Source of the DNA: a virus
Length of the DNA: 64,000 nt
Strand: one strand, 5' to 3'
Virus record (IMG/VR): IMGVR_UViG_3300021197_001521
Span: 1 to 64,000 of that record
The notes beneath the pieces were generated by a model that was not told where the DNA came from, made no database searches, and worked only from the letters and a program-made list of their open reading frames with translations. The translations under genes were made by a program, and so were the position numbers. Shown piece after piece: positions 1 through 64,000 of the stretch; the stretch's first letter is position 1; every line of letters begins with the position of its first letter.

Positions 1-1
1 G

Positions 2-436
2 AAGGAAGATTTACCGTTTGAAAGATTATATTTCAGGGATTCTGTCAGCAGAGATATAATAGGCAGGGGAGATATAGTGCCAGATTTAGCGCTAGGATTT
101 GATTTTCCAGAAGTTATTTGCGAAAAAAGTGGAGATGAAACATTTCTTAGAAAAACCGGAGAAACTGTATTTCAATATATACCACCTGCCGAAAGAAAAG
201 ACCCTTCTTTCTTTTGTCATACACCCCAGCAATACTGGGAATATGCAGCAACATTATCTTCCGTAAAAACCGATAGGCTTCATTTTGCTATTTGTTCTTT
301 AGCTATGGGGGTAAAAACTACCCTACTTCCTGTATACTACCACAAGAATAAAACTATGCACAATGAGTATTTAAACGATCTTGGCTGTTTTTGGTCAGAT
401 TCAGTGTATACTACTAATAGTAACTCAATTTTATAA
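2..436 (+). CDS. Polysaccharide pyruvyl transferase-like protein, C-terminal part (5'-truncated by window edge)
   Basis: Frame is open from base 2 (KEDLPFERLYFRDSVS...IVPDLALGF). Family-type motifs: RDxxS, PDxA, TDRLHFAICSLAMG, YHKN. Confidence 0.65.
   Translation, partial: KEDLPFERLYFRDSVSRDIIGRGDIVPDLALGFDFPEVICEKSGDETFLRKTGETVFQYIPPAERKDPSFFCHTPQQYWEYAATLSSVKTDRLHFAICSLAMGVKTTLLPVYYHKNKTMHNEYLNDLGCFWSDSVYTTNSNSIL
404..420 (+). promoter_or_regulatory. GTGTATA motif, candidate late promoter
   Basis: GTGTATACTACTAATAG about 40 nt upstream of ORF 447; the core recurs across the structural module. Confidence 0.45.
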
Positions 437-446
437 GGAATAAGTT

Positions 447-743
447 ATGGCAGAATTTAGAGTAGAAATTGCAGACGCAGATGTGGGTAGAGTTTTAACA
501 TCTTTGGCTAAAAATTATAGCAGACCAGATCAGATTGCGAATCCAGACTTTAACTCAACTCAACCGATTTCTGATGATAACCCAGAAATGATTGACAACC
601 CAGAAACCCTTGCCCAGTTCGGCAACAGAATGGTGAGAGAGTTTTTATCAGCAAATGTGTCAGCGTATGAGGTTAGACTTGCAAAACAGCAAGCAGCTAA
701 CTCTGTAGATACAAGCGTTACTATTAACGATCCGGCGGCATAA
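447..743 (+). CDS. Hypothetical protein, probably virion-associated
   Basis: 98-aa ORF with TAAGGA RBS, in structural context. Confidence 0.6.
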   Translation: MAEFRVEIADADVGRVLTSLAKNYSRPDQIANPDFNSTQPISDDNPEMIDNPETLAQFGNRMVREFLSANVSAYEVRLAKQQAANSVDTSVTINDPAA

Positions 744-982
744 TGTTTATTGGGACTTGTTATAGCGAATTTCCGCTCTGTACGTCTGAAGAGATGACCA
801 AGACGTTCAATGGAGAAGTTGTAGAGTATGACATATCAATAGACCAGCAACTTCTTAAAGATATTCACGTTAACCAAAAACATAGCGATATCGTGTATAT
901 TAATACAGGGGAATCATTTACTACAAGTATAGATAAACAAGTAAAATACGACATTTATATAGATCGGCAATTAAAACTATAG
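743..982 (+). CDS. Hypothetical small structural protein
   Basis: TAATG coupling to the upstream ORF; beta-rich hydrophobic/polar alternation. Confidence 0.5.
   Translation: MFIGTCYSEFPLCTSEEMTKTFNGEVVEYDISIDQQLLKDIHVNQKHSDIVYINTGESFTTSIDKQVKYDIYIDRQLKL
893..909 (+). promoter_or_regulatory. GTGTATA motif, candidate late promoter
   Basis: GTGTATATTAATACAGG about 100 nt upstream of ORF 996. Confidence 0.35.
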
Positions 983-995
983 TTTGGAAAAATAA

Positions 996-1313
996 ATGGC
1001 TAGTGAAATACATAAAGACGACATAGGGACTAGATTCTTGCTTACGGTGAAAGATGGCTCAGATGTTGTAAATATTTCTGGCGCTACTGCACTACAGGTG
1101 GACTTCAGAAAACCAAGCGATACTGTTATAAATAGATCTGCTCTAAGGTTAGATGACGGAAGTTCGGTTTCTGGCGTAATGCATTACGATGCGGTTGCGG
1201 GCGATTTAGATGAAGCAGGTAACTACAAACTCCAAGGAAGAGTCTTTCTTGGCGGGGGTAGCGGGACTTTTTATACAGATATTCACACATTCAAAGTACA
1301 CTGTAATTTATAG
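996..1313 (+). CDS. BppU N-terminal-like (Ig-fold) virion protein
   Basis: DIGTRFLLTVKDG..VNISGA..FRKPSD..Y....GDLDEAGNYKLQGRV pattern typical of BppU_N-like domains. Confidence 0.6.
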   Translation: MASEIHKDDIGTRFLLTVKDGSDVVNISGATALQVDFRKPSDTVINRSALRLDDGSSVSGVMHYDAVAGDLDEAGNYKLQGRVFLGGGSGTFYTDIHTFKVHCNL

Positions 1314-1321
1314 AGGTAAAT

Positions 1322-1840
1322 ATGAGCTGGCAAGGTCAAATGTCTACAATAGTTAGACACTTAGTAAATGATTTAGATCCCGATACTTACAAATATAGTG
1401 ATCATAGAATAGAAACTTCTATATTGGTTGCGTCACAATTAATGATAATGAACGTTGATTTTAACAATACTTACGATATAAACGTAGAGACTTGCTTACT
1501 TTCCCCTGATCCAACGGACGAGGGTACAAAAGACAATCCGTTTATAACACTATCTTCCTTGCGGGCTGCGTGTATAATTATAGGAAGTGAAATAAGAAGC
1601 GAGTCCGGGAACGCAATATCTATCAAGGACGGACCTTCTGCAATTGACCTTAGAGGTGTAACACAAACCCTCACGGTTTTATACAAAGATTTGTGTGAAA
1701 AGTACGAAAATTTACTTTTAGAATATAGAGCTGGAAGCAGTATCGCTGGTCATGCAATACTTGGACCTTATGCCCCCGGTTCCGATTTGATAACCAGAAA
1801 CAATACAGACCACAGATCCGGTGGTTATTTTAATTATTAG
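1322..1840 (+). CDS. Putative head-tail adaptor
   Basis: Size; helical N-terminus (VRHLVND..YKYSD.RI); ISIKDG beta-hairpin followed by a helix; position ahead of neck genes; GAGG RBS. Confidence 0.5.
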   Translation: MSWQGQMSTIVRHLVNDLDPDTYKYSDHRIETSILVASQLMIMNVDFNNTYDINVETCLLSPDPTDEGTKDNPFITLSSLRAACIIIGSEIRSESGNAISIKDGPSAIDLRGVTQTLTVLYKDLCEKYENLLLEYRAGSSIAGHAILGPYAPGSDLITRNNTDHRSGGYFNY

Positions 1841-1851
1841 GAGAGATAAAA

Positions 1852-2850
1852 ATGACTTGTGACTCAAGAACACCGTCTCAACTGAACTCCGGTCAGTTAA
1901 TTGATAGTATAAAGTGCGATTTAGCAGACAATAACGCCGGTTTAATATCTGCCGCAGATGTTAGAGAAAATATGGAGGATATTGCATTTTCCATAAATAA
2001 AGTTGTTGCCAGCGGGGACACAGAGACTGCATTTCCTTTCTTTAATGCTGTAAAAGCAACGACAATATCAGGCGGGTCTGGAATGTTTATCCCAGAATCT
2101 GGTATTTCTTTCCCTAATTCTCCGGTTGAGTCTGAAAGAACTAAACTTCAGGTGAGACCTTGGTTGGGTCCAGAGGGAATAAACCATGACGAACTTTCTG
2201 GTAGAAGTTCTAGTGATAACGCACATACTCAATATCTTCCAAGAACTGGGTCTAAAAAGATGCAGGGCAATCTTGGAATGGATAATAACTGGATTAACTC
2301 TTCCGGCAGCGTTCTAGATGATGGTTCGCCCTATAGTTACTCAGATAGAGGGTTTAGATTTGTATCAAATTTAGATTCTGACACAAATTACCAGTATGAC
2401 GATGTTGAGATTGGAACTTCCGGCAGTTTGAAGTTCAACAAGGATCTTTCAAGTACTGATAGTTTTCATGGAGTTGCTAAAGCTTGGTTGAGATTTACAG
2501 CTTCTGCAACCCCAGAGGTTTTAAGTTATCATAATATTAGCGGTATAGAAAGAACAGCTCAGGGTAAATACACTATAACATTTACCAGCGGCACTTTTAT
2601 GAACAATAATTATGTTGCCGTAGCAAACTCAAACGCTAGAAGTTCTGCTTCTAACGGAGATGACTTTGACTTGAATACAGTTGGTTGTTTTTACAGAACT
2701 GGGGACGACGGAACGACCCTAAGAACAATTTCCTACCATATACAAAAAGACGACAATAGTTTTGTAGATGGATCGGTTTGTGATCTCGTATGCTATGGAT
2801 TTGAACCGGGATCTAGATCTGGCACTCCTCCAACTGTAACTGTCTCCTAA
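1852..2850 (+). CDS. Virion structural protein (collar/fibre-like), Ser-Gly rich
   Basis: C-terminal AKAWLRF...SYHNISGIERTAQGKYTITF domain of a type seen in phage fibre proteins; 11 SG dipeptides; GGAG RBS. Confidence 0.55.
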   Translation: MTCDSRTPSQLNSGQLIDSIKCDLADNNAGLISAADVRENMEDIAFSINKVVASGDTETAFPFFNAVKATTISGGSGMFIPESGISFPNSPVESERTKLQVRPWLGPEGINHDELSGRSSSDNAHTQYLPRTGSKKMQGNLGMDNNWINSSGSVLDDGSPYSYSDRGFRFVSNLDSDTNYQYDDVEIGTSGSLKFNKDLSSTDSFHGVAKAWLRFTASATPEVLSYHNISGIERTAQGKYTITFTSGTFMNNNYVAVANSNARSSASNGDDFDLNTVGCFYRTGDDGTTLRTISYHIQKDDNSFVDGSVCDLVCYGFEPGSRSGTPPTVTVS

Positions 2851-3800
2851 TGTCTATAATCATACTAAATGACAGAATAAAAGAAACCAGTAGGGATACT
2901 GGTACGGGGCATCTTACGTTAGATGGCGCTGCTCAAGGTTTTAGTAGTTTTGACAGCGCTTATTCATCTGGAGATATTCTTTATTACGCTATTTCAGACG
3001 GCACGAATTATGAAGTGGGGTCCGGTGTCTTTCATACCGATGGAGTATATGATCGACTAGAAAGGTCTGCTCACAAAAGCACAAACAGTAACAATAATGT
3101 TAATTTTTTAGCGGGTGTAAAAGAAGTATACGTCACTCATCCCGGAAAATTTTCCGTATTTACTGCAAGTGGGGTTCAAGACTTCAAAGAACCTAAGAGT
3201 AGCGGATTAGCGTTTTGGGAGTCTAGTCAGATACTGAATTACGACGAGAATATAATATGGAACTCAGATTCTAACCTTTTAGGAATAAGAAAAAGTTCTC
3301 CTACTTATGCTGTTGATATAGGTGGTCCTCAAGAGTATTCTCAAGTAAATACTTCTGGTTTAATAGTTGGTAATTCTGGGGTTATGTTTTCTGGAGAAAA
3401 TGTAGCAGTCAGAGGTAGACAAACAATCCCCTTTCAACAAAACGAATTCATAGACACGGAAACTACAAATATTGAAGAATGTCTTCAATTAAGCGGTGTT
3501 GTAAATGAGTACATAGGGTTTAAAAAGCAACCGCCCGCTAGAGTTTTTGCTGGACCTTCTGGAACCTGCGGTTGTACGGAAGACTATCCTTCATTTAGAC
3601 CCCTTAGATTTGATGACATACAAGGCGTAACTCAAATAATAAATAGTAGCGGAAATTTAGCGATACCTACATTCGCTAATCAAGCGGCAGTTATAAGTAA
3701 TATATCGGCGGATCAGGCAGGAGTATTAGCATTTAGCACTAGTGACAATTATTTGATGATAGCTAATGGCACAAGTTGGGTCAAAATTCAATTATCGTAA
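2850..3800 (+). CDS. Virion structural/fibre-like protein, Ser-Gly rich
   Basis: N-terminal DRIKET..TGTG.LTL.GA..GF motif common in phage structural proteins; LGI..SSPTYAVDI fibre-type repeat; C-terminal NGTSW; 10 SG dipeptides. Confidence 0.6.
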   Translation: MSIIILNDRIKETSRDTGTGHLTLDGAAQGFSSFDSAYSSGDILYYAISDGTNYEVGSGVFHTDGVYDRLERSAHKSTNSNNNVNFLAGVKEVYVTHPGKFSVFTASGVQDFKEPKSSGLAFWESSQILNYDENIIWNSDSNLLGIRKSSPTYAVDIGGPQEYSQVNTSGLIVGNSGVMFSGENVAVRGRQTIPFQQNEFIDTETTNIEECLQLSGVVNEYIGFKKQPPARVFAGPSGTCGCTEDYPSFRPLRFDDIQGVTQIINSSGNLAIPTFANQAAVISNISADQAGVLAFSTSDNYLMIANGTSWVKIQLS

Positions 3801-3815
3801 CAATCGGAGAGAAAA

Positions 3816-4025
3816 ATGTCAGACGTACTAAAACCCGTCATTAATTCAAACTCAATAAAGAATGGATCAATGGTGGTATACCAAACAAAAAGTCAAACTT
3901 CAATTAGTTCGACTTCTAAGAGAGATCCAGATTTAAATTCATTCGTTCCTTCTGGTACTTTACATACGAGACTAGACACTAGATTTGATGATGTAAGATA
4001 CTATAGTGGCGACACTGCAAACTAG
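3816..4025 (+). CDS. Hypothetical small protein
   Basis: 69-aa ORF with GGAG RBS filling the gap between neighbours. Confidence 0.55.
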   Translation: MSDVLKPVINSNSIKNGSMVVYQTKSQTSISSTSKRDPDLNSFVPSGTLHTRLDTRFDDVRYYSGDTAN

Positions 4026-4035
4026 GACTAATTAG

Positions 4036-4509
4036 ATGCCAATTACTATACCTCAATCAGTTTTCGACAAATACTATGACGTTGTTGACTCCACATTTAA
4101 TATATTTGGAGTTACATGTCAGTTAGTATATATTGAAAAAGTTGAAGTAATTGATAATTCATATGATAATATCCCAGACAATAGATCTATAAATTCTCAT
4201 AGAAGGAGGGGCGGCAATCATAAGAGAGCAGACAAAACCTTCAGAGAAGTGGAGAAAGTAGAAGATATCAAATTAAAGGTTTACTGGGATAGTAAAAGTT
4301 GGGTAAATCCGGGTGGCAATATTGTTTTGCCGGAAAGGGGGGTTCAAACTATTTTCTTTGCTACAGACCTTCCTAAGATAATGAGAGCAAAAGAGATAAT
4401 TGTACACAAAAATATAAAAGAACTGAGAGAGTTTAGGTTCCAGAAAAAAGGCGAACCGTTTCCAATGGGTATAGGGCAAGAAAGATACTTCGGCTGTTTC
4501 TGGGAATAA
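4036..4509 (+). CDS. Putative head-closure (stopper) protein
   Basis: Size, beta-rich pattern and position between adaptor and neck/terminator genes. Confidence 0.45.
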   Translation: MPITIPQSVFDKYYDVVDSTFNIFGVTCQLVYIEKVEVIDNSYDNIPDNRSINSHRRRGGNHKRADKTFREVEKVEDIKLKVYWDSKSWVNPGGNIVLPERGVQTIFFATDLPKIMRAKEIIVHKNIKELREFRFQKKGEPFPMGIGQERYFGCFWE

Positions 4510-4510
4510 C

Positions 4511-5143
4511 ATGATAACTTTAAAACTATTAGGTAGCGATGCTAGTATAACCAAAACCATACATGCTGCAATCGCTAAGTCTATAAACGAAATAATATCA
4601 AAGAAAAAAAGAAAAGTAGAAGCTAAACTTAAAAGAGCAGTTCGTTTCTGGATTACGGCAACGCCAGAGATTCAAAGTCTAATGGAAAAAGGAATTCCTA
4701 ATAGTCTTAACTCTCAATTTGGATTAAGAAACATAGACGCACAAGCTGCTGTCGAGGCGATAGTTAGTAGTGTTGTTAACTCCGCAGAAATAAGAATATC
4801 AAAAATAAACAACAAACTTAATGGCAAAATAGAGTTTAATTTTCAACCATCAGACCTTCGCAATTTACTAGGACTACCAGAAGGTCATGTGATGACAGAA
4901 AAAGGGCAAGACTTACACTGGTTAGACTGGTTGCTGACAAAAGGTAACACAACTGTTATTATAGGATATACCTATTCTACTTCCGGTGACGGAAGGTCTG
5001 GTGTAGGTTCTATGAAAAAAGGAGGTTCCTTTAGGGTTAATCCCCAGTTTTCCGGTACTGTCAATAATAATTTTATAACGAGATCTCTGGTTTCCAGAGA
5101 ACAAAAAGTTATAAGTATTTTAAGCGAGGTGTTAAGTGCCTGA
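4511..5143 (+). CDS. Putative neck/tail-completion protein (HK97 gp10/Ne1-like)
   Basis: Basic protein; WL(L)..G motif; C-terminal GT..NNFITR.L; canonical position before the terminator gene. Confidence 0.5.
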   Translation: MITLKLLGSDASITKTIHAAIAKSINEIISKKKRKVEAKLKRAVRFWITATPEIQSLMEKGIPNSLNSQFGLRNIDAQAAVEAIVSSVVNSAEIRISKINNKLNGKIEFNFQPSDLRNLLGLPEGHVMTEKGQDLHWLDWLLTKGNTTVIIGYTYSTSGDGRSGVGSMKKGGSFRVNPQFSGTVNNNFITRSLVSREQKVISILSEVLSA

Positions 5144-6110
5144 TTATTTGAAACTAAAAGGTATAACAGACATAAAAGAAAGCACCTTGAATAATGAAAT
5201 TCAGGATGGGATTATAGAATACTTTGATTGGGCATTGTTGGGTGTTGGTAATTATTATAATGTCACATATGCTGAACAATCGCCTTATGACCAAGATTAC
5301 AGTAAACTAAGACTATCTTCTGATCCTAATTATTTTGAGGGGCAGGTATGGGAAGGTTTTAGATCAAACTGGGTTTGGCAAAGTGGTGTTGACTATTCGC
5401 CTGCTCCACTAGTTAGTTCGGATAATACAAATCCCGGAGTTTCTGGTATTTATGTAGATGGAGTTTTTCACGCAAATGATTCTACTGGTACTTATGCTCA
5501 CCACATAGATCATTACAACGGAAAAGTTATTTTTGATAGTGCTATACCTACAGGTTCGGTGGTTCAAGCTGAATTTAGTTATAAGTGGATAAATGTTGTT
5601 TATGCTAATGATGTTCCTTGGTTGAGAGAAGTTCAGACCGATTCTATGGAACCTACTAGCAGTTTTTACGAAAAAGACAAAGGAGATTGGAATATACCGC
5701 CAGAAGCAAGACTTCAACTTCCTGCCGTGGCGGTAGAAATAGTCCCAATGAGATCTTTCAAAGGATTTAGACTAGGAGGTGGTCAGTGGGTTTACACAGA
5801 TGTGATATTCCATTGTATAGCAGAGGACGAAATGACCAGAAACAAACTTGTGGATATTATATCACTTCAGAGCAATAAAACTATTTTCTTGTTAAATAGT
5901 AATTCTGTTTCTGCTAGTGGTGATTATCCCTTAGATTACCGTGGTGTGCCAGTTTCCGGCGCTTTGAGATATCCAGATCTGCTTGTAAAGCATGTAGGAT
6001 TAAGACTCAGGTTCACAGATACTACAGTGGAAAACATGACCTCGGTGGCATCAGATATCTATGGTGGAATTGTTAGATTTAAGACAGAACTGATAAATCT
6101 AAAAATATGA
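5136..6110 (+). CDS. Putative tail terminator with an inserted beta domain
   Basis: LPAVAVE...GG....DVIFHCIAE....RNKLVDII terminator-like pattern, immediately upstream of the tail tube gene. Confidence 0.55.
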   Translation: MPDYLKLKGITDIKESTLNNEIQDGIIEYFDWALLGVGNYYNVTYAEQSPYDQDYSKLRLSSDPNYFEGQVWEGFRSNWVWQSGVDYSPAPLVSSDNTNPGVSGIYVDGVFHANDSTGTYAHHIDHYNGKVIFDSAIPTGSVVQAEFSYKWINVVYANDVPWLREVQTDSMEPTSSFYEKDKGDWNIPPEARLQLPAVAVEIVPMRSFKGFRLGGGQWVYTDVIFHCIAEDEMTRNKLVDIISLQSNKTIFLLNSNSVSASGDYPLDYRGVPVSGALRYPDLLVKHVGLRLRFTDTTVENMTSVASDIYGGIVRFKTELINLKI

Positions 6111-6118
6111 CCATTTTT

Positions 6119-6134
6119 GTGTATAATAAATAGA
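6119..6134 (+). promoter_or_regulatory. GTGTATAAT motif, candidate late promoter of the tail tube gene
   Basis: Intergenic GTGTATAATAAATAGA about 40 nt before the ATG at 6161; no canonical -35 element. Confidence 0.6.
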
Positions 6135-6160
6135 AACTTCTTTTAATATGGAGAGATAAC

Positions 6161-7210
6161 ATGGCTGTGACACAAAACCAAAGAATCATATATTCCTGTC
6201 AGGCGGTGGGGGTTGGTCCTACCGGGGTTGACTTGACCACTGTAATTCCCGTTCACGGTGTTCAAAGTGTTGGTATTACCACCAACTTCAATCTTGAGCA
6301 AGCTTTCGAGTTGGGTCAGATTGAAATCTATGAAAACATAGAAGGTGTACCTGACGTTGAAATCACTATGGAAAAGGTGCTAGACGGTTATCCGCTTATA
6401 TATCATCTTGCGACAACGGGTGTCTCAGCTGGTGGTGGAGAAGGACTCCTCAACAGACTCAAGCAAAGATGTAATGTTGCTCTTGGTATCTTTGCGGAAG
6501 CTTTTGATAATGTTGCTTCAGCAGAGGCTAGTGGTGACGTTAGTTCTCAAGTTAAGTGTACTGGAATGTATGTTTCTAGTCTCTCCTATTCTTTGCCAAC
6601 TGAAGGTAATTCTACAGAGAGTATTACTTTTGTTGGAAACCACAAAGAGTGGATTACAGATGGTAGCATATTTAACAGCGGATCTGCTGCTGACATAGTA
6701 GATTTTAATGGTGAAGATGAACCTCTTGCGCTTAGTAGTGACGGCGTTAACGCATCCGGTGGTATCCAAAGAAGAGAAGACATACTAATTTCTAGTTCCA
6801 GTCTTCCTGCTTCGGTTTTTGGTGGTCAAGCCGCTCACATCCAAAGTGTCTCAATTAGCAGTGACTTTAATAGAGAAGAAGTTTTCGAGTTGGGTGCTAA
6901 GATTCCTTACTATAGACCGGCACAATTCCCTGTTGAGGTTAGTTGTGAAATTGAAGCAATTTCTGTTTCTGGTGATTTTATTCAAGCGATTGAGACTGGA
7001 GACCCAACCTTATATTCAACTAAGGCCTCTGGCAATAATACTTCCGAAGAAACAATCATGTTCCTGACTCGCGCTGGTTATAAATTCGATCTAGGTAGTA
7101 AGAATAGACTCCAAAGTGTTTCTTATGGTGGAGGAGACGCAACCGGAGGAAACGCAACGATGACCTATAGTTTCATTAACTTTAACGACCTCAACGTTTC
7201 ACAAGTGTAA
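6161..7210 (+). CDS. Major tail tube protein (two tandem tube-like domains)
   Basis: Internal duplication VQSVGITTNFNLEQAFELGQ / IQSVSISSDFNREEVFELGA; strong GGAG RBS; lies before chaperones and tape measure gene. Confidence 0.75.
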   Translation: MAVTQNQRIIYSCQAVGVGPTGVDLTTVIPVHGVQSVGITTNFNLEQAFELGQIEIYENIEGVPDVEITMEKVLDGYPLIYHLATTGVSAGGGEGLLNRLKQRCNVALGIFAEAFDNVASAEASGDVSSQVKCTGMYVSSLSYSLPTEGNSTESITFVGNHKEWITDGSIFNSGSAADIVDFNGEDEPLALSSDGVNASGGIQRREDILISSSSLPASVFGGQAAHIQSVSISSDFNREEVFELGAKIPYYRPAQFPVEVSCEIEAISVSGDFIQAIETGDPTLYSTKASGNNTSEETIMFLTRAGYKFDLGSKNRLQSVSYGGGDATGGNATMTYSFINFNDLNVSQV

Positions 7211-7304
7211 AACCACTTATAGCGATAGCTTTTAGGACAGCGAGTTTTTGTGGTAAGGAAAGGATAAAAAATGTATATAAATAAATCCCGCCATGAGGTT
7301 TTGT

Positions 7305-8339
7305 ATGAAGCAACATGAGCGGGATTATTTTGTATCTAGGATAAGAAATGGAAAGTATAGGATTCAAATTTTTAAGCAAGAGTTAGAAATATTGAGTCCG
7401 ACAATAGAGGATGAATATTATATAAATAAAGCGTATATGGATGGTATGGAATCTTCTTTAGACGAAGGTTTTAAGACTAACGAAGAGATGGTTTTTTGGA
7501 TGGTAGAAAAAAATCTGTGGTCTTACAATGAAGACGCTGATTTAAAAATGTATCAACAAAAGGTAAAAGATTTAAAAATAGATATATACAATGCAAGAAA
7601 CTCCATAAAATTAAGAGAACGAGTTAGATCTGAAATTAGGAATACAGAACTTGAGGTTAGCAAACTAAATCAAAAAAAGTCAGCATACTACAATAACACT
7701 TGCGAAGGAATAGCAACAGTAGAAAAGATATCAGAGTTTTTAAAAAGATGCACATTTTGTAAGGGTGAGTTGTATGATTTTGAAGAATTGCCAGTAGATT
7801 TAGTTTCTGGTAAATACTATTCTTTATTTCTAACAGAGCAGCAGATAAGAGAATTAGCAAGAAATGAACCTTGGAGAACCATCTGGAGTTTAAACGATAC
7901 TAATTCAGTTTCGCTTTTTAACAACGGAGGCAGGGAACTTTCTCACGATCAAAAAAATATAATGGTTTGGTCTAAGATGTATGACAACGTACAAGAGTCT
8001 ATGGACTGCCCACAAGACGATATTATAAAAGATGATGATATGTTAGACGGTTGGTTTTTAGTTCAGGGGAAAAAGAGAGACGAAGAAAGGTCTAAAAGTG
8101 AGGTTGATAACTTAAACTCTAAAGTTGCTGCGTCTCAAGAAGTTTACTTGATGGCAAACTCAAAAGAAGACAGAAGAAGAATAGATAGTTTAAATTCATT
8201 TGAAAGTACGGTAATCAAAAAACAGAGAGAACAAGTTATCAAAAAACAAGGAAGCGCAAAGCAACTCGATTTTCCAGACGAAAAACTAAAAGCACAAAGG
8301 ATGCAAACAGAAGGTATGAGAAATCAATTTAGGAGATGA
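7305..8339 (+). CDS. Putative tail assembly chaperone/non-structural protein
   Basis: Charged, helical protein between tube and tape measure genes; likely start MKQHER after GAGG. Confidence 0.5.
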   Translation: MKQHERDYFVSRIRNGKYRIQIFKQELEILSPTIEDEYYINKAYMDGMESSLDEGFKTNEEMVFWMVEKNLWSYNEDADLKMYQQKVKDLKIDIYNARNSIKLRERVRSEIRNTELEVSKLNQKKSAYYNNTCEGIATVEKISEFLKRCTFCKGELYDFEELPVDLVSGKYYSLFLTEQQIRELARNEPWRTIWSLNDTNSVSLFNNGGRELSHDQKNIMVWSKMYDNVQESMDCPQDDIIKDDDMLDGWFLVQGKKRDEERSKSEVDNLNSKVAASQEVYLMANSKEDRRRIDSLNSFESTVIKKQREQVIKKQGSAKQLDFPDEKLKAQRMQTEGMRNQFRR

Positions 8340-8340
8340 T

Positions 8341-8703
8341 ATGGATGATTATAACAATCTAATTAGACAACACGCAGAATACAAGAAAGTAAAACAAGAG
8401 AAATTCGGCGTTGAGTCTAAAGATAGGTTGTCTAAAATTTTAAAGAAAAAAGTAATCACTACGATGATAGGTTCTTTAAGTTCTATAGAGAAACATTTTG
8501 GTTTTCTTTGGGAAGGAGACCCAGAATCTCTAACACCAGAACAAAGAACGATGTACGATATTTATCAAAAGACTAGGGAAGAGATTTTAGACAAAGGCAA
8601 TACTCAGGCAAAAAATGTTGATGCTGAACTAAGTCAGTATGAAATTAAATGGTTAAGGTATAATAGTAATATTCCAGTTAAAATTAAAGAGGATAAGGAA
8701 TGA
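8341..8703 (+). CDS. Hypothetical protein (tail assembly region)
   Basis: 120-aa helical ORF with AGGAG RBS. Confidence 0.55.
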   Translation: MDDYNNLIRQHAEYKKVKQEKFGVESKDRLSKILKKKVITTMIGSLSSIEKHFGFLWEGDPESLTPEQRTMYDIYQKTREEILDKGNTQAKNVDAELSQYEIKWLRYNSNIPVKIKEDKE

Positions 8704-9539
8704 AAAAAGAAACAAAGGTCCAAGTGGGCGACAAGCAAGTTGGTATATACGTCACTTCTCCAAACGGCAATGTTGTGGGAAGGGCAGATAGATACAAGGC
8801 AAAAATATTCACAGAGTGCATTGAAGACGGAATTAAAACTAAAGATGAGTTGAGTTCTTTCTTGAGTGATAGGGGGATATGGACAAAAAATCACGACAAA
8901 AAACAAGCAGAAATCACACAAAAACTACTGGACTTAGAAAAAGAAATTTATCTAGGAACGGGCAAGAAAAAACTACCCCTGTCTGATGGGGTGAAAAAAG
9001 CAATAGAAATGAGGTCTTTGAGAATAGAACTCCAGCAGTTGATGGTAAAAAGAATAGAAATGGAGCAAAATACCGCAGAGTCACTTGCGGATAATGCCAG
9101 ATTTGATTTTCTGGTTGCGAACTGTACTTTTTACGAAAACGGAGAAAGAGTGTATAATGGTATAGACGATTTCAGTAGTAAATCGGCAGACGATATTGCT
9201 TTTTCTGCTGGTTCGCTTCTAGCAGAGATGATTCATGGTTATGATTCCAGCATAGAAGATTCCCTGCCAGAAAATAAGTTTTTGAAGCATTTTGATCTAC
9301 TGAATGAAGACGGAAGTCTCGTTGACGAGAAAAAAGAACTTGTTGACACAGAAGGTAGAAGAATAAATGAATTTGGTCACTATATCGACGAAAAAGGAAA
9401 TAGAATTGATATAGAAGGAAACCCAATGGACAAAGATGGTAATTATATAATTCAAGTAGACTATGAGAAAGTGAAAAAACCTGCGGCAACTAAAAAGAGG
9501 GTAACAAAGAAAAGGACCACCCCCGCAGCCAAAGGTTAA
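8700..9539 (+). CDS. Putative tail assembly chaperone with heptad DxxG repeats and Lys-rich tail
   Basis: Directly upstream of the tape measure gene; ATGA overlap; coiled-coil region. Confidence 0.5.
   Translation: MKKETKVQVGDKQVGIYVTSPNGNVVGRADRYKAKIFTECIEDGIKTKDELSSFLSDRGIWTKNHDKKQAEITQKLLDLEKEIYLGTGKKKLPLSDGVKKAIEMRSLRIELQQLMVKRIEMEQNTAESLADNARFDFLVANCTFYENGERVYNGIDDFSSKSADDIAFSAGSLLAEMIHGYDSSIEDSLPENKFLKHFDLLNEDGSLVDEKKELVDTEGRRINEFGHYIDEKGNRIDIEGNPMDKDGNYIIQVDYEKVKKPAATKKRVTKKRTTPAAKG
9303..9449 (+). repeat. Seven tandem 7-aa (D/N)xxGxx(I/V) protein repeats
   Basis: NEDGSLV DEKKELV DTEGRRI NEFGHYI DEKGNRI DIEGNPM DKDGNYI. Confidence 0.8.
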
Positions 9540-9574
9540 ATGGATAGTCTGGTCATAACACCAAGAGAAATTAA

Positions 9575-12500
9575 ATGGCTAGATTTTTACTAACCGCTCA
9601 GTTACAGCTTAGAGCTCCATCAAACACTCGACAAGTTGTCTCTCAAATGCAGAGGCAGCTCAGGGGTGTTAATGTAAATGTAAACGTAAGAACAGCAGCA
9701 GCATCTAGACAAGTTAACACTCTAAATTCTGCTACTCAGAAACTAAACAAAAGCGGTGCGAATATAGGGAAAACTTTTGCCGTATCTCTTAGGAGATTCG
9801 CGGCATTCTCTATTGCAACTAGAGCAGTTACTCTCTTCAGCAATAAACTATCTGCTGGCATAGAAGATGCTATACAGTTTGAAAGAGAGTTAGTCAAGAT
9901 TTCTCAGGTCACTGGGAAAACTATTACTCAGTTAAACGGTCTTTCTTCTACGATTACTAGACTTTCTACAAGTTTAGGTACTTCCAGTAAATCATTGCTT
10001 TCTACTGGTAGGATTCTTGCTCAAGCAGGTATTCAAGCAAAAGACCTAGATACTGCTTTGGATGCTCTTGCAAAAACAACTCTTGCTCCTACGTTTGATG
10101 ATATAACAAAAACGGCAGAGGGCGCAGTTGCTATTCTGGCACAGTTTGGAAAAGGTGTTGGCGCTCTTAAAGAGCAGTTAGGTGCTATCAATGCGGTTGC
10201 TGGTCAGTTTGCTGTGGAATCTGGTGACTTGATTTCTGCTGTTCGCCGTACTGGTGGTGTGTTTAAATCTGCGGGTGGTGAACTTAATGAACTCATAGGT
10301 TTGTTCACAAGTGTTCGTGCAACAACCCGTGAAAGTGCAGAAAGTATTGCAACTGGTCTTAGAACTATCTTTACACGTATTCAACGTCCTAAGACTATAG
10401 AATTTCTTAAACAGTTTGGTGTTGAACTTACAGATCTAAACGGTAAGTTTGTTGGACCTTTTGAAGCAGTTAAAAGACTGAGCGCTGCATTTAAAGGGTT
10501 AGAAGAAGGTGATATTACTTTTGTTAGAGTCGCGGAAGAACTTGGTGGTTTCCGTCAGATTGGTAAAGTTATACCACTTATTCAACAGTTTGAAGTTGCT
10601 GAACGAGCAAGGGCAGCAGCAGTAAAGGGTGCAAACTCTCTGGATAGAGATGCTGCTACCGCACAGCAAGCATTAGCAGTTCAGTTTGAGAAAACAAGAG
10701 AAAGATTTCTGGCATTGATTCGTGATATTGCTGGAAGTAATTCTATTCAAACTCTCGTTCGTAGCACTCTTAGTTTAGCAGAATCCCTTACTAAAGTCTT
10801 AGAAGCGCTTAAACCAATTATACCTTTGCTGGGTGCTATGGCCGGCGTAAAACTTGCCGGTGTACTGGGCGCTGGAGCAAGGGGTTTAGGTGGAGCGCTT
10901 GCTAGAAGAAATGCTGGCGGTCCTATAGGATTGAATCGCGGAGGTATGGTTCCCGGTACTGGGAATACAGATACAGTTCCGGCAATGCTTACTTCTGGTG
11001 AGTTTGTAATTCGCAAGAATAGTGTTAGAAAAATAGGCGCTGATAATCTTGCTCGAATGAATGCTACAGGTTTTGCTGCTGGAGGTCAAGTTGTAAGGGG
11101 TAGACATGGTTATGGTCCTCAATCTCCTACTTTAAGGGAAGCAGTAGCAGCACGAAAAAAACAAGCAGTGGCAGACCCAACTAAAACGATAACAGGGGGC
11201 AAAAAAGGCGTAGGAACGATGACGCCACTAACTTCCGCTCAGAGAAAAGCGGAATTAAAAGCAAGCAAGTTTGCAGATGAAGATATTTACGCTGCTGCAT
11301 TTTTAACGCCAGAGGGTAGAGATCAACAATATAAAGGGTTCATTAAAAAAGACAATCTACAGAAAGCGATTAGAGCATCCCTTCCCGCAGGAATGGTTAA
11401 TTTTACCAAATCGAAGAAAAAGGGGCAATTAACAGGGGCTAACTATCAAGCTGTTGCTGAAAAATATGCTAGAAGAAACACTTTTAGAATTGATGCTGGA
11501 TCACTTGAAAAGGTAGCTGCAAACAAACTAGAAGATACTCTTTTAGACGGAGTTGTTAGTACTACCAGAAAAGGCGCAAAACAAATAAATAATTCCTTGG
11601 GAATACAAGGTACTGAAAACATAGCAGATGCTTTAAAGAGCTCAAACATAGATCAGGTTATGGGAAACCTGTTTGAATTAGTTTTAACCAATGCTGGCGC
11701 ACCATTTGGCGTACCTGACACAGATCCTCCTAATGCTCCTTTTGATTTTCCTCAAGGTTTAGGTTCTTCTATAGCAAAACAGTTTGGGATAGGTTCAAAA
11801 TCTAAAACTGACGCAAAGTCTTTCTTTAGTACTCCAAACTTAGCGTCTATGAACAAAAAAGTTCAAAACGAACTTGCAAATGAAACTATAAAAGAATTAA
11901 CACCTATATTTAAAGAATTGCAGGTGTCAGAAAAAAGAGCAACCGCTACTCTAAACTCTGGTGGTCCTACTCCTAAGTCCGATGTTGTTCCTGCTATGCT
12001 AACTCCGGGTGAGTTTGTTATAAATAAAGGCGCTGCCAAGCAGATCGGCATGGGCAACCTAAATAGAATGAACAAACACGGGGTTGCTGGGTTTGCTGCT
12101 GGTGGAGTTGTTAGAAGTGGTAGAAATAATTATGGTTCCGACGCAGGCATGGGTATGCAAATCAGGACACCCGGAGGAGGATCTATTAGTGCTGGCGCAA
12201 GCAATGCTTCAATAAGTTCAGCGATGGGAACTAAAGATGCAACACAAGCGTCTACAAAAGCAATTAACGATCAGACTAAGGCAACCGAGAAATTAACGAA
12301 GGGTCATAACGATCAAGAGAAGAAGATAAAAAGTAACAATGCTGGCATGAAGACGATGGGACTTGTTATGGCAGCAAGTATGATTCCTCGTTTTGAAGAT
12401 GCTGACAGTGGAATAAAAGCTGCTGCAAACTCTATGCTTGATTTATCAATGCAAGTTGGTGTTGTTATGATGGCACTTGATGCCTTTGGGGTAAAGTTGA

Positions 12501-15500
12501 ATTTTAGCGGTGCTAATCCCGGAATGTCTAAAAAGGGTTTTGGTCAGTCTGGCGGGTTTAGTCAAAGAGGAATGGCCGTAAGAGGTCAAGCGGGTGGGAC
12601 AAGGTTTGGAAATTTCGCCAGTGATAAGTTGAAACTTAAAGAAGGTGGAAAGCTTCGGGGTGGAATAACTAAAGGTTTTGCTAAATCAGGGCGTGCAGCG
12701 GGCGCCGTTACTGGAGGGATTCTAAACCCAGCAAGTGGAGCTGGCGCAATTACGGGTGCTATTGGACCAATTGTGGCAGTTGCTGCTGCTGCTGGCGCAT
12801 TGGGAATGGCTATGGATGCGCTATCGGGTGTTCACAAAGAAGCAGAAGTAGCAATCAGGTCGGGTAATGCTGCTAGGGCAGAGGATACTGCTCTTGCTTC
12901 TGCAAATGCAAAGTCAAGTACTATGATGGCTGCTGGAGGTGCTGCTGCTGCTGCTGCAATAGCTGCACTCGCAGGCGCGACATTACCTGTGGTTGCTATC
13001 ATTGGAGGAGTTGCTGCGGCAGGTTTATTACTTATGAAAGCATTTAATGCGTTAGATCCTGCTGTTGAAAAATTTAGAAACTTTATGGTTCTGTTTGGCG
13101 GTGCTTCGTCTGAAACAATCAAAGCTCAAGCAGCATCTAAAGCAACTATAGTCGCAGAAGAAAAAACAAGAAAGAAAGCCAATATTGCATTAGCTGCTTC
13201 TATGAAAAGAGGCGATAGAGCTGGTGCTGCTCAAGCAGCAAAAGATATTGCAGCATCTGGAGACAGAGAAGCAAAAGCAAGAATGAAAGCTTTGCAAAAA
13301 GAAGAAGCAGACGCAATGAGAGCAGCCTCAGGCGGCGGGTTTATGGGACTGGGTGGTGATGGTGGATTAAAAGAGGTTCAAGCAAAAATAGCAGAAGAAC
13401 AGGAAAAAGAAAGAACCCGAAGAGGTGCTGGTCTAGGAAACGTAATGCAATTAAATCAGGACAGAATAAAAAGAGCAGGAGCAAGGGGTCAAGTATTAGA
13501 CGCAGATGCACTTGCGGCAGACTTTGATATAAATCTCTCTCAAGCAGGTGAAGCAGGAGTTCAGTTTAGAAAAGATGTTATTGCTATGGCAAAGGCAGCA
13601 AAGACAAATGCCGACCAACTCAAAGCATTAAACTTTGGTCTTGCGGGAGCGTCTGCTGCTGCTCAAGGTGCTGCATCTGAACTAGATAGATTTTTAGCAT
13701 CTAGAGAAACAGGCACTTTTGACGCAACTTCCATTTTAGAACAAGCATTAACTTCTTCTGCTGGTTCTCTGAACCCTCGCGATTTAGCAAGAGCGCAAGG
13801 TCAGTTAGGAGCATCAATGAGATCGGTGGGCGCTACTGATGCTCAGATTGCAGAAAGCACTCAGTCTATCGGAGCGTTAGCAAAAGTCCAACAAGTTGGA
13901 GAGTCAATATTTAAAAGGGTTGCTTCAACTGCTGAAGAAAGAGGTAGAGGCGGTCCACAAGAGATATTGGAAGATTTCCGACAGCAGTTACGTTCTCAAT
14001 TAGGAGGGGTTCCCAAGGCGATACAGGACAAGGTGCTGACAGGCATCACTAAACCAGACGGGGATGCGTTAACAGATGCCTTAGACTCTCAAGATTTTTC
14101 TAAAGTATTCCAAGGTTCACTAGATGCAGTTAAAACATCACTAAAAGACGGTGCGATAGGCATACAAAAAACAAATCAAGAAAATAATAAAAAGTTAGCA
14201 GGTTTATATAAAGAAAGAATCGCTAACGAGTCACAATTCATAGAAGCACAAAAGAAAAGCATACAACTACAATCAGAAGCAGCAGAACTTATAGCAGAAT
14301 TTTCTGGCAAAGAGTTTACTACTCAACAAAAAACAGGTTTTGCAGAAAGAGAAGCAAGAGCAGGTTTGGGTGCGGGCGCTGACTTGTCGGCAAGTGGACT
14401 TATTGCTAGGTCTAGACTTGCTTCGCAGCAGGTAATTGCCGGTAGACAAGTTTTAAGTAGACCTAGTTTTAGTGATCCTAGACAAGCAGCTGTTGCCGCT
14501 GGACAAGTACAAAACGCAGAAGGCGATCAGCAAGAAATACTTAAATTTGCAAGAGACAGGATTAAAATATATAAAGATGAGATTTCGGCAGCGAAAGATA
14601 AACTAAAGTTAGATCAAGAGGCAGCAAAAGCAGCATTGTCGGGAGATCAACAGGGTCAGTTTGAAGCAACATTAGCGTCCATTGCCGCAAGTGCGTTTAG
14701 AAGCGGCAACGCTGGTCTTTTAGGTCAAATTGAAGGAGACGCAAGACTTAAAGGATTTGAATCGTTATCAGACAGTGAGAAAAAGGCATCTGAAGGCACA
14801 CTGAAAGCACTTGGATTAAGCAGTTCACTCGCAGAATCTCTTGCTGAATCAACTCCTGAACTTGATAAACTTCAATCCGCAGCAGCGCAGACTGCTCAAG
14901 TAATAGCAGAAGTTGGAAAGAACCTAGAATCAATAGCAAAAGGTAAATTTGATCAAACCACAATGGATATAAAACAAGCAACAATACGTATTGGTCAGAG
15001 TGTACAAAGACAAAATCAACCTCAACAGTTTAGAGGTCAAGGATCGCCTGCTCCGCAAACTAGATCGCGAGGTGGAATTATATATGCTAGTAACGGAATG
15101 TTTGTACCAAGAGGCACAGACACTGTTCCTGCCATGTTGACACCCGGAGAGTTTGTTGTTAATCGCGCAGCAGTTCAGCGTGGTAATAATTTACAAGTAT
15201 TAAGAGCAATGAATAATAGTGGGTCATCTGCTGGTGAGGGTGCAGCATACATGAATGCGGGCGGTCCAGTAAGATATAGAAATGGAGGTTCAAGCGGACC
15301 AGAAGCAGGTGGAGGAATGTTTGGTGGATTTAGCGAGTCTATAACTAAATTTACTAACTCTTTATCTAGTTTTAGTACATCTGTAGAAAAACTTATTGGG
15401 TTTGAGTTTAAGTTAAAGCTAGATCCGGTAAATATAACTGTTAGTATAAACGAAGGTTCACTAAAGAAAGATGTCAAAGATCAAGTGCTAATGGCAGTTG

Positions 15501-15550
15501 TAGACGAAATTCAAATTAATCAACTAGGACAATTAGAGAAGAAGGCATAA
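9575..15550 (+). CDS. Tape measure protein (TP901/PhageMin_Tail-type core)
   Basis: 1991 aa, Ala/Gly-rich and helical. Core motif ESAESIATGLRTIFTRI; central hydrophobic segments; three VPAMLTxGEFV modules; canonical position. Confidence 0.92.
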   Translation: MARFLLTAQLQLRAPSNTRQVVSQMQRQLRGVNVNVNVRTAAASRQVNTLNSATQKLNKSGANIGKTFAVSLRRFAAFSIATRAVTLFSNKLSAGIEDAIQFERELVKISQVTGKTITQLNGLSSTITRLSTSLGTSSKSLLSTGRILAQAGIQAKDLDTALDALAKTTLAPTFDDITKTAEGAVAILAQFGKGVGALKEQLGAINAVAGQFAVESGDLISAVRRTGGVFKSAGGELNELIGLFTSVRATTRESAESIATGLRTIFTRIQRPKTIEFLKQFGVELTDLNGKFVGPFEAVKRLSAAFKGLEEGDITFVRVAEELGGFRQIGKVIPLIQQFEVAERARAAAVKGANSLDRDAATAQQALAVQFEKTRERFLALIRDIAGSNSIQTLVRSTLSLAESLTKVLEALKPIIPLLGAMAGVKLAGVLGAGARGLGGALARRNAGGPIGLNRGGMVPGTGNTDTVPAMLTSGEFVIRKNSVRKIGADNLARMNATGFAAGGQVVRGRHGYGPQSPTLREAVAARKKQAVADPTKTITGGKKGVGTMTPLTSAQRKAELKASKFADEDIYAAAFLTPEGRDQQYKGFIKKDNLQKAIRASLPAGMVNFTKSKKKGQLTGANYQAVAEKYARRNTFRIDAGSLEKVAANKLEDTLLDGVVSTTRKGAKQINNSLGIQGTENIADALKSSNIDQVMGNLFELVLTNAGAPFGVPDTDPPNAPFDFPQGLGSSIAKQFGIGSKSKTDAKSFFSTPNLASMNKKVQNELANETIKELTPIFKELQVSEKRATATLNSGGPTPKSDVVPAMLTPGEFVINKGAAKQIGMGNLNRMNKHGVAGFAAGGVVRSGRNNYGSDAGMGMQIRTPGGGSISAGASNASISSAMGTKDATQASTKAINDQTKATEKLTKGHNDQEKKIKSNNAGMKTMGLVMAASMIPRFEDADSGIKAAANSMLDLSMQVGVVMMALDAFGVKLNFSGANPGMSKKGFGQSGGFSQRGMAVRGQAGGTRFGNFASDKLKLKEGGKLRGGITKGFAKSGRAAGAVTGGILNPASGAGAITGAIGPIVAVAAAAGALGMAMDALSGVHKEAEVAIRSGNAARAEDTALASANAKSSTMMAAGGAAAAAAIAALAGATLPVVAIIGGVAAAGLLLMKAFNALDPAVEKFRNFMVLFGGASSETIKAQAASKATIVAEEKTRKKANIALAASMKRGDRAGAAQAAKDIAASGDREAKARMKALQKEEADAMRAASGGGFMGLGGDGGLKEVQAKIAEEQEKERTRRGAGLGNVMQLNQDRIKRAGARGQVLDADALAADFDINLSQAGEAGVQFRKDVIAMAKAAKTNADQLKALNFGLAGASAAAQGAASELDRFLASRETGTFDATSILEQALTSSAGSLNPRDLARAQGQLGASMRSVGATDAQIAESTQSIGALAKVQQVGESIFKRVASTAEERGRGGPQEILEDFRQQLRSQLGGVPKAIQDKVLTGITKPDGDALTDALDSQDFSKVFQGSLDAVKTSLKDGAIGIQKTNQENNKKLAGLYKERIANESQFIEAQKKSIQLQSEAAELIAEFSGKEFTTQQKTGFAEREARAGLGAGADLSASGLIARSRLASQQVIAGRQVLSRPSFSDPRQAAVAAGQVQNAEGDQQEILKFARDRIKIYKDEISAAKDKLKLDQEAAKAALSGDQQGQFEATLASIAASAFRSGNAGLLGQIEGDARLKGFESLSDSEKKASEGTLKALGLSSSLAESLAESTPELDKLQSAAAQTAQVIAEVGKNLESIAKGKFDQTTMDIKQATIRIGQSVQRQNQPQQFRGQGSPAPQTRSRGGIIYASNGMFVPRGTDTVPAMLTPGEFVVNRAAVQRGNNLQVLRAMNNSGSSAGEGAAYMNAGGPVRYRNGGSSGPEAGGGMFGGFSESITKFTNSLSSFSTSVEKLIGFEFKLKLDPVNITVSINEGSLKKDVKDQVLMAVVDEIQINQLGQLEKKA
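10907..11116 (+). repeat. Tape measure GG-DTVPAMLTxGEFV-RMN-FAAGG module, copy 1
   Basis: LNRGGMVPGTGNTDTVPAMLTSGEFVIRKNSVRKIGADNLARMNATGFAAGGQVVRGRHGYG. Confidence 0.85.
11951..12136 (+). repeat. Tape measure module, copy 2
   Basis: LNSGGPTPKSDVVPAMLTPGEFVINKGAAKQIGMGNLNRMNKHGVAGFAAGGVVRSGRNNYG. Confidence 0.85.
15062..15290 (+). repeat. Tape measure module, copy 3
   Basis: RSRGG...GTDTVPAMLTPGEFVVNRAAVQRGNNLQVLRAMN...YMNAGGPV. Confidence 0.85.
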
Positions 15551-18500
15551 TGTTACAGTTAAGTTGTTCATGCGACGGTCTATCTCAAGAGGCAATTGCC
15601 GAAGGTGTTATATCCGCACAAACATCCATGAGGATGGCGGCAGACACTAAGGTTAAAGCAATGGGTAGACTACAGTCTCCCATATTAAAACCTGATTACG
15701 AAAAGTGTTTACCTGTAACGCTCATAGAAACTGCTGTGGGTGAAGGTCCGATATACGACATTGAAATAGATCCTTATCAGTTTGGAGATTGCGATTATGA
15801 TAGTTCTTATTACAACACAAACGATTACTGTGACTTAGAAGACGGTAAAATAAAAGAAGAAATATTAGAGTACATTGTAAATGACGGTCAAGCAGTAATA
15901 GATTATGATATTGGTGTTCAACCAACCTTCTTTAGCGGTGCTATTGGCGAAGAGGTAATTTGGATATCTCCTGCTCTGGTCGATAAAAACTATGAGAAAG
16001 AGTATGATGTCTCTTATGATTATTCTACTTTACCAAGCGATCCTCTAGATATCTTTGACCCTGATTATATCTGTTGTGATAGTATTAATCTCACAGATCC
16101 TAACAGAAAAAAAATTATAGATATAATTGATCCCGATTATACTGCCCCCTGCGATTGCTGTCCTAGACCAAGACCCGGACAAAGAGCTGAGGCAATTAGA
16201 CCAAAACACAATGTGTTAGATTCTCAATTATCTAAAGATGGTAAGCATTATGCTTTTGCTTACAAAAATCTTTTTAAAAATGAGATAATTATAGAAGTAC
16301 ACGATAGAACCGAAGAAAGTTGGGCATACTTAGCTAAGATCAAAACAGAGCTCACAAACTTTGGCGCTTTCACTCTTAATGCAGACGCGACATTGATTGC
16401 CGTTTCTGACCACGAAGAAAGTTCTGTTCACGAAAAGTCCGGTAGGATTAAAATATACCAATTTGACGCTCTTGATAAACAGTACGTTAGAGTAGATCAA
16501 TTAGGTTTTGATACTGGTATTGCAAAATCGTTTACACCATCTGGATTTGATTTTAATTATCAAGATGACATAAGAACGCCCAGAAACTTTATTATACAAA
16601 GACAAGACGATGAAGTTTTTGTGCTGGGTGAATTTCCTCAAATGTTCAGCGACTCTTTTGCTGAAGTATCTGAAGACCTTATTGATGTTGACAGAATATT
16701 CAACACAACCAACGAAGATGACTTCTTCGCACTCTTAGGCGCTAATACTTTTGATAATTACGTAGCAATACTAAAAGACAAAACAATAAGAACTTGGGGT
16801 AATATATTTCTGCCTGATGGAGTTGCTAAATCAGTAAACGGAAAAGCAGAAGACATAGTGTCTAGCAAGAAGGCATTTGCTCTATTAACAACAGACAGTA
16901 AGGTAGAGTGCTGGGGTGATGTAGAAAAGTTTTCTTGGAGAAAGATAGACGAAGTAGACGGAGAGCATTACGATGTTTCTGACAGTCTTACTGACGTTAA
17001 AAAAATATTTTCTAACTCAGATTGTTTTGCTGCTCTTAAAAACAACGGTCAGGTTGTAAGCTTTTCAAAAAGATTTGGAGATCACCTACTAGGAGGAAGT
17101 CCGTATGTGTGGTCTGAGTTTGAAGTTACACCTAGATCTGAAGTAGATTTATCTAACATTGAAACAATAGTTGGCGGTAAACAGTGTTTTGCTGCAATAA
17201 CTAAAAATATTCCTGAAATAAAAAGAAATACTCTTGCTTGTTGGGGTAATGAAAAATTTGGCGGCGATGTAGATAGAAACTTATTTGGTTCTAAAATAGG
17301 TATTGAGACAATAGAATCAAACAGGTCTGGATTTGCTGCAATAGGAAAAGATAAAAAAATAACCACTTGGGGTTCTACAGATGTAGGCACAGAGGATCAG
17401 CAGTCTAGTTTAGCTCAGGATGATAATTTTAAGACACATATTCATCCCTCTATATCAGATGCAGGTAATCCAGCATACCAGCAAAGTCAATATGTAAAAT
17501 CGAAACTTGGGTCGGAAGCATTTTCAAAAATAGTTCCTTCTCTTTTTTCTTTTGCTGTTTTAACAGAGGGCGGTCTGGTTGTAACTTGGGGAAATCCTTA
17601 TGCGGGCGGTTTGTCGTTTTTAGATGATTCTTCTGGACTCAACAGTTTAATAGCATTACCAGACAATGTGACACTATTAAATTCTGAGTCAGATCTTACT
17701 GGTGTATCTGAAATATATGCTACAGCAGCTGCCTTTGCTGCACTGAAAACAGACGGAACCATTGTTACTTGGGGCAACACACAATTCGGTGGAGACTCAT
17801 CTGGTATAAGTCTTAATAATATTGCCAAGGTAGCGAGTACGGTAGGCGCTTTTGCTACTATAAATAAAACGGGAGGAATTGTCGCTTGGGGTGATAAGGA
17901 ATTTGGTGGTCAAACAAGTTTTAATAATACAGATCCAGCAATAGACCTAAGTTCTGGGTTTACGGAAATATACGCAACAAAAAGTGGGTTCTTAGCATTT
18001 AAAGCTGATGGAACAGTTGTTGGTTGGGGTGATGACGCTAACTTTAAGGGTATAAAAAGTTTAGAATTCACAGGTTTGTTTGGTAGATCTAAAAACTTCG
18101 GACTAGGTTATTCGCTTTCGTTTAATGATGCGGGCGACAAATTAATATGTGGAAATAAAAAGAGAACATACCTCAGTACTTCTTTTGAGGTAGGATCTAT
18201 CAAAGCGTATCAAAGAAATCCCACGACTTTAAGGTGGAGAAGATTTGGTCAAGAAATAAAGACCGCTACCGCTTTTGACATGGCAATGGGAAGAATGGTT
18301 AAGTCTGATTCTACTGGTAATCGACTTGCTGCTTATGAAATAGTAAGCTCAGATAATGAATTCCCATCAAAACTAGGTATATATGAATATGATGCCGGTT
18401 CTTGGAAAAGGTCTGATCGAGTAAACTTGTTTCCTCACAGCAAAACATACTCTCCATTTATAAATAAAAGCAAGAACATTAGAATACCACACGGTATAGA

Positions 18501-21500
18501 TATTAGTTCTGACGGAAAAACAGTCGCTTTTGGTTCTGTTAGTCCAGAGGGTGACGACCTAAACGGCAAGGTGCTTGTTGCTAAGTTTGATGAAAACACT
18601 GGTCGATATAGTAACTCTGGCGTTATCAATCCAGACCCAGTAATAACCACTGCAAGCGATGGTATTAACAAGAACTGGAATCCCTCTAGATTGTTTGGTG
18701 AAAATGTTTCACTTTCTCATGACGGTAACAAGATCTTGGTTTCTAGTAGAGAATCTGCCTCTATATATGAATACTCATTAATATTAGATTACAATCTAAC
18801 AAACGACTGGACAAAAGTCTCTCAAGTTTACTCTTACGACGACCCTAAAAGAAAAACATTCTACCAAGCGTCCGATTCTAATTCTGATTTTGGTAGACTC
18901 ATATCTGCTCACATGAGTTCTGGAGCAGACTTTGTTTCTTCTACACATTTTGATGACAGCGTATCCACGAAACAGTATGGTCACTATGTTTACAAAATTG
19001 ATCATTCTAAACCTATAGACAGATTTGACTACGATCATAAAAATAACTATCTGTCTTTCATGAACGCGACGATACAAAAGTCTGGAATTTATTCTCAAAT
19101 ACTTTACAGTAAAGATTCTTCTATAGCAGATACTTCAAGCAATTTGGGATCTAAGCAATCCATAGCGATTGGCAAGAAGTCTAACACGGCTGCCTCAACC
19201 TATGCATTTTGGTCAGATGTAAAACTGAGAACCACCGGGGCAGAAATACTGAAAGTAGGCAATCACAAAATATCATTAAAAGTAACATCTAAAAGTTTTG
19301 ATAGAAAAAGACAAATAGAAGTTATCTTTAATGGAAGTTCTGTCAATAAAACTTTTAAGGGTAGTTTAATACCTAGTAATGAATATGACGACCTATTTCA
19401 TTTTGCTATCACTGTAGATACCACAAATAAAGTAATTCAATTCTACGAGGCGGGAAGATTATTAGAAACATTTAAAGATGACAACATAACTCTTTCTACA
19501 AACAAGACCGATTCTTACATCGGAGGATTCTCAAATAACAATACTCCTTCACAAAGTATTTTGGACGATATTAGAGTTTTCTCTAAGATTCTTTCCAGAG
19601 ATGAGATTTTTAAACTAGCAAACCATAGAAAAATTGCATTCAGATTAGATCAATACTACTATGATGTTGTTAGCGCTAATTGCAATTCATTTAGACTAGA
19701 ATTTACCAGCGGAACCTACCTAGATGTTCCAATTAAAAATCTTTGCCAAGAGACTATAGAGAGAAACGATTGCGGAAAGGTTATAAGTTCTGGTTGCGTA
19801 GTTGACGCAAAAGTTAAGTTTTGCTACTACACAGGACTTCCGCATCCTACCTACGTAAAATCATTTGGTAGATCAAGAGACGAGGATACTGCATATTTAA
19901 AGAATCCATATCTAAATGAAGTTATAACATCTCTTAGCGGAACATGCGAGACGGTTAATGAGTTAGACGAAGCCTTCAATGTTTATGGAAGCGATTTCTT
20001 TATCTGGGGTTCTTCTCCAGTGCCTCCTCCTTTCGACAATCAGGTTGTAGAAGGTTCTGGTTCTCTCTTAGGTTTTGTTAACAAGGTACACAGTCCCGGC
20101 AAAGAATTAGAGGGAATTGCTTTAATACAGTCTAGATCAAATCTAGACTTTGGTCTTGCTGTCTCAGGTTTTGAGAATGCGACTCTAACAACTTCTTCAA
20201 AATGGTTAGAGAAGTTTAATGGCGATTTTGGTAATTGGACTGCAAATCAAGTAATATACCCTAAAGAAGATGTTAGTTCTAGTGGGTTCATCAACAAGTC
20301 TAAGGAGTCCACAAATCTTTACCAAAGTATTGACGAAGGTGTTTTTGTTGGCAATTCTTATTATAGCAAAGACTATAGTATTGTTGCAGATGATTCCACC
20401 TCTTACATAACTGCATCTTCTATAAATACAGAGTTTGAAGCAAACTATAAGTTTAAGTTTACGGATTTACTTGTTAGACCAGCAGAAAACAGACTTAGAA
20501 TAAAAATGTCTGGTCCGTTGAAAAACTATGAATCAGATTTACCTCCTAAGTTTCACTTTACTGACGTAAAGATGGAAGATCCTTCTGGTGGTCTTATTTG
20601 TGAATACGAGGACTTTACTTTTATTGGCGATTCAAACCAATATATAGACGACGCCAACTTTGTAACATACTCGCTAAAACCATCTCTCAACTATGCAGAG
20701 AGGTATCAGTGGCAAGATAACTATCCAAATCTTTATGTAACCTCTGGTCACACGCTTTCATTCAACGTGACATCAGAAGACATGGGGCATCCATATTCAA
20801 AATCTGCGTACACATTTGGTTTTAAAGGCGATAATGACTTTGTTGCATCTGATCAAGAATACAAAGACTTTTTCAGTGTTAGTGGTATAAATCCAAGTCT
20901 AAGAATAACGGCGATAGAACTCTATGCAAGTGGAAGAAAGATCCCTTACAAAGAGAACTTCATGAACACCTATATCTTAGGTCAGACACAAGGAGGAAGA
21001 GTAGAAAGAGTAATAAAACCAACAGCGTTCTTGTTGTCAGATTTTGATACTGGTATTCGTCCTGCTGCGTCTTCCATCTGGGAGGGTTCTCATGGTAGAA
21101 ATAATTCTAGCAAACTAGGCGCTTTAGAACTGCTTTCTAACATAAGGGGTTCTGGATATGACAAATATATAACTACTCACAATGATGCAAGTCAGTCTGG
21201 TAAACTTATTCTTCAATTTGGTCATCAGCGTGACGATACTTTCTACGAAGTTAAACCAGATTCGTTCCTTCAAAATTCTTTCTCTAATATTTTCTCTAGA
21301 TGGTTTGATGAAGATCAGGGAGTATTTAATGCTAAAGACAAGTTAACACCTCATCAAGACGGGTTCTTTAAAGTAGAAGATATTAAACTAAGAGTCTTGG
21401 CAAAGAAAAATGTTGGTGCTGCAAATTATGTCTTAGATGTTGTTGGTTATAGCGATGACTGCATAATTCATGTAACTCCTGCTATGGGAGGATTCTTACA

Positions 21501-24500
21501 AAATACTCCTAGTCAAGACGTTGTAGACTATTCTGATGATAGTATTACAACTTTTTCTCCGCAGGGAACTGTACCAACGGATTCTGGATTTGGAAATGTT
21601 GATGATCTAGGTCTTAGTACTGAACCTGTTTCAAATAAAGATCAATACTTTGAAGACAACACTAGCAACAATCTCGGTGGCGACCATGATCTGATTTCTA
21701 CCTATCCTGTTGTGTCAGCAACAGAATTTAAGTGGTATGAGATACCGTTAAGAATATATAAAGATGATGTTGAACTAGGCAGAATAATAGACTATACTCA
21801 AAGCACATACCTAGAAAAACTATTTTTGGATATTTATCCTTTACCTAGTGGCGCTTCAATCGGCGCAATAGAGTTGGCGGTTAGGTATAGACCTCAGTCA
21901 GCGCTTGAGATGATTGTAGAAGGTGGTGATTATAGAAAGATACAAGACGGCAGAACAGAAGGGTCGTTCTATCCTGTTGCTAGACAGGTCTCTACAGATC
22001 CTATATTTAATGCTGGTTCTGGATTCGCTCCGCTTTCTAGGATCGAAAATATACCTCATGCGTATGCTTCGCCTGATACAATAAAAACAAACTATGCTAG
22101 AAGATGGAGAGGTGTTAACGGTGTTGCTGGACATGCATTCCAAATAGATCAATTTAGCAGGGCGTTTGACGAGAGACGAATAAACACGCCATTCTTAATG
22201 TCTCACGTAGACTTTAGCAACTTGGAAGACGATGCGCCCACTTCTGTTAAGTTCTCTTCTGAGAAAACCTTTGAAAACGTTCACATGACGTTAACTGAGA
22301 ACGGAACACCAACAAGCCCAGACATACACCAAAACGTTGGAATGAGATTTAGTAGCGGAACAATGTTTGGTTCTCTATTGCCATCCTACTCTGGTAACTA
22401 TAAAACAGCAGACTGGACATCTTTAATTAATGGTTCAAATAACTTTACAGACCATGAGCTTTACGGACAAATATTTGATGGTTACGATAGGGTCGTAAGA
22501 TTTTCAACTAAGACTACCCTAGAGTTAGGAGAAAACATTAATCCTTCTAGTGGTGTTTCTGCATTCATTAGGTTTATACCAGATGCTAACGCAAGCGGAA
22601 TTGGTTACAATTTCTATAACTCTAGTACACTGTTTAGCACTCAGTTTGCTTCTATTCCTAGTCGATCAGGTTTGGTGGTAGGTTTTAAAGATGGTTATCT
22701 TTTTGCTTCCGGTCACACCACCACTTCAAATTTCCTTATACAAGATACTATAAAGTATAGCGGTTATCAGTATCCATTGTCCGTATTGTTTACTTACGAC
22801 GAAAATGGCGACAATAGAGCAAGGTTGTATACCGACAACGAACTATACCAAGGTGATTTCCAAAACATTAGGGCGTCGAGTGAACCTATCCAGATGGAAA
22901 ATCTGAGCGATAAGTTTACCTTTGGTTATGCAGGATCTTCTGTTTCTGGTATGCCTATGTTGATCAGCGAAGTCGGCGTAACAAACAGTGGAAATATTCT
23001 TAACTCTGGCGCCCAACTCCAAGACAATCAAGTAAGCATAACTGAGTTCTTTGATAATATAAGGGTTAAGTTCTTTAATCCTAACGAAAGCATAAGTAAC
23101 GATAACTTTAAACTTTGGTCGTATGTTGATGAAAATACTTATACAGATTGGTATTTAGGTGCATTTAAATCCTGCGAGTACAATTTTGAGTTTGATTCAC
23201 TAAATAGCATCAAGGGTAAAAAAGCAGGCAGAGACCTTATAAACTTTAAGTTTGATTCTGATGGATCTGCATACTCTACCTACGCAACCAAGGATATGCC
23301 TAACACCGTAAACTCTGGTGTTGCTTATCACAGTCAATTGGAAAATGACTTCCTTAGATTCTACTTGTCAGACGCTTCTTCCAACTTCTACGCAACTCAT
23401 AGAAGGGTTGCAAAAAGTCTACCTAGAAACTACGACTTTGCAGAAAAAGCATTGGTTGTAGAAAGCATTATTGAGCATAGCTCTAGCGGAAGTATGGTTT
23501 GGGATGATGGAAATGTCGGTCCTAAACTGATAGTAAGTTTGTATACCAAGAACAAAGAACCTTATTACGTAACAGATGATCCTAACTGGGGTCTTATTAA
23601 TAGACATTATCACTACCTGCAACCATCCAGTTGCTTTACCAGACTAGATAGCACGTTTACGTATGGTGATTACTGTGACGACACAGAAAAGTGGGCATTG
23701 TTCCCAGAGGAGAAAAAACTTTCAGAGTTGACAGAAAAGTTTTATTCTAAAGATATAGATGATATGTTTGTTCAATATGATATAGCATATCCTTCTGGTT
23801 CTTCTCTTCGCTCAAATCTTAATGTTCACACTGTTCATGTTAGAGCAGAGGATGCTTGGGTTAAACCAACGGCAGATTCTGGTTCACTGAATTTGACGAC
23901 AAGTGGTAATATTGTTGAATCCGTGAAGATGGACATGTATATGTTTGGGGTGTCTGGTTCTTTGAATGACACTCTTGGTCTTTGTATGAGCGGTGTGAAA
24001 CCCGTAAAGGCATCTGGAGACTTTATACTTTGTGTTAGTGGCGCTAAAGCAACAAACGATACCCTTGGACTATACACATTAGACTATGGAACAATAAACA
24101 ACTCTGACGGAAACGTTGTATCTTCATTGCCTCCTTATCTTGATTTTGTTGTAGGAGACCACGATCCGGGTCAGTTTGGATTCTTCTTGGTTACGTCTGG
24201 AGCGCCAGAACCAGTTATAACAACTTTAAACAATCTGTCTGGAACAAATGGTTCTGGAATGGGCATGTTTATAGAAGGACTAGGATTTACCAGCGGTATC
24301 CTGCCTTTATCTGTAGCGAACGATCAGCAAGCTAGTTCCGATAGCGGTGTACTTAAAATGTCTGTATTTGCTGATTCTGGTGTTCCAAGAATTCAGAGTC
24401 AGATGCCAATATTCTTGTTACAAGAACAGTATTTTGCAGAATCTGATAGTGATTTTGGCGATACGTCAGGCAACTTTAATTTGTCTCTTGTTGGCGCTGC

Positions 24501-27500
24501 CATAAACAACAATACTATTAGCGAGACCGCAAACTTGTATCTTGAGGGTCAAGAGTCTCTACAAGTAAGTGGACTCATGAACTTGTTCCTAGACGGACCT
24601 CCTGACCCAACTATTCAAAGTGGAATATTAGAGTTATTAATTAGAAATAATAATCTAAGATCAGAAAGTAATGTTCCCGGAAATCCTCTTGTTTTCTGGA
24701 ATGGGGAAAACTATGGAACCTCCATAGATATTCAAGATAATATTTATGCCACGTTTAGCGCAGACGACGAAATAAGAGGTGTAGATTTATTTGGGTTTGG
24801 TTTCTGTGATAGCGACAGTCCAGACAAAGCGTTTGATGAAGCGCTCGTTGTTGACGATGTTGTTTATAGAGACAGAGTTTGTAATGATGGCGGGATATTT
24901 AGAGCAACTGCAACATACACAAATGAGGCAGCGGGATATCAAGACAATTATTACGGAATAAGAAAATTAACTGGACTCAAAAAAGGACGACCATATCTTG
25001 TAAACCTAAAAATAACAACCGGAAACACAGATCCTATTCCTGTGCCTAATGATTGGGAAGAATGGGAATATGGAATTTGTGACCCAGCATTTGATAGTAT
25101 GTGTTGCACTAGAGATTGTGACCAAGCACTTGCGTTTAGTGGTGTTAAACTTATTGGTGATTATCCATATCTTAGTGGTAATTCGAGTCTTATAGATGTA
25201 AGCGGAAGGCAAGCGGGCGACAACTACGGAAAGAGCATGAGGGTCAAGAAAGACTTGCTTGCAGTAGGTGCGCCTAACCACAATGTAAACGATGCTAGTG
25301 GTTATTATCTAGAAGACGCTGGCGCTATATTCCTATACAGAAGAGATCAAGAAGTAGCAGGCAAAAAAGCAGATTGGCAACTAGAAGAGAAATTACTTCT
25401 GCCTCTTGGGGCGAGAAGAGACTTTGTAAGTAGAAAAACAGGAACTCTAGTAAACTTTGGAAACTTCTCCATAGCGGGTCAACAATGGGAGATTGGTCAA
25501 GAGGGTAGAGAATTAGGATTCTCATTAGATGTCTGTCAAAGCGGAGAAAGAGAAGTTGTTGTTGCTGGTGGACCGGGAGGCAAATGGTCTAGAACATTCC
25601 CAACCGTTGTAACTTCTGGTGTCCCAGTATTTATGATGCTCTTTACGGACAAGTTTACTTACAACAGAACCAAACTAAAAGAAATAGTTAGAACTGCCAG
25701 AAAGTATGACATACTGTATAAGTATTTCTCTGCTCCTTGGGGTACTTCTCCAGATGAATGGCATCCTGAATTAGATGTAAACCTTCTAATATGCCAGATG
25801 TTTACTAGTGATAACATAGACGACCTTCCGTCTGTTCCAAACACTAGAGAGCCTTGGTTCAATCATATGTACTTGAACGATGTTCTTGATCCAGATATAA
25901 ACAAAAACGAAGCAATTAATACTGGTGTTAGCGGTGTTATTTCTAAATTTAAAGAAATATTCCCACATAGAAATGCCCTACACAGTGGTGTACCTCCAAT
26001 AGTAGGTATTTTTGGTGACAACACATTCTCTACAAACTTTACCAACTCGTTTAAACCTATACTAGATCAATTCGTAGACTTCTATAATGACTACTCGCTT
26101 GCCAGCGGCGTTTACGATGCGGTAAACTCTAATCCAAGTAAAGGTTATGTAAATCAGATATTTGACGACGCATTTAATTGGGATCAAGCATCTGTAGAAA
26201 TATTGAACAAAACACTAGACAGTGGTAATTTGATACTCACAGATAATCTTAAATTTATCACAAGCGGCGTTGGTCAAGAATATGCGAGAGATGATTCTGT
26301 TGAATTCCAATCTCCACCTGAGTCTGGCGGAAGGGTCTATATATTCGAGAAAGAGTATGGAGACTGGAACCTTATCCAAGATATAATATCACCAGAAGAA
26401 GAAGCTCTTAACGGAAGTTACGACACAGACGACTTCATTCCGGGTTATGGCGATCAGAAACCTATGGATAGATTTGGCCATGCCGTTTCTATCAGCGACA
26501 ACAGTGAAATCATTTCTGTTGGTTCGCCATATATCAACGAAGCATGTCAGATTTACGAGAGAGACGACTCAGAAAATACCAGAATGTACACAGTTGTTCT
26601 AGACTGGTTGACTGAAACTCATGATCCGTTTACCAAGGATCTTCAGTCTCACATTGATCGTTACAATGAATTATTGGCAGCGTCAGGAGCTACTGTCGCA
26701 AGACTGGAAGTTTATAAAGATCTTAGTAAATTAGATAAATTCTTGCTTAGAAAAAATAAAGACATTAGACTTTACAGAAAAGTCTTTAACTATGATTATA
26801 CAGACATTAAGTACACGGGATCGTGGGGTGTTATACCTCAAGAGTTTGCTGGTACTTCTAGATTAGGATTTAGCACTGCTATCGACGAAGAAGGTGATGT
26901 AGTGGCGTTTGGCGCTCCTACTGACTCCTTTAATGAGTTTGATGACTACAACGTTTGGTATGGTGGTGTTAGAAGTAGAACAAATTATCCTAAAAACAAC
27001 ACTTGGGCATCTTATACAAATGCCGGTGCTATTAGAGTCTTTGAGTCAAGAAAATACTTCAAGCACAACAAAGCGGTTGAGTTCTTTAAGTTTGGTAACT
27101 TGGATAGAAGTGTTCATCAAGATATTGATAACCTTAGTTTGTATTATAATAACCTTGGCACGTTCTTTGATGTTGATGGTGTTTCGTTTGAAAGAACGCA
27201 GTTTGAAGATATAGAAATACCAACAGATGCTGGTCTTGCATTTATTATTACGCCGGAACTAGATGCCGCTAGTGATGAGATTGTAGATAATATTAAGTCT
27301 TGGTTGGCTTTGGGTGATAGAACGTTAGTGTTAGTTGGTAATGACCCTCTGTACGAAGAAAATGGACTGTATGAAAAGTCTAACGATATAATTAACAAAA
27401 TATTGAAAAAACTCGGTTGTAGAATGAGAATTGTTCCGGCGAGAAACAGAGAAGAATCTCTTGCCGCTGGAGTTACTAATTCTGGTGTGTCTAGTTTGAG

Positions 27501-30500
27501 ATACAATACAGTTCCAGCGAGACTGCCTAGATTCTTACATGAATCTCATGCGATTAGAGGAAATATCTTTGCTAGTGGTGTTGGTGACATTAAAATAGAT
27601 CTTTCTGATTTAGGTCAAGAAGATTTTTATATTTATCATCCTTGCGACCCAGATACGTTTGATAGATGTGGACTGCCTCTTAAACATATGGGAGACATAA
27701 GAGCAGGTTGGGAATCTAAGTGTGATCCAAAAATAGAATACGAAACAAATTGGGGATTCCATTTTGACACACCTAATCCAGCGCAATCTTGCGAGAGATA
27801 CCCGCAAATACCTAAACCTCTTCTGGTTGTTCCTAATAATGAAATAACACCTGTTATAGCAGCGGCAGAATATAAACCGCAACCTCCAATAATCATAGAG
27901 GCAGACAGTGGTACTGAAGAAAGGTGTACTACGATACGGACTGGAACTAGAACGGAAACTATAACCCAAGGAACTACGACCTATAGCTTTGGAACAGAGA
28001 CGGTTGGCGAACCAGTATTTAATATTCAAGATACAGCCTCTGGTATTAGCGGTATATACAACTCATTCAATCATGTTAAGTCTGAGTACAAAGAAGGATT
28101 CTTCTTCAATCCAGATAAAGAAAATACTAGAGATGGAATCATTCAGGCGAAGGGTACATCTTTCTATGGAGAACCTGCCTCTTCAAGAAGAAAGGTTAGT
28201 GACTTTAGTATTTATGTTGCAGAAGAAATATTTACAGATAACGATAGCAACAAGTTGTACATGATCGCCTCCATGCTTCCAGAAAATGGTTGGAGCATGG
28301 GAGACTTGTTTGGAGATGAGTTTGATCCAAGGAATAATGACCAAAATATAGCATTCTACAACAACTTGGTTATGGAAAATTGCACATCTAGGGCAAACAT
28401 TTATCAACTAGGCGACTGGACTGGTAGATCATCCCTAGAAAATGCTTTCTCAGATTCTGTTGTTGAAAAAGTATTGAAGAAAAATGGTCATTTTGTTGTA
28501 AATAATGCTACAAATATTCCTAGTGTTTGTAATGTGCTTTGGATAGCAGATCCGCTAAATGCTCCTACTGACGACAACATGAAAGCAATCAAAGATTGGT
28601 TGGCAGAAGGAGATAAAAAGATTGTCGTAACCTACGGCAAAACACAGCAATCCGCAGACAATGTTGCCATACTGTGTGATAAACTTGGTATCGGAACTAA
28701 ACCTTTCTTTGTTGAGGGGGATGACAATAAGTATTATGTTCAAGATACAGATATAATCAGAGAGTCTAACTTGACTTCATGTTGCCCAGTGGAAGGAGAT
28801 GATACCAGTAAATTACAGTTATTAGACGATTCTAACATTGCAATATCAGGTTGCGAAACATACACTTGGGCTAATTCTTACGGAGTTAACACGAAGGTTG
28901 ATAAACTTTCTGCAATACCTAACGGTGCAGATCCAATAAACCTTGAGGTTGAATTTGACCCAGAGGGCGATGGGTTTACCGACTACGCATATATTCCTAT
29001 TAAACTTGGTCCAAGCGGAACCTCTGTAGTCAAGTTTAGAGATCCTATATACGAAAATTTCACAGAAAATCCAGATTTATTCTGGAAAATAGTAACAAAA
29101 GAAAGTAGCATAGAGTTCCCCGTAGTACAAAACTCAGGTTACAGATTATTTGCGGAATGGGTATCTGAAACAGATGAAGAAAAGTACGACATACTTGCTT
29201 GTGTTGATGACTTGACTGTTAAGTTCTCTCCAGAACCCGGAAATGAAAGCACAAACCCCGGAGATTACGCAGACAAGTATCTGGACAAAACTCCAAAATA
29301 CAGCAAGAAAACTGCAACTTGGGACTTTAGAGTTAAAGAAGGTTTTGATTCTGTTAAGATCAAGTTTGACACAAAAGAGTGGCATGTTCCTAGAATATCT
29401 AGCGAGGGTCAACCAACTCCATTTACACCTAGAGTGTTGGCAATATCTGGATACCTTATTCCTATCCTCGCTGAGTATAACGAGACAACAACCACTAAGG
29501 ATTATCCAATATTTGAAACTATATGTAGTGGTATAGATTGGTACTCGCCAGCAAGGACGATAGAGCAACCAGATATATTCAGACCAATTTCTACTAATCA
29601 TAGAAAGTATTGTCCTCCAAATGTAGAACTTTGCTCTGGTTTGAATCCTAATCTGGACGTAGAAGATGGTCCTGTGATCGTTGCAGACGAACTAGAACAC
29701 TTCACAAACTTTGATCAAGGTCTAAACAGGTCTAGAATTATTCTTGTTACAGACTCTACAATTATTCAGGGTCAGTCTCCACACTTTAGATCTGATCCAA
29801 ACTCAGAAAATGGTTTGTTTATTAGAAGTCTATATCCTTCAAGTCCAGAAAAAGAACTTGGATATGAGGGCGAGCTAGAGATATCACCTAAAGGAAGAAG
29901 ATTTGAGTTCAAGCAAAAACTTCGCGCGCCAGAAAAAGGAAGTCCCGCGAAATACTTTGCTGCCAGCGGAATGCAAAACTTGGTAGACAGATTCGGTTAC
30001 AACGGAAAAGCGGGACAACTTGAAAATTACACAGACCAAGAAGATACTTTCGTCTTAGGTGATGTTCTTAGATTAAAGAGTCCTATAAAACCAATAGAGA
30101 TAGAGCAGGCAATAGAATTCTTTGGAGAAGAAGTCATACCTGATTACGGCGTATTCCCAAGATTTAGTGGTATGTACGGAGAAGCGACCGATACATATGA
30201 TCCTAAGTACATAGACGCCGGAATTAAGGGTGGTATTTCTCGCTATCAAGAAGAAAGAGGTCATGATTACTTAGAGTTTGTTGCTATGAACTCTGGTTAT
30301 CCGGGAGATTTGTTTGGTTGGTCTATAGACATATACAAAAACAAACTGGTTGTTGGAGCTCCATTCAATGGATTCAACAGTGGTGATTTGGTTAGTTGGT
30401 CCGGTGTTACTGAGGCATACAATGCTTCCAATGTTGCTTCTGGTTTGAAACTTGGAAAGAATGGTGGTGGGGGTTCAGCATTCTACTATGAAAGAACGGG

Positions 30501-31713
30501 TCGCGGAACAAATGCTGTTTCTGAGTTCCTTCCTTGGGAGTTTAAGCAAAAACTTAAACCTAATGATAGTGTAGGCGTTGGTTCAGATTCTAGCGAGAGC
30601 GGAAGTTTCCCAGACAGATTTGGATACTCTGTTGCTATTAATTCTGATTTTATAGCAGTGGGTTCTCCTTGCCATGATTACGAAATGTTACATCATCATA
30701 TCTACAGCGGAACCTCTTCGTTTATAAGAAAAGAGTTTACATCTCAGTTTGCAATACCTGATCACAAGATGTACGATTTAGGAGTTTCTGGTATTCGTGT
30801 TGATAGATTTAATAATCTTAGTGGTAACATGATTATGAACAATGGTGCTGTTTACACCTTTAGGCACAAGACGCAGAACTTTGAAGATAAACCTAAAACG
30901 TGGGAGTTCGTAGAAAAGAAAAATGCTCAAGGATACCTAGACAGAACATCTGCCGTTGGAGCAACAAGCGGAACAGACGGAGACTTCTTTGGTTATTCTA
31001 TTGCGCTTGATAAACCCCTAAGAACTGACGGCGACTATATTCTAACGGTAGGTTCTCCAGAGCATTTATTCTCAACTAGCGGTAATCATATTACAGCAGC
31101 AATTTCCGGCGCGGGTTCTGCATATACGTTTGACGCAATGTTAAGAGAACAACCTGCTTCTATACCGAATCCGGGTAGTTACATAAAAGCGACAACTTTT
31201 GGTTTAGATGGAGAAACAGACTCTAGATCAGAACTATCCCAAACAGTATTCCAAAATGTTGTGGGTGAACCGGTATCTTACACATTAAGCGGAATAGTTT
31301 ACGCCAACCTAAACGGAGATTTGTTCTTGGAGGTTTCTGGGGTTGATCCTGCTTCTCAAGGTTTTGTTTCCCATAGACCGTTTGTGGAGTCTATAATAGG
31401 TGAAGCTTTAGGCGGAACAGAAATTGACGAAGAAATGGGACTAAGAACTATAGGTAAAGTTCCTGAGTCCACGGGTGTCTTACCCGTCAGTATTTTAGGG
31501 GCAGATTCAGCAATTGTGTATAATAATATGGACTTGTACCTATTAAGCACAGAAAGCGAGCAGGCAGGCAGCGGCACAAGTCCACTTAATTTGTTTGTGT
31601 CAGGTTTAGATATTTATTCTTCTGGAAATCTTGGGTTGACTACTAGCGGTATAGGTCTTTTGCAAATAGGTTCTGGAACAAACCCATTTAATCTTAGAAT
31701 TAGAGGTAAGTAA
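15550..31713 (+). CDS. Giant (5387 aa) multi-domain tail/adhesin-like protein: beta-propeller, RCC1-like repeats, LamG-like, SG-rich beta repeats, FG-GAP propeller, GldG/IFT52-like domains
   Basis: Uninterrupted ORF, TAATG-coupled to the tape measure gene. Motifs: FAALKxDGxVVTWG repeats; ILDDIRVFSKILS; FGxSxxI...VGAP/VGSP repeats. Confidence 0.8.
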   Translation: MLQLSCSCDGLSQEAIAEGVISAQTSMRMAADTKVKAMGRLQSPILKPDYEKCLPVTLIETAVGEGPIYDIEIDPYQFGDCDYDSSYYNTNDYCDLEDGKIKEEILEYIVNDGQAVIDYDIGVQPTFFSGAIGEEVIWISPALVDKNYEKEYDVSYDYSTLPSDPLDIFDPDYICCDSINLTDPNRKKIIDIIDPDYTAPCDCCPRPRPGQRAEAIRPKHNVLDSQLSKDGKHYAFAYKNLFKNEIIIEVHDRTEESWAYLAKIKTELTNFGAFTLNADATLIAVSDHEESSVHEKSGRIKIYQFDALDKQYVRVDQLGFDTGIAKSFTPSGFDFNYQDDIRTPRNFIIQRQDDEVFVLGEFPQMFSDSFAEVSEDLIDVDRIFNTTNEDDFFALLGANTFDNYVAILKDKTIRTWGNIFLPDGVAKSVNGKAEDIVSSKKAFALLTTDSKVECWGDVEKFSWRKIDEVDGEHYDVSDSLTDVKKIFSNSDCFAALKNNGQVVSFSKRFGDHLLGGSPYVWSEFEVTPRSEVDLSNIETIVGGKQCFAAITKNIPEIKRNTLACWGNEKFGGDVDRNLFGSKIGIETIESNRSGFAAIGKDKKITTWGSTDVGTEDQQSSLAQDDNFKTHIHPSISDAGNPAYQQSQYVKSKLGSEAFSKIVPSLFSFAVLTEGGLVVTWGNPYAGGLSFLDDSSGLNSLIALPDNVTLLNSESDLTGVSEIYATAAAFAALKTDGTIVTWGNTQFGGDSSGISLNNIAKVASTVGAFATINKTGGIVAWGDKEFGGQTSFNNTDPAIDLSSGFTEIYATKSGFLAFKADGTVVGWGDDANFKGIKSLEFTGLFGRSKNFGLGYSLSFNDAGDKLICGNKKRTYLSTSFEVGSIKAYQRNPTTLRWRRFGQEIKTATAFDMAMGRMVKSDSTGNRLAAYEIVSSDNEFPSKLGIYEYDAGSWKRSDRVNLFPHSKTYSPFINKSKNIRIPHGIDISSDGKTVAFGSVSPEGDDLNGKVLVAKFDENTGRYSNSGVINPDPVITTASDGINKNWNPSRLFGENVSLSHDGNKILVSSRESASIYEYSLILDYNLTNDWTKVSQVYSYDDPKRKTFYQASDSNSDFGRLISAHMSSGADFVSSTHFDDSVSTKQYGHYVYKIDHSKPIDRFDYDHKNNYLSFMNATIQKSGIYSQILYSKDSSIADTSSNLGSKQSIAIGKKSNTAASTYAFWSDVKLRTTGAEILKVGNHKISLKVTSKSFDRKRQIEVIFNGSSVNKTFKGSLIPSNEYDDLFHFAITVDTTNKVIQFYEAGRLLETFKDDNITLSTNKTDSYIGGFSNNNTPSQSILDDIRVFSKILSRDEIFKLANHRKIAFRLDQYYYDVVSANCNSFRLEFTSGTYLDVPIKNLCQETIERNDCGKVISSGCVVDAKVKFCYYTGLPHPTYVKSFGRSRDEDTAYLKNPYLNEVITSLSGTCETVNELDEAFNVYGSDFFIWGSSPVPPPFDNQVVEGSGSLLGFVNKVHSPGKELEGIALIQSRSNLDFGLAVSGFENATLTTSSKWLEKFNGDFGNWTANQVIYPKEDVSSSGFINKSKESTNLYQSIDEGVFVGNSYYSKDYSIVADDSTSYITASSINTEFEANYKFKFTDLLVRPAENRLRIKMSGPLKNYESDLPPKFHFTDVKMEDPSGGLICEYEDFTFIGDSNQYIDDANFVTYSLKPSLNYAERYQWQDNYPNLYVTSGHTLSFNVTSEDMGHPYSKSAYTFGFKGDNDFVASDQEYKDFFSVSGINPSLRITAIELYASGRKIPYKENFMNTYILGQTQGGRVERVIKPTAFLLSDFDTGIRPAASSIWEGSHGRNNSSKLGALELLSNIRGSGYDKYITTHNDASQSGKLILQFGHQRDDTFYEVKPDSFLQNSFSNIFSRWFDEDQGVFNAKDKLTPHQDGFFKVEDIKLRVLAKKNVGAANYVLDVVGYSDDCIIHVTPAMGGFLQNTPSQDVVDYSDDSITTFSPQGTVPTDSGFGNVDDLGLSTEPVSNKDQYFEDNTSNNLGGDHDLISTYPVVSATEFKWYEIPLRIYKDDVELGRIIDYTQSTYLEKLFLDIYPLPSGASIGAIELAVRYRPQSALEMIVEGGDYRKIQDGRTEGSFYPVARQVSTDPIFNAGSGFAPLSRIENIPHAYASPDTIKTNYARRWRGVNGVAGHAFQIDQFSRAFDERRINTPFLMSHVDFSNLEDDAPTSVKFSSEKTFENVHMTLTENGTPTSPDIHQNVGMRFSSGTMFGSLLPSYSGNYKTADWTSLINGSNNFTDHELYGQIFDGYDRVVRFSTKTTLELGENINPSSGVSAFIRFIPDANASGIGYNFYNSSTLFSTQFASIPSRSGLVVGFKDGYLFASGHTTTSNFLIQDTIKYSGYQYPLSVLFTYDENGDNRARLYTDNELYQGDFQNIRASSEPIQMENLSDKFTFGYAGSSVSGMPMLISEVGVTNSGNILNSGAQLQDNQVSITEFFDNIRVKFFNPNESISNDNFKLWSYVDENTYTDWYLGAFKSCEYNFEFDSLNSIKGKKAGRDLINFKFDSDGSAYSTYATKDMPNTVNSGVAYHSQLENDFLRFYLSDASSNFYATHRRVAKSLPRNYDFAEKALVVESIIEHSSSGSMVWDDGNVGPKLIVSLYTKNKEPYYVTDDPNWGLINRHYHYLQPSSCFTRLDSTFTYGDYCDDTEKWALFPEEKKLSELTEKFYSKDIDDMFVQYDIAYPSGSSLRSNLNVHTVHVRAEDAWVKPTADSGSLNLTTSGNIVESVKMDMYMFGVSGSLNDTLGLCMSGVKPVKASGDFILCVSGAKATNDTLGLYTLDYGTINNSDGNVVSSLPPYLDFVVGDHDPGQFGFFLVTSGAPEPVITTLNNLSGTNGSGMGMFIEGLGFTSGILPLSVANDQQASSDSGVLKMSVFADSGVPRIQSQMPIFLLQEQYFAESDSDFGDTSGNFNLSLVGAAINNNTISETANLYLEGQESLQVSGLMNLFLDGPPDPTIQSGILELLIRNNNLRSESNVPGNPLVFWNGENYGTSIDIQDNIYATFSADDEIRGVDLFGFGFCDSDSPDKAFDEALVVDDVVYRDRVCNDGGIFRATATYTNEAAGYQDNYYGIRKLTGLKKGRPYLVNLKITTGNTDPIPVPNDWEEWEYGICDPAFDSMCCTRDCDQALAFSGVKLIGDYPYLSGNSSLIDVSGRQAGDNYGKSMRVKKDLLAVGAPNHNVNDASGYYLEDAGAIFLYRRDQEVAGKKADWQLEEKLLLPLGARRDFVSRKTGTLVNFGNFSIAGQQWEIGQEGRELGFSLDVCQSGEREVVVAGGPGGKWSRTFPTVVTSGVPVFMMLFTDKFTYNRTKLKEIVRTARKYDILYKYFSAPWGTSPDEWHPELDVNLLICQMFTSDNIDDLPSVPNTREPWFNHMYLNDVLDPDINKNEAINTGVSGVISKFKEIFPHRNALHSGVPPIVGIFGDNTFSTNFTNSFKPILDQFVDFYNDYSLASGVYDAVNSNPSKGYVNQIFDDAFNWDQASVEILNKTLDSGNLILTDNLKFITSGVGQEYARDDSVEFQSPPESGGRVYIFEKEYGDWNLIQDIISPEEEALNGSYDTDDFIPGYGDQKPMDRFGHAVSISDNSEIISVGSPYINEACQIYERDDSENTRMYTVVLDWLTETHDPFTKDLQSHIDRYNELLAASGATVARLEVYKDLSKLDKFLLRKNKDIRLYRKVFNYDYTDIKYTGSWGVIPQEFAGTSRLGFSTAIDEEGDVVAFGAPTDSFNEFDDYNVWYGGVRSRTNYPKNNTWASYTNAGAIRVFESRKYFKHNKAVEFFKFGNLDRSVHQDIDNLSLYYNNLGTFFDVDGVSFERTQFEDIEIPTDAGLAFIITPELDAASDEIVDNIKSWLALGDRTLVLVGNDPLYEENGLYEKSNDIINKILKKLGCRMRIVPARNREESLAAGVTNSGVSSLRYNTVPARLPRFLHESHAIRGNIFASGVGDIKIDLSDLGQEDFYIYHPCDPDTFDRCGLPLKHMGDIRAGWESKCDPKIEYETNWGFHFDTPNPAQSCERYPQIPKPLLVVPNNEITPVIAAAEYKPQPPIIIEADSGTEERCTTIRTGTRTETITQGTTTYSFGTETVGEPVFNIQDTASGISGIYNSFNHVKSEYKEGFFFNPDKENTRDGIIQAKGTSFYGEPASSRRKVSDFSIYVAEEIFTDNDSNKLYMIASMLPENGWSMGDLFGDEFDPRNNDQNIAFYNNLVMENCTSRANIYQLGDWTGRSSLENAFSDSVVEKVLKKNGHFVVNNATNIPSVCNVLWIADPLNAPTDDNMKAIKDWLAEGDKKIVVTYGKTQQSADNVAILCDKLGIGTKPFFVEGDDNKYYVQDTDIIRESNLTSCCPVEGDDTSKLQLLDDSNIAISGCETYTWANSYGVNTKVDKLSAIPNGADPINLEVEFDPEGDGFTDYAYIPIKLGPSGTSVVKFRDPIYENFTENPDLFWKIVTKESSIEFPVVQNSGYRLFAEWVSETDEEKYDILACVDDLTVKFSPEPGNESTNPGDYADKYLDKTPKYSKKTATWDFRVKEGFDSVKIKFDTKEWHVPRISSEGQPTPFTPRVLAISGYLIPILAEYNETTTTKDYPIFETICSGIDWYSPARTIEQPDIFRPISTNHRKYCPPNVELCSGLNPNLDVEDGPVIVADELEHFTNFDQGLNRSRIILVTDSTIIQGQSPHFRSDPNSENGLFIRSLYPSSPEKELGYEGELEISPKGRRFEFKQKLRAPEKGSPAKYFAASGMQNLVDRFGYNGKAGQLENYTDQEDTFVLGDVLRLKSPIKPIEIEQAIEFFGEEVIPDYGVFPRFSGMYGEATDTYDPKYIDAGIKGGISRYQEERGHDYLEFVAMNSGYPGDLFGWSIDIYKNKLVVGAPFNGFNSGDLVSWSGVTEAYNASNVASGLKLGKNGGGGSAFYYERTGRGTNAVSEFLPWEFKQKLKPNDSVGVGSDSSESGSFPDRFGYSVAINSDFIAVGSPCHDYEMLHHHIYSGTSSFIRKEFTSQFAIPDHKMYDLGVSGIRVDRFNNLSGNMIMNNGAVYTFRHKTQNFEDKPKTWEFVEKKNAQGYLDRTSAVGATSGTDGDFFGYSIALDKPLRTDGDYILTVGSPEHLFSTSGNHITAAISGAGSAYTFDAMLREQPASIPNPGSYIKATTFGLDGETDSRSELSQTVFQNVVGEPVSYTLSGIVYANLNGDLFLEVSGVDPASQGFVSHRPFVESIIGEALGGTEIDEEMGLRTIGKVPESTGVLPVSILGADSAIVYNNMDLYLLSTESEQAGSGTSPLNLFVSGLDIYSSGNLGLTTSGIGLLQIGSGTNPFNLRIRGK
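16760..18030 (+). repeat. About nine RCC1/BLIP-II-like repeats in the giant protein
   Basis: Repeat ends TIRTWG, VECWG, VVSFS, LACWG, ITTWG, VVTWG, IVTWG, IVAWG, VVGWG, most preceded by FA(A)L/I. Confidence 0.8.
23790..24660 (+). repeat. Degenerate SG-x-L-x-L-x-x-(S)G beta-strand repeats
   Basis: DSGSLNLTTSG, ASGDFILCVSG, TSGILPLSV, DSGVLKMSV, TSGNFNLSLVG, VSGLMNLFLDG, QSGILELLI; 16 SG in about 290 aa. Confidence 0.75.
31516..31531 (+). promoter_or_regulatory. GTGTATAAT motif, candidate internal late promoter
   Basis: GTGTATAATAATATGG within the end of the giant gene, about 190 nt upstream of ORF 31713. Confidence 0.45.
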
Positions 31714-33500
31714 TGCCGATAAAAGTTAAACACAAGAACGCAGAGTGGTGTACTATTAGACCAACACCATTGATCTCTATGTCTGCCAACGTTTTGAAAA
31801 CGGGTGGTTCAGAAGCTTTTGGTGTAACATATCAAATAACGCTTACTGGTAAGTTATTAGCGAATCAAGGCAGTCCGTATGCTGCGAATATCTTGGGTAC
31901 TAGAAATGCATATTCTCTTGGCGTAACCCCTAACTCTGTTGGCCCATACGGCGCGTTTGATAACAACACTAGTCATTTTCACGATGCTGCACAAAATAGA
32001 CCCACGCCTCAACTGGTTTCTAACGAAGAGGCATTATCTGCCATTCTCTTTAAACAAAAGGCAATCAGGGGATTGTTTGAAAAAGATTTCTATGAAGTAG
32101 AAATCACAGACTGGAATGATGACTCTGCTACTGCTGTCAGATTTTTTCCAAGGGTAATTAGTGTAGATTTTGCTGAAGGTATTTATGTAGACACATGCGA
32201 TTACACAATTGTTCTTGAGGCAGACACTCTTCTTGATGCTAACAATAAAGTGGACACAGAAGCTTCTGTAGCAGCATTGCAGGGAGGTGGGATACACAAG
32301 ACCGAGAAAGAAATACTAGAAGATTTTGATGGCGCGTTTATAAACTCCTTTAGTGAAGACTGGTCTATTGAGATAGACGAATCACTTGGAGAGACAAAAA
32401 ACTCAGACTTAAATATCTACATGCCACAGGCATATAGAATCACAAGAAATCTATCCTGTACAGGTAAGAGTCACTACGAACCTCAAGAGACAAAAACTTA
32501 TGAAGCATGGGAGATGGCGCGTAAGTTTGTAACAGATAAACTAAAAAAAGAAGAAACTGAGTACGCTACCGACCCTCATAGTTACTATCCTAATGCTGGA
32601 CATACAGCATTGATGGTTCCCTTGAGAAATCTTGCCAGCGGAACAATGGACCTGATAGAAAACTACAGAGGGTACAATCACGCAAGAACAGAGCAAGTCG
32701 GAAAATCTGAGGGTAATTTTTCTATAACGGAATCTTGGTTGCTCGCAACCGGCAATACGTATGAGAACTATCAAATGTCTCTTACAAATTCGCTGGACAA
32801 TCCGTTTATTGATATTTCTATTAATGGTACTATAAAAGGATTAACGTCTAAGAAACAGAAAGATTATTCAGGTCAACTTCCTTCTGGTCACGTTCTATCT
32901 GATGAAGGTAGATTTAAACGAGCAATAGGAAAATATTACCAGATTTCTAACAGTGGATTATTTGGAGTTGGTTGCGATGTATATAAAAGAGCAAATAATT
33001 CTGTTGCAGTAGAATTAAACTCTCAACCAAAGTCTGTAACCCTTGGGACTAATGAATTTACTGGCGAAATAACTTACAGTTTATCGTTTGACAATAGACC
33101 TACCAATATAATCTCTGGAGTTCTTGCTGAACAAATTTCCGTGAACGACACTTATCCCGGAGATGTTATAGCAGTCATACCAGTACTAGGAAGAAAGACA
33201 GGACCGGTCTTACAATACATGGGTGGAAGAACAGAATACACAAGGGATGTTAGTATAAATTTAGTTATGGATTACACAAAACTCGCTTATGGTAAAACTA
33301 GAGATCCTTTGCTTCTAAAAAAACCAAGCATTGTTAACCCCACAGCAACTCAAATTCAAAACTTGCTTTTGGAACTTAGTCCGTCTAACGAACCGGGAAT
33401 AAGAAAGTACTTTTTAGCTACCCCTCCATCGGAAAGTTGGAGTCCAAAGGATGGTAATTACAGTATTAATTTATCTTGGGTTTATGAACTAGATAAGTAG
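31713..33500 (+). CDS. Tail tip/baseplate structural protein (possible distal-tail-like)
   Basis: 595 aa of repeated beta-rich tube-like units (YQITLTG, YTIVLE, ITYSLSF, YSINLSWVY); located in the tail module. Confidence 0.5.
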   Translation: MPIKVKHKNAEWCTIRPTPLISMSANVLKTGGSEAFGVTYQITLTGKLLANQGSPYAANILGTRNAYSLGVTPNSVGPYGAFDNNTSHFHDAAQNRPTPQLVSNEEALSAILFKQKAIRGLFEKDFYEVEITDWNDDSATAVRFFPRVISVDFAEGIYVDTCDYTIVLEADTLLDANNKVDTEASVAALQGGGIHKTEKEILEDFDGAFINSFSEDWSIEIDESLGETKNSDLNIYMPQAYRITRNLSCTGKSHYEPQETKTYEAWEMARKFVTDKLKKEETEYATDPHSYYPNAGHTALMVPLRNLASGTMDLIENYRGYNHARTEQVGKSEGNFSITESWLLATGNTYENYQMSLTNSLDNPFIDISINGTIKGLTSKKQKDYSGQLPSGHVLSDEGRFKRAIGKYYQISNSGLFGVGCDVYKRANNSVAVELNSQPKSVTLGTNEFTGEITYSLSFDNRPTNIISGVLAEQISVNDTYPGDVIAVIPVLGRKTGPVLQYMGGRTEYTRDVSINLVMDYTKLAYGKTRDPLLLKKPSIVNPTATQIQNLLLELSPSNEPGIRKYFLATPPSESWSPKDGNYSINLSWVYELDK

Positions 33501-33507
33501 GATTATC

Positions 33508-33975
33508 GTGAAAGAATACAAATTAAATTCATCGGATGAAAATTACGACATACCAGACAGTGGAGACAAAAAGATAGTTTCTCCCCAGTTGATACCTTCT
33601 GGAGAAAGTCTATTTTTTGATACCGCTCAATCTTCAGGTTATCCTAATTATCCTAGTCCTAGTCCTAGCGGTACTTATGGCGAGTTAATAGTAACGCAGG
33701 AAGTAGAAATTAGCGGAGTTGAACAACCTCCGGTTTTTAATTTTAACGAACTTACAAGTACATTCTCAAAGACAGAATTATTAGAAGACCCAATAACTTT
33801 TAATAATCCTTATGTACATTACGTACCTAGAGTTTATAAAAATAGTCAAGGAAAAAGAAAGAAGCAGGCTGTTTATATAAATTATTTAGCAGATTATAAG
33901 ATTACTACAATTGTACCTAACCCTTATGCTGCTGCAATACAGAGTATTTTAGACAAGATTAATAATCAGGAATAA
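33508..33975 (+). CDS. Hypothetical structural protein with Pro/Ser-Gly-rich N-terminus
   Basis: GTG start after AGGA; five SG dipeptides in the first ~70 aa. Confidence 0.55.
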   Translation: MKEYKLNSSDENYDIPDSGDKKIVSPQLIPSGESLFFDTAQSSGYPNYPSPSPSGTYGELIVTQEVEISGVEQPPVFNFNELTSTFSKTELLEDPITFNNPYVHYVPRVYKNSQGKRKKQAVYINYLADYKITTIVPNPYAAAIQSILDKINNQE

Positions 33976-33978
33976 AAA

Positions 33979-36900
33979 ATGGAAGAACATTACGGCATAG
34001 TTCCGCCTACCGGCGTATACGGAAAAGATTGGCCATCTGGAATAACGCCTACTTTACCGCAAGGTATTCATGGAGAATTATCCAAAGGCGGTTGGTCTAA
34101 GGACAACGAGGGGTTTGTTCAACAAACTTTCCTTGGTGCTAGTATATCAAACTTTAATATAAGCGCTGGTTTTGGTTCTTCTAGCACTACTCTTAGCGTC
34201 TCTCTGGTTAATGATGAACACAATAAGTCAGATGAAACAGGTTTAGGTCAAGGTGATGATGTATACCATAACGGTAGAGAAGATTCTTTCATACCGCCCG
34301 TGGTGGGGTCTCCTGTGTACTTTAAGTTTGGCAAGAATCACGCAACTCTAGATCAAGCATACAGAAGAACTTATAACCTTGTTTACGGAACCGACAAACC
34401 AACTTCTATAACTTTAGAAGAAGAAACAATTAAGGGACCAATAAATTCAATCCCAGAAAATTATTTCCTTAAAGAAGAAAGACCCATATCGCAAGACGAA
34501 GAAGAAGAAACAGTATGGGAAGATCAAACGCCAATTAAAGATCCGTCTTATGATTTCAGAGGGTACAACCATTTTGTTTTTGGTGGAATTTTAGCAAACT
34601 ATACAAAGGACGAAGGTTCTTCTAGAACTTTCTCCGCTTCCATTGCAGACCCCAGAGAAATACTGTCAAACGTTCAGGTTATATTAAATGATTACCAAGG
34701 CACTGTATTTAACAATAAAAATATATTAAATGTATATGGATTTTTAGAGTATGACAGATCTAAAGCATTAGAAAATCAAATGGATGCCAATGCTTTCTCT
34801 AAAAATCTAATCACTAGAGATGCGAACGGGTTTTTGATTGGAGGACTTCCAAACCCATTAACCGGAGAACCTACGGCAGATTGCTATCTTTTCAATCCTT
34901 CGCCACTCAGAGAACTTGTTGCTAATGACCCAATATTAAGAGAAATAGTAAACACAGATGCGTTGATAAAAAATCCATGTATCACGGGTGACGACTTCTC
35001 TATGATACACAACATATTTCCCGTTACCGGTCAGGGCATGTCAAGGAGGTGTGATCAGGGTATACCTTGGTATAGAGTTTATCAAGCACTTAAATCTATG
35101 ATGTATTGGACTGGGTATGATCTTGGTTTTGCTCCATGTGAATATACATCTGCTGGTTTTGGAGGCGTTGTAGATTTTAGGGGATTCAACTACGTTGTTG
35201 ACCTGAGCGGTCTACCATTAGATAAAATTCCGCAAATGTATTTTTTGGACACAGATCAAACAGATCTTCTTTCATTAATTCAAGATGTTTGTCAGGCAAT
35301 TAGTCATGATTACGTTGTTTCACTACTACCTGTTCTAGACTCTCCTAGAACAAGAATGTTGTATCAATACAATAGATCTTGCGTAGAGGAAGAAAGGTTT
35401 GGAGATATTGTTACAGGTATAATTCGTGTTGATGCGATAGACAAAACGGTTCAACCTCAATACGGAACCGTAACCAAGTATATAGAAAATCTAGAGGAAA
35501 ATGGAGCATTAGTAGAAACTAAAAACATTGGTTTTGAAACAACAAATGTCACGACTGACAGGTTTATTGCGGGTCATCAAGAAGTTAGCATGTACACGTT
35601 CTCTTCTCACAAAGACTCTGAATTTGCTAACTACTGGGACGATCCAGCTTGTTGGACTTTAAATGATTCTCTTTCTGACCAAATCGTTCCGTTCTATGGG
35701 TTTATAGATCAAAATGAGGAGGTTGTGTCAGTACCTAAAGGTAACGGACCTTGGAAGCAAATAGTTTTAAATGCTCAAGGATTAGATGCCTTTGGGGTTG
35801 GTAATTACTATGTAACCACAGAGTTGGAACTTAGAGCAGCAAAAATTAGTTTTGAAAACTGGTCAAAATTTTTGGCTCATTATTGCTTCAAGTATGGTGA
35901 GTTAGTAAAAAAAGGTAGCGCAGATGACTGCATTAAAAATGTTTTTGATGATCGTAATGTTTATGGAATAACATATGACAAACTATTTGATTATCTCGTA
36001 CCAGATCACCTCAAGAGCGCCGATGCCAACGACCTATTAAAAAGAACGACTTCTGTAATAACTACTCCAAGGTGCGTTTGGCCTTCCGACAGAAACTATA
36101 TATTTGAATTTTCAGATCCCGCTTCGCCGTGTAGTCCTCCGTATGGTTATCCTCTTTATTGGTTGAGGGCATTGAATATAGGACTAAATAACGCCGTGGC
36201 ACTATCGGTTTTAGGAGATTTTGACGCTGCTATTAAAGCAGTTGCAGAGGCAAATATTACTATAGGAGGGGAACTCGATGCAAAAACAAGTATTGATACA
36301 GTTAATTTTGACTTTTTGTTGAAGGGGGGATATCTTAATGACGGAAAATTGACTAACAATGAGGTATTGAGTTACCTTGTAGACCTTTTTGAAAAACGTT
36401 TTGGTAACAGAAATTATCAAAATTTGATAAAAGACAAAGACCCCGACACAGGGAGAGCAAAAAAAGGAGCAGGTATTGATGCTGCCTACAGAAGAAAGGT
36501 TAATATTGCTATAGATATTGATAATTTTGCAGAGAAGATTAGAGCGGGTGCTTTAAAGCCAAATGATCAATTTTTGACAGGTGGTAAACTAAAAGTTTTA
36601 GATAACCATTTACGATTCTTAAAAGCGAATGGGAATATTATAAACAAAATCCAGTGGTTGACAGAAAGGAACGAGCAAAATGCTCTAAAAATATATGAAT
36701 TTGTAAAAGGTGTGGCAGATAAACATTTAGGTAAAACCTACTTAGTGAAAATGCCTAAAAGTTCTAATTTGAATTATTTAGGAAACAAAATAGTAACAGA
36801 AACAAATAAAAGATACGAAGGTTTAGGCGGGTTTCTTGACGATGGACCATATGGATTTCCTCCTATGCCTATAGAGGGTAGACCTTATCCGTTTGCTAAT

Positions 36901-38937
36901 CAGTACCGTAAAACGCCAAAACAAATATATTTAGATGAAGATTATAATAACTCCGCATTCAGTTGGGACAATGGAGCTCTCAGAGTTAGTTTTAATCCTA
37001 TAAATAAAGAGTGGGAATACAACTACAAACCAGAATCTGCTGGTGGTTATTTTGACGTTAATTTGTGGTCTGGTAATGCCAAGGCGCTTGGAATTTATCC
37101 CGTTGATTCGCAACCGTTTGAAGAAAAGGGTAGAATTTCTGCCTATGTTAGATTCCCGTATAGCGAATTCTTAGATTTTTCTAATATAGAACAAGATAGT
37201 ATCTCTTTTGTTGCTAGAGATAGTATTGCTGCTTCTGGTTTTAACTCGCACTATTATGATCCTGCTTTAAAAGTCAGGAATAAAAAAATAGTAAGAGGTG
37301 TAGGAGGCGTAAAAGTTAAATTAGACACAGCATTTGATGACTTATCAGATTCCTATGTTTTTGTAAAATGTGAAATTGCTGAAAGATTTTATCACACACC
37401 TAGAGTTGTTAAAAGAAGAGTAAAGGTTTTTGGCGATAGTGTTTACTCTCCAACGCTGGAGATGCTTAAAAAACGCCCCCTCGCCAACGAATTAAACGGC
37501 ATACCTTTAGGTCCGGGAGACCCAGATCTTGAATATTTTGAGCATAGGAGAAGAAATATTCACATAACAAGAGGGGATATCGCGGGTGGTCATATAGGCA
37601 GAGAAGTTGTAATAGACGATTTTCAAAGAAGTTTTAATGGGTCAGAACCGTTTAAGCAAGAGTTTCTTGACGAAGATGGTAATAAAAAAACACAAAACGC
37701 GCTTGGTCCTGCGGAGAAGTTTTTAGTAAGAAGAGAGTTTTTAAGCACAAATCACGTTTACAGTCTCATAACACTTCCCGGAGAAGTCACAAGAAAAGAA
37801 ATAGTCGGCAAGTCTAGACAAAAAAGACTCGGTGGATCATTCATTTCTTACTCTGAATGCGCAGTGCCAAGAGAGGTGTCTGGGTTAGGTGTACATGAAG
37901 ACAAAAGCATAGTGGGTGGTAAAGAAGTACTGAGTTTAGAGATAGATAAAGACACCGGAGTGCCAATTAAGTCTTTCTCAAATCCAGAGGTAAGAATTAA
38001 CTTTAACTCAAAACCTCCCGTTATTCCTGATATTGCGGTTTTACCTTTAATGTCTAACGAAAGATGCTATGGACCTTGGGTATCTGCTTCTAAGATAGAT
38101 AGTAGTCCAAGTAGATATTCTGACATTGGAGGAAAAGTAGAATATATAAAAGATGAAAACTTGTCACCTTGGAGTTATGGCGGATATGGCGAACTTCAAC
38201 AGGCAGGCATTTTAAAAGCTCAATTTTCAAACAGTTTACTTTTATTCGCAGAGAAAGGTTCGTTCACATTCCCCGGTGCGCCAGCAGGACTTACAATAGC
38301 AACACCTCTTATGAATGCAAGAGGACCACTTGTTACTTCTATAAATGTTAACGTAGGTGACTCCGTAAAAACTACCGTTTCTATGGATTCTTTTTCTCCT
38401 AATTTTGGAAAACTAAAAAAACAACAAGAAGAATTCATTGCAGATCTTGCAAAAGAACGAAGAAGATTGATTGACGAAAGAAATAAAAGAATAAGAAATT
38501 TGGAGAACGATACTTCAGCTAAAACTAGAGCTAGAGTCCTAAGAAAAGGAGACAAAATAAAAGTAGATGTTGGACGCAATAAACTTGAAAAACAAAGTAC
38601 TGCTCAAACAATTTTGTCTGCTACTTCTGTAAAGACCAGCGGGAATACCAATGCTTTAACAGACGACATAACTACGATTACAGATAGCACTATAGGAAAT
38701 GAGGAAGACTTAACTGTTAATTATTTCAACACTGCTTCGTTGACAGACAATCAACAATTTTTAAACTACAGTGCAGGACTACATGAAAACGCCAACGAGT
38801 ACAATAAAATTATTAAAAATACCGCAGTAGAAAATTTAAATAATTTCATAGTGCCATTTGATCATCAACCAGATAATCCAAACATGGCAAATTTTGATTA
38901 TATAAGTAAATATTCTATAGACAGGAGGACCAACTAG
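33979..38937 (+). CDS. Putative baseplate hub/central tail-tip protein
   Basis: 1652 aa. Hub-like layout: N-terminal beta barrel, DLLSLIQDVC helix, C-terminal GSFTFPG..GPLVTSINVNVG..TTVSM followed by a coiled coil. Confidence 0.5.
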   Translation: MEEHYGIVPPTGVYGKDWPSGITPTLPQGIHGELSKGGWSKDNEGFVQQTFLGASISNFNISAGFGSSSTTLSVSLVNDEHNKSDETGLGQGDDVYHNGREDSFIPPVVGSPVYFKFGKNHATLDQAYRRTYNLVYGTDKPTSITLEEETIKGPINSIPENYFLKEERPISQDEEEETVWEDQTPIKDPSYDFRGYNHFVFGGILANYTKDEGSSRTFSASIADPREILSNVQVILNDYQGTVFNNKNILNVYGFLEYDRSKALENQMDANAFSKNLITRDANGFLIGGLPNPLTGEPTADCYLFNPSPLRELVANDPILREIVNTDALIKNPCITGDDFSMIHNIFPVTGQGMSRRCDQGIPWYRVYQALKSMMYWTGYDLGFAPCEYTSAGFGGVVDFRGFNYVVDLSGLPLDKIPQMYFLDTDQTDLLSLIQDVCQAISHDYVVSLLPVLDSPRTRMLYQYNRSCVEEERFGDIVTGIIRVDAIDKTVQPQYGTVTKYIENLEENGALVETKNIGFETTNVTTDRFIAGHQEVSMYTFSSHKDSEFANYWDDPACWTLNDSLSDQIVPFYGFIDQNEEVVSVPKGNGPWKQIVLNAQGLDAFGVGNYYVTTELELRAAKISFENWSKFLAHYCFKYGELVKKGSADDCIKNVFDDRNVYGITYDKLFDYLVPDHLKSADANDLLKRTTSVITTPRCVWPSDRNYIFEFSDPASPCSPPYGYPLYWLRALNIGLNNAVALSVLGDFDAAIKAVAEANITIGGELDAKTSIDTVNFDFLLKGGYLNDGKLTNNEVLSYLVDLFEKRFGNRNYQNLIKDKDPDTGRAKKGAGIDAAYRRKVNIAIDIDNFAEKIRAGALKPNDQFLTGGKLKVLDNHLRFLKANGNIINKIQWLTERNEQNALKIYEFVKGVADKHLGKTYLVKMPKSSNLNYLGNKIVTETNKRYEGLGGFLDDGPYGFPPMPIEGRPYPFANQYRKTPKQIYLDEDYNNSAFSWDNGALRVSFNPINKEWEYNYKPESAGGYFDVNLWSGNAKALGIYPVDSQPFEEKGRISAYVRFPYSEFLDFSNIEQDSISFVARDSIAASGFNSHYYDPALKVRNKKIVRGVGGVKVKLDTAFDDLSDSYVFVKCEIAERFYHTPRVVKRRVKVFGDSVYSPTLEMLKKRPLANELNGIPLGPGDPDLEYFEHRRRNIHITRGDIAGGHIGREVVIDDFQRSFNGSEPFKQEFLDEDGNKKTQNALGPAEKFLVRREFLSTNHVYSLITLPGEVTRKEIVGKSRQKRLGGSFISYSECAVPREVSGLGVHEDKSIVGGKEVLSLEIDKDTGVPIKSFSNPEVRINFNSKPPVIPDIAVLPLMSNERCYGPWVSASKIDSSPSRYSDIGGKVEYIKDENLSPWSYGGYGELQQAGILKAQFSNSLLLFAEKGSFTFPGAPAGLTIATPLMNARGPLVTSINVNVGDSVKTTVSMDSFSPNFGKLKKQQEEFIADLAKERRRLIDERNKRIRNLENDTSAKTRARVLRKGDKIKVDVGRNKLEKQSTAQTILSATSVKTSGNTNALTDDITTITDSTIGNEEDLTVNYFNTASLTDNQQFLNYSAGLHENANEYNKIIKNTAVENLNNFIVPFDHQPDNPNMANFDYISKYSIDRRTN

Positions 38938-38938
38938 G

Positions 38939-41900
38939 ATGTCAGGATTTAACACAGAACCAGTACTTAAAGGTATACAAGGCACTAGACCTATAACGCC
39001 TGCGCATATATTTACTTCTGAATCTCCACTGATGGAAAGTTGGGGATTATGTTCGTTTACTAAAGATAATCTTGATTTTATCAGTAACTACGGTAATTTT
39101 CAGAAAATTTTTAATAAGGGGACAGTAGGAGATGTGCAAACAAATGTTACCTATAACTCTATCATTGATGACAACAAAGAAGAATACATAAATATTACCG
39201 TATGGAGAAACAAGGGTAGGAACGGCGAGTATATAAAATATGACAAACTAAGCGATTGGCAGTTTGAAGATACAGAGGGTGTTATTGGAGCAAAAGGCGC
39301 AATATACAAAGAGAAAGATCTAGAACTGGATGATTTTATAACAGAAGATGAAGAAGATGGAAGTACTCCAGCTATCAGGTCTAAAATATTTGCCCATATA
39401 CTCATTGCATTAAACGCGCATATAAACACTCTTGACGAAACCGAAGAGTTAGAAACTAAAGACAAGGTTAGAATTGAGTTTTTAACAGACATTATGTCCA
39501 GCAAAGAACGCTGTGTCAGTTGGAACCAAACAATTATCTATTACGATGGAGTTGTTGTTTCCGCAGATCAACCTCCTAATCAAGACGGTTCAACTTCTAG
39601 CGGCGAGGATGAGCTGTCAGAGGGTGATTCTGAAGATGGAAACGCCGATGAACTTGAAGACGGCGTTGGTCCCGACCAAGCGACTTCCGTGAGGGTCGAG
39701 TACACAAAAGAGCAAACTCACGAATGTGAAATAAAACTTTATTTGTATTGCAGTAAAGATGGGGAAATTAAAGATAATAGATCAGTATGCTTAAAGAATT
39801 TAAATTTTACAAATCCCAGAAGCACATACGATTTTGGAGAGTTTCTAAAAAAAGAAGACGGCAAACTTTCTGATCTTCTTGACTCTGACAATCCTAACAA
39901 TGACGTTGCTGCGCCTCTAGATTTACAGTATGTAGAATATCTTGGTAGGTGGGAGTCTGGTTCTGCTCAGATGATTGCTATGATATCAGAAGGTATCCCA
40001 CCGGCAGAAACGATAGACATAGATTACATAGAGAAAAATCCTACAGAAAAACTACTAGATCATGAAACCGGTCAGCAAATTGTTTACGGTTCTGCAATTC
40101 CTATCCATATGCAAAACGGAAATCCTAAGCAGTGGTGTGCCACGTATGATAAAGTAGAAAGTATTAGGGAAACTGATGATTTTCAAAAATCTGCAATTAG
40201 AGTTCATAACTTATCTGACAAGGGGTTTGCAAGAGGTGAACTCGTAGTACTCAACCGGATAGAAGGTTTGTGGTTTCCAATTACGTCTGTTTCTTCCAGT
40301 GGTCTTGGTGGTCTTAAAAAGTTAGAACCAGCAGATCCGCAATGGGAATTTATGTACTTGATGACTAGTGCAGACTTTCATTTCCAAACTGAGGAACACG
40401 AAAAATTAACACCGTTTGATTATGAAAAAGGGTTTTATAGAAATTATTATAAAGCTTTTAGTGACGCTAATTCAGCTATAGAAACTCAAAACCAGAACGT
40501 AAATCTTAATAGACACGCAGAATCGTTCGCAAAATTCGCAAAGGTAAAAAATGAGTATTTCCAAATATCTTCATTTGATTTCGTTAATCCGAATTTAGGT
40601 GGACTTAGAAGTTCTACGCTAATTCAAAAAGATACTACTCCAGTTTTAGACGAAGGTCACGCAATATCTAACACTATCTACGGAGAAGATCTAGACGGAA
40701 CGACTTACGGAAATGGTGAAAAGTTAAAAACATATCCTTTCTTTGGTTGCGTTTTTCCTGAAGGTCATTCGGCAGGTGCTTTTATAGATAAAATTCTTAA
40801 TGCTGATACAAATCCAGCAGATTATGCTGATGTTAAAAACTATGGAAAACCTTATAGTGGATTTAACGCATACTCGCTAATGACAGAGGTGTATTACGGT
40901 GGCAATAAAGATCAGCTATCAGTTAATAATGATGTTAAAGCAGTCCAAGCTGGCGAAACCAAGCAGACATTAGGTCTGCTTTCCAATCTAGCAGATTCAA
41001 ACTTTAAGCATGTGCCTGCCGATATTGCTACGAATGCGGGTCCAAATGGTAGGTGGGGAAGACCTATAGAATGGGTAGGATATTTTGATTTATTGGATGG
41101 TGATATTTATCAGACCCCTAAAGAACACACTAGTTGCGACACCTTTCTTTCTAAGATACAGACTGATGACGGCAAAAGTACAGTTCCGTTAAGAGGTAGT
41201 TTTTTATATGTAAAAGGTCAAGCAGAAGATACTCCTGCAAGTGGCTATGATAATTACTGGTATGATATACAACCTCTAAATCATTATAGCATTCAGTTTA
41301 GACCGCTTTCCAGAGAACTTTATTCGTCTTTTGAGGGGTATGATGATAATGGCGATGGCGGTTACAACTGGACTGCAAAAGGATTGAAAAATGATGGTGT
41401 AGGAAGAGGTGACGTTTCTTACAGAATATATCAAGCTATAGAAGGTTTTATAGGTCCACTGTCTAAAACTTCTTGGCACAGAAATCTTGCTCACTTGCAA
41501 AATAACTTTATTTCAAAAAGTACACCTGATGGTCTTATAGGAAATTACGGTCTTAAATATTCTTCAGACTTGGTTTATAATACGCCATTTGGATCAGATA
41601 ATAGATTATTTAATCTTCCTGCAAACGTTGACGGCACTGACGATGGTTATCCGTTTAAGCACTGGGATTCCGACTGGATGAAAAAAGACGGAGTAACAAT
41701 GAGACCGGGAGGCGCAATTGGTATCATTGGCGCAGTAAAAACTGTACGATCAAGAGACACTATAGCATTTTCTACAGATAATACAATAGGTTTGGGCGAC
41801 CATTTAGTTGTTACGACACCACTAGAGTATGGTTCTACAATGAAAAATGGCGATATCGACGATCAACTAACAACGGCTTTGTATGCTAGGGTTTACCAAC

Positions 41901-43321
41901 ACCATCCTAGACATCTTACTTGGTACGACCCAAGATTTATGGTTGTTCATCACTTTAATCCGGGCGACGGAAGGACTAGTAGTACTAGAAAACACGTTAA
42001 ATTTAGACTAGAGCAAGAAAATGCCAGCACATTGTTTGAAGATGGTATAGATAGGTTTAAAACACAAGAAAACGGTATGTTTAAGTATTATGCAACACAT
42101 GAAAGTGGGGTTATTTTTGAAGATGAACACCCAACTTTAACGAGTCTTACGCAAGACTACGATCCTATAGCAAGCGGATATTTTTTAGTAGATAAAATTG
42201 AATACGGGGTTGATTTTAGAATTCCTACTGATTGGACCAAAAATAACATTCCTGTGGGCAACAAGAGGGTATTTAGTGATTCTACTACAAATTTAACCAC
42301 TAAACTAAGTTCAGTAGTTGGTACTACTGTTGAACAAATGAGAGAGGTTGATCATTGGAACGTAAACAATAACAGGCGATCTAAACTTTTGCCTTATAGT
42401 TATAGGTTTAAGACTATAGGAATAAGTAAATCAAAAGGTGTTCAATTTAGTCAAAATGACGGAAAAGTAAATCTTTCTGCTAATAACACTGCGGTTGTTA
42501 ATAAAGGGTCGGGTTACAAAGTAGGAGATAAATTTGAAGTCATTGGAGGGGTTGGTTTCGCTACAGTGTTTACTGTAACAAGCGTTGGGACGGAAGAGGT
42601 TGACGGGCAAACTCTTGAGGATGTAATCACTGGTATTTCCATAGCAGAAGATGACGAAACGGGCATGAGATACGAACCACAAGACTTCGTTGCTGTTTTA
42701 AAAGAACAAGATGGCGCTTTTGTGGAAAACGAAATATTATGGGATGACGATAACACACCGTCTAGTAGTCTTAGTCTTCAACCGCTTCCTGACGCTGGTG
42801 TTACGGGAACCGGTTTTGAAGCATATGTATTTTACGGAGAAGTGGTTTTAACAACAGAATTGACAGATATAAAACCGCTAGAGGCTCTTGATAGCACTGG
42901 TCCTATTAAATTAACACCAAACATCCCCAGAAACGACCCAAATAGAAATCAGGATCAAATCATTACACCGGTAGGAAACAGTTATCAAATATTGAATACG
43001 CATTTTGATCATAAATATGACATATTCTTGAGATATCATAATGATATATCTCACGTTGCTATGAATGACGTAAATCCACCAAATGCTTCAGAACAGCAAG
43101 TAACCCTAACGGTTGGTGTAAATCTTGGTCAAGCTCCTACTTCAAGTGCTTCTGACCAACTTGGTATGTCGTTTGACTCAAGTGATAATGCTGCTGGAGG
43201 TCTACTGGGAGATATGGGTAACGACCCATTCTCCGATTTTGACGGAGACTCAGCGGCAGACGGCGCTGGATCATTCCTCGGATTTGGCGGTGGAGTTGGA
43301 GGTAACTCCGCTTTTAGATAA
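38939..43321 (+). CDS. Large tail-associated structural protein
   Basis: 1460 aa; VVNKGSGYKVGD...FTVTSV...ITGISI module of a kind repeated in phage baseplate/fibre proteins. Confidence 0.55.
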   Translation: MSGFNTEPVLKGIQGTRPITPAHIFTSESPLMESWGLCSFTKDNLDFISNYGNFQKIFNKGTVGDVQTNVTYNSIIDDNKEEYINITVWRNKGRNGEYIKYDKLSDWQFEDTEGVIGAKGAIYKEKDLELDDFITEDEEDGSTPAIRSKIFAHILIALNAHINTLDETEELETKDKVRIEFLTDIMSSKERCVSWNQTIIYYDGVVVSADQPPNQDGSTSSGEDELSEGDSEDGNADELEDGVGPDQATSVRVEYTKEQTHECEIKLYLYCSKDGEIKDNRSVCLKNLNFTNPRSTYDFGEFLKKEDGKLSDLLDSDNPNNDVAAPLDLQYVEYLGRWESGSAQMIAMISEGIPPAETIDIDYIEKNPTEKLLDHETGQQIVYGSAIPIHMQNGNPKQWCATYDKVESIRETDDFQKSAIRVHNLSDKGFARGELVVLNRIEGLWFPITSVSSSGLGGLKKLEPADPQWEFMYLMTSADFHFQTEEHEKLTPFDYEKGFYRNYYKAFSDANSAIETQNQNVNLNRHAESFAKFAKVKNEYFQISSFDFVNPNLGGLRSSTLIQKDTTPVLDEGHAISNTIYGEDLDGTTYGNGEKLKTYPFFGCVFPEGHSAGAFIDKILNADTNPADYADVKNYGKPYSGFNAYSLMTEVYYGGNKDQLSVNNDVKAVQAGETKQTLGLLSNLADSNFKHVPADIATNAGPNGRWGRPIEWVGYFDLLDGDIYQTPKEHTSCDTFLSKIQTDDGKSTVPLRGSFLYVKGQAEDTPASGYDNYWYDIQPLNHYSIQFRPLSRELYSSFEGYDDNGDGGYNWTAKGLKNDGVGRGDVSYRIYQAIEGFIGPLSKTSWHRNLAHLQNNFISKSTPDGLIGNYGLKYSSDLVYNTPFGSDNRLFNLPANVDGTDDGYPFKHWDSDWMKKDGVTMRPGGAIGIIGAVKTVRSRDTIAFSTDNTIGLGDHLVVTTPLEYGSTMKNGDIDDQLTTALYARVYQHHPRHLTWYDPRFMVVHHFNPGDGRTSSTRKHVKFRLEQENASTLFEDGIDRFKTQENGMFKYYATHESGVIFEDEHPTLTSLTQDYDPIASGYFLVDKIEYGVDFRIPTDWTKNNIPVGNKRVFSDSTTNLTTKLSSVVGTTVEQMREVDHWNVNNNRRSKLLPYSYRFKTIGISKSKGVQFSQNDGKVNLSANNTAVVNKGSGYKVGDKFEVIGGVGFATVFTVTSVGTEEVDGQTLEDVITGISIAEDDETGMRYEPQDFVAVLKEQDGAFVENEILWDDDNTPSSSLSLQPLPDAGVTGTGFEAYVFYGEVVLTTELTDIKPLEALDSTGPIKLTPNIPRNDPNRNQDQIITPVGNSYQILNTHFDHKYDIFLRYHNDISHVAMNDVNPPNASEQQVTLTVGVNLGQAPTSSASDQLGMSFDSSDNAAGGLLGDMGNDPFSDFDGDSAADGAGSFLGFGGGVGGNSAFR

Positions 43322-43333
43322 AATAACTTTTTC

Positions 43334-43350
43334 GTGTATAATATAACAGA
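43334..43350 (+). promoter_or_regulatory. GTGTATAAT motif, candidate late promoter
   Basis: Intergenic GTGTATAATATAACAGA 40 nt before the ATG at 43374, followed by an AGGAG RBS. Confidence 0.6.
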
Positions 43351-43373
43351 TATTCTTCACAGGAGATAAAACA

Positions 43374-44108
43374 ATGGCGACTATAACATTTCATTCTAAT
43401 AATTTTGCAGGAAACGCATTAGATCTAATTGACCATAATGCCGGTTCAGGTATTGGGTTTTTTGGGGATAGTATCGGTCTTTCTGTGCCAATTACTACGT
43501 ATCAAAACAGTACATATGTCACTAATTCCAACGGAACTAGTACAGATGGTCAAAAATTGAGCAACACAAAGTACGCCAGCACTAGTGGTGCATTCCACAA
43601 TAACAGTGCTACAGAATCAGATCTTAGAGCAATGCCTAACTATTGGGCTCCTCTTAATGTGAGATTTACTCATACTGATGCCGTTGCTACTCAGAATGCT
43701 CAAATGAGAATATTTAACAGGTCCGACATTGATGTTCATGCTACAGATGTTGTGACCAAGGTTTACGAGGTTCGTCACCCAAATCCAGACGATGGTCATG
43801 ATACAGCAGGTTCTACCTATGCGCTAGACCATAGAGGAGTCGATTTTGGTGCTAGTGCGCATACTTGGAAGGAATTTGACCCCGCAGATTCAATGTCTGC
43901 TCTGGTTTGCACTTCAAGTCCCGGTCCTAGTGGAAATAATGGCAACAGTACAGATGCCGGTAGAACCAAAGGCAACAACTGGACAAGCACCTCTGGAACA
44001 GCACTTAGAAGTATGCAGCACGATTGGTATCTAGCACTTAGTGCTAGTCCTGTGACAATTGGAAGTAAAACAGACTTTGGTCTTTATTTTACTCTAGAAT
44101 ATCTATAA
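43374..44108 (+). CDS. Hypothetical virion protein
   Basis: 244 aa, S/T/G/N-rich, with its own candidate promoter and strong RBS; last gene of the structural module. Confidence 0.6.
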   Translation: MATITFHSNNFAGNALDLIDHNAGSGIGFFGDSIGLSVPITTYQNSTYVTNSNGTSTDGQKLSNTKYASTSGAFHNNSATESDLRAMPNYWAPLNVRFTHTDAVATQNAQMRIFNRSDIDVHATDVVTKVYEVRHPNPDDGHDTAGSTYALDHRGVDFGASAHTWKEFDPADSMSALVCTSSPGPSGNNGNSTDAGRTKGNNWTSTSGTALRSMQHDWYLALSASPVTIGSKTDFGLYFTLEYL

Positions 44109-44133
44109 AAAAGAGTCGCCTTTCGACGACTCT
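44105..44133 (-). terminator. Rho-independent terminator for the - strand operon
   Basis: On the - strand: AGAGTCGTC-GAAA-GGCGACTCT followed by TTTTT (GNRA loop, one G-U pair). Confidence 0.85.
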
Positions 44134-44139
44134 CTAACT

Positions 44140-44177
44140 AGGTCAGTAGTGGTGTGCTACTGGCCTTTATTCATTTT
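44140..44177 (+). terminator. Rho-independent terminator for the + strand structural operon
   Basis: AGGTCAGTAGT-GGTGT-GCTACTGGCCT followed by TTATTCATTTT; its G-U pairs form only on the + transcript. Confidence 0.65.
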
Positions 44178-44502
44178 GACCTGTCTTGGCATTCCACTTG
44201 ACCCAACCACGGTCAGGCAACCAGTTGCCGTCTGCGTCCTTGCGTTTCGGAAATAGGGTTCCACCCTTCTTGTTTACTCCAAACGCCAGACGAGCGCCAC
44301 AGTCTGCGCATCTAAGTTCGTAATATTCGTTTTCGTCTACGGTTCTTACCACAAACTTAACATTATCACTTCCGCATTTACCGCAAACCGTTTCCTCAAA
44401 AACTTCCTGAAACTTTGCGATTTCTGCAAAGATTGACTTTTGATCATCCCCAGTAAGCTCTACGTTAAGACGACCATTTCTTGTTTGATATACTACCTTC
44501 AT
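44167..44502 (-). CDS. Zinc-ribbon protein
   Basis: CGKC...CADC; likely start MKVVY in ATGA overlap with the upstream stop codon. Confidence 0.65.
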   Translation of the reverse strand: MKVVYQTRNGRLNVELTGDDQKSIFAEIAKFQEVFEETVCGKCGSDNVKFVVRTVDENEYYELRCADCGARLAFGVNKKGGTLFPKRKDADGNWLPDRGWVKWNAKTGQNE

Positions 44503-45263
44503 GCGCTTCTCCAATCTTGTTGATAACCAGTAATTGAACTAGGGATTGCCCCTTTGTTTTGTTGATATTCATTGAGTTTCTCAATAGCATCACTTGCTTG
44601 CTTTTTATCAATCTTCTTTGACACAGAGAGATTGAATACTTCCTTAAACAATTTTGCTGGATTGATATCCAGTTGTTTAGATTTACCGTCTACGAACCGT
44701 TCTTGGTTCTCTGTCATTCTACCTGCTGATTGATATTCTCCTTGTGTGCTTTGTATCGCGTTAGTTTGACTAATACTCTTGACAATCTCTGCCGTGTTCT
44801 TTTTAGTAATCTCTTCTGCTGCAACAACTCGCAATCTAAGCGACTTTCTGAGAGCGCGACCTTCCGCCCTAGTTGCTGCTGTAGCAGTGTTAAAAGCGCA
44901 AAATGTGTCGTCTGTGTTGCCTTCCCAGCAATCAGCAACGTCACTAAAAGTAGAACCGTTCTCGAATACAATTTCCCAGATAACTGTAGCTCTACCTACA
45001 CCATTATCATCTTGAGGTGGAAACACTTTTACAGGGCGACTTACCATAATGTTACCAAATAACAACTCTGCAACACGACGAAGACCGTGACAAAGTGGGC
45101 GACCGTCATACATCTCTGACTTATCAAACAGACTTAGAACATAATCGTTCCATTCTGGATCAGTAGTTTTTGGTCTATCTTCTTGAATAACATCTACAAC
45201 GCCAGTGTCGGTATTGGAAGGCGTAGCGAGTTCAACATTTTCAAACAAATCATTATTACTCAT
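44499..45263 (-). CDS. Putative Rad52/Sak-like single-strand annealing protein
   Basis: ATAATRAEGRALRK.L motif after three beta strands; C-terminal T.NQ...KKQASDAIEKL helical domain. Confidence 0.55.
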   Translation of the reverse strand: MSNNDLFENVELATPSNTDTGVVDVIQEDRPKTTDPEWNDYVLSLFDKSEMYDGRPLCHGLRRVAELLFGNIMVSRPVKVFPPQDDNGVGRATVIWEIVFENGSTFSDVADCWEGNTDDTFCAFNTATAATRAEGRALRKSLRLRVVAAEEITKKNTAEIVKSISQTNAIQSTQGEYQSAGRMTENQERFVDGKSKQLDINPAKLFKEVFNLSVSKKIDKKQASDAIEKLNEYQQNKGAIPSSITGYQQDWRSA

Positions 45264-46039
45264 AATTCAACCTCTATAAATCTTTTAGTCTTTGGTGGAA
45301 ATTCTACCTTAATTCTGCTTAAAATGGATATAATATCAGATGCTAGTTTCTCCTTCTTGTTTAAATTAAGTGAATTCATTGCCTTCACTCTTATTATAGC
45401 ATACCCTCTACTTAAAATCAACCCACTTTTATGTAAATCTGCTTTTATTTGTTTTTGAAGTTTCTCTTCACCCCAAATAGGTAAAAAGTGCGAAGGTCCG
45501 TCTACCTCAATAATAGTTTTTAATTCTGGCAAGTATATGTCGATCTCTAGTTTCTCTGTAGGAATTAGGGTTTTATTATGGAAATCTACCTTGTGACCCT
45601 CTTCCCTCAATTTTTCTACTACAAACTTTTCTAGTTTTGATCCTTCTTTTCCTGCTTTTCTAATTGCTTCTATTGCAAGTTTTGACATTCTGTCTTTTTG
45701 CTCTAGATCCATTTCTTGCCATCGCTTTTTTGCCTGATCTATTCTATGCTCTCGCTGCTCTTTAGACATATCTCCCCAGTGAGTAACCATACCCTTGCTT
45801 ATATTTAATTTCTCTTGGTCAGACCTTTTTTTACCCGCAGTGGGATGATAGCTTCTGCCGTTTTTGAGTGCGTTCTTTTGTGCTTCACTTTTGGTTTTTA
45901 ATTCAAACCCATGCTTAATCAAAGTTCTACGAACCTTGTTTGGATATGTGTCTAGATGTTTTGCAATCTCATATGTACTCTTATCTTCTTCAGTGTACAT
46001 CTCGATTACTTTTTGGTCAAACTGCTTGGTTTTGTTCAT
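45260..46039 (-). CDS. HTH plus DUF559/Vsr-like endonuclease
   Basis: N-terminal STYEIAKHL HTH; NUMOD3-like KKRS...NIS stretch; SKLE...EIDIYLPELKTIIEVDGPSHF...GYAIIRV. Confidence 0.75.
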   Translation of the reverse strand: MNKTKQFDQKVIEMYTEEDKSTYEIAKHLDTYPNKVRRTLIKHGFELKTKSEAQKNALKNGRSYHPTAGKKRSDQEKLNISKGMVTHWGDMSKEQREHRIDQAKKRWQEMDLEQKDRMSKLAIEAIRKAGKEGSKLEKFVVEKLREEGHKVDFHNKTLIPTEKLEIDIYLPELKTIIEVDGPSHFLPIWGEEKLQKQIKADLHKSGLILSRGYAIIRVKAMNSLNLNKKEKLASDIISILSRIKVEFPPKTKRFIEVEL

Positions 46040-46469
46040 TTGATATCTCTTTAATTTTATCTATTGTAAACTCTTCTAATAAATAAGGTTTGTTGCCGCA
46101 AACTCTATATATGTAGTCAAAGTCTTCTTTGTTTGTAACAATAAAATCCATATTTTTAAATACATCAATCAATCTTAAAAGATTCTGTTTGTCTCCATCG
46201 TAAACATAACAGCATTGAAATTTGTTTATAATTTTTTTTATCGCATTTGCTTGCTTTAATCCAGAGACTAAAAGGAACCCTGTAAAGTACCAAACGTCAG
46301 TAGAATTAAATGCTCCTGATTTCATGGGCATTGGGTTAAAGTCTATGTCGTCGTAAAAAATACTAGAACTATCAACTTCGTTGTTTTCTACCGCCCTGTT
46401 GAGAAACTCAAAAACTTTTCCGTTAATTTCTGTTAGACCTAGACTTCTAGTGTAATATCCTATGTTCAT
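46017..46469 (-). CDS. Hypothetical protein, possibly a glycosyltransferase-fold fragment
   Basis: 150-aa alpha/beta ORF closing the glycan cluster. Confidence 0.45.
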   Translation of the reverse strand: MNIGYYTRSLGLTEINGKVFEFLNRAVENNEVDSSSIFYDDIDFNPMPMKSGAFNSTDVWYFTGFLLVSGLKQANAIKKIINKFQCCYVYDGDKQNLLRLIDVFKNMDFIVTNKEDFDYIYRVCGNKPYLLEEFTIDKIKEISNEQNQAV

Positions 46470-46477
46470 TTTTCTTC

Positions 46478-47167
46478 CTAGTTAGTGGATGCGGCGATGA
46501 TTGATTTTTGCCAGTTTATATGTTTAGAGTCGTTTGTAGACAAAGAGTTTTGTTGACCGTCTCTATATACCAACACAGTGTCTTTAAGGTTTTCAATCTT
46601 GCAACCTGCTTGCAGACATTTAGACCACAACATAAAGTCTTCTGAAATATGATCTGGAGATTCGTTGTAACCGCCTACTCCTAGTATCTTTTCTTTTTTA
46701 AACATTACTGTTGGATGATTTAGAAAATGGTCTCTATAGTAGAAGATGTTTGGCGGAATTTTTTCTGGCATTATTCTTGACACGACACCTGTAGACATTT
46801 GTGAGCATTGACCACCAAGTATATCCACATCACCTTCTTGCATTTTGCGCAATTGTTTTTCTAGTCTATCTGGTGTCATAATATCGTCCGAATCAAGTCT
46901 TGCCACCAAATCATACTTACAGACTTTTAAACCTGCATTGAGTGCTACCGACAAATTCTTTTTACCTTCTTGTCTTTCGCACTTTAGTACGGTTATCTTT
47001 TCATGGTCATTTAATTCATTCAGAAGCTCTATAAGCTCTGGTACGTCTGATTGATTGTCTATGATAACTATTTCAAAGTTTTGTTCTGTTTGATCTAGAA
47101 CGCTATCAATACATTGTCTCAAATGATTACGTGGCGTGTTATAAACTGGAATTAATACTGAGATCAT
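46478..47167 (-). CDS. Glycosyltransferase family 2
   Basis: ISVLIPVYN, IIDN.S, ALNAGL, ARLDSDD, RLEKQ, HPTVMF, GGY, ED. Confidence 0.93.
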   Translation of the reverse strand: MISVLIPVYNTPRNHLRQCIDSVLDQTEQNFEIVIIDNQSDVPELIELLNELNDHEKITVLKCERQEGKKNLSVALNAGLKVCKYDLVARLDSDDIMTPDRLEKQLRKMQEGDVDILGGQCSQMSTGVVSRIMPEKIPPNIFYYRDHFLNHPTVMFKKEKILGVGGYNESPDHISEDFMLWSKCLQAGCKIENLKDTVLVYRDGQQNSLSTNDSKHINWQKSIIAASTN

Positions 47168-48102
47168 GATTGCTCCTTAAAGTTTTCGTCTTTTAGAAAC
47201 CATTCTATAGTTTCTTTTAGTCCTGTTTGTAAATCTGTTTCTGCTTTAAAACCTAGTCTTTCTTCTGCAAGTTTTGTATTTAGGCATCTTCTAGGTTGAC
47301 CGTCTGGTTTGGAAGTGTCGTATTTAATTGTTCCGGTGTATCCCATCTGACTGGATATTTCTTCTACCAGATCTCTAATTGATATCTCTTGACCTGTCCC
47401 AATATTGATTGGTTCTAATGGTACATTTTTTTCTATTGCACAGGCAACTGCTTTTGCGCAATCTGGTGCGTACAAAAACTCTCTAGTTGCTTTGCCAGAT
47501 CCCCATATAGTAACTTCTGATTCTCCGTTCTTCATAGCATTATAAAACTTTAGAATCAATGCTGGTATAACGTGACTACTAGTTAAATTAAAATGATCGT
47601 GAGGTCCATACATGTTTACTAAAAGTAAATTTGCGCCTCTCATGCCATACTGCTGCCCGTATAGCTCTAGCAATTTTCCTACCGCCTTTTTTGACACACC
47701 GTATCCAGCGTTCGTTTCTTCTGGATAACCATTCCATAGGTCGTTCTCATTAAACGGAACCGGAGAGTGCTTTGGATAAGAACACACCGTTCCTAGAAAA
47801 ATAAACTTTGGAACCATTTGTCTTCTCGCCGCTTCAACCATGTTAATTCCCATCATCAAGTTCTCGTACATGAACCTTCCGGGATTTTCTTTATTTGCTG
47901 CAATACCACCAACAGAACCAGCGGCATGTACAATCACGTCTGGATTGTAATACTCTACTGCTTTTATACATGCTCTATCTGATCTAAGGTCATAAACTTT
48001 TGATCCTATACCAGCAAAAGTATGATCTTTCAGATTTCGTGGCAGGTGTTTCATTAGGTTTTTTCCTAAGAAACCGCTTGCTCCAGTAACTAGAACTCTC
48101 AT
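47164..48102 (-). CDS. fcl: GDP-L-fucose synthase / GDP-colitose synthase (Fcl/ColC family)
   Basis: TGASGFLG, VGGI.AN, LGTVCSYP, YGVSK, N.YGP.D.F, SHVIPALI, WGSG...REFLY, KPDGQPR. Confidence 0.9.
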   Translation of the reverse strand: MRVLVTGASGFLGKNLMKHLPRNLKDHTFAGIGSKVYDLRSDRACIKAVEYYNPDVIVHAAGSVGGIAANKENPGRFMYENLMMGINMVEAARRQMVPKFIFLGTVCSYPKHSPVPFNENDLWNGYPEETNAGYGVSKKAVGKLLELYGQQYGMRGANLLLVNMYGPHDHFNLTSSHVIPALILKFYNAMKNGESEVTIWGSGKATREFLYAPDCAKAVACAIEKNVPLEPINIGTGQEISIRDLVEEISSQMGYTGTIKYDTSKPDGQPRRCLNTKLAEERLGFKAETDLQTGLKETIEWFLKDENFKEQS

Positions 48103-48103
48103 A

Positions 48104-49249
48104 TTATTCCTTATTTATAATGTCGCAAATTTTTTGAAGATCTTCTCTTGTTAGATCTTGATTATTGGGAACATAAAAACCAAACTTATCTACTAACTCA
48201 GAGTTTGGCATATTGTCAGATCTTCCTTTCCAAAACGGTTTGTTTGCCATAGAACCTGCTATTAGCGGTCTTGTCTCTACGCCATTGCTTATCAAATTTT
48301 GAACAACTTCGTCTCTGTTTTTTGTTACAACTGGATATGCAAAATTAGATACAAAACTTGTTATGGGGTTATCTAGACTCAACATGGTGTTTTTAATATT
48401 CTCCCAATAATACTGGAAGTTTTCTTCGCGCTTCGTAGCAAACAGGTCCAATTTATCTATTTGTGTAAGTCCTATATATGCTTGCAGGTCTGTTGCTCTA
48501 AGATTAAAACCGGGATAAAAGAAACTGTACAAGAAATCAAAATCAGATATTTGGTGTTTGTTTTTATATTCTGCCTGCTTTTGCTTAGACCAATCTCTAC
48601 CCCAACCGTGTGATCTCATAGAGTATATTAGATCACTAATCTCTTCGTCGCTAGTGCAAATAAGACCACCTTCAATAGTGGAAAGGTGATGGCCGTAAAA
48701 CAACGAAAACACAGAAACGTCACCAAATGTTCCAAGGTATTGGTCTTGATATTTAGAGCCCATAGACTCACAAACATCTTCTAGTATAATTATGTTATTG
48801 TCTTTGCATATTTCAACAATTTTTTCCATCTGAGGAACTAACCCAAGTACAGACACTAGTATTAATACAGAAGGGTTTTGCTCTCTGACTATTTTCTTAA
48901 AGTGATTTAGGTCTATAGAAAGATCGTGTAGATTGCAATCGCATAACTCTACATCCATTCCCAGCAACATGGGCGAACTTACGTCCGTTGCCCAACTTAA
49001 AGCGGGAGCAACTACTTTGTTGTTTCTAAGTCTCCCGCTCTCTTTTAGTGCTGCGAGCGCCAGAAGTATAGCAGAAGAACCAGAATTAACATAACATGTA
49101 TTATTAACGCCTATCTTGTCGCTCCACTTGTCCTCAAATTCTAACGTAACCTTATTTTTTGTTAGAATAGGGGTATCTTCTTGTGATAACCAAGCAACAA
49201 GTCTTTTAATGTCATCTTTATTGATAGTATCAGAAACAAGTTTTATCAT
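48104..49249 (-). CDS. colD: PLP-dependent GDP-4-keto-6-deoxymannose 3-dehydratase-like protein (ColD; DegT/DnrJ fold)
   Basis: VNSGSSA, EDVCESMG, FSLFYGHHLSTIEGG (His at the usual PLP-lysine position), RSHGW, GFNLR, ETRPLIAG; lacks the Cys cluster of RfbH/E1. Confidence 0.75.
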   Translation of the reverse strand: MIKLVSDTINKDDIKRLVAWLSQEDTPILTKNKVTLEFEDKWSDKIGVNNTCYVNSGSSAILLALAALKESGRLRNNKVVAPALSWATDVSSPMLLGMDVELCDCNLHDLSIDLNHFKKIVREQNPSVLILVSVLGLVPQMEKIVEICKDNNIIILEDVCESMGSKYQDQYLGTFGDVSVFSLFYGHHLSTIEGGLICTSDEEISDLIYSMRSHGWGRDWSKQKQAEYKNKHQISDFDFLYSFFYPGFNLRATDLQAYIGLTQIDKLDLFATKREENFQYYWENIKNTMLSLDNPITSFVSNFAYPVVTKNRDEVVQNLISNGVETRPLIAGSMANKPFWKGRSDNMPNSELVDKFGFYVPNNQDLTREDLQKICDIINKE

Positions 49250-49998
49250 ATCGTTGTCCAACTTTCAGGTACAATGTCTCCAGAGTATGTTCCATTCGCA
49301 AACCAGTTTTTAGGCGCAATAACCTTTTTATCAACATTATTGTTTAACCAAGCACCCCACCAACTAAATGATGAGTTTGCAATTATATTATGACTACAAA
49401 GAGACATAGAATATAGATCTATCGTGTTTGTTTGGTTTTCAGAAAAATACATATTGTTATATTTAAAGTTTTCTTTACACCATTTAATATCATCAGAAAA
49501 AACTAGTATATTTGTATCACTTTTTGTAATCAGATCAACTGCCTTGTTGTAATAATCTAAAGTTTGAGACGGATGAACGTGACTTGCTTTAAGATAATCG
49601 CCTCTCCTTACATGCAAAGACACCGTTTCGTCTTTAAGGAAAGGATAGGTGTTCATTATATGATACTTTGTTTTATCGTTAATTTCAAGTTCTTTTCTTA
49701 AAGTATCTTTATTTTTTTCAAAGTATTTTTCAGATTGCCAATATCCATTTAGGTAGCTATCATTAGGAATAGGTTGGTAGTGAAAATCGTCTTGAATTTC
49801 TTCAAAAACAAACAGGTGTTGCTCTAGGATTTTTGGTTTTAAATCAAAATCATACAGGGCAAACTTCCAACTACCTTTGTTCAGGAAGTAGGACGCTACA
49901 TAGTAGCATTCGGTGTTGTGAATCTTAGCTGCTGCCTGAGATGCTGCCCACTGAAATAATTGATTACCCATGCCTCCCATCAAGTTGCATGTTATCAT
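49246..49998 (-). CDS. Glycosyltransferase family 11 (alpha-1,2-fucosyl/colitosyltransferase)
   Basis: GGMGNQLFQ, GYWQSEKYF, HVRRGDY, FSDD..WC, ANSSFSWWGAWL. Confidence 0.93.
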   Translation of the reverse strand: MITCNLMGGMGNQLFQWAASQAAAKIHNTECYYVASYFLNKGSWKFALYDFDLKPKILEQHLFVFEEIQDDFHYQPIPNDSYLNGYWQSEKYFEKNKDTLRKELEINDKTKYHIMNTYPFLKDETVSLHVRRGDYLKASHVHPSQTLDYYNKAVDLITKSDTNILVFSDDIKWCKENFKYNNMYFSENQTNTIDLYSMSLCSHNIIANSSFSWWGAWLNNNVDKKVIAPKNWFANGTYSGDIVPESWTTI

Positions 49999-50876
49999 AT
50001 CGCCTCCTTAGTTTTTCTTAAAACATCAAGTCTACTTGCGCCCGAAAACGCTTCTTCAAAAGTTATAAGATTTTCTACATTTATTTCTTCGTTGTGAAAT
50101 ATGTTCATGTAGGCAGAGTATCTATGAAGCGCCCAACCAGCATAGAATCTAGCAACATTTTCGTGTCCGTTTTCATGAAAATTCATACCTGACCCTACGC
50201 CAGCAAAATGTAGGAATTTTTTACCGAAGTCATACCAAGTGTTCAGCAGTAAAAATCCATTATCATAACTTTCATTTTCATTAGAGCTTCCATAATCTTC
50301 TGTGTCTAGATAAAATATTTTTCCGTTGTTCATAAGAATATGAAAACTTACTGGATCAAAAAAATCTATAATTGGGATTCTATCTACAGGTTGACCTTGG
50401 CACATATTCTTTAGTGTGTCAAAATTAATTTCATCAGAAATTAAAGATTTATTCACCCCAATGAAGCATGTTCCTACAACGTCTGGCATAGGTCTGTGTA
50501 TAGAATAACTTCTACGTGGACCAACTAGATCGTAACCATCTTCTAGTTTATTCGTTATATCACTGAGGCATTCATCAATAAAAACAACATCGCTGTCAAT
50601 TTGAACTATGTAGTCGTAACCTTCTGAATACTCTCTTATGACTTTTGCCCAAACATAAGCAGTTCCGCTATGACCAGACTTATAGAGATGTTTTATATTT
50701 TCATCAGTTTCAATATTAATAAATTTATTGTTCTCATTACTTGGAATATCCAAGAAGTCTTCAGGTGTACCTATAATGTGAATCTTAACATCGTGAAATT
50801 TATGATAAGTTTCTATGCACTTGTTTGCTATCTTACCACAATTATATGCTATTACGAATACAAAAGTATCATCCAT
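49995..50876 (-). CDS. GT-A fold glycosyltransferase-like protein
   Basis: YDYIVQIDSDVVF DxD motif; late HFAG motif. Confidence 0.6.
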   Translation of the reverse strand: MDDTFVFVIAYNCGKIANKCIETYHKFHDVKIHIIGTPEDFLDIPSNENNKFINIETDENIKHLYKSGHSGTAYVWAKVIREYSEGYDYIVQIDSDVVFIDECLSDITNKLEDGYDLVGPRRSYSIHRPMPDVVGTCFIGVNKSLISDEINFDTLKNMCQGQPVDRIPIIDFFDPVSFHILMNNGKIFYLDTEDYGSSNENESYDNGFLLLNTWYDFGKKFLHFAGVGSGMNFHENGHENVARFYAGWALHRYSAYMNIFHNEEINVENLITFEEAFSGASRLDVLRKTKEAI

Positions 50877-51681
50877 TTATAGCCCTTTCAATAGTTTCCT
50901 TTAGCATTGGTTTTATATCATAATATTTTTTTGATCTTTCGTAATTATCTTCTATGGCTGTAATCATTTTTGAGTACGAGGACTCATCTAGCGAGTTGCA
51001 TTTATTTACAATATCTTTCGCTGAGTTTACAATAATAAATCCGTCTGTATTAAAAAAATCAGAGATGTTACTAGCGCCATAGAAAATTGGAACCGTCTTT
51101 GTTACTAAGCAGTCAATTAATTTCTCTGTAAAAAAATTATTTTGTCTTGTGTTTTCTATGCAAACCGAAAATTGAGAATCGAATAATGGTTCTTTTTTCT
51201 CTCCTATTTCTGGGTTATTGAATGGATTATTTGTTGCTCGTCCTCTGTTGCTAATGTAAAATGATTTTGGTATAGTAATTTTGTCTTGATTAAAATTTAA
51301 CTCATGCCTCATAGCGTGACCCTCTAGCATCAACTTGAATCCTGTTAAGTGAGATACGCTAAAGTTTTTAGGAGGATGTTGATAGTCTTTAACCCACGAT
51401 GTACCAAATGGAAACAAGTGTGCATTTGGAAGTTTTAGAAGTTTCTCGTCATAAGTCAATATTGCGTCGAACATATTTGCTCTAGGTAAAACGAACTGCA
51501 CTATGTTTAATAGAACGGAAGGTTCTCTGGTTAGCAATATATTGGTACAGTCTTCTTCATTTTTATAACCATTAAGATCTTTATCAATAAAAAGCTTTAT
51601 GGGTTTGTCGTGTTCAATAAGTAGATTTGGCCATTCGGGGTACATGCTTGAATTGACTGTTTGTAGCATTTTATTCTCCAA
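50869..51681 (-). CDS. GT10-like (alpha-1,3/4-fucosyltransferase-like) glycosyltransferase
   Basis: REP...FDAILTY; FSVCIENT...FFTEKLIDCL...VPIFYG. Confidence 0.75.
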   Translation of the reverse strand: MENKMLQTVNSSMYPEWPNLLIEHDKPIKLFIDKDLNGYKNEEDCTNILLTREPSVLLNIVQFVLPRANMFDAILTYDEKLLKLPNAHLFPFGTSWVKDYQHPPKNFSVSHLTGFKLMLEGHAMRHELNFNQDKITIPKSFYISNRGRATNNPFNNPEIGEKKEPLFDSQFSVCIENTRQNNFFTEKLIDCLVTKTVPIFYGASNISDFFNTDGFIIVNSAKDIVNKCNSLDESSYSKMITAIEDNYERSKKYYDIKPMLKETIERAING

Positions 51682-52762
51682 GATAATTTCTCTTTGCTTT
51701 TAAAAATAATTTCTTTTCTATTTCAGACATGTAATTAAACGTATCTAACAGCGAGTGCATTTCCCACAGTTTGGGATTTTTGTGAATCATAACCTCATGA
51801 TGCAAGTGAAAAAGATCAACATCTATAGAGGGAAACTCCACAGGTTGAATTGCTTCAATTTTATCCCAAAAGAATTTATCTTCCGGTGAATAACCATAAA
51901 AGAATTCTGGATCATAACCACCAACTTCTATAAACAAGTCTTTACTAATAATAATAGAACCACCCGGAGCGCCAGTCTGAGGTATTTCTATACCATAAGA
52001 ATCTTGGTGGAGTTGATCGACATCTGATTTTTTTAGTTTTATAATAGCTTCTGTTAGTTCTTTTGATAAATTTAAAACCCTTCTATTTGAAAAAGTTTGC
52101 AATGCACCAACACTATACTCTTTCAGATTCAAGATAGTTTTTTCAAAGAAAGAGGTTTGAACTAAAATGTCTATGTCATGGAATAAATAATATTTAGCTT
52201 TGTTTGAATATTTGAACCCACAGTTATGAGCTAAAGATTTATTCATTAGTTTATTTTCAGACGGGATATGAATATAGTTTACTAGACCGCTTGCCTTTTC
52301 CTTGTGATTTGGTTTGTCGTTTTCTTCACACAGGGTGATGCAAATTTTTGCTCCAGAATTCTCTGCTGATTTTTTTAGATGTTCAATACACGGAATAACA
52401 AATTCATCTCTACCTCTAACTGGTAGTATCACGTTTATATCATATTCCTCTTGGTCTATCAAATCTATATAGCAGGTTTCTTTTATTTTTTCATAATCTA
52501 ACCTACCGCTAACATGTAACTGAGAAAATAACATTTTATTTGATGACCTTTGTAAATAATCTTCTTTGTTTTTTAATGATTTGATTGTTTTTGATATCGA
52601 GATTAACTTGGTATCGGAGTCAATTATATTTATTAATTCTCTATAGTATTTTTTTTCTGAATGACCTTTTGAGTTTCCTATTGCGTTTTGGCAGATTTCT
52701 TTTATTTGATTTCTGATTACAATGTCTTCTTTTTTATCACTTTCTTTAAAATATAAAAACAT
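51671..52762 (-). CDS. GT2/GT7-C-type glycosyltransferase
   Basis: ILPVRGR, NKSLAHNCG, FHDIDIL, VGGYDPEFFYGYSPED, HLHH. Confidence 0.8.
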   Translation of the reverse strand: MFLYFKESDKKEDIVIRNQIKEICQNAIGNSKGHSEKKYYRELINIIDSDTKLISISKTIKSLKNKEDYLQRSSNKMLFSQLHVSGRLDYEKIKETCYIDLIDQEEYDINVILPVRGRDEFVIPCIEHLKKSAENSGAKICITLCEENDKPNHKEKASGLVNYIHIPSENKLMNKSLAHNCGFKYSNKAKYYLFHDIDILVQTSFFEKTILNLKEYSVGALQTFSNRRVLNLSKELTEAIIKLKKSDVDQLHQDSYGIEIPQTGAPGGSIIISKDLFIEVGGYDPEFFYGYSPEDKFFWDKIEAIQPVEFPSIDVDLFHLHHEVMIHKNPKLWEMHSLLDTFNYMSEIEKKLFLKAKRNYLGE

Positions 52763-53526
52763 TAAAATTCCACCTCTTTAAAAGAAGGTCTGCTGCAACA
52801 TATTCTATGAACTTTTTCTTGTTCTGCCCCTTCAGTTCTGAACTCACAGGTTGGATTTAAATTGTTGTAAATATAAAGAACTTTATCGTTGTATTTGACT
52901 TTATCCCAACCAGCGATGTCCATAAGAGAAAATACCTGAGCGCAGTCGTAAGCCATTGTAAACCATCTTCCATCATCGTACTTCATTGAGCTTAGTTCTG
53001 GATCTTGGTTCTTAATTTCGTGGAATAGTTTTGCTTTAAAACTTCTAAGGTGAGATACCCACAATGGCATTTGTCTTTTCAGCTCAAAGTGGTACTTACT
53101 AGGAAACGGTTTAGCATTACCTTCTTTTCCGTCTACATATCTTGCTTGACCGTACATCATCAAGCAATTTTCTCTATTGTAAAAACTATTAATATATGAC
53201 AGAACAAATTCGTCTACAAACCAATCATCTCCATCTAGTTGAACAACGATGTCTTCTGGGTCACAATCTTCGTTGATAGCTTTTTGATGATTATAAGTGG
53301 CGTATTTTCGTTCATCTGTTTTAGTGTAAATAATTTTATCTGGATATTTTTCTATATACTCTTGGCAGATGTCATCTGAATCATCAGAAGAATCATCGTT
53401 TACTAATAACACTTTAAAATTTTTATGAGTTTGACCAAAAATGCTGTCTAAACTCTTTCGTAGATATTCTCCAGCATTTCTAAAACTTACTAATATCTTA
53501 AAATTATTTTCCATTAGATTCTCCAA
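52762..53526 (-). CDS. Glycosyltransferase family 2
   Basis: RNAGEYL, VNDDSSD, QLDGDDW, HLRSF, LYIYN. Confidence 0.88.
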   Translation of the reverse strand: MENLMENNFKILVSFRNAGEYLRKSLDSIFGQTHKNFKVLLVNDDSSDDSDDICQEYIEKYPDKIIYTKTDERKYATYNHQKAINEDCDPEDIVVQLDGDDWFVDEFVLSYINSFYNRENCLMMYGQARYVDGKEGNAKPFPSKYHFELKRQMPLWVSHLRSFKAKLFHEIKNQDPELSSMKYDDGRWFTMAYDCAQVFSLMDIAGWDKVKYNDKVLYIYNNLNPTCEFRTEGAEQEKVHRICCSRPSFKEVEF

Positions 53527-54391
53527 ATCTTTTTATTATGTCTTGCGCCTTGTCTTGATATCCCGCATCTATCATTAATTGACAAACTCTATGTATGCAT
53601 GTATGGTTAGACTCAATCTCTTGTTTAATTTTTTCAATAGAGACTTCTTGTTGATCCTCAGAGAATAGAGCTTTTAAAACTTTTATAAAGTCTTCATTTT
53701 GATCTTCGCGAGGTTTGACGGAAACTTTTTCGCATCTCAGCATACAGTCAAAGAAAATCTGAGAGCAAACAAATTGAATATCTCCGACTAGCGTAACTTC
53801 TCTGTAATTTCTCGCGAGAGATGCTAGATTGTTTATATTGCACTCTAGATCGAATTGGGAGTGTAAGTCTACACCAAAAATCATCCTATGATACTTCTCA
53901 TTATTACTGCATATCTTTTCAAATTCTTCGCTGGTTTCAGTTGAAATAATGCAATTATCTATTTTGTAGTCTAGCATGGGTGGTGGATTTAGAAATACAT
54001 CAATTCCGGGCATAATACAAGAGAATTTTATGTCCTTGCTCTTGTTGTTTACTAGAAAACCATATCCTTCTGAAAAGAACAGTGAGCAATTTACACCCAA
54101 CTCTTTGATCTGACCCTCCAAGTAGTCTATTATTGTTTGATTGCATCTGCTGCAATTAACTACTAGGTTTATGTTTTTATTCTCTGATAGATATTTTAAC
54201 AAAACAGGGTCTAGAATTTTAGCGTTTGCTATTACTAGGTCCGGTTTAAATCCGTCTAAACAGTCGTATACACTTTCTTGATTTACATTCCATAACTTTA
54301 CTTCTACGGAATCTACCATAGACAAGCACTGGTGAACGTAGAAGTTTTGGGTTGACAAAATATCGTTGTAGTTTTGTATAAGTACTCTCAT
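53504..54391 (-). CDS. Degenerate GT-B (CgeB-like) protein
   Basis: FKPDLVI near the N-terminus and NHTCIHRV near the C-terminus; no clear nucleotide-sugar-binding motif. Confidence 0.4.
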   Translation of the reverse strand: MRVLIQNYNDILSTQNFYVHQCLSMVDSVEVKLWNVNQESVYDCLDGFKPDLVIANAKILDPVLLKYLSENKNINLVVNCSRCNQTIIDYLEGQIKELGVNCSLFFSEGYGFLVNNKSKDIKFSCIMPGIDVFLNPPPMLDYKIDNCIISTETSEEFEKICSNNEKYHRMIFGVDLHSQFDLECNINNLASLARNYREVTLVGDIQFVCSQIFFDCMLRCEKVSVKPREDQNEDFIKVLKALFSEDQQEVSIEKIKQEIESNHTCIHRVCQLMIDAGYQDKAQDIIKRFGESNGK

Positions 54392-55131
54392 TTTTCTATC
54401 TCTTTCAGTGATTTTAAGTTATTTATTTTAAGTAGTGGTATTCCAGAATTTTTCATAACAGATATTTCTTTTGTTTTATTTAATTCATTTATTGCTTCAA
54501 ATAGAAATTTATTTTTAAAATCAGGATTCGATATGATGTCATAGAATTTTTCTATGGTTTCTCCACCTTTTAAAAACACCGATTCCGTCCAAAAATTATT
54601 TTTCTCTCCTAAACACAAAGATGTTAACTTTTGTTTTTCTGAAATACCTGAAACTTCAAAGTTCATTGTTGGATTCTTGTCCTGAACAACTATTGAAGAT
54701 TTGCTGTAGTCAACTGTAGATAAAAATTCAGGTGTTAGCAAAAGATTACCAGAAACAAACAGAATTCTATTATTCATAGTGTTTCCAACGCACAGTCTGG
54801 CGCTTTCGCAGCAGTTTGAATTAAAATGAACTTGATTTTCTATAACTCTAATGTTCTCATAATTAAGATTTTTTTTGACATACTCTGTTATTTTTTTAGA
54901 CTCAAAACCTGCACACACGATAATCTCATAATTAAGCAGTGTTGCCTGTATTGTTTCAATTTGCCTTTCAATTAAAGTTTTATCCTTAATTTTTATAAGA
55001 GGTATAGAACCATAAGATTTCATTCTATACCCGTGATTCTCAGACAAGATAACAACCGTTACGAAGTCTTTTAATCTTTTCTCCTCCCTATTCCAAGGTT
55101 TGGGAGATGCTATATGTCTTTTTTTTCTCAT
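54388..55131 (-). CDS. Sugar-phosphate nucleotidyltransferase-like protein with degenerate signature
   Basis: VILSENHGYRMKSYGSIPLIKI..KTLIERQI..EIIVCAGFE; the canonical LAAGxGxR/PK and GD motifs are altered. Confidence 0.65.
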   Translation of the reverse strand: MRKKRHIASPKPWNREEKRLKDFVTVVILSENHGYRMKSYGSIPLIKIKDKTLIERQIETIQATLLNYEIIVCAGFESKKITEYVKKNLNYENIRVIENQVHFNSNCCESARLCVGNTMNNRILFVSGNLLLTPEFLSTVDYSKSSIVVQDKNPTMNFEVSGISEKQKLTSLCLGEKNNFWTESVFLKGGETIEKFYDIISNPDFKNKFLFEAINELNKTKEISVMKNSGIPLLKINNLKSLKEIEK

Positions 55132-55132
55132 A

Positions 55133-55870
55133 TTATTTTACTTTAACGAAATAATAAAGATTGCGGTTTTTTGACTCAACGATTAACTGTTTTGTCATCT
55201 TGTCATAATCATTATACTCAGGATATGAACTATTTACAACTCTTTTCATTATTATAGAACCATTTTTTGGCAATTCAAAAATCGCAGCGTTCTTCATTTG
55301 ATTGTTTGTGAGGTCATCTATCATCAAAAAGACATCGGAAGGAATTTGTGCATCATGTTCTAGTTTTACAAAATAACTTGCTTTTATCAATTTTTTAAAT
55401 GCTTCAAACTCTTCTTCTTTCTTATCTTTTTTAAAATGAAAATCTACATAGCAATGCCGAAACTTTTGCTTGAGATCATATAGTGCTGAGACGATTTCTT
55501 CTGCTTTGCCTTGGTTTTTACTAGATATAACAATTTTTATTTTGTCTTTGGGATAATCTATTTCTTTTAATTTTTTAATTGTTTCTAGTATTTTGGTATC
55601 ATCATCTTCGGAATCAAATACAGCGATTCCAAAAAGAGGCATAACGTGATTTCTCGCAATATCCAAAGCGTCTTCTTCTTTAGAGAACTGCCAACTTTCT
55701 AATCTTTTTAGGTTACATATCCCATGAATTTTATGAGGATTGTCGGTTATAATTTTATCAGAAAACGCATCAAGTCTTCCTGCGCTGCATTTATTAGAAT
55801 TAGTGTAGAAAATACAATCTTTGCAAGAAGTAGTAGTGGCAGGTTTATTTTCTTCTTGCTGTGATTTCAT
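55133..55870 (-). CDS. Cys-motif N-terminus plus degenerate GT2-like domain
   Basis: CKDC..C..C at the N-terminus; ETIKKL..IDYPKDKIKIVIS; YFVKLEHD in place of DxD. Confidence 0.45.
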   Translation of the reverse strand: MKSQQEENKPATTTSCKDCIFYTNSNKCSAGRLDAFSDKIITDNPHKIHGICNLKRLESWQFSKEEDALDIARNHVMPLFGIAVFDSEDDDTKILETIKKLKEIDYPKDKIKIVISSKNQGKAEEIVSALYDLKQKFRHCYVDFHFKKDKKEEEFEAFKKLIKASYFVKLEHDAQIPSDVFLMIDDLTNNQMKNAAIFELPKNGSIIMKRVVNSSYPEYNDYDKMTKQLIVESKNRNLYYFVKVK

Positions 55871-56261
55871 AGTTAAGTCCAGACATGGTTGATCGTTCTA
55901 TTTGTAGTCCATTTTTTTGAAAGAATTGCTTGACTAAATCTACATCTAGCATACACTTGGACTGTAAAATTAAAGTATTCATTGTAGGTTGAGGTATCAA
56001 ACCATTAAGAACACCCTTACAAAAGAGTCTTGGGTCTATACCACTAACTGTGAGTGTTCCGTTTAGTCTAAGTTTATTAATTAGCAGTCCAAGAAAATCG
56101 AATACGTTTTCCTGACTAAAAAGACTTATTGTGTCTGACGCTAATATTTCTTCGCATTGATTATCTGTTACCTCTTCTGACAAAATATTTAGGTCGCTAA
56201 GGAGGAATGTTTCATAACCCTTTATGGCAGTCCTATCGTCAGTTACTATTTGTAGTTTCAT
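55845..56261 (-). CDS. Truncated/degenerate SAM-methyltransferase-like protein
   Basis: DNQCEEILASD...KLRLNGTLTV resembles class I MTase post-motif elements; no GxG motif I. Confidence 0.45.
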   Translation of the reverse strand: MKLQIVTDDRTAIKGYETFLLSDLNILSEEVTDNQCEEILASDTISLFSQENVFDFLGLLINKLRLNGTLTVSGIDPRLFCKGVLNGLIPQPTMNTLILQSKCMLDVDLVKQFFQKNGLQIERSTMSGLNYEITARRK

Positions 56262-57233
56262 TTATATCCCCTTGTAAGCTCTATCAAAAACGTTATTCCA
56301 TTTAGTTATAAATTCTTGCTCTGAGAATTTTTCTTCTATAGTTTTTCTTGCCTCCGCACCCATTTTAGCAGCAAGCGGTTTGTCTTCAAGTAATTGCTCG
56401 CAGTAAGATCTAAGATCTTCTTCGTCGTTAGAAATAAATCCATTAACGCCATGTTCGATAAAGTCAGGTATTGCACAAGTCTCTGTTGTGACAATAGCAC
56501 AACCGCAAGACATTGCTTCTAACATAGACGTAGGAACTGGACTCAAAACGCTTGGGTTTATATAAACTAGAGCATTTTGGTATGCTTTGATTAAATGTTC
56601 CACAGATTCACTTTGACTAGAAAGACCTTCTGTTTCCCCTACAACTACCCTGTCTAAACCTTTTGTAATTCTTTCCCAACCTTGATAGTTCAGCGCATAG
56701 TCTCTTTTTATGAAATCATGAGCAACCGTCAGGATCTTACTCCTATCTGCACCATCGTCCGGTTTAAAGATGTTGGTATCTACGGAATGCTCAATTACAT
56801 CGCCGTCCATACCCCATTTTCCTTTAGAGTAATTTGTTATAAAAATATTATAATCACCCCTCATTGATAGAAACTGATTTAGGGTTTCTTGAGGCCACTG
56901 TGGTATAGGAAGCGTATGCTCCAAGGATATCAAAGGTATCTGTAATGTGTCATTTATTTTTTGTGCAACTTGATATTGACCGAATTTACTATGCGAAAGT
57001 ATCATGTCAAAGACTATATTTGGAACATTATTTTTACCTAGTTGGTAGCAGTTTTCCGGCATTTTTCCATGACCTTCATACCAATCTTTTCCTTCTTCAT
57101 GGTTAAATGAATAGAAGTTATGACCCGTTTTTGCCAGTTGAGTTTGGTATCTTTCATGGGCATTGAAGGTTAGTATGTTGTACTTTGTTTTATTTCTGTT
57201 TGCTTTGTCTATAATGCTGATTTGCCTACGCAT
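56262..57233 (-). CDS. Glycosyltransferase family 4
   Basis: VYINPS..SPVPTSMLEAMSCGCAIVTT, HGVNGF, MG.EAR..I..KFS. Confidence 0.9.
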   Translation of the reverse strand: MRRQISIIDKANRNKTKYNILTFNAHERYQTQLAKTGHNFYSFNHEEGKDWYEGHGKMPENCYQLGKNNVPNIVFDMILSHSKFGQYQVAQKINDTLQIPLISLEHTLPIPQWPQETLNQFLSMRGDYNIFITNYSKGKWGMDGDVIEHSVDTNIFKPDDGADRSKILTVAHDFIKRDYALNYQGWERITKGLDRVVVGETEGLSSQSESVEHLIKAYQNALVYINPSVLSPVPTSMLEAMSCGCAIVTTETCAIPDFIEHGVNGFISNDEEDLRSYCEQLLEDKPLAAKMGAEARKTIEEKFSEQEFITKWNNVFDRAYKGI

Positions 57234-58317
57234 TTAACACCTCCTTTACAGTGTTTCCAAAGGACTCTTGAGAAAATTTTTCTGCTTTTTCTAGTCCCTG
57301 TTTTCTTCTTTCAATATGAATCATAGGATCTTTCAACCAGTCGTCATACAATTGTCTCATCGTTTGTCTCATTCCCATCTCGCAAGGATTGAAAACGAAA
57401 TTCTTTGCGTTATATACGTCTTTCCACATTGAGTCTGATCTTTCTATTGTCTTGTATACAGATTTGACTACCGCCTCATCTGCATACTCTGCCGCATCTG
57501 TTCCTTCTAGCACTACAGGAACGCTTCCTAAGCACAATGCGTCGAATACACTTGAAGGGAGGCATCTTTGATTAGAAGGCGTTACGAAGCAATCTCCGTA
57601 TTGATGAAGTTGATAAATTGATTCAGGGTTTTGACCTCTTTGTACAACCATGTCTAGCAAGCAATCGCTTAGGTCTTCTTGATTACTAATTTTTTTCTTC
57701 AGTTCATGTTTTTTTATGTCTAATGATTGCTGCGTTTCCCCGCCTACTAACTGTAGTATTAGTGCAGTGTTATCGCCCTTGTCGAATTCTGAATGAAAAC
57801 ATCTGAGAATAGTTTCTGTTTGATCGTCATAGGCATCTACCACGGTATAAAACTTAAATTTACCCGTAAGCTCTGGCACTTGAATTTCTTTATAATTTTT
57901 TGTATAAAGACTTTTATCAAAGCAGTGCGGCACTACAACAGTTTTATCTTTTATTTTTTTAGGCATCGAATCTTTCGCTATTTCGCTGGCAACCCAAATC
58001 TGATCTAATTGATTTAGTTGTTCTGCCCAACTAGAATGATCTAATGTTACAAATTCATTTCCAAATATTGCAATATTTTTTTCAAATTTATCTGTTCCTA
58101 CTAGATGTTCTGGAAACACATGTTGAATACAGACATCACAATCGTCCAAGGATTTATCTTCTAGGTGACTTATTTCTTTGGGTGTCTGATTGCCAGAAAA
58201 CGAAATTGCCCTACATACAACATCAAAACCTGCTTTATCAAGCGCTAAAATATTATTGGTGGCATATCTACCCCAATCGCTCGCTTCTCTGTAATATCCA
58301 ATATACAATACCTTCAT
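57226..58317 (-). CDS. Glycosyltransferase family 4-like
   Basis: MKVLYIG, DQIWVAS, VVPH.FD, GDCFVTPS...FDALCLG (the ExFG/E motif is degenerate). Confidence 0.7.
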   Translation of the reverse strand: MKVLYIGYYREASDWGRYATNNILALDKAGFDVVCRAISFSGNQTPKEISHLEDKSLDDCDVCIQHVFPEHLVGTDKFEKNIAIFGNEFVTLDHSSWAEQLNQLDQIWVASEIAKDSMPKKIKDKTVVVPHCFDKSLYTKNYKEIQVPELTGKFKFYTVVDAYDDQTETILRCFHSEFDKGDNTALILQLVGGETQQSLDIKKHELKKKISNQEDLSDCLLDMVVQRGQNPESIYQLHQYGDCFVTPSNQRCLPSSVFDALCLGSVPVVLEGTDAAEYADEAVVKSVYKTIERSDSMWKDVYNAKNFVFNPCEMGMRQTMRQLYDDWLKDPMIHIERRKQGLEKAEKFSQESFGNTVKEVLNA

Positions 58318-58331
58318 TAGGCTCTCCCGAC

Positions 58332-59207
58332 TTATAAATGAATAATTTTATTTGTGTCAAAAAAATGGTTCAATACATCTGGTTTTTTCTGGTTTAAAAT
58401 CCAGTCAATATCTTCTCTGTCTATCTCTTCTTTTCTATTGTCTCTTGAGTAAGTGTTTACGGAATTATTTTTCATTCTATAAGATAGAATTGTTTCTCCA
58501 TTGTATAAACAGGTCGCAGGACATCCAATCCAAGTTTCGTGATTATTTACAATAAAAAAGTTAGCAGAACATTTTAAATGAGTAGAAACCCCACCAGCGT
58601 TTCCTAAACAAACAACACAGTTTGAAAGCATAAAATACGAAAGCATTTCACTGTATGTGGTAGTCGATACTTCTTCGTAATTATCACTAAAACTAAGGTT
58701 GGGTTTTTCTATCGTCAAATTAATAACATATGCATCGTTCTGTAAAATTTTTGCTATATAATCTTCAAGCAAATTATTTCTAAATCCCGTTATAGGATTG
58801 TTGATATTTCTAGCGCTTATAACTACTATAGGTTTATCTATTTTTTCTAGTTTGTTCTTTATTAAAGTATAGTCGTGTTCTAAAGGTTTATTTGTTCCAA
58901 ACCCCTTCTCTTGAATCGTTTTATTTATATATGTAAAATTTCTTTTGTAAACATGTGTCTTGTCTTCATCAAAGTCTGCTCTATATGTAACGTTATTATT
59001 ATCATACCAACTTCGTAAATGATTACAAGATGAATTGTTCTTGCCGTCTATTAAGATTTTATCAAACGACTCAAATAAAACTAAAAAGTTATATCCTGCA
59101 TAAGTATAATACTCTTCGTCTATTTTTCTGTTGTGTGATAAAAAATTATTGCTTATGTCGCAGTAATTAAACTCGTCATATGAATACGGAAGCGAAATCT
59201 TATTCAT
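58332..59207 (-). CDS. Hypothetical GT-B-like protein
   Basis: VVISAR...RN and SNCVVCLGNAGGVSTH resemble GT9-like C-domains; very AT-rich. Confidence 0.4.
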   Translation of the reverse strand: MNKISLPYSYDEFNYCDISNNFLSHNRKIDEEYYTYAGYNFLVLFESFDKILIDGKNNSSCNHLRSWYDNNNVTYRADFDEDKTHVYKRNFTYINKTIQEKGFGTNKPLEHDYTLIKNKLEKIDKPIVVISARNINNPITGFRNNLLEDYIAKILQNDAYVINLTIEKPNLSFSDNYEEVSTTTYSEMLSYFMLSNCVVCLGNAGGVSTHLKCSANFFIVNNHETWIGCPATCLYNGETILSYRMKNNSVNTYSRDNRKEEIDREDIDWILNQKKPDVLNHFFDTNKIIHL

Positions 59208-59967
59208 TTTTTAATGGATAGTTTAAAATAAAACTCATCCCCCCTGAATTAAACTCTCCATGAAAACCGAAAGACTCATAACTTATTAGCATGTTTCTTG
59301 CAAAATATCTATACGGCGTTGGGTGTTCTACAGAAAACTGTGCTGCTAACTCAGGCGGGGCAAATCTTATACCTGCTTGTGTCATTCTGTCATAGTTAAA
59401 TACGCATATGTTTAAGTCTTCATTCTTATGTTCCCACCCAAGTTTGGCAGACTCTTCTACAAATTTTCTAGTTCGCAAAGAGAATCCACCATTACCCACA
59501 ACATTTGGAATATTATCTATTCTTCCAGCAACCATGTCCGTTGCTTGGATTATATGCATGGGCCAAGGCGCGCCTATGTAGTCGTAGTCTAAATACTGGT
59601 CTGTCCACTTATTACTATCTATAATAGTAGAATCATGCTGAACATTCAAGCAAAAATCATCTGTAATGTATTTATTTGTTTGTTGAACAAAAGATTCACA
59701 GAAACCTATTCTGTTTTCATCATCGTTTTGTAGGTTGTCATTAAGGTCTACTTTCATGTCGTAGACTTCTATGTTATTCTTGTTGATGATTTTTTCAAAC
59801 AAAGACAACTGAGTTTTACTACTATCTGTAATTAAGACACTACGCTTAAAATCTACCTGATCCATAGCAATCAACATAGATCTAAGAGATTTTTCTACAT
59901 GTTCTGTACCCCAGCAAAATGTAAATACTGTTACGTCTGGTAGTTGTAACTTATTTCCAATAGTCAT
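59200..59967 (-). CDS. DUF5672 family protein (predicted glycosyltransferase fold)
   Basis: LNVQHDS, YDYIGAPW, VGNGGFSLRTRK, NED, A.QFSVE, FGFHG. Confidence 0.85.
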   Translation of the reverse strand: MTIGNKLQLPDVTVFTFCWGTEHVEKSLRSMLIAMDQVDFKRSVLITDSSKTQLSLFEKIINKNNIEVYDMKVDLNDNLQNDDENRIGFCESFVQQTNKYITDDFCLNVQHDSTIIDSNKWTDQYLDYDYIGAPWPMHIIQATDMVAGRIDNIPNVVGNGGFSLRTRKFVEESAKLGWEHKNEDLNICVFNYDRMTQAGIRFAPPELAAQFSVEHPTPYRYFARNMLISYESFGFHGEFNSGGMSFILNYPLKNE

Positions 59968-60970
59968 AAATACCCTTCGTTGTTTCGTAATCCATTACCT
60001 TTTGTTCGCGTTTAGGTTGGGTCATCGCCCACCTGAACATCTCATCAATTGTTTCCTCTAGGTTGGTGTCGTCGCTAAAGCCTAACATTTCTTTTGCTTT
60101 TGCGTGATCGCAATGCGCATGTTTAACTTCGTGCCGACCTTCTACATGTTTTTTATCTGCTTGAAAACCATTTTTTAAAGCTACACGCTGCACTGTATCT
60201 GCCAGTTGGTTTATTGAGTATGCTTTGTCTGCTCCAATGTTAAAAATTTCTTTATCGTGACTATCAATCAGTTTTTCAAAAGGTTCCATGTAGTATTTGA
60301 TATCAGAGAACGCGCGAGTCTGCTCTCCGTCTCCGTAGATTAACATAGGTTCGCCAGCAAGTATACGTCTAATAAAAATACCTACAACGTTACGATATTT
60401 ATCCCAAATGTTTTGGTATATACCTACGACATTGTGTGGACGAACAATATTATAACGAAGACCGTGTTGATCGTGTGCAACCTTTAGGTCCATCTCTACG
60501 GTATATTTTGCAATACCATATGGATCAATTGGCACTGGTCCCATCGTTTCTGTAAATGGAGGATGATGATTACCGTAAACTGCCATAGAACTGGTAAAGA
60601 TCATTTTTACGTCATGATTGATACACGCATTGATTAGGTTAACACTTGCTAAAACATTATTTGTATAATTATAATGTCTGATAAATGGCGACAACCCTTC
60701 TGCTGCATAAGCAGCAAAATGATAACACGCTACAATGTCACGGTTAGGGTCAGCAAAAATATGCTCTAATGCCCTTGGAGTCCCTTCGCTTTTACTGAGG
60801 TGTAGCGGCCAAAACTCAAACTGCTCTAACGTGGTTTCTTTGGGAAGATAATCTTCATAACTGCCGCTAAGATCATCAATACCTATAACCTTGTAACCCT
60901 TTTTGATTAGGTGACGAGTTAGGTGCGAACCAAGCAGTCCTGCGCATCCAGTTATCACAACTTCTTTCAT
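59951..60970 (-). CDS. NAD-dependent nucleotide-sugar epimerase/dehydratase (extended SDR)
   Basis: TGCAGLLG, IDDLSG, TSSMAVYG, PYGIAK (YxxxK), RPHNVVG, YGDGEQTRAF. Confidence 0.92.
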   Translation of the reverse strand: MKEVVITGCAGLLGSHLTRHLIKKGYKVIGIDDLSGSYEDYLPKETTLEQFEFWPLHLSKSEGTPRALEHIFADPNRDIVACYHFAAYAAEGLSPFIRHYNYTNNVLASVNLINACINHDVKMIFTSSMAVYGNHHPPFTETMGPVPIDPYGIAKYTVEMDLKVAHDQHGLRYNIVRPHNVVGIYQNIWDKYRNVVGIFIRRILAGEPMLIYGDGEQTRAFSDIKYYMEPFEKLIDSHDKEIFNIGADKAYSINQLADTVQRVALKNGFQADKKHVEGRHEVKHAHCDHAKAKEMLGFSDDTNLEETIDEMFRWAMTQPKREQKVMDYETTKGIYDYWK

Positions 60971-62652
60971 TTAGACATCCCCTGCACCTGTTGCATTCTT
61001 TGTATTCTAGCTCTTTCCCATTGATTTCTTCTTTCGCATAGCATCTTCATCTGATCGTATGCTACATCAAAATTAAAAGGTTGCCTAGAATGAACGCCAT
61101 CAAATGCAGCAGAAGATTCGTTAAAGTACATACCGCCCGTTGAGGACGTTGCTTGTTTGTAGGTCAAGTCCCTTGTTAACCTAGACTCCATAAAAGTGCC
61201 TAGTTTATCAGGTTCTCTTAAAACATTTGTTATCAACCATCTTGACAGGTCGCTAGGTTTAATGTTATTGTTAGAAACATCCAACTTTTGATCTGATTCA
61301 ATTACCCTTGGACCTGACCCCCAACTTTGTTCAAGTGGAATTGGATCTGTTTGATCAAAGTAGTTCTCCCATACAGAACCACTTAAATGCCACTGATAAT
61401 ATTTTTCAAAGTTTTCTCTGGTTTGCTTGCCTTCTGCTTCTCTTTCTTCGTCTGATTTGCTGAAAAAATCCAAGAAATAGTTAGCAGCTTCTTGATTGTC
61501 TGGAACCGCACGTAAACATCCAGTTTCTAATTCTTTGTACAAAGCCGCTGGCTTAATGGGGTATCCGCCTAACTTCCTTAAAACACTTTCCATAGCAGAA
61601 TAATCTGTTCCGCAGACGGGAACCCCACAAGCCGCAGCTTCTACTTGAGGTAGTCCAAACCCTTCACAGTTTGCATACTGGGCGTACAGGTCAAACAAGT
61701 TCACCACGTTAGACAAATCTTCGTAACTTAGTCCATTTTTAACATTTGAAAGAGTTGCTCCCCACCTTCCTGTGTACGGAGATTGACATATCGCCCCTTT
61801 GAATGTAGAGGGAAATGGTTTTTTTGTTTCTGGACATATGTAAGTAAATAAAACGTTTGAAGACAGTTTATATTCTTGTATTAGTTCTGGAATCTCCCAA
61901 CCTAAATCTGGATAGGAGGTATGGCAGTACAGATAATACTTTTTGTTTTCTGACATATCCAAGAATTTACGGAAAGCTTCAAACAAATCTGGATACAACT
62001 TGCGTCTTTGGTTACGCATTACTGTTCCAATAATTTTGTACTCTGGATCTAAACCAAAGTTGAGTTTGTGCATACGCTTGTCTTCTACTGGACTGTAGGC
62101 AGGGTGCGCAGACGGAGGCGCGCTTCCAAGGTAATTTATTTTACCTCCAGATTGATTTTCTAATACGCCGCCCGCCCAGTCTGAATAAGTAAGACAGGCA
62201 TCTGCTCCTGCGTAAGTAGCAATCCACTGTCTTGCTTGAGGTCTTGCGTCTACCGTTGGCATTACCACCCATTTAAAAAACGGTCTAAACGGAGATCTTT
62301 CTGCAAAGTCTAGCATCCAGAAATCTCGAATGTCACACACAAAGTCTGGCAAAAAATCTAAGCAGACATGCTCAAACGCCCATTCTCCAAACTGATTTGT
62401 GGGTCTAGAGTTGTATGCTTCCAGTTCTTCTGGGGATGCTTTTGGTTCACAGTTTTGGTTAGGCATTACTCCGTAAAACTTCCAAGGAATGTTCGCTGCC
62501 CTTGGATCATTCTTTTCTCCGTATGCTGCCATCTCAGCAATTTCATACTTGCCAGTGCTGTGCAAATAGTTTAAAATCTCTCTAGTATAAGTTGCATACC
62601 CTGTGTTTAGAAAGGTAGCTTCACTGCAAAACAGAATTCTTTTCTTTCTCAT
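60967..62652 (-). CDS. Glycosyltransferase family 4, large
   Basis: TGYATY, RNQRRK, LYCHT, EGFGLPQVEAAACGVP. Confidence 0.9.
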   Translation of the reverse strand: MRKKRILFCSEATFLNTGYATYTREILNYLHSTGKYEIAEMAAYGEKNDPRAANIPWKFYGVMPNQNCEPKASPEELEAYNSRPTNQFGEWAFEHVCLDFLPDFVCDIRDFWMLDFAERSPFRPFFKWVVMPTVDARPQARQWIATYAGADACLTYSDWAGGVLENQSGGKINYLGSAPPSAHPAYSPVEDKRMHKLNFGLDPEYKIIGTVMRNQRRKLYPDLFEAFRKFLDMSENKKYYLYCHTSYPDLGWEIPELIQEYKLSSNVLFTYICPETKKPFPSTFKGAICQSPYTGRWGATLSNVKNGLSYEDLSNVVNLFDLYAQYANCEGFGLPQVEAAACGVPVCGTDYSAMESVLRKLGGYPIKPAALYKELETGCLRAVPDNQEAANYFLDFFSKSDEEREAEGKQTRENFEKYYQWHLSGSVWENYFDQTDPIPLEQSWGSGPRVIESDQKLDVSNNNIKPSDLSRWLITNVLREPDKLGTFMESRLTRDLTYKQATSSTGGMYFNESSAAFDGVHSRQPFNFDVAYDQMKMLCERRNQWERARIQRMQQVQGMSK

Positions 62653-62653
62653 C

Positions 62654-62974
62654 TTATTCCTTATCTAAACAACCAAAATCAAATTCGTTAATTCTAAATG
62701 TAATATCGTCTGTGGCGTCTGTTTTCATTACGCCGTTTCTCGCGGAGGCATAAACAGTCATCTTAGTTCCTTTCTTTCCAAGTTTAGCAATCGTCTCTGC
62801 GCCACTTGCCCACGCTTGCAGCGTGATAGTTGTTGAAACTTTCTTCTTTTCTCCACGTTTATTTTTACGATATTCGTAAGTTATCATTTTTACAGTGCAG
62901 CAGGCTGGTCCGTCATCACCACCCTCTACCTGTGGGTCATGTAAAAGATACCCAGTAAAAGTGCAATTATTCAT
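62654..62974 (-). CDS. ssb: Single-stranded DNA-binding protein (OB fold)
   Basis: MNNCTFTGYL.DP...AW...AETIAK..KKG; GGAG RBS before the ATG at 62974. The ORF-track TTG start at 63034 overlaps the promoter. Confidence 0.75.
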   Translation of the reverse strand: MNNCTFTGYLLHDPQVEGGDDGPACCTVKMITYEYRKNKRGEKKKVSTTITLQAWASGAETIAKLGKKGTKMTVYASARNGVMKTDATDDITFRINEFDFGCLDKE

Positions 62975-63005
62975 CAATTTCTCCAATAAGACTGTCTTAC
63001 TTAAT

Positions 63006-63034
63006 ATTATAGTATATAACTTAAAAAAAGTCAA
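63006..63034 (-). promoter_or_regulatory. Sigma70-type promoter upstream of ssb and the glycan cluster
   Basis: - strand TTGACT (63034-63029), 17-nt spacer, TATAAT (63011-63006). Confidence 0.85.
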
Positions 63035-64000
63035 TTATATTTCGTGTATTTTATTAATAATAAACGAACCGTCTTTTTCTACCTCTCCGCAGAATAATAA
63101 GTTAAGACCTTCATCTAGTATATATTTAGTCTTCTCTGTAGTCTCTGGAAAGACCACCACATTATCAATAGAGCAAGTTTCATCTTCCAGTGTCAGGAAA
63201 CACATATCTTTACCTTTGCTCTTGCCTTTTTTGCATTTATATTTCTGCAATCTACTAACATTTGCTACTATACAGATATCTTTACCGTGTTTTCCATTTA
63301 GTATTTCTTTACACGAAGTATTTGAGTGCGATGTGTCAGACGCTTCTACTTTAGACAGCGAGACAGGGCATCCCAAGAATTTCTTTTCTTGTTCCACAAT
63401 CCATTCTGGATCATCCGATAGGTCATAGGGAGGGTTCTCTATAAAGAACATTTCGTTCTCAATGATTTGCTTCCTATCGACCTTACTAGTTCCACCGCCT
63501 TCCTTTTTTGTGGGCGCTAGATCTTTAAACGCATCATAAAGATTGTCCCATTTGCGTACAGGATAATTTATTGTTAACCATTTAAGTTCTGCTTTTGTTA
63601 AGTTTTTAAATATCAAATATTCATAAAGAGCTTTATTCCTAGTAACTCCAATAGACTTGGTGGAAAAGAATCCGACAGAACATAGTGCTTTAAATGCAGT
63701 TGCATTAATTTTAGGAGATAAGTATACAAGAACATCCATCCAGTTAAATTCTTTTGGTTTCTTGTTTATGTCTTTACAGGTTTCTGATACTGCCTTTATG
63801 ACTTTATCGCCATTAACACCCGTTAGCGACTTAATGTCTTTAAGACCGAAGTACAAGTTGTTCTTATAAACTCCAAAAGTCTTGTTAAATAAAGTCAAAT
63901 TAGGAATTTTTACTTCTATGTCAAATAACTTTGCTTCAGATACAAGTTCGTAAACTTCTTGATGTGGGTCTTGCTTTTCATTCGCATAGGTTAGGTATGA
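63035..64000 (-). CDS. dnaE: DNA polymerase III alpha subunit, C-terminal part (runs off window)
   Basis: Frame open to base 64000 (ELVSEAKLFDIEVKIPN); YFGLKDIK HhH; EKKFLGCPVS; OB fold KGKDMCFLTLEDET...VVFP. Confidence 0.85.
   Translation of the reverse strand, partial: SYLTYANEKQDPHQEVYELVSEAKLFDIEVKIPNLTLFNKTFGVYKNNLYFGLKDIKSLTGVNGDKVIKAVSETCKDINKKPKEFNWMDVLVYLSPKINATAFKALCSVGFFSTKSIGVTRNKALYEYLIFKNLTKAELKWLTINYPVRKWDNLYDAFKDLAPTKKEGGGTSKVDRKQIIENEMFFIENPPYDLSDDPEWIVEQEKKFLGCPVSLSKVEASDTSHSNTSCKEILNGKHGKDICIVANVSRLQKYKCKKGKSKGKDMCFLTLEDETCSIDNVVVFPETTEKTKYILDEGLNLLFCGEVEKDGSFIINKIHEI

Follow-up and report, generated by a model that had tools for sequence, protein, structure and literature searches.

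The capsid protein of chloroviruses is glycosylated in the cytoplasm by enzymes that the virus itself encodes. In type-I turns with a G1 bulge and in Schellman C-caps, Gly takes the left-handed position after a small polar residue, which across proteins at large is usually Asp or Asn. In the BAHT system (TibC and Aah acting on TibA, AIDA-I and Ag43) a soluble cytoplasmic glycosyltransferase (GT) modifies many serines at short inter-strand turns of a large beta-rich adhesin before its exit, and does so without a lipid carrier or a flippase. TibC modifies Ser, not Thr, of TibA, and Ser-313 lies in the sequence N-S-G-G (PMC4358343). In mycobacteriophages, phage-encoded GTs have been proposed or shown to decorate the phages' own structural proteins, with glycans at the C-terminal ends of the capsid and tail-tube subunits (Freeman et al., 2023, cited after PMC12619734).

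We compared these systems with a window of 64,000 nucleotides (positions 1 to 64,000 of the IMG/VR record IMGVR_UViG_3300021197_001521) from a lineage of uncultured phages with genomes of about 160-175 kb. In this marine lineage several unrelated tail and fibre proteins have about 2.5 times too many Ser-Gly (SG) pairs. SG is enriched, TG is not, and an AF2 model places the sites at strand ends and hairpins, where they may be acceptors of the BAHT kind; the glycan gene module, like BAHT, comes without lipid carrier and flippase. The BAHT enzymes are, however, GT9-like heptosyltransferases acting on autotransporters, whereas the candidates here are GT4-type, their putative substrates are phage tail proteins, and GT9 (PF01075) occurs in none of five records (the contig and four complete relatives). 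With the mycobacteriophages the lineage shares phage-encoded GTs, a core GT4 module and further GTs adjoining the tail module; unlike those C-terminal glycans, the candidate sites are internal, some 30-100 Ser-Gly turns in each protein, and belong to fibre and tail-tip proteins. The chlorovirus PBCV NY-2A GT4 (3oy2), the best fold match of the core protein p561, is a likeness by fold. Proteoglycan xylosylation, the analogy drawn in an earlier sequence-only reading of this DNA, uses the same minimal dipeptide, and a sulfotransferase-like gene lies elsewhere on the contig, but the analogy fails on the points compared: the GT14 xylosyltransferase (PF02485) is absent from the same five records, D and E are depleted around SG whereas xylosylation sites typically have acidic flanks, and the conserved epimerase resembles GalE more closely than UDP-xylose synthase. 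The Wzx/Wzy- and Gtr-type membrane components of O-antigen and LPS modification clusters were absent from the glycan module in a hydropathy scan of the contig and the complete relatives G002 and G022. A ThyA-like gene (PF00303), as would be expected for T4-like glycosylation of hydroxymethyl-pyrimidine DNA, was found in one of the four complete relatives and not in the contig, which argues against this as a conserved role. Finally, SG resembles the type-I/G1-bulge and Schellman motifs in lying at strand and helix ends with P or A one position earlier, but, unlike in turns generally, the residue before Gly is almost always Ser, and this holds for only some of the virion proteins.

Ser-Gly excess in a subset of virion proteins

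The directional SG enrichment in some structural proteins that had been noted from the sequence is real. Every one of the hand counts on which it was based was reproduced exactly, the excess was confirmed by observed/expected (O/E) ratios against shuffled controls (Table 1), and the signal is stronger than had been put forward. Of the 400 dipeptides in the giant tail protein none deviates nearly as much as SG (the runner-up has z = 4), and GS is at expectation. The serine codons TCT, AGC and AGT each contribute, so that the signal is at the level of the protein and not a DNA word; a BLAST search for internal repeats found none. The excess resides in residues 1501-5387 (85 SG vs 30 expected), and residues 1-1500 show none (14 vs 11.2 expected). 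TG is not enriched (O/E 0.81) and the preference is, therefore, Ser-specific; NG and DG stand at 0.73 and 0.87. Across relatives, the variable, adhesin-like N-terminal part comprises 900-1780 residues, with a pooled SG O/E of 1.10 and an excess in no relative.

Table 1. Features of the window, with Ser-Gly (SG) and Gly-Ser (GS) counts
Feature	Position	Strand	SG and GS counts	Evidence and remarks
p332	1852-2850	+	SG 11, expected 4.1; shuffle z 3.9	332 aa
p316	2850-3800	+	SG 10, GS 1; shuffle z 3.9	316 aa
Tape measure protein	9575-15550	+	SG 20, expected 16.5	PF10145 match 1e-23; internal negative control
Giant tail protein	15550-31713	+	SG 99, GS 40; SG expected 41.4; shuffle z 9.9	5387 aa
Giant protein, variable N-terminal extension	15550-20049	+		RCC1-like and LamG-like modules (Pfam PF25390, PF13540, PF13385)
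Giant protein, conserved core of ~3,900 aa	20050-31713	+	carries the SG excess	FG-GAP, integrin-alpha-like propeller modules, fibre-like SGxxNL repeats
p595, conserved tail protein	31713-33500	+	SG 5, expected 3.5	SG excess absent
p155	33508-33975	+	SG 5, all within first 70 aa; shuffle z 5.6	
p1652, hub-like tail-tip protein	33979-38937	+	SG 6, GS 7	negative control
p1460, tail protein	38939-43321	+	SG 9, GS 9	negative control
Contig-specific glycan island	46478-53526	-		GT2, Fcl-like synthase, DegT-family enzyme, GT11, weak GT2, GT10, GT2_2, GT2 (Pfam)
Four more conserved core ORFs	53504-56261	-		138, 245, 247 and 295 aa; orthologues in G002 and G022
p323, GT4 glycosyltransferase, core	56262-57233	-		PF00534 8e-16; 64% identical in G002 and G022
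p363, conserved core protein	57226-58317	-		orthologues in G002 and G022, 36% identity
p255, DUF5672 protein, core	59200-59967	-		PF18922 1e-16; 77% identical in G002 and G022
p339, GalE-like NAD-dependent sugar-nucleotide epimerase/dehydratase, core	59951-60970	-		PF01370 8e-40
p561, GT4-type retaining GT-B glycosyltransferase	60967-62652	-		PF00534; helical C-terminal extension

Three further families are rich in SG, and BLAST detects no homology among the SG-rich families. p332, residues 204-268 of which match phrog_11355 (tail fibre), is a tail-fibre-like protein, and its 27 orthologues have a pooled O/E of 2.70 for SG and 1.08 for GS. p316 is 42-44% identical to the N-terminus of two much longer proteins, G002 90353-94864 (56 SG vs 23 expected) and G022 149229-154211 (59 vs 27), which match phrog_4636 (tail spike); it is a short form of the N-terminal part of the SG-rich, 1503-1660-aa tail-spike-like protein of the relatives. 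p155 is a small protein with an SG-rich and Pro-rich N-terminus; the syntenic ORFs at its position (60+ loci) together hold 290 SG vs 112 expected, with 100 GS, and have the motif ..SG-V-L-P-SG-E-(S/A)-N-F-F-D in common.

Other proteins show no such excess. The absence of enrichment reported earlier for the chaperones, p1652 and p1460 is borne out by the counts (both chaperone-like ORFs have no SG at all), and p1460 is enriched in DG instead (23 vs 11.6 expected). The pooled SG O/E is 1.12 in 52 orthologues of the tape measure protein, 0.86 in 64 of p1652 and 1.28 (GS 1.16) in 71 of p595. Capsid genes are absent from this contig; a capsid-sized ORF of G002 has 1 SG vs 1.9 expected, and in candidates for tail-tube and capsid proteins the excess is slight or absent. 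In gp34-37 of T4 an SG excess is not clear (O/E 0.27-1.70; gp34 p = 0.057).

Conservation and structural context of the Ser-Gly sites

The SG excess of the giant protein holds in 28 relatives, then in 51 with identities as low as 27% (pooled SG O/E 2.39), and in a set of 75 (median 2.48; GS about 1.1). Its alignment has 32 columns in which at least 70% of the sequences have SG, vs 0-5 each for GS, DG, NG, GG, AG and TG; the p332 alignment has five, and none for GS, DG, NG or TG. In the giant protein Ser before Gly reaches a conservation of 0.62, vs 0.36 for other Ser, i.e., the same degree as Cys or Pro. At 19 of the 32 columns both Ser codon families (AGY and TCN) are used, the serine being kept through the switches. 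Where it is replaced, the substitute is Thr or Asn; Ala is very rare, with 7 of 149 replacements vs 27% at control Ser columns; Asn and Asp together account for 37 of the 149 XG replacements. Selection acts on the serine itself at these positions. Private SG sites are not enriched (O/E 0.62), and most of the excess is found at ancient conserved sites. Ser-Gly is kept at fixed positions in four or more families of tail, fibre and tail-tip proteins that are unrelated to one another: the giant-protein core, p332, p316 with the 1500-aa spike, and the p155-like proteins. The data support an SG excess that is real, directional, limited to a subset of the virion proteins and under selection.

The AF2 model of the giant-protein core and its Foldseek hits match integrin alpha headpieces. 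In the confident parts of the model, 11 of 13 SG sites are no more than two residues away from the boundary of a secondary-structure element, e.g., in hairpins at residues 2749 and 3331 and at helix C-caps at residues 3519 and 3712, a placement at strand ends, hairpin turns and helix caps that would fit a structural turn and a TibC-like acceptor alike. The flanks (4,075 sites) are hydrophobic (45% at +2), with V or I at +2 and P or A at -1; K, R, D and E are depleted around SG, D and E from -3 to +4. This pattern looks more like a semi-buried type-I-turn or G1-bulge context than an exposed loop. The earlier reading proposed mapping SG onto predicted structures as a check on exposure. The sites are conserved turn and cap positions with hydrophobic, low-charge flanks and frequent Asn/Asp substitutes, features that resemble a structural motif.

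The glycan gene cluster

The cluster of about 17 glycan enzymes proposed earlier is real, family-level evidence being available for at least 14 ORFs at 46478-62652, on the minus strand. It consists of a lineage-wide core and a contig-specific island. p561 occurs in all 31 records (56-80% identity), has more than 3,600 metagenomic homologues and is a hallmark gene of the lineage. Its AF2 model (pLDDT 83) best matches 3oy2 (Foldseek E 3e-16, TM 0.75 on target, 14% sequence identity), with only a small margin over the next matches, the bacterial GT4s MshA, BshA, PimB and WaaG; many GT4 structures match with TM 0.70-0.75. Glycos_transf_1 (PF00534) is found in p561 and p323, together with the two-Rossmann GT-B fold that characterizes CAZy GT4. 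p323 is full length in most records, and one clade shows an ORF for the N-terminal half only (151-178 aa). Searches of Pfam, NCBIfam and the PDB gave no match for the window's copy of p363, but its orthologues of 370-390 aa match Glycos_transf_1, and in many records PF00534 hits ORFs of about 375-390 aa that are flanked by the orthologues of p561 and p323. p339, with TIGR01179 galE as its best NCBIfam match (below cut-off), is 73% identical in G002 and G022, and the 247-aa core ORF has weak NCBIfam nucleotidyltransferase matches (5e-8), like a sugar-1-phosphate nucleotidyltransferase. The core GT module is kept in these two complete relatives, and this soluble core co-occurs with the SG excess in every sufficiently complete relative, all relatives compared carrying the module.

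Within the island only the Fcl-like gene (47164-48102; best NCBIfam match GDP-L-fucose synthase, below cut-off) has a homologue in G002 and G022. The proposed link between SG and the large cluster did not hold, since relatives without the island show an equal or higher SG excess, and only the smaller conserved core could, therefore, be responsible. SG density does not follow how many GTs a relative encodes (G022, which lacks GT2, has an O/E of 2.62), nor does it follow the integrity of p323 (O/E 1.64 in L061 with the full-length gene and 2.40 in L070 with half the gene).

The hydropathy scan agrees with the earlier statement that flippase, polymerase and lipid-carrier initiating transferase are lacking: a search for flippase, polymerase, GT9 and GT14 found none, and polytopic membrane proteins of the Wzx/Wzy/WbaP type are absent from the contig and the two complete relatives. 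In the contig the tape measure protein is the sole ORF with at least two hydrophobic segments; no protein of the three genomes has more than six, and no polytopic protein lies in the glycan module. Flippase, polymerase and initiating enzymes of the host could still serve.

What might read the Ser-Gly turns?

Because the same Ser-specific, directional preference recurs in unrelated proteins and is absent from their neighbours and from T4 fibres, the likeliest cause shared by them all is that the Ser-Gly turn is read by a trans-acting factor. As the best candidate for this reader we infer the conserved cytoplasmic GT core, in which case the SG serines may be sites of sugar attachment. O-glycosylation of these serines in fibre proteins by the core GTs is the best explanation we can offer, put forward as a candidate that falls somewhat short of an even chance. 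The candidate core would comprise the GT4s p561, p363 and p323, the GalE-like epimerase, the nucleotidyltransferase-like protein, an Fcl-like enzyme and the DUF5672 protein. Soluble enzymes would produce activated sugars; the serine of exposed strand-SG-strand turns would then be O-glycosylated in the cytoplasm, on folded or folding fibres prior to assembly, in parallel with the action of TibC and Aah on TibA and AIDA-I; and the island at 46.5-53.5 kb (GT2, GT10, GT11, DegT-family) would elaborate the glycan strain by strain.

The original proposal, SG as a sequon for a dense coat on exposed virion proteins, survives in part: the selected SG sites and the GT core stand, but the dense exposed coat does not, as the adhesin-like N-terminus of the giant protein and the hub-like, 1460-aa, 595-aa and tape measure proteins have no excess. 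Several observations speak against glycosylation. Asn and Asp can fill the turn but cannot be O-glycosylated, the N-terminal modules without excess are presumably the most distal part of the giant protein, the fold of p561 is that of a generic GT4, and SG density tracks neither GT repertoire nor p323 integrity. The semi-buried look of the flanks and the concentration of the excess at ancient rather than private sites count against it as well.

Alternatively, SG may be purely structural, the lineage's way to build type-I-turn/G1-bulge hairpins, strand ends and helix C-caps in beta-rich fibre and propeller domains, where the Ser hydroxyl would hydrogen-bond to the backbone, with the GT module aimed at something else. 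We regard this as a serious possibility, though doubtful on balance. The nearness of most modelled sites to secondary-structure boundaries, their positional conservation, the P/A and V/I preferences and the depletion of charge all agree with it, as do the replacement of Ser by Thr, Asn and Asp rather than Ala, as an ST/Asx-turn predicts, the restriction of the excess to the conserved core with accessory modules free of it, and the lack of enrichment of private sites. However, it does not account for the convergence of unrelated families on Ser-Gly, which the tape measure protein, the hub, p595, p1460 and T4 fibres do not share, for the choice of Ser where Asn and Asp are customary (cf. the low NG and DG ratios), or for the wealth of conserved SG in the Pro-rich, disordered-looking N-terminus of p155-family proteins. 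Moreover, the turn could have a structural role and serve as acceptor at once.

It is rather unlikely that the GT module instead targets phage DNA, a host lipid-linked glycan (using a host initiating enzyme and flippase) or a small molecule, with SG being read by some other trans-acting factor, for example a fibre chaperone, a kinase or a different modifying enzyme. The module shares its strand with the replication genes (SSB, split DnaE) and sits between these and the tail module; the genome has a dNMP kinase, a PAP2 phosphatase, a sulfotransferase-like protein and two DUF1501 proteins, pointing to envelope or nucleotide chemistry; and p561-like GT4 folds such as MshA, BshA, PimB and WaaG mostly act on lipids, small molecules and polysaccharides. 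Yet the hydroxymethylase candidate is confined to that one complete relative, a phage flippase, polymerase and initiating transferase are absent, neither a kinase nor any other candidate reader of SG came to light, and a role at the host surface should vary with the host, whereas p561 is so similar lineage-wide. Replacement of the deamidation- and isomerisation-prone Asn-Gly and Asp-Gly by SG, lengthening the extracellular life of the virion, is highly improbable and fails as the main cause on pair numbers: NG is indeed depleted in all structural proteins (O/E 0.74-0.80 vs 1.12-1.20 in non-structural ones), but this includes those without SG excess, the NG deficit in the SG-rich set is ~8 pairs vs an SG surplus of ~75, and DG shows no depletion in the remaining structural proteins, p1460 having an excess of it.

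Implications for the lineage

Returning to O-glycosylation by the core GTs, a lineage of abundant, uncultured, large marine and aquatic tailed phages might possess a sequon-like system in which a conserved cytoplasmic GT4 module O-glycosylates the serine of SG turns, tens of them in each of four or more unrelated tail, fibre and tail-tip proteins, while strain-specific islands diversify the sugar. We consider this wider picture tentative and, on present evidence, less probable than its opposite. If true, it would be the first minimal-motif protein glycosylation code for a phage virion.

Ser-Gly excess in the virion proteins

From hand counts, the sequence-only reading had reported that Ser-Gly (SG) outnumbers Gly-Ser (GS) in a subset of the virion proteins, and every one of these counts was reproduced exactly. 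Comparison of observed/expected (O/E) frequencies with shuffled controls for each protein shows a significant SG excess in four ORFs. The 5387-aa giant protein, encoded just after the tape measure, contains 99 SG and 40 GS against 41.4 expected for either (SG z = 9.9), making SG the extreme outlier among all of its dipeptides (runner-up z = 4), and the excess is also found in the smaller proteins p332 (z 3.9), p316 (z 3.9), and p155 (z 5.6). It is indeed confined to a subset: the chaperone-like ORFs and the 1652-aa hub-like and 1460-aa proteins have no significant excess in the shuffle test, and neither have the tape measure and the 595-aa protein (p595). For the non-structural proteins of the contig the baseline SG O/E is ~1.25. 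In the 1460-aa tail protein it is Asp-Gly, not SG, that is in excess (23 versus 11.6 expected), which may represent calcium-binding or turn repeats of a different kind.

Within the giant protein the excess occurs only in the conserved core of ~3,900 aa (85 SG versus 30 expected in the window; pooled O/E 2.48); the variable N-terminal 900–1,780 residues show no excess in any relative (pooled 120 versus 109). This N-terminus is a variable cassette, here with an RCC1-like propeller and a LamG-like lectin. Most relatives lack it or have another one in its place, and their proteins begin near the conserved core. The p332 family, unrelated to the giant protein, has a pooled SG O/E of 2.70 and five conserved SG columns among its 27 orthologues, with zero conserved GS, DG, NG, or TG columns. 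A search for related loci with p332 as the sole query protein gave no match. Small ORFs syntenic with p155 contain 290 SG versus 112 expected and have a conserved SG-containing motif in their Pro-rich N-terminus, while p316 corresponds to a shortened version of a tail-spike-like protein of 1,500–1,660 aa that is SG-rich in complete relatives. It matches only the N-terminal ~360 residues of the relatives' protein (1,503–1,660 aa), and the distal part is, therefore, either lacking in this phage or encoded elsewhere. BLAST detected no mutual homology between the SG-rich families.

Features of the contig and their positions
Feature	Position	Strand	Group	Assignment
Tail module	1–44 kb	+	window
p332	1852–2850			SG-rich
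p316	2850–3800	+		SG-rich
Tape measure	9575–15550
Giant protein	15550–31713	+		SG-rich
N-terminal cassette	15550–20049	+		part of giant protein
Residues ~3220–3720	26000–26700	+		part of giant protein
p595	31713–33500
p155	33508–33975			SG-rich
p1652	33979–38937			hub-like
1460-aa protein	38939–43321	+		tail protein
Glycan-enzyme operon	44–62.7 kb	-	window
Island	46478–53526, ORF 58332	-	island	GT2, GT2_2, GT10, GT11, DegT-family enzyme
p312	47164–48102	-	core	Fcl-like
p323	56262–57233	-	core	GT4, 64% identity
p363	57226–58317	-	core	conserved with two complete relatives
p255	59200–59967	-	core	DUF5672, 77% identity
p339	59951–60970	-	core	GalE-like, 73% identity
p561	60967–62652	-	core	GT4, 73–75% identity to two complete relatives
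Four small ORFs			core	one nucleotidyltransferase-like
Replication arm				SSB, split DnaE, primase, DnaB, RecA-like protein, dNMP kinase, PhoH

Conservation and structural context of the Ser-Gly sites

All 28 homologues of the giant protein in the protein database (94–37% identity) have an SG O/E of 1.9–3.0, with GS at ~1, and the median for the giant proteins of 75 IMG/VR loci is 2.48 (~1.0 for the adjoining tape measures). In an alignment of 51 non-redundant giant proteins, 32 columns retain SG in ≥70% of the sequences, versus 0–5 columns for GS, DG, NG, GG, AG, or TG. SG is also the most conserved dipeptide of the family (0.56 versus a mean of 0.225), and Ser preceding Gly is conserved at 0.62, in the manner of Cys or Pro, compared with 0.36 for the remaining Ser. 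Where SG is lost and Gly retained (n = 149), the residue that takes the place of Ser is Thr in 38 cases, Asn in 26, Val in 13, Asp and Glu in 11 each, and Ala in only seven; at control Ser columns Ala is the commonest replacement (27%). A giant protein carries ~34 family-wide, ~29 clade-level, and ~17 private SG sites, the last without enrichment. The SG excess is confirmed and extended by these data and is, in the giant proteins, a conserved family trait.

Both Ser codon families are present at 19 of the 32 conserved columns, so Ser has been held through multi-nucleotide changes. The Ser codons TCT, AGC, and AGT all contribute to the SG sites of the giant protein, in which BLAST found no internal repeats, and the signal, therefore, lies at the protein level. 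The codon data rule out an artefact of DNA words or codon usage, as the shuffles do one of composition. A general property of tail fibers can also be dismissed, since a clear excess is absent from T4 gp34–37 and also from the tape measure, hub, and p595 of the present lineage.

In an AF2 model of residues 2560–3720 of the giant protein (mean pLDDT 62, confident parts 80–94), 11 of the 13 assessable SG sites lie ≤2 residues from a secondary-structure boundary, at hairpin turns, strand starts or ends, and helix C-caps. The SG-richest stretch (residues 2768–3050, with SGxxNL-type repeats) has a pLDDT <35 and may need to be modeled as a trimer. The confident part, residues ~3220–3720, resembles an integrin alpha beta-propeller into which an alpha/beta domain is inserted (Foldseek matches to alphaL, alphaM, and alphaX headpieces, E 1e-6), and FG-GAP repeats keep recurring as far as the C-terminus. 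The flanks of 4,075 SG sites favor P/A at −1 and V, I, or C at +2, and are depleted in K, R, D, and E. This context fits a type-I-turn/G1-bulge or capping motif, and also the strand-loop-strand acceptor of TibC/Aah, the bacterial autotransporter heptosyltransferases (BAHT) that modify TibA and AIDA-I.

The glycan-enzyme module and its proposed relation to Ser-Gly

The virus record comprises 84,235 bp and is ~51% complete, the window covering its first 64 kb; the complete relatives measure 161–173 kb and have direct terminal repeats. A collection search of deposited phage genomes gave no match to the window DNA, the giant-protein core, or p561. Lineage contigs carrying p561 (L127–L130) were binned in metagenome-assembled genomes (MAGs) labeled Verrucomicrobiales, Flavobacteriales, and SAR202, and are probably mis-binned viral contigs; as these labels disagree, binning yields no consistent host. 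In the replication arm, at genome 63035–66921 and 71071–73574 (at or beyond the end of the window), an RNase T-like exonuclease gene separates the two halves of the split DnaE, and there is a tandem pair of DUF1501 genes together with genes for a PAP2 phosphatase and for sulfotransferase-like and GT8-like proteins.

The stretch from 46.5 to 62.7 kb contains at least 14 ORFs with family-level evidence for a glycan enzyme, and synteny with two complete relatives (G002 and G022) divides them into a conserved core and a contig-specific island. The island interrupts the otherwise syntenic module, adjoins the conserved Fcl-like gene, and resembles a branch for a deoxyhexose of the fucose or colitose type. 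The lack of a flippase, polymerase, or initiating transferase noted for the window holds for the contig and also for the two complete relatives, in which no polytopic membrane protein of these types was found. Every one of 31 records has the core enzyme p561 (56–80% identity), a conservation far above that of the giant protein, and its metagenomic homologues number >3,600 and include some that are interrupted by an intein. Homologues of ~930 aa carry intein and LAGLIDADG domains (PF14890 and PF14528; P0136), and in relative G008 (C1:51374–54103) the p561 match is split around an insertion. The insertion of an intein in this glycosyltransferase suggests that its gene is essential to the phage. 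In its model, p561 adopts a GT-B fold of the GT4 type, extended at the C-terminus by helices; the closest structure is a chlorovirus glycosyltransferase, with bacterial GT4 enzymes close behind.

All 10 records that are ≥90% complete possess both the GT4 core and SG-rich proteins, but with no core-less relative for comparison this co-occurrence carries no information. Nor does a larger glycosyltransferase repertoire go with a higher SG density: the window has a large island and sits at the family median, G022 has zero GT2 genes and yet a giant-protein SG O/E of 2.62, and relatives with 0–2 GT2 genes and without the island match or exceed the excess. Reduced SG density (1.4–1.8) has evolved in several of the tree's branches. 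In one clade (G027, G029, G038, G042, and G043) all that is found of p323 is an ORF of 151–178 aa matching its N-terminal Rossmann half, but SG density is not tied to an intact p323, since locus L061 has the full-length gene and an O/E of only 1.64 and L070 half the gene and an O/E of 2.40.

Interpretation

That unrelated proteins of a single virion have converged under selection specific for Ser and for the direction of the dipeptide is most simply explained by a trans-acting reader of Ser-Gly turns, with the conserved GT4 module of soluble enzymes as its obvious candidate. TibC acting on TibA, with Ser-313 within N-S-G-G, provides a mechanistic precedent (PMC4358343). A purely structural role of SG is almost as likely: the sites bear the signature of turns, strand ends, and caps, Asn and Asp are among the substitutes for Ser, and the accessory modules of the giant protein have no excess; it is the convergence on Ser, in one direction, in unrelated families that a reader explains most simply. 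An explanation in which SG substitutes for deamidation-prone NG or DG is rejected, the NG deficit being far too small and unspecific relative to the SG surplus. All structural proteins of the contig and G002 show a mild deficit of Asn-Gly (O/E 0.74–0.80; 1.12–1.20 in non-structural proteins), which may reflect selection against deamidation hot spots of an extracellular particle.

The glycosylation proposed in the sequence-only reading is partly supported: the selection on Ser-Gly is real and a soluble GT4 core stands as candidate. There is no support for a dense coat that covers all exposed proteins and is made by the full cluster of 17 enzymes, as the variable N-terminal modules lack the excess and relatives without the island keep it. 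The analogy with proteoglycans fails as well, with D/E depleted around SG and no GT14 xylosyltransferase in the contig or in four complete relatives; membership of GT9/BAHT is rejected, as these records have no GT9 either. Glycosylation of hydroxymethyl-base DNA is rejected as the conserved role of the module, a ThyA-like gene being present in only one of four complete relatives.

If the motif is only structural, it would still be a clean case of lineage-specific, Ser-specific turn selection in unrelated proteins that requires its own explanation. Should the serines bear sugars, glycosylation of the virion would extend beyond mycobacteriophages and be a core trait of a phage lineage that is very common in the ocean, judging from the number of metagenomic homologues of p561 alone. 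Ser-Gly would then form a readable two-residue code from which modified proteins could be predicted by sequence, which would matter for how hosts are recognized, how stable virions are in seawater, and how phage particles enter the marine carbohydrate pool.

Follow-up and report, generated by a model that had tools for sequence, protein, structure and literature searches.

Results

A tape measure protein with three copies of a short module

The window analyzed here is the whole 64,000-nucleotide stretch from position 1 of IMG/VR virus record IMGVR_UViG_3300021197_001521, which belongs to an uncultured marine phage. It carries a long open reading frame, P0001 (Table 1), which by its profile matches is a tape measure protein (TMP) of the PF10145 type. 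Residues 126-311 match PF10145 (PhageMin_Tail) with 84.8 bits against a curated cut-off of 33.2, and the ORF is also matched by the PHROG TMP families 4211 (E 2.9e-22), 28 (E 8e-17), 1533 and 5448. ORFs of 5,387, 595, 155, 1,652 and 1,460 aa follow downstream on the same strand. Our searches returned zero family matches for the neighbors of the TMP gene, so that the gene context is weak. Hydropathy analysis places one hydrophobic segment just before the first of the repeated modules described below, and makes the two Ala/Gly-rich segments in the middle of the protein candidates for its membrane-spanning part.

Table 1. Features of the TMP gene, with positions in the window and residues of the encoded protein
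Feature	Position (nt)	Strand	Residues	Evidence
TMP gene (P0001)	9575..15550	+	1-1,991	ORF list and translation, 1,991 aa; PF10145 and PHROG matches
Hydrophobic segment, just upstream of module 1	10814..10876	+	414-434	Kyte-Doolittle, 19-aa window, up to 1.82
Module 1	10907..11116	+	445-514	GG..DTVPAMLTSGEFV..RMN..FAAGG..GYG; HMM match (core 456-507, nt 10940-11095)
Exchanged block	11131..11953	+	520-793	Divergent allele in contig L081
Predicted folded alpha/beta domain	11207..11959	+	545-795	AF2, 77 sequences: pLDDT 89.5, pTM 0.84
GNLFE	11663..11677	+	697-701	G697 and E701 in 77/77 rows
PFDFP	11738..11752	+	722-726	D724 in 77/77 rows, F723 57/77, F725 65/77
TDAK	11807..11818	+	745-748	D/E746 75/77, K748 69/77
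Module 2	11927..12136	+	~785-854	HMM match (core 796-847, nt 11960-12115)
Ala/Gly-rich hydrophobic segments	12731..13054	+	1053-1086 and 1115-1160	Hydropathy maxima 1.93 and 2.26
Module 3, ~100 aa from the C-terminus	15071..15250	+	~1833-1892	HMM match

An earlier note on this DNA had described two copies of a ~65-aa module flanking an insert. The two copies do flank the insert, but the copy number is three, module 3 having been missed. Over 65 aa, modules 1 and 2 share 55% of their residues (E 3e-19); for modules 1 and 3 the identity is 45% (E 3e-10). Because the copies share only 63-75% identity at the DNA level, with short exact runs, the duplication appears to be old and maintained at the protein level. 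Recombination between the copies within the genome was ruled out on the same figures. The module HMM also matches residues 753-784 of the 853 residues of lambda gpH (24.2 bits, E 1.3e-9 in a one-sequence search). These comparisons identify the modules as ancient and homologous to an element of gpH. The module motif was not found in the literature. When cultured phages were searched by tblastn only the modules were matched and the domain in none, and Nitrincola phage 1M3-16 has just the C-terminal module. Gly-rich stretches lie on both sides of every module in the TMP.

The insert is predicted to fold into a compact domain

The insert between modules 1 and 2 is ~275 aa long (residues 515-792, nt 11117-11950). 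It is rich in Lys, as the earlier note had stated (11.2% Lys, pI 9.7), in a TMP that is itself basic (pI 9.85). An AF2 run on all 410 aa of the unit, from 23 sequences, reached a pLDDT of only 63 and predicted the modules as disordered. The later, confident model of the domain alone (Table 1) has an alpha/beta fold and bears out the claim that the insert is globular rather than an extended helix. Two long helices of 30 and 42 residues account for much of the structure, and no strand follows the last helix.

Structure and sequence searches returned no relative of known function. With the pLDDT 63 model, the best Foldseek E value was 0.14 and the best VIA-align Z score 4.5; the nuclease PspGI aligned to this weaker model with Z 3.2 and an rmsd of 4.6 over 111 residues. 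With the pLDDT 89.5 model, Foldseek found nothing above background in the PDB (best E 0.2) or among the predicted viral structures of BFVD (best E 0.74). VIA-align with this model, across 48,161 chains and in a second look, likewise stayed at background: the best match had Z 5.3 (54 residues, rmsd 2.8) and involved helices only, nucleases were absent among the best 50 matches listed, and the N-terminal part of the domain scored only Z 2.9 against the RPB5 C-terminal domain. The domain had no match in Pfam, PHROG, NCBIfam or the PDB sequences, and Pfam searches at E≤1 gave no accepted match for 39 domain members and 8 minimal versions. A hit to DUF637 in one member of the 39 (16.3 bits, below the cut-off of 26.6) was taken as noise. 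Queries of the ESM Atlas scored at most 0.82, the level of shuffled sequences.

A conserved acid/lysine motif with the order of a nuclease site

The domain combines a Gly-x-x-Phe-Glu helix and a Phe-Asp-Phe loop, both invariant, with an (Asp/Glu)-Ala-Lys strand. The three motifs lie at nt 11663-11818, in agreement with the range of about 11660-11818 given before. Mean column identity in the 77-row alignment is 6% and the sequences are at 16-40% identity, and across this divergence G697, E701 and D724 are the sole invariant columns. Position 746 is Asp in 67 rows and Glu in 8, while position 748 is Lys in 69, Thr in 6, Arg in 1 and a gap in one; the six sequences with Thr for Lys, which are visible in an earlier 62-row alignment, have an Arg directly after it. 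K762 is present in 65 of the 77 rows. Conservation of the acidic residues and the lysine, on which the proposal of a nuclease depended, is thus invariant or nearly so among very diverged homologues. In the model, E701 lies on the helix 692-706 (model helix 148-162), and a strand of five residues (model strand 200-204) carries D/E746 and K748. D724 is found in a loop rich in Pro, where DSSP assigns one beta-bridge residue, and does not begin a long strand. E701 and D724 are 23 residues apart, and D724 and D746 are 22 residues apart. Relatives with a short spacer (160-225 aa) retain only the E..(F/L/V)D(F/Y)..(D/E)xK core, with 10-15 residues between the Asp and (D/E)xK and patterns of the PDF..VEVK type.

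PD-(D/E)XK nucleases have the same order of a Glu on a helix, an Asp, and (Asp/Glu)-x-Lys on a strand, and this order, together with the conservation, fits the membership proposed in the earlier note. Unlike the canonical alpha-beta-beta-beta-alpha-beta core, however, the model places the Asp in a loop and has no final strand, and neither a fold nor a family match accompanies the motif. In hhalign comparisons with PDDEXK_1, Mrr_cat, Uma2 and VRR_NUC the probabilities were 0.0-0.2%, but the alignments of these families were built from five bacterial genomes, the known families did no better with each other and the positive controls gave no signal, so that this comparison had no power. We found no link in the literature between a TMP and a restriction-endonuclease-like domain. 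The domain is a candidate, not an established, member of the PD-(D/E)XK superfamily.

The same slot holds the same domain family in uncultured phages

Searches of cluster representatives (E≤1e-3) recovered at least 506 clusters (50% identity) that have the domain in the same slot of the TMP. Modules are present on both sides in 105 of the 117 long matches, and the distance from the end of the domain to the following module has a median of 16 aa. The family is large, not previously described, and occupies the same TMP slot in uncultured, mostly aquatic phages. Among all relatives examined, only contig L072 has neither this domain nor its reduced motif version in the slot. Two relatives add an ADP-ribosyltransferase domain in the same slot, above the Pfam cut-off in L052 and just below it in L040. 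Unrelated cargo in the slot was considered and rejected, since the same family or its reduced version is found there in nearly all relatives examined.

The swappable cassette that had been proposed is therefore borne out in one respect and not in another: the insert is exchanged as a unit (see below) and some relatives have an extra ADP-ribosyltransferase in the slot, but the slot does not hold variable cargo. With the same family in at least 506 clusters, the slot comes close to the invariant spacer that the earlier note had opposed to its own reading.

The domain is exchanged between close relatives at the module borders

The metagenome contig L081 is ~97-98% identical to the window at the DNA level on both sides of a divergent block (Table 1). 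By blastn, identity is 97.8% up to nt 11130 and 97.0% from nt 11954, and between these points only nt 11571-11900 align, at 67%. Read at base level, one breakpoint falls at nt 11130/11131 and the other at nt 11953/11954, each at a module border. The encoded proteins are 44% identical in the insert and 98-99% identical in the flanks. In three relatives that share 98-99% identity over the N-terminal 455 aa, the insert is 99%, 83% and 44% identical. These alignments demonstrate that recombination at the borders of the modules has swapped the whole domain between phages that are near-identical elsewhere. The modules had been suggested as recombination points, and the swap in L081 falls exactly there, between genomes. 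Exchange alone does not single out the domain because other blocks of the TMP, in residues 855-1800, are mosaic too.

Discussion

We propose that residues 445-854 form a conserved three-part unit, in which two modules of the lambda gpH type fence a predicted alpha/beta domain of ~250 aa. E701, D724, D746 and K748 would most likely constitute a hydrolytic site that binds a divalent metal and is of the PD-(D/E)XK-like nuclease type. As part of the TMP, the domain would pass out of the tail before the DNA does, and would act within or at the host cell. Ejection of TMPs precedes that of the DNA, and some TMPs contain enzymes (PMC12617516), as in the P23-45 example (PMC10770324). Because a near-identical phage has swapped the domain exactly at the modules, it is probably brought into the host by the tail. 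We infer that such a swap pattern is what a component in contact with changing host factors or defenses would show. The absence of structure and sequence matches, the position of D724 in a loop and the missing final strand count against a nuclease-type site. The lumen of the tail tube would also have little room for a 28-kDa globular domain in three copies unless these were unfolded or staggered, which counts against the proposal as well. For the whole reading, a three-part unit with a nuclease-type domain that is delivered by the tail and exchanged at module borders, we estimate a probability of about 0.4. The observation from which this work started is thus confirmed, but the interpretation attached to it is partly supported: variable cargo in the slot and a nuclease fold match find no support.

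The domain could instead be a non-catalytic part, structural or binding a host factor, of the conduit through which the TMP crosses the envelope, the invariant Glu, Asp and Lys stabilizing the fold or binding a structural ion. Allele swaps would then reflect adaptation to host membrane proteins or escape from defenses that sense the TMP. We regard this as possible but doubtful. A confident model that matches neither a nuclease nor another enzyme fold and consists in large part of its two long helices would suit such a role, as would the location of the domain between the hydrophobic segment 414-434 and the Ala/Gly-rich cluster 1053-1160 and the swapped alleles that distinguish near-identical phages. 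In lambda, gpH mutations overcome the loss of ManYZ and gpH* forms a periplasmic channel (PMC12617516). Invariance of G, E and D alone at 16-40% identity is, however, a pattern that suits catalysis better than packing; the alternation of Asp and Glu at 746 and the compensating Arg beside the Lys position point the same way, and the minimal versions of 160-200 aa retain just the acid/lysine motif. These residues could also belong to a new peptidoglycan-degrading enzyme that opens the wall for the TMP channel. An invariant Glu on a helix with an invariant Asp 23 residues further on is compatible with the acid/base pair of a glycosidase, and no other lysin family was detected in this TMP. Several TMPs contain peptidoglycan hydrolases, and T5 pb2C has a proposed periplasmic role (PMC12617516 and PMC10194240). 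Yet neither the whole TMP nor the 39 homologues gave a Pfam match to SLT, lysozyme or M23 at E≤1, and the fold searches returned no lysozyme-like structure. To our knowledge, a conserved Lys two residues past the third acidic residue is unusual in lysozymes, which counts against a wall hydrolase too, and we consider this the least probable of the alternatives.

A more ambitious version of delivery takes the modules as the joints of a tail-borne polyprotein, where proteolysis, for example at FAAGG as the earlier note suggested, or docking would release freely interchangeable effectors into the host cytoplasm before the DNA enters: the nuclease-type domain and, in relatives, ADP-ribosyltransferases, payloads that phages would trade at the joints as host defenses change. 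If true, many uncultured phages, in one large group, would use the tape measure as a modular device for effector injection. Cleavage of lambda gpH into gpH* and gpHC takes place in its Gly-rich C-terminal region, upstream of the module homologue, but the cut site and the protease are unmapped and the module is part of gpHC rather than the place of the cut (PMC12617516). In the window, every module is flanked by Gly-rich stretches and alleles are swapped at the module borders, and some relatives carry the additional ADP-ribosyltransferase cargo; against this, the TMP has no protease motif, and all relatives examined but L072 hold the same family or its reduced motif in the slot. Such a polyprotein is in our view unlikely, though a little less so than a wall hydrolase.

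TMPs measure the tail, serve as a conduit for DNA and sometimes carry wall-degrading enzymes, and one is known with an RNA polymerase. The family described here, with at least 506 clusters and an enzyme-like invariant site, is missing from Pfam, PHROGs and the PDB, and would bring a widespread, uncharacterized function to the very start of infection by marine phages. A functional parallel is the giant TMP of Thermus phage P23-45, whose fused virion RNA polymerase enters the host together with the contents of the tail and is active in the cytoplasm (PMC10770324; bioRxiv 10.1101/2022.12.01.518664). That polymerase is a two-barrel enzyme at the N-terminus, whereas the putative enzyme domain described here has 250 aa and lies internally between modules. 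T5 pb2C and the TMP lysins of enterococcal phages and mycobacteriophages are also enzyme domains inside a TMP (PMC12617516 and PMC10194240; T5 pb2 is also cleaved, by the same sources). The domain described here lies in the N-terminal half of the protein and has no SLT, M23 or lysozyme match, unlike the TMP-embedded wall hydrolases at the C-terminal tip.

In lambda gpH, itself a TMP, the module takes the position that module 3 has here, ~100 aa from the C-terminus. It is the only module of gpH, with no adjoining folded domain, unlike the three modules here, two of which fence the 250-aa domain. The extreme C-terminus of gpH binds the hub protein gpI, gpH is processed to gpH* and gpHC, and no enzymatic activity of gpH is known (PMC12617516). 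The modules connect the architecture of this TMP to the lambda questions of how and why gpH is cut. A recent survey was unable to confirm any case of recent mosaicism for TMPs (PMC10684548). The swap between the window and L081 offers a clean, base-resolved example, between genomes that are ~97-98% identical.

Organization of the tape measure gene and its neighbourhood

The window is one part of a virus record of 84,235 bases. Its tape measure protein (TMP) scores well over the cut-off for PF10145 (phage minor tail / tape measure) and also matches several tape measure families of PHROG. The gene is followed on the same strand by an ORF of 5,387 aa and then by more large ORFs. For 15 neighbouring ORFs on the structural strand (window 996-9539 and 31713-44108), the thresholds applied left no family match in PHROG or Pfam, a single weak match to PF22238 falling under its cut-off; because neighbours both up- and downstream lack such families, this phage is far from cultured phages. 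Within the 5,387-aa gene, the related contig L081 (Ga0315315_10000197, encoding the TMP P0007) has about 180 nt (15685-15866) that are absent from the window (19229-19233), between flanks that are 91-92% identical.

Features of the tape measure gene in the window
Feature	Window positions	Strand	TMP residues	Basis or content
TMP gene	9575-15550	+		ORF translated, 1,991 aa
Insert	11117-11950		515-792	11.2% Lys, pI 9.7
First motif	11663-11677			GNLFE
Second motif	11738-11752			PFDFP
Third motif	11807-11818			TDAK
Ala/Gly-rich hydrophobic segments	12731-13054		1053-1086, 1115-1160	hydropathy
Module 3	15071-15250		~1833-1892	45% identical to module 1, E 3e-10

A conserved folded domain lies between repeated modules

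The earlier note had described two copies of a module flanking a Lys-rich, globular-looking insert with three short motifs, and each of these elements was recovered. Modules 1 and 2 (residues 445-514 and ~785-854) share 55% identity across 65 aa (E 3e-19), and the composition and motifs of the insert are as had been claimed. There is also a third module, which lies some 100 aa short of the C-terminus; a stretch of ~60 aa surrounding it is 60-90% identical among TMPs that are elsewhere 20-40% identical. At the DNA level the module copies share no more than 63-75% identity, and exact matches between them are short; the duplication is therefore old, with selection acting at the protein level.

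The insert forms a folded domain, and its family is large. Residues 505-800, used in a word-indexed search, retrieved 23 TMPs of one common layout at 30-100% identity, and scanning viral contigs with module patterns gave 80 loci; an iterated local HMM located the domain between the first two modules in 40 of 48 multi-module TMPs. A domain-only alignment searched against 1.84 billion cluster representatives returned 506 matches at E<=1e-3 (386 at E<=1e-10). The HMM confirmed the domain in 117 of the 120 matches of at least 1,500 aa, with modules on both sides in 105 of these 117 and a median gap of 16 aa from the domain end to the next module, while 31 short matches look like gene fragments. 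A few giant TMPs (P0031, P0087, P0102, P0115) carry two copies, and in P0095, P0124 and P0134 an uncharacterized stretch of over 1,100 aa separates module 1 from the domain.

Only G697, E701 and D724 are invariant in the 77-row alignment of domain homologues. At position 746, 67 rows have Asp and 8 have Glu; Lys occupies position 748 in 69, and K762 is present in 65; six sequences with Thr in place of Lys, visible in a 62-row alignment, have Arg directly after position 748. Seven TMPs with short spacers (160-225 aa) were missed by the HMM and show by eye a reduced motif (for example FEEA..LDY..GDAK, PDF..VEVK, MDF..IEAK), with 10-15 residues from the Asp to the (D/E)xK.

AlphaFold2 run on the 77 rows gave a confident model (pLDDT 89.5, pTM 0.84) with a small beta sheet, flanking helices and two long helices (30 and 42 residues), so that the extended helix that the earlier note had named as a refuting result does not apply. 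In it, E701 lies within a helix, D724 is in a Pro-rich loop that has a single bridge residue, and D746-A-K748 sits on a five-residue strand; no strand follows the last helix.

The proposed assignment to the PD-(D/E)XK nucleases would fit the motif order and spacing, which are the same as in those enzymes, and the conservation of the residues, but no fold or sequence match was found. Foldseek with the domain model gave best E values of 0.2 against the PDB and 0.74 against BFVD. VIA-align against 48,161 chains reached at most Z 5.3 (rmsd 2.8 over 54 aligned residues, helices only), and Z 3.5 in a second look; no nuclease was among the fold-search matches listed. The domain had no match in Pfam, NCBIfam, PHROGs or PDB sequences, nor by hhalign to four known PD-(D/E)XK families, which did not match one another either, so the hhalign comparison counts for nothing. 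The canonical order of core elements is not seen in the model, although the domain may represent a derived or permuted version of it.

Exchange of the whole domain

A swappable cassette had also been suggested. The domain is indeed exchanged as one piece, but in the relatives examined, with L072 as the sole exception, the slot is occupied by this domain family or by its reduced motif, not by unrelated cargo. The window and L081 are 97.8% identical in DNA over 3575-11130 and 97.0% over 11954-12512, whereas between 11130 and 11954 only 11571-11900 can be aligned, at 67%. At base level, identity stops 14 nt beyond the final codon of module 1 and restarts with the Asn-Ser-Gly-Gly at the start of module 2, and no other block of the pair is as diverged as the insert. 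Three relatives match this TMP at 98-99% identity over the first 455 residues and at 99%, 83% and 44% over the insert. A survey of phage protein mosaicism confirmed no recent TMP case (PMC10684548); the allele swap between the window and L081 is a recent case of that kind. Other blocks within residues 855-1800 are mosaic as well, so the whole TMP is a patchwork. A second replaced block relative to L081 (window 12513-12734, residues ~980-1054) lies in the Gly-rich basic linker after module 2.

Possible roles of the domain and its modules

Our most likely reading, with a probability of about 0.4, is that this conserved domain is enzyme-like, has a nuclease-type site that depends on metal, and would travel with the TMP into the host. 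The conservation pattern is as expected for an active site. Some independent support for host-directed enzyme cargo comes from an ADP-ribosyltransferase in the slot of relatives, reminiscent of injected phage ADP-ribosyltransferases, which suggests that this region may carry enzymes meant for the host. In L052 (L052:8895-10448) it follows the conserved domain and precedes module 2, and it scores above both cut-offs (PF03496 25.7 bits, PF01129 23.1 bits); the match in L040 (L040:7568-10117) is slightly below cut-off. The L054 TMP is also among these relatives. The main rival, somewhat less likely, is a non-catalytic role as part of a channel or as a binder of a host membrane factor. The Ala/Gly-rich segments look like a membrane-inserting part, judging from hydropathy, and their DNA contains GCT-rich imperfect repeats. 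As the domain is basic and lies between hydrophobic segment 414-434 and hydrophobic cluster 1053-1160, the positive-inside rule would point, if only weakly given the size of the domain, to a cytoplasmic location. A lesser rival, a new wall hydrolase, appears distinctly improbable.

Release of the domain from a polyprotein at the modules would be a separate layer, and we consider it quite unlikely. Cleavage of lambda gpH within the Gly-rich region at its C-terminal end yields gpH* and gpHC (roughly residues 690-853), with neither site nor protease known; the stretch 818-849 binds the hub protein gpI, and that of ~690-817, module included, was not resolved (PMC12617516). Since the module HMM matches gpH residues 753-784 (E 1.3e-9), module 3 is at the position of the single lambda module, and modules 1 and 2 are extra copies relative to gpH. 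Cleavage at or near the modules of this TMP would be a fair analogy.

Prophage TMPs of ~1,340 aa from Burkholderiales and others have two C-terminal modules ~130 aa apart, separated by a helical spacer without the E/D/K motif. They occur in L101, L119, L157 and about 50 other genome loci, in hosts including Ralstonia, Comamonas, Rhodoferax and Ramlibacter, and their first module is a variant (DTVPRTL.AGAFV).
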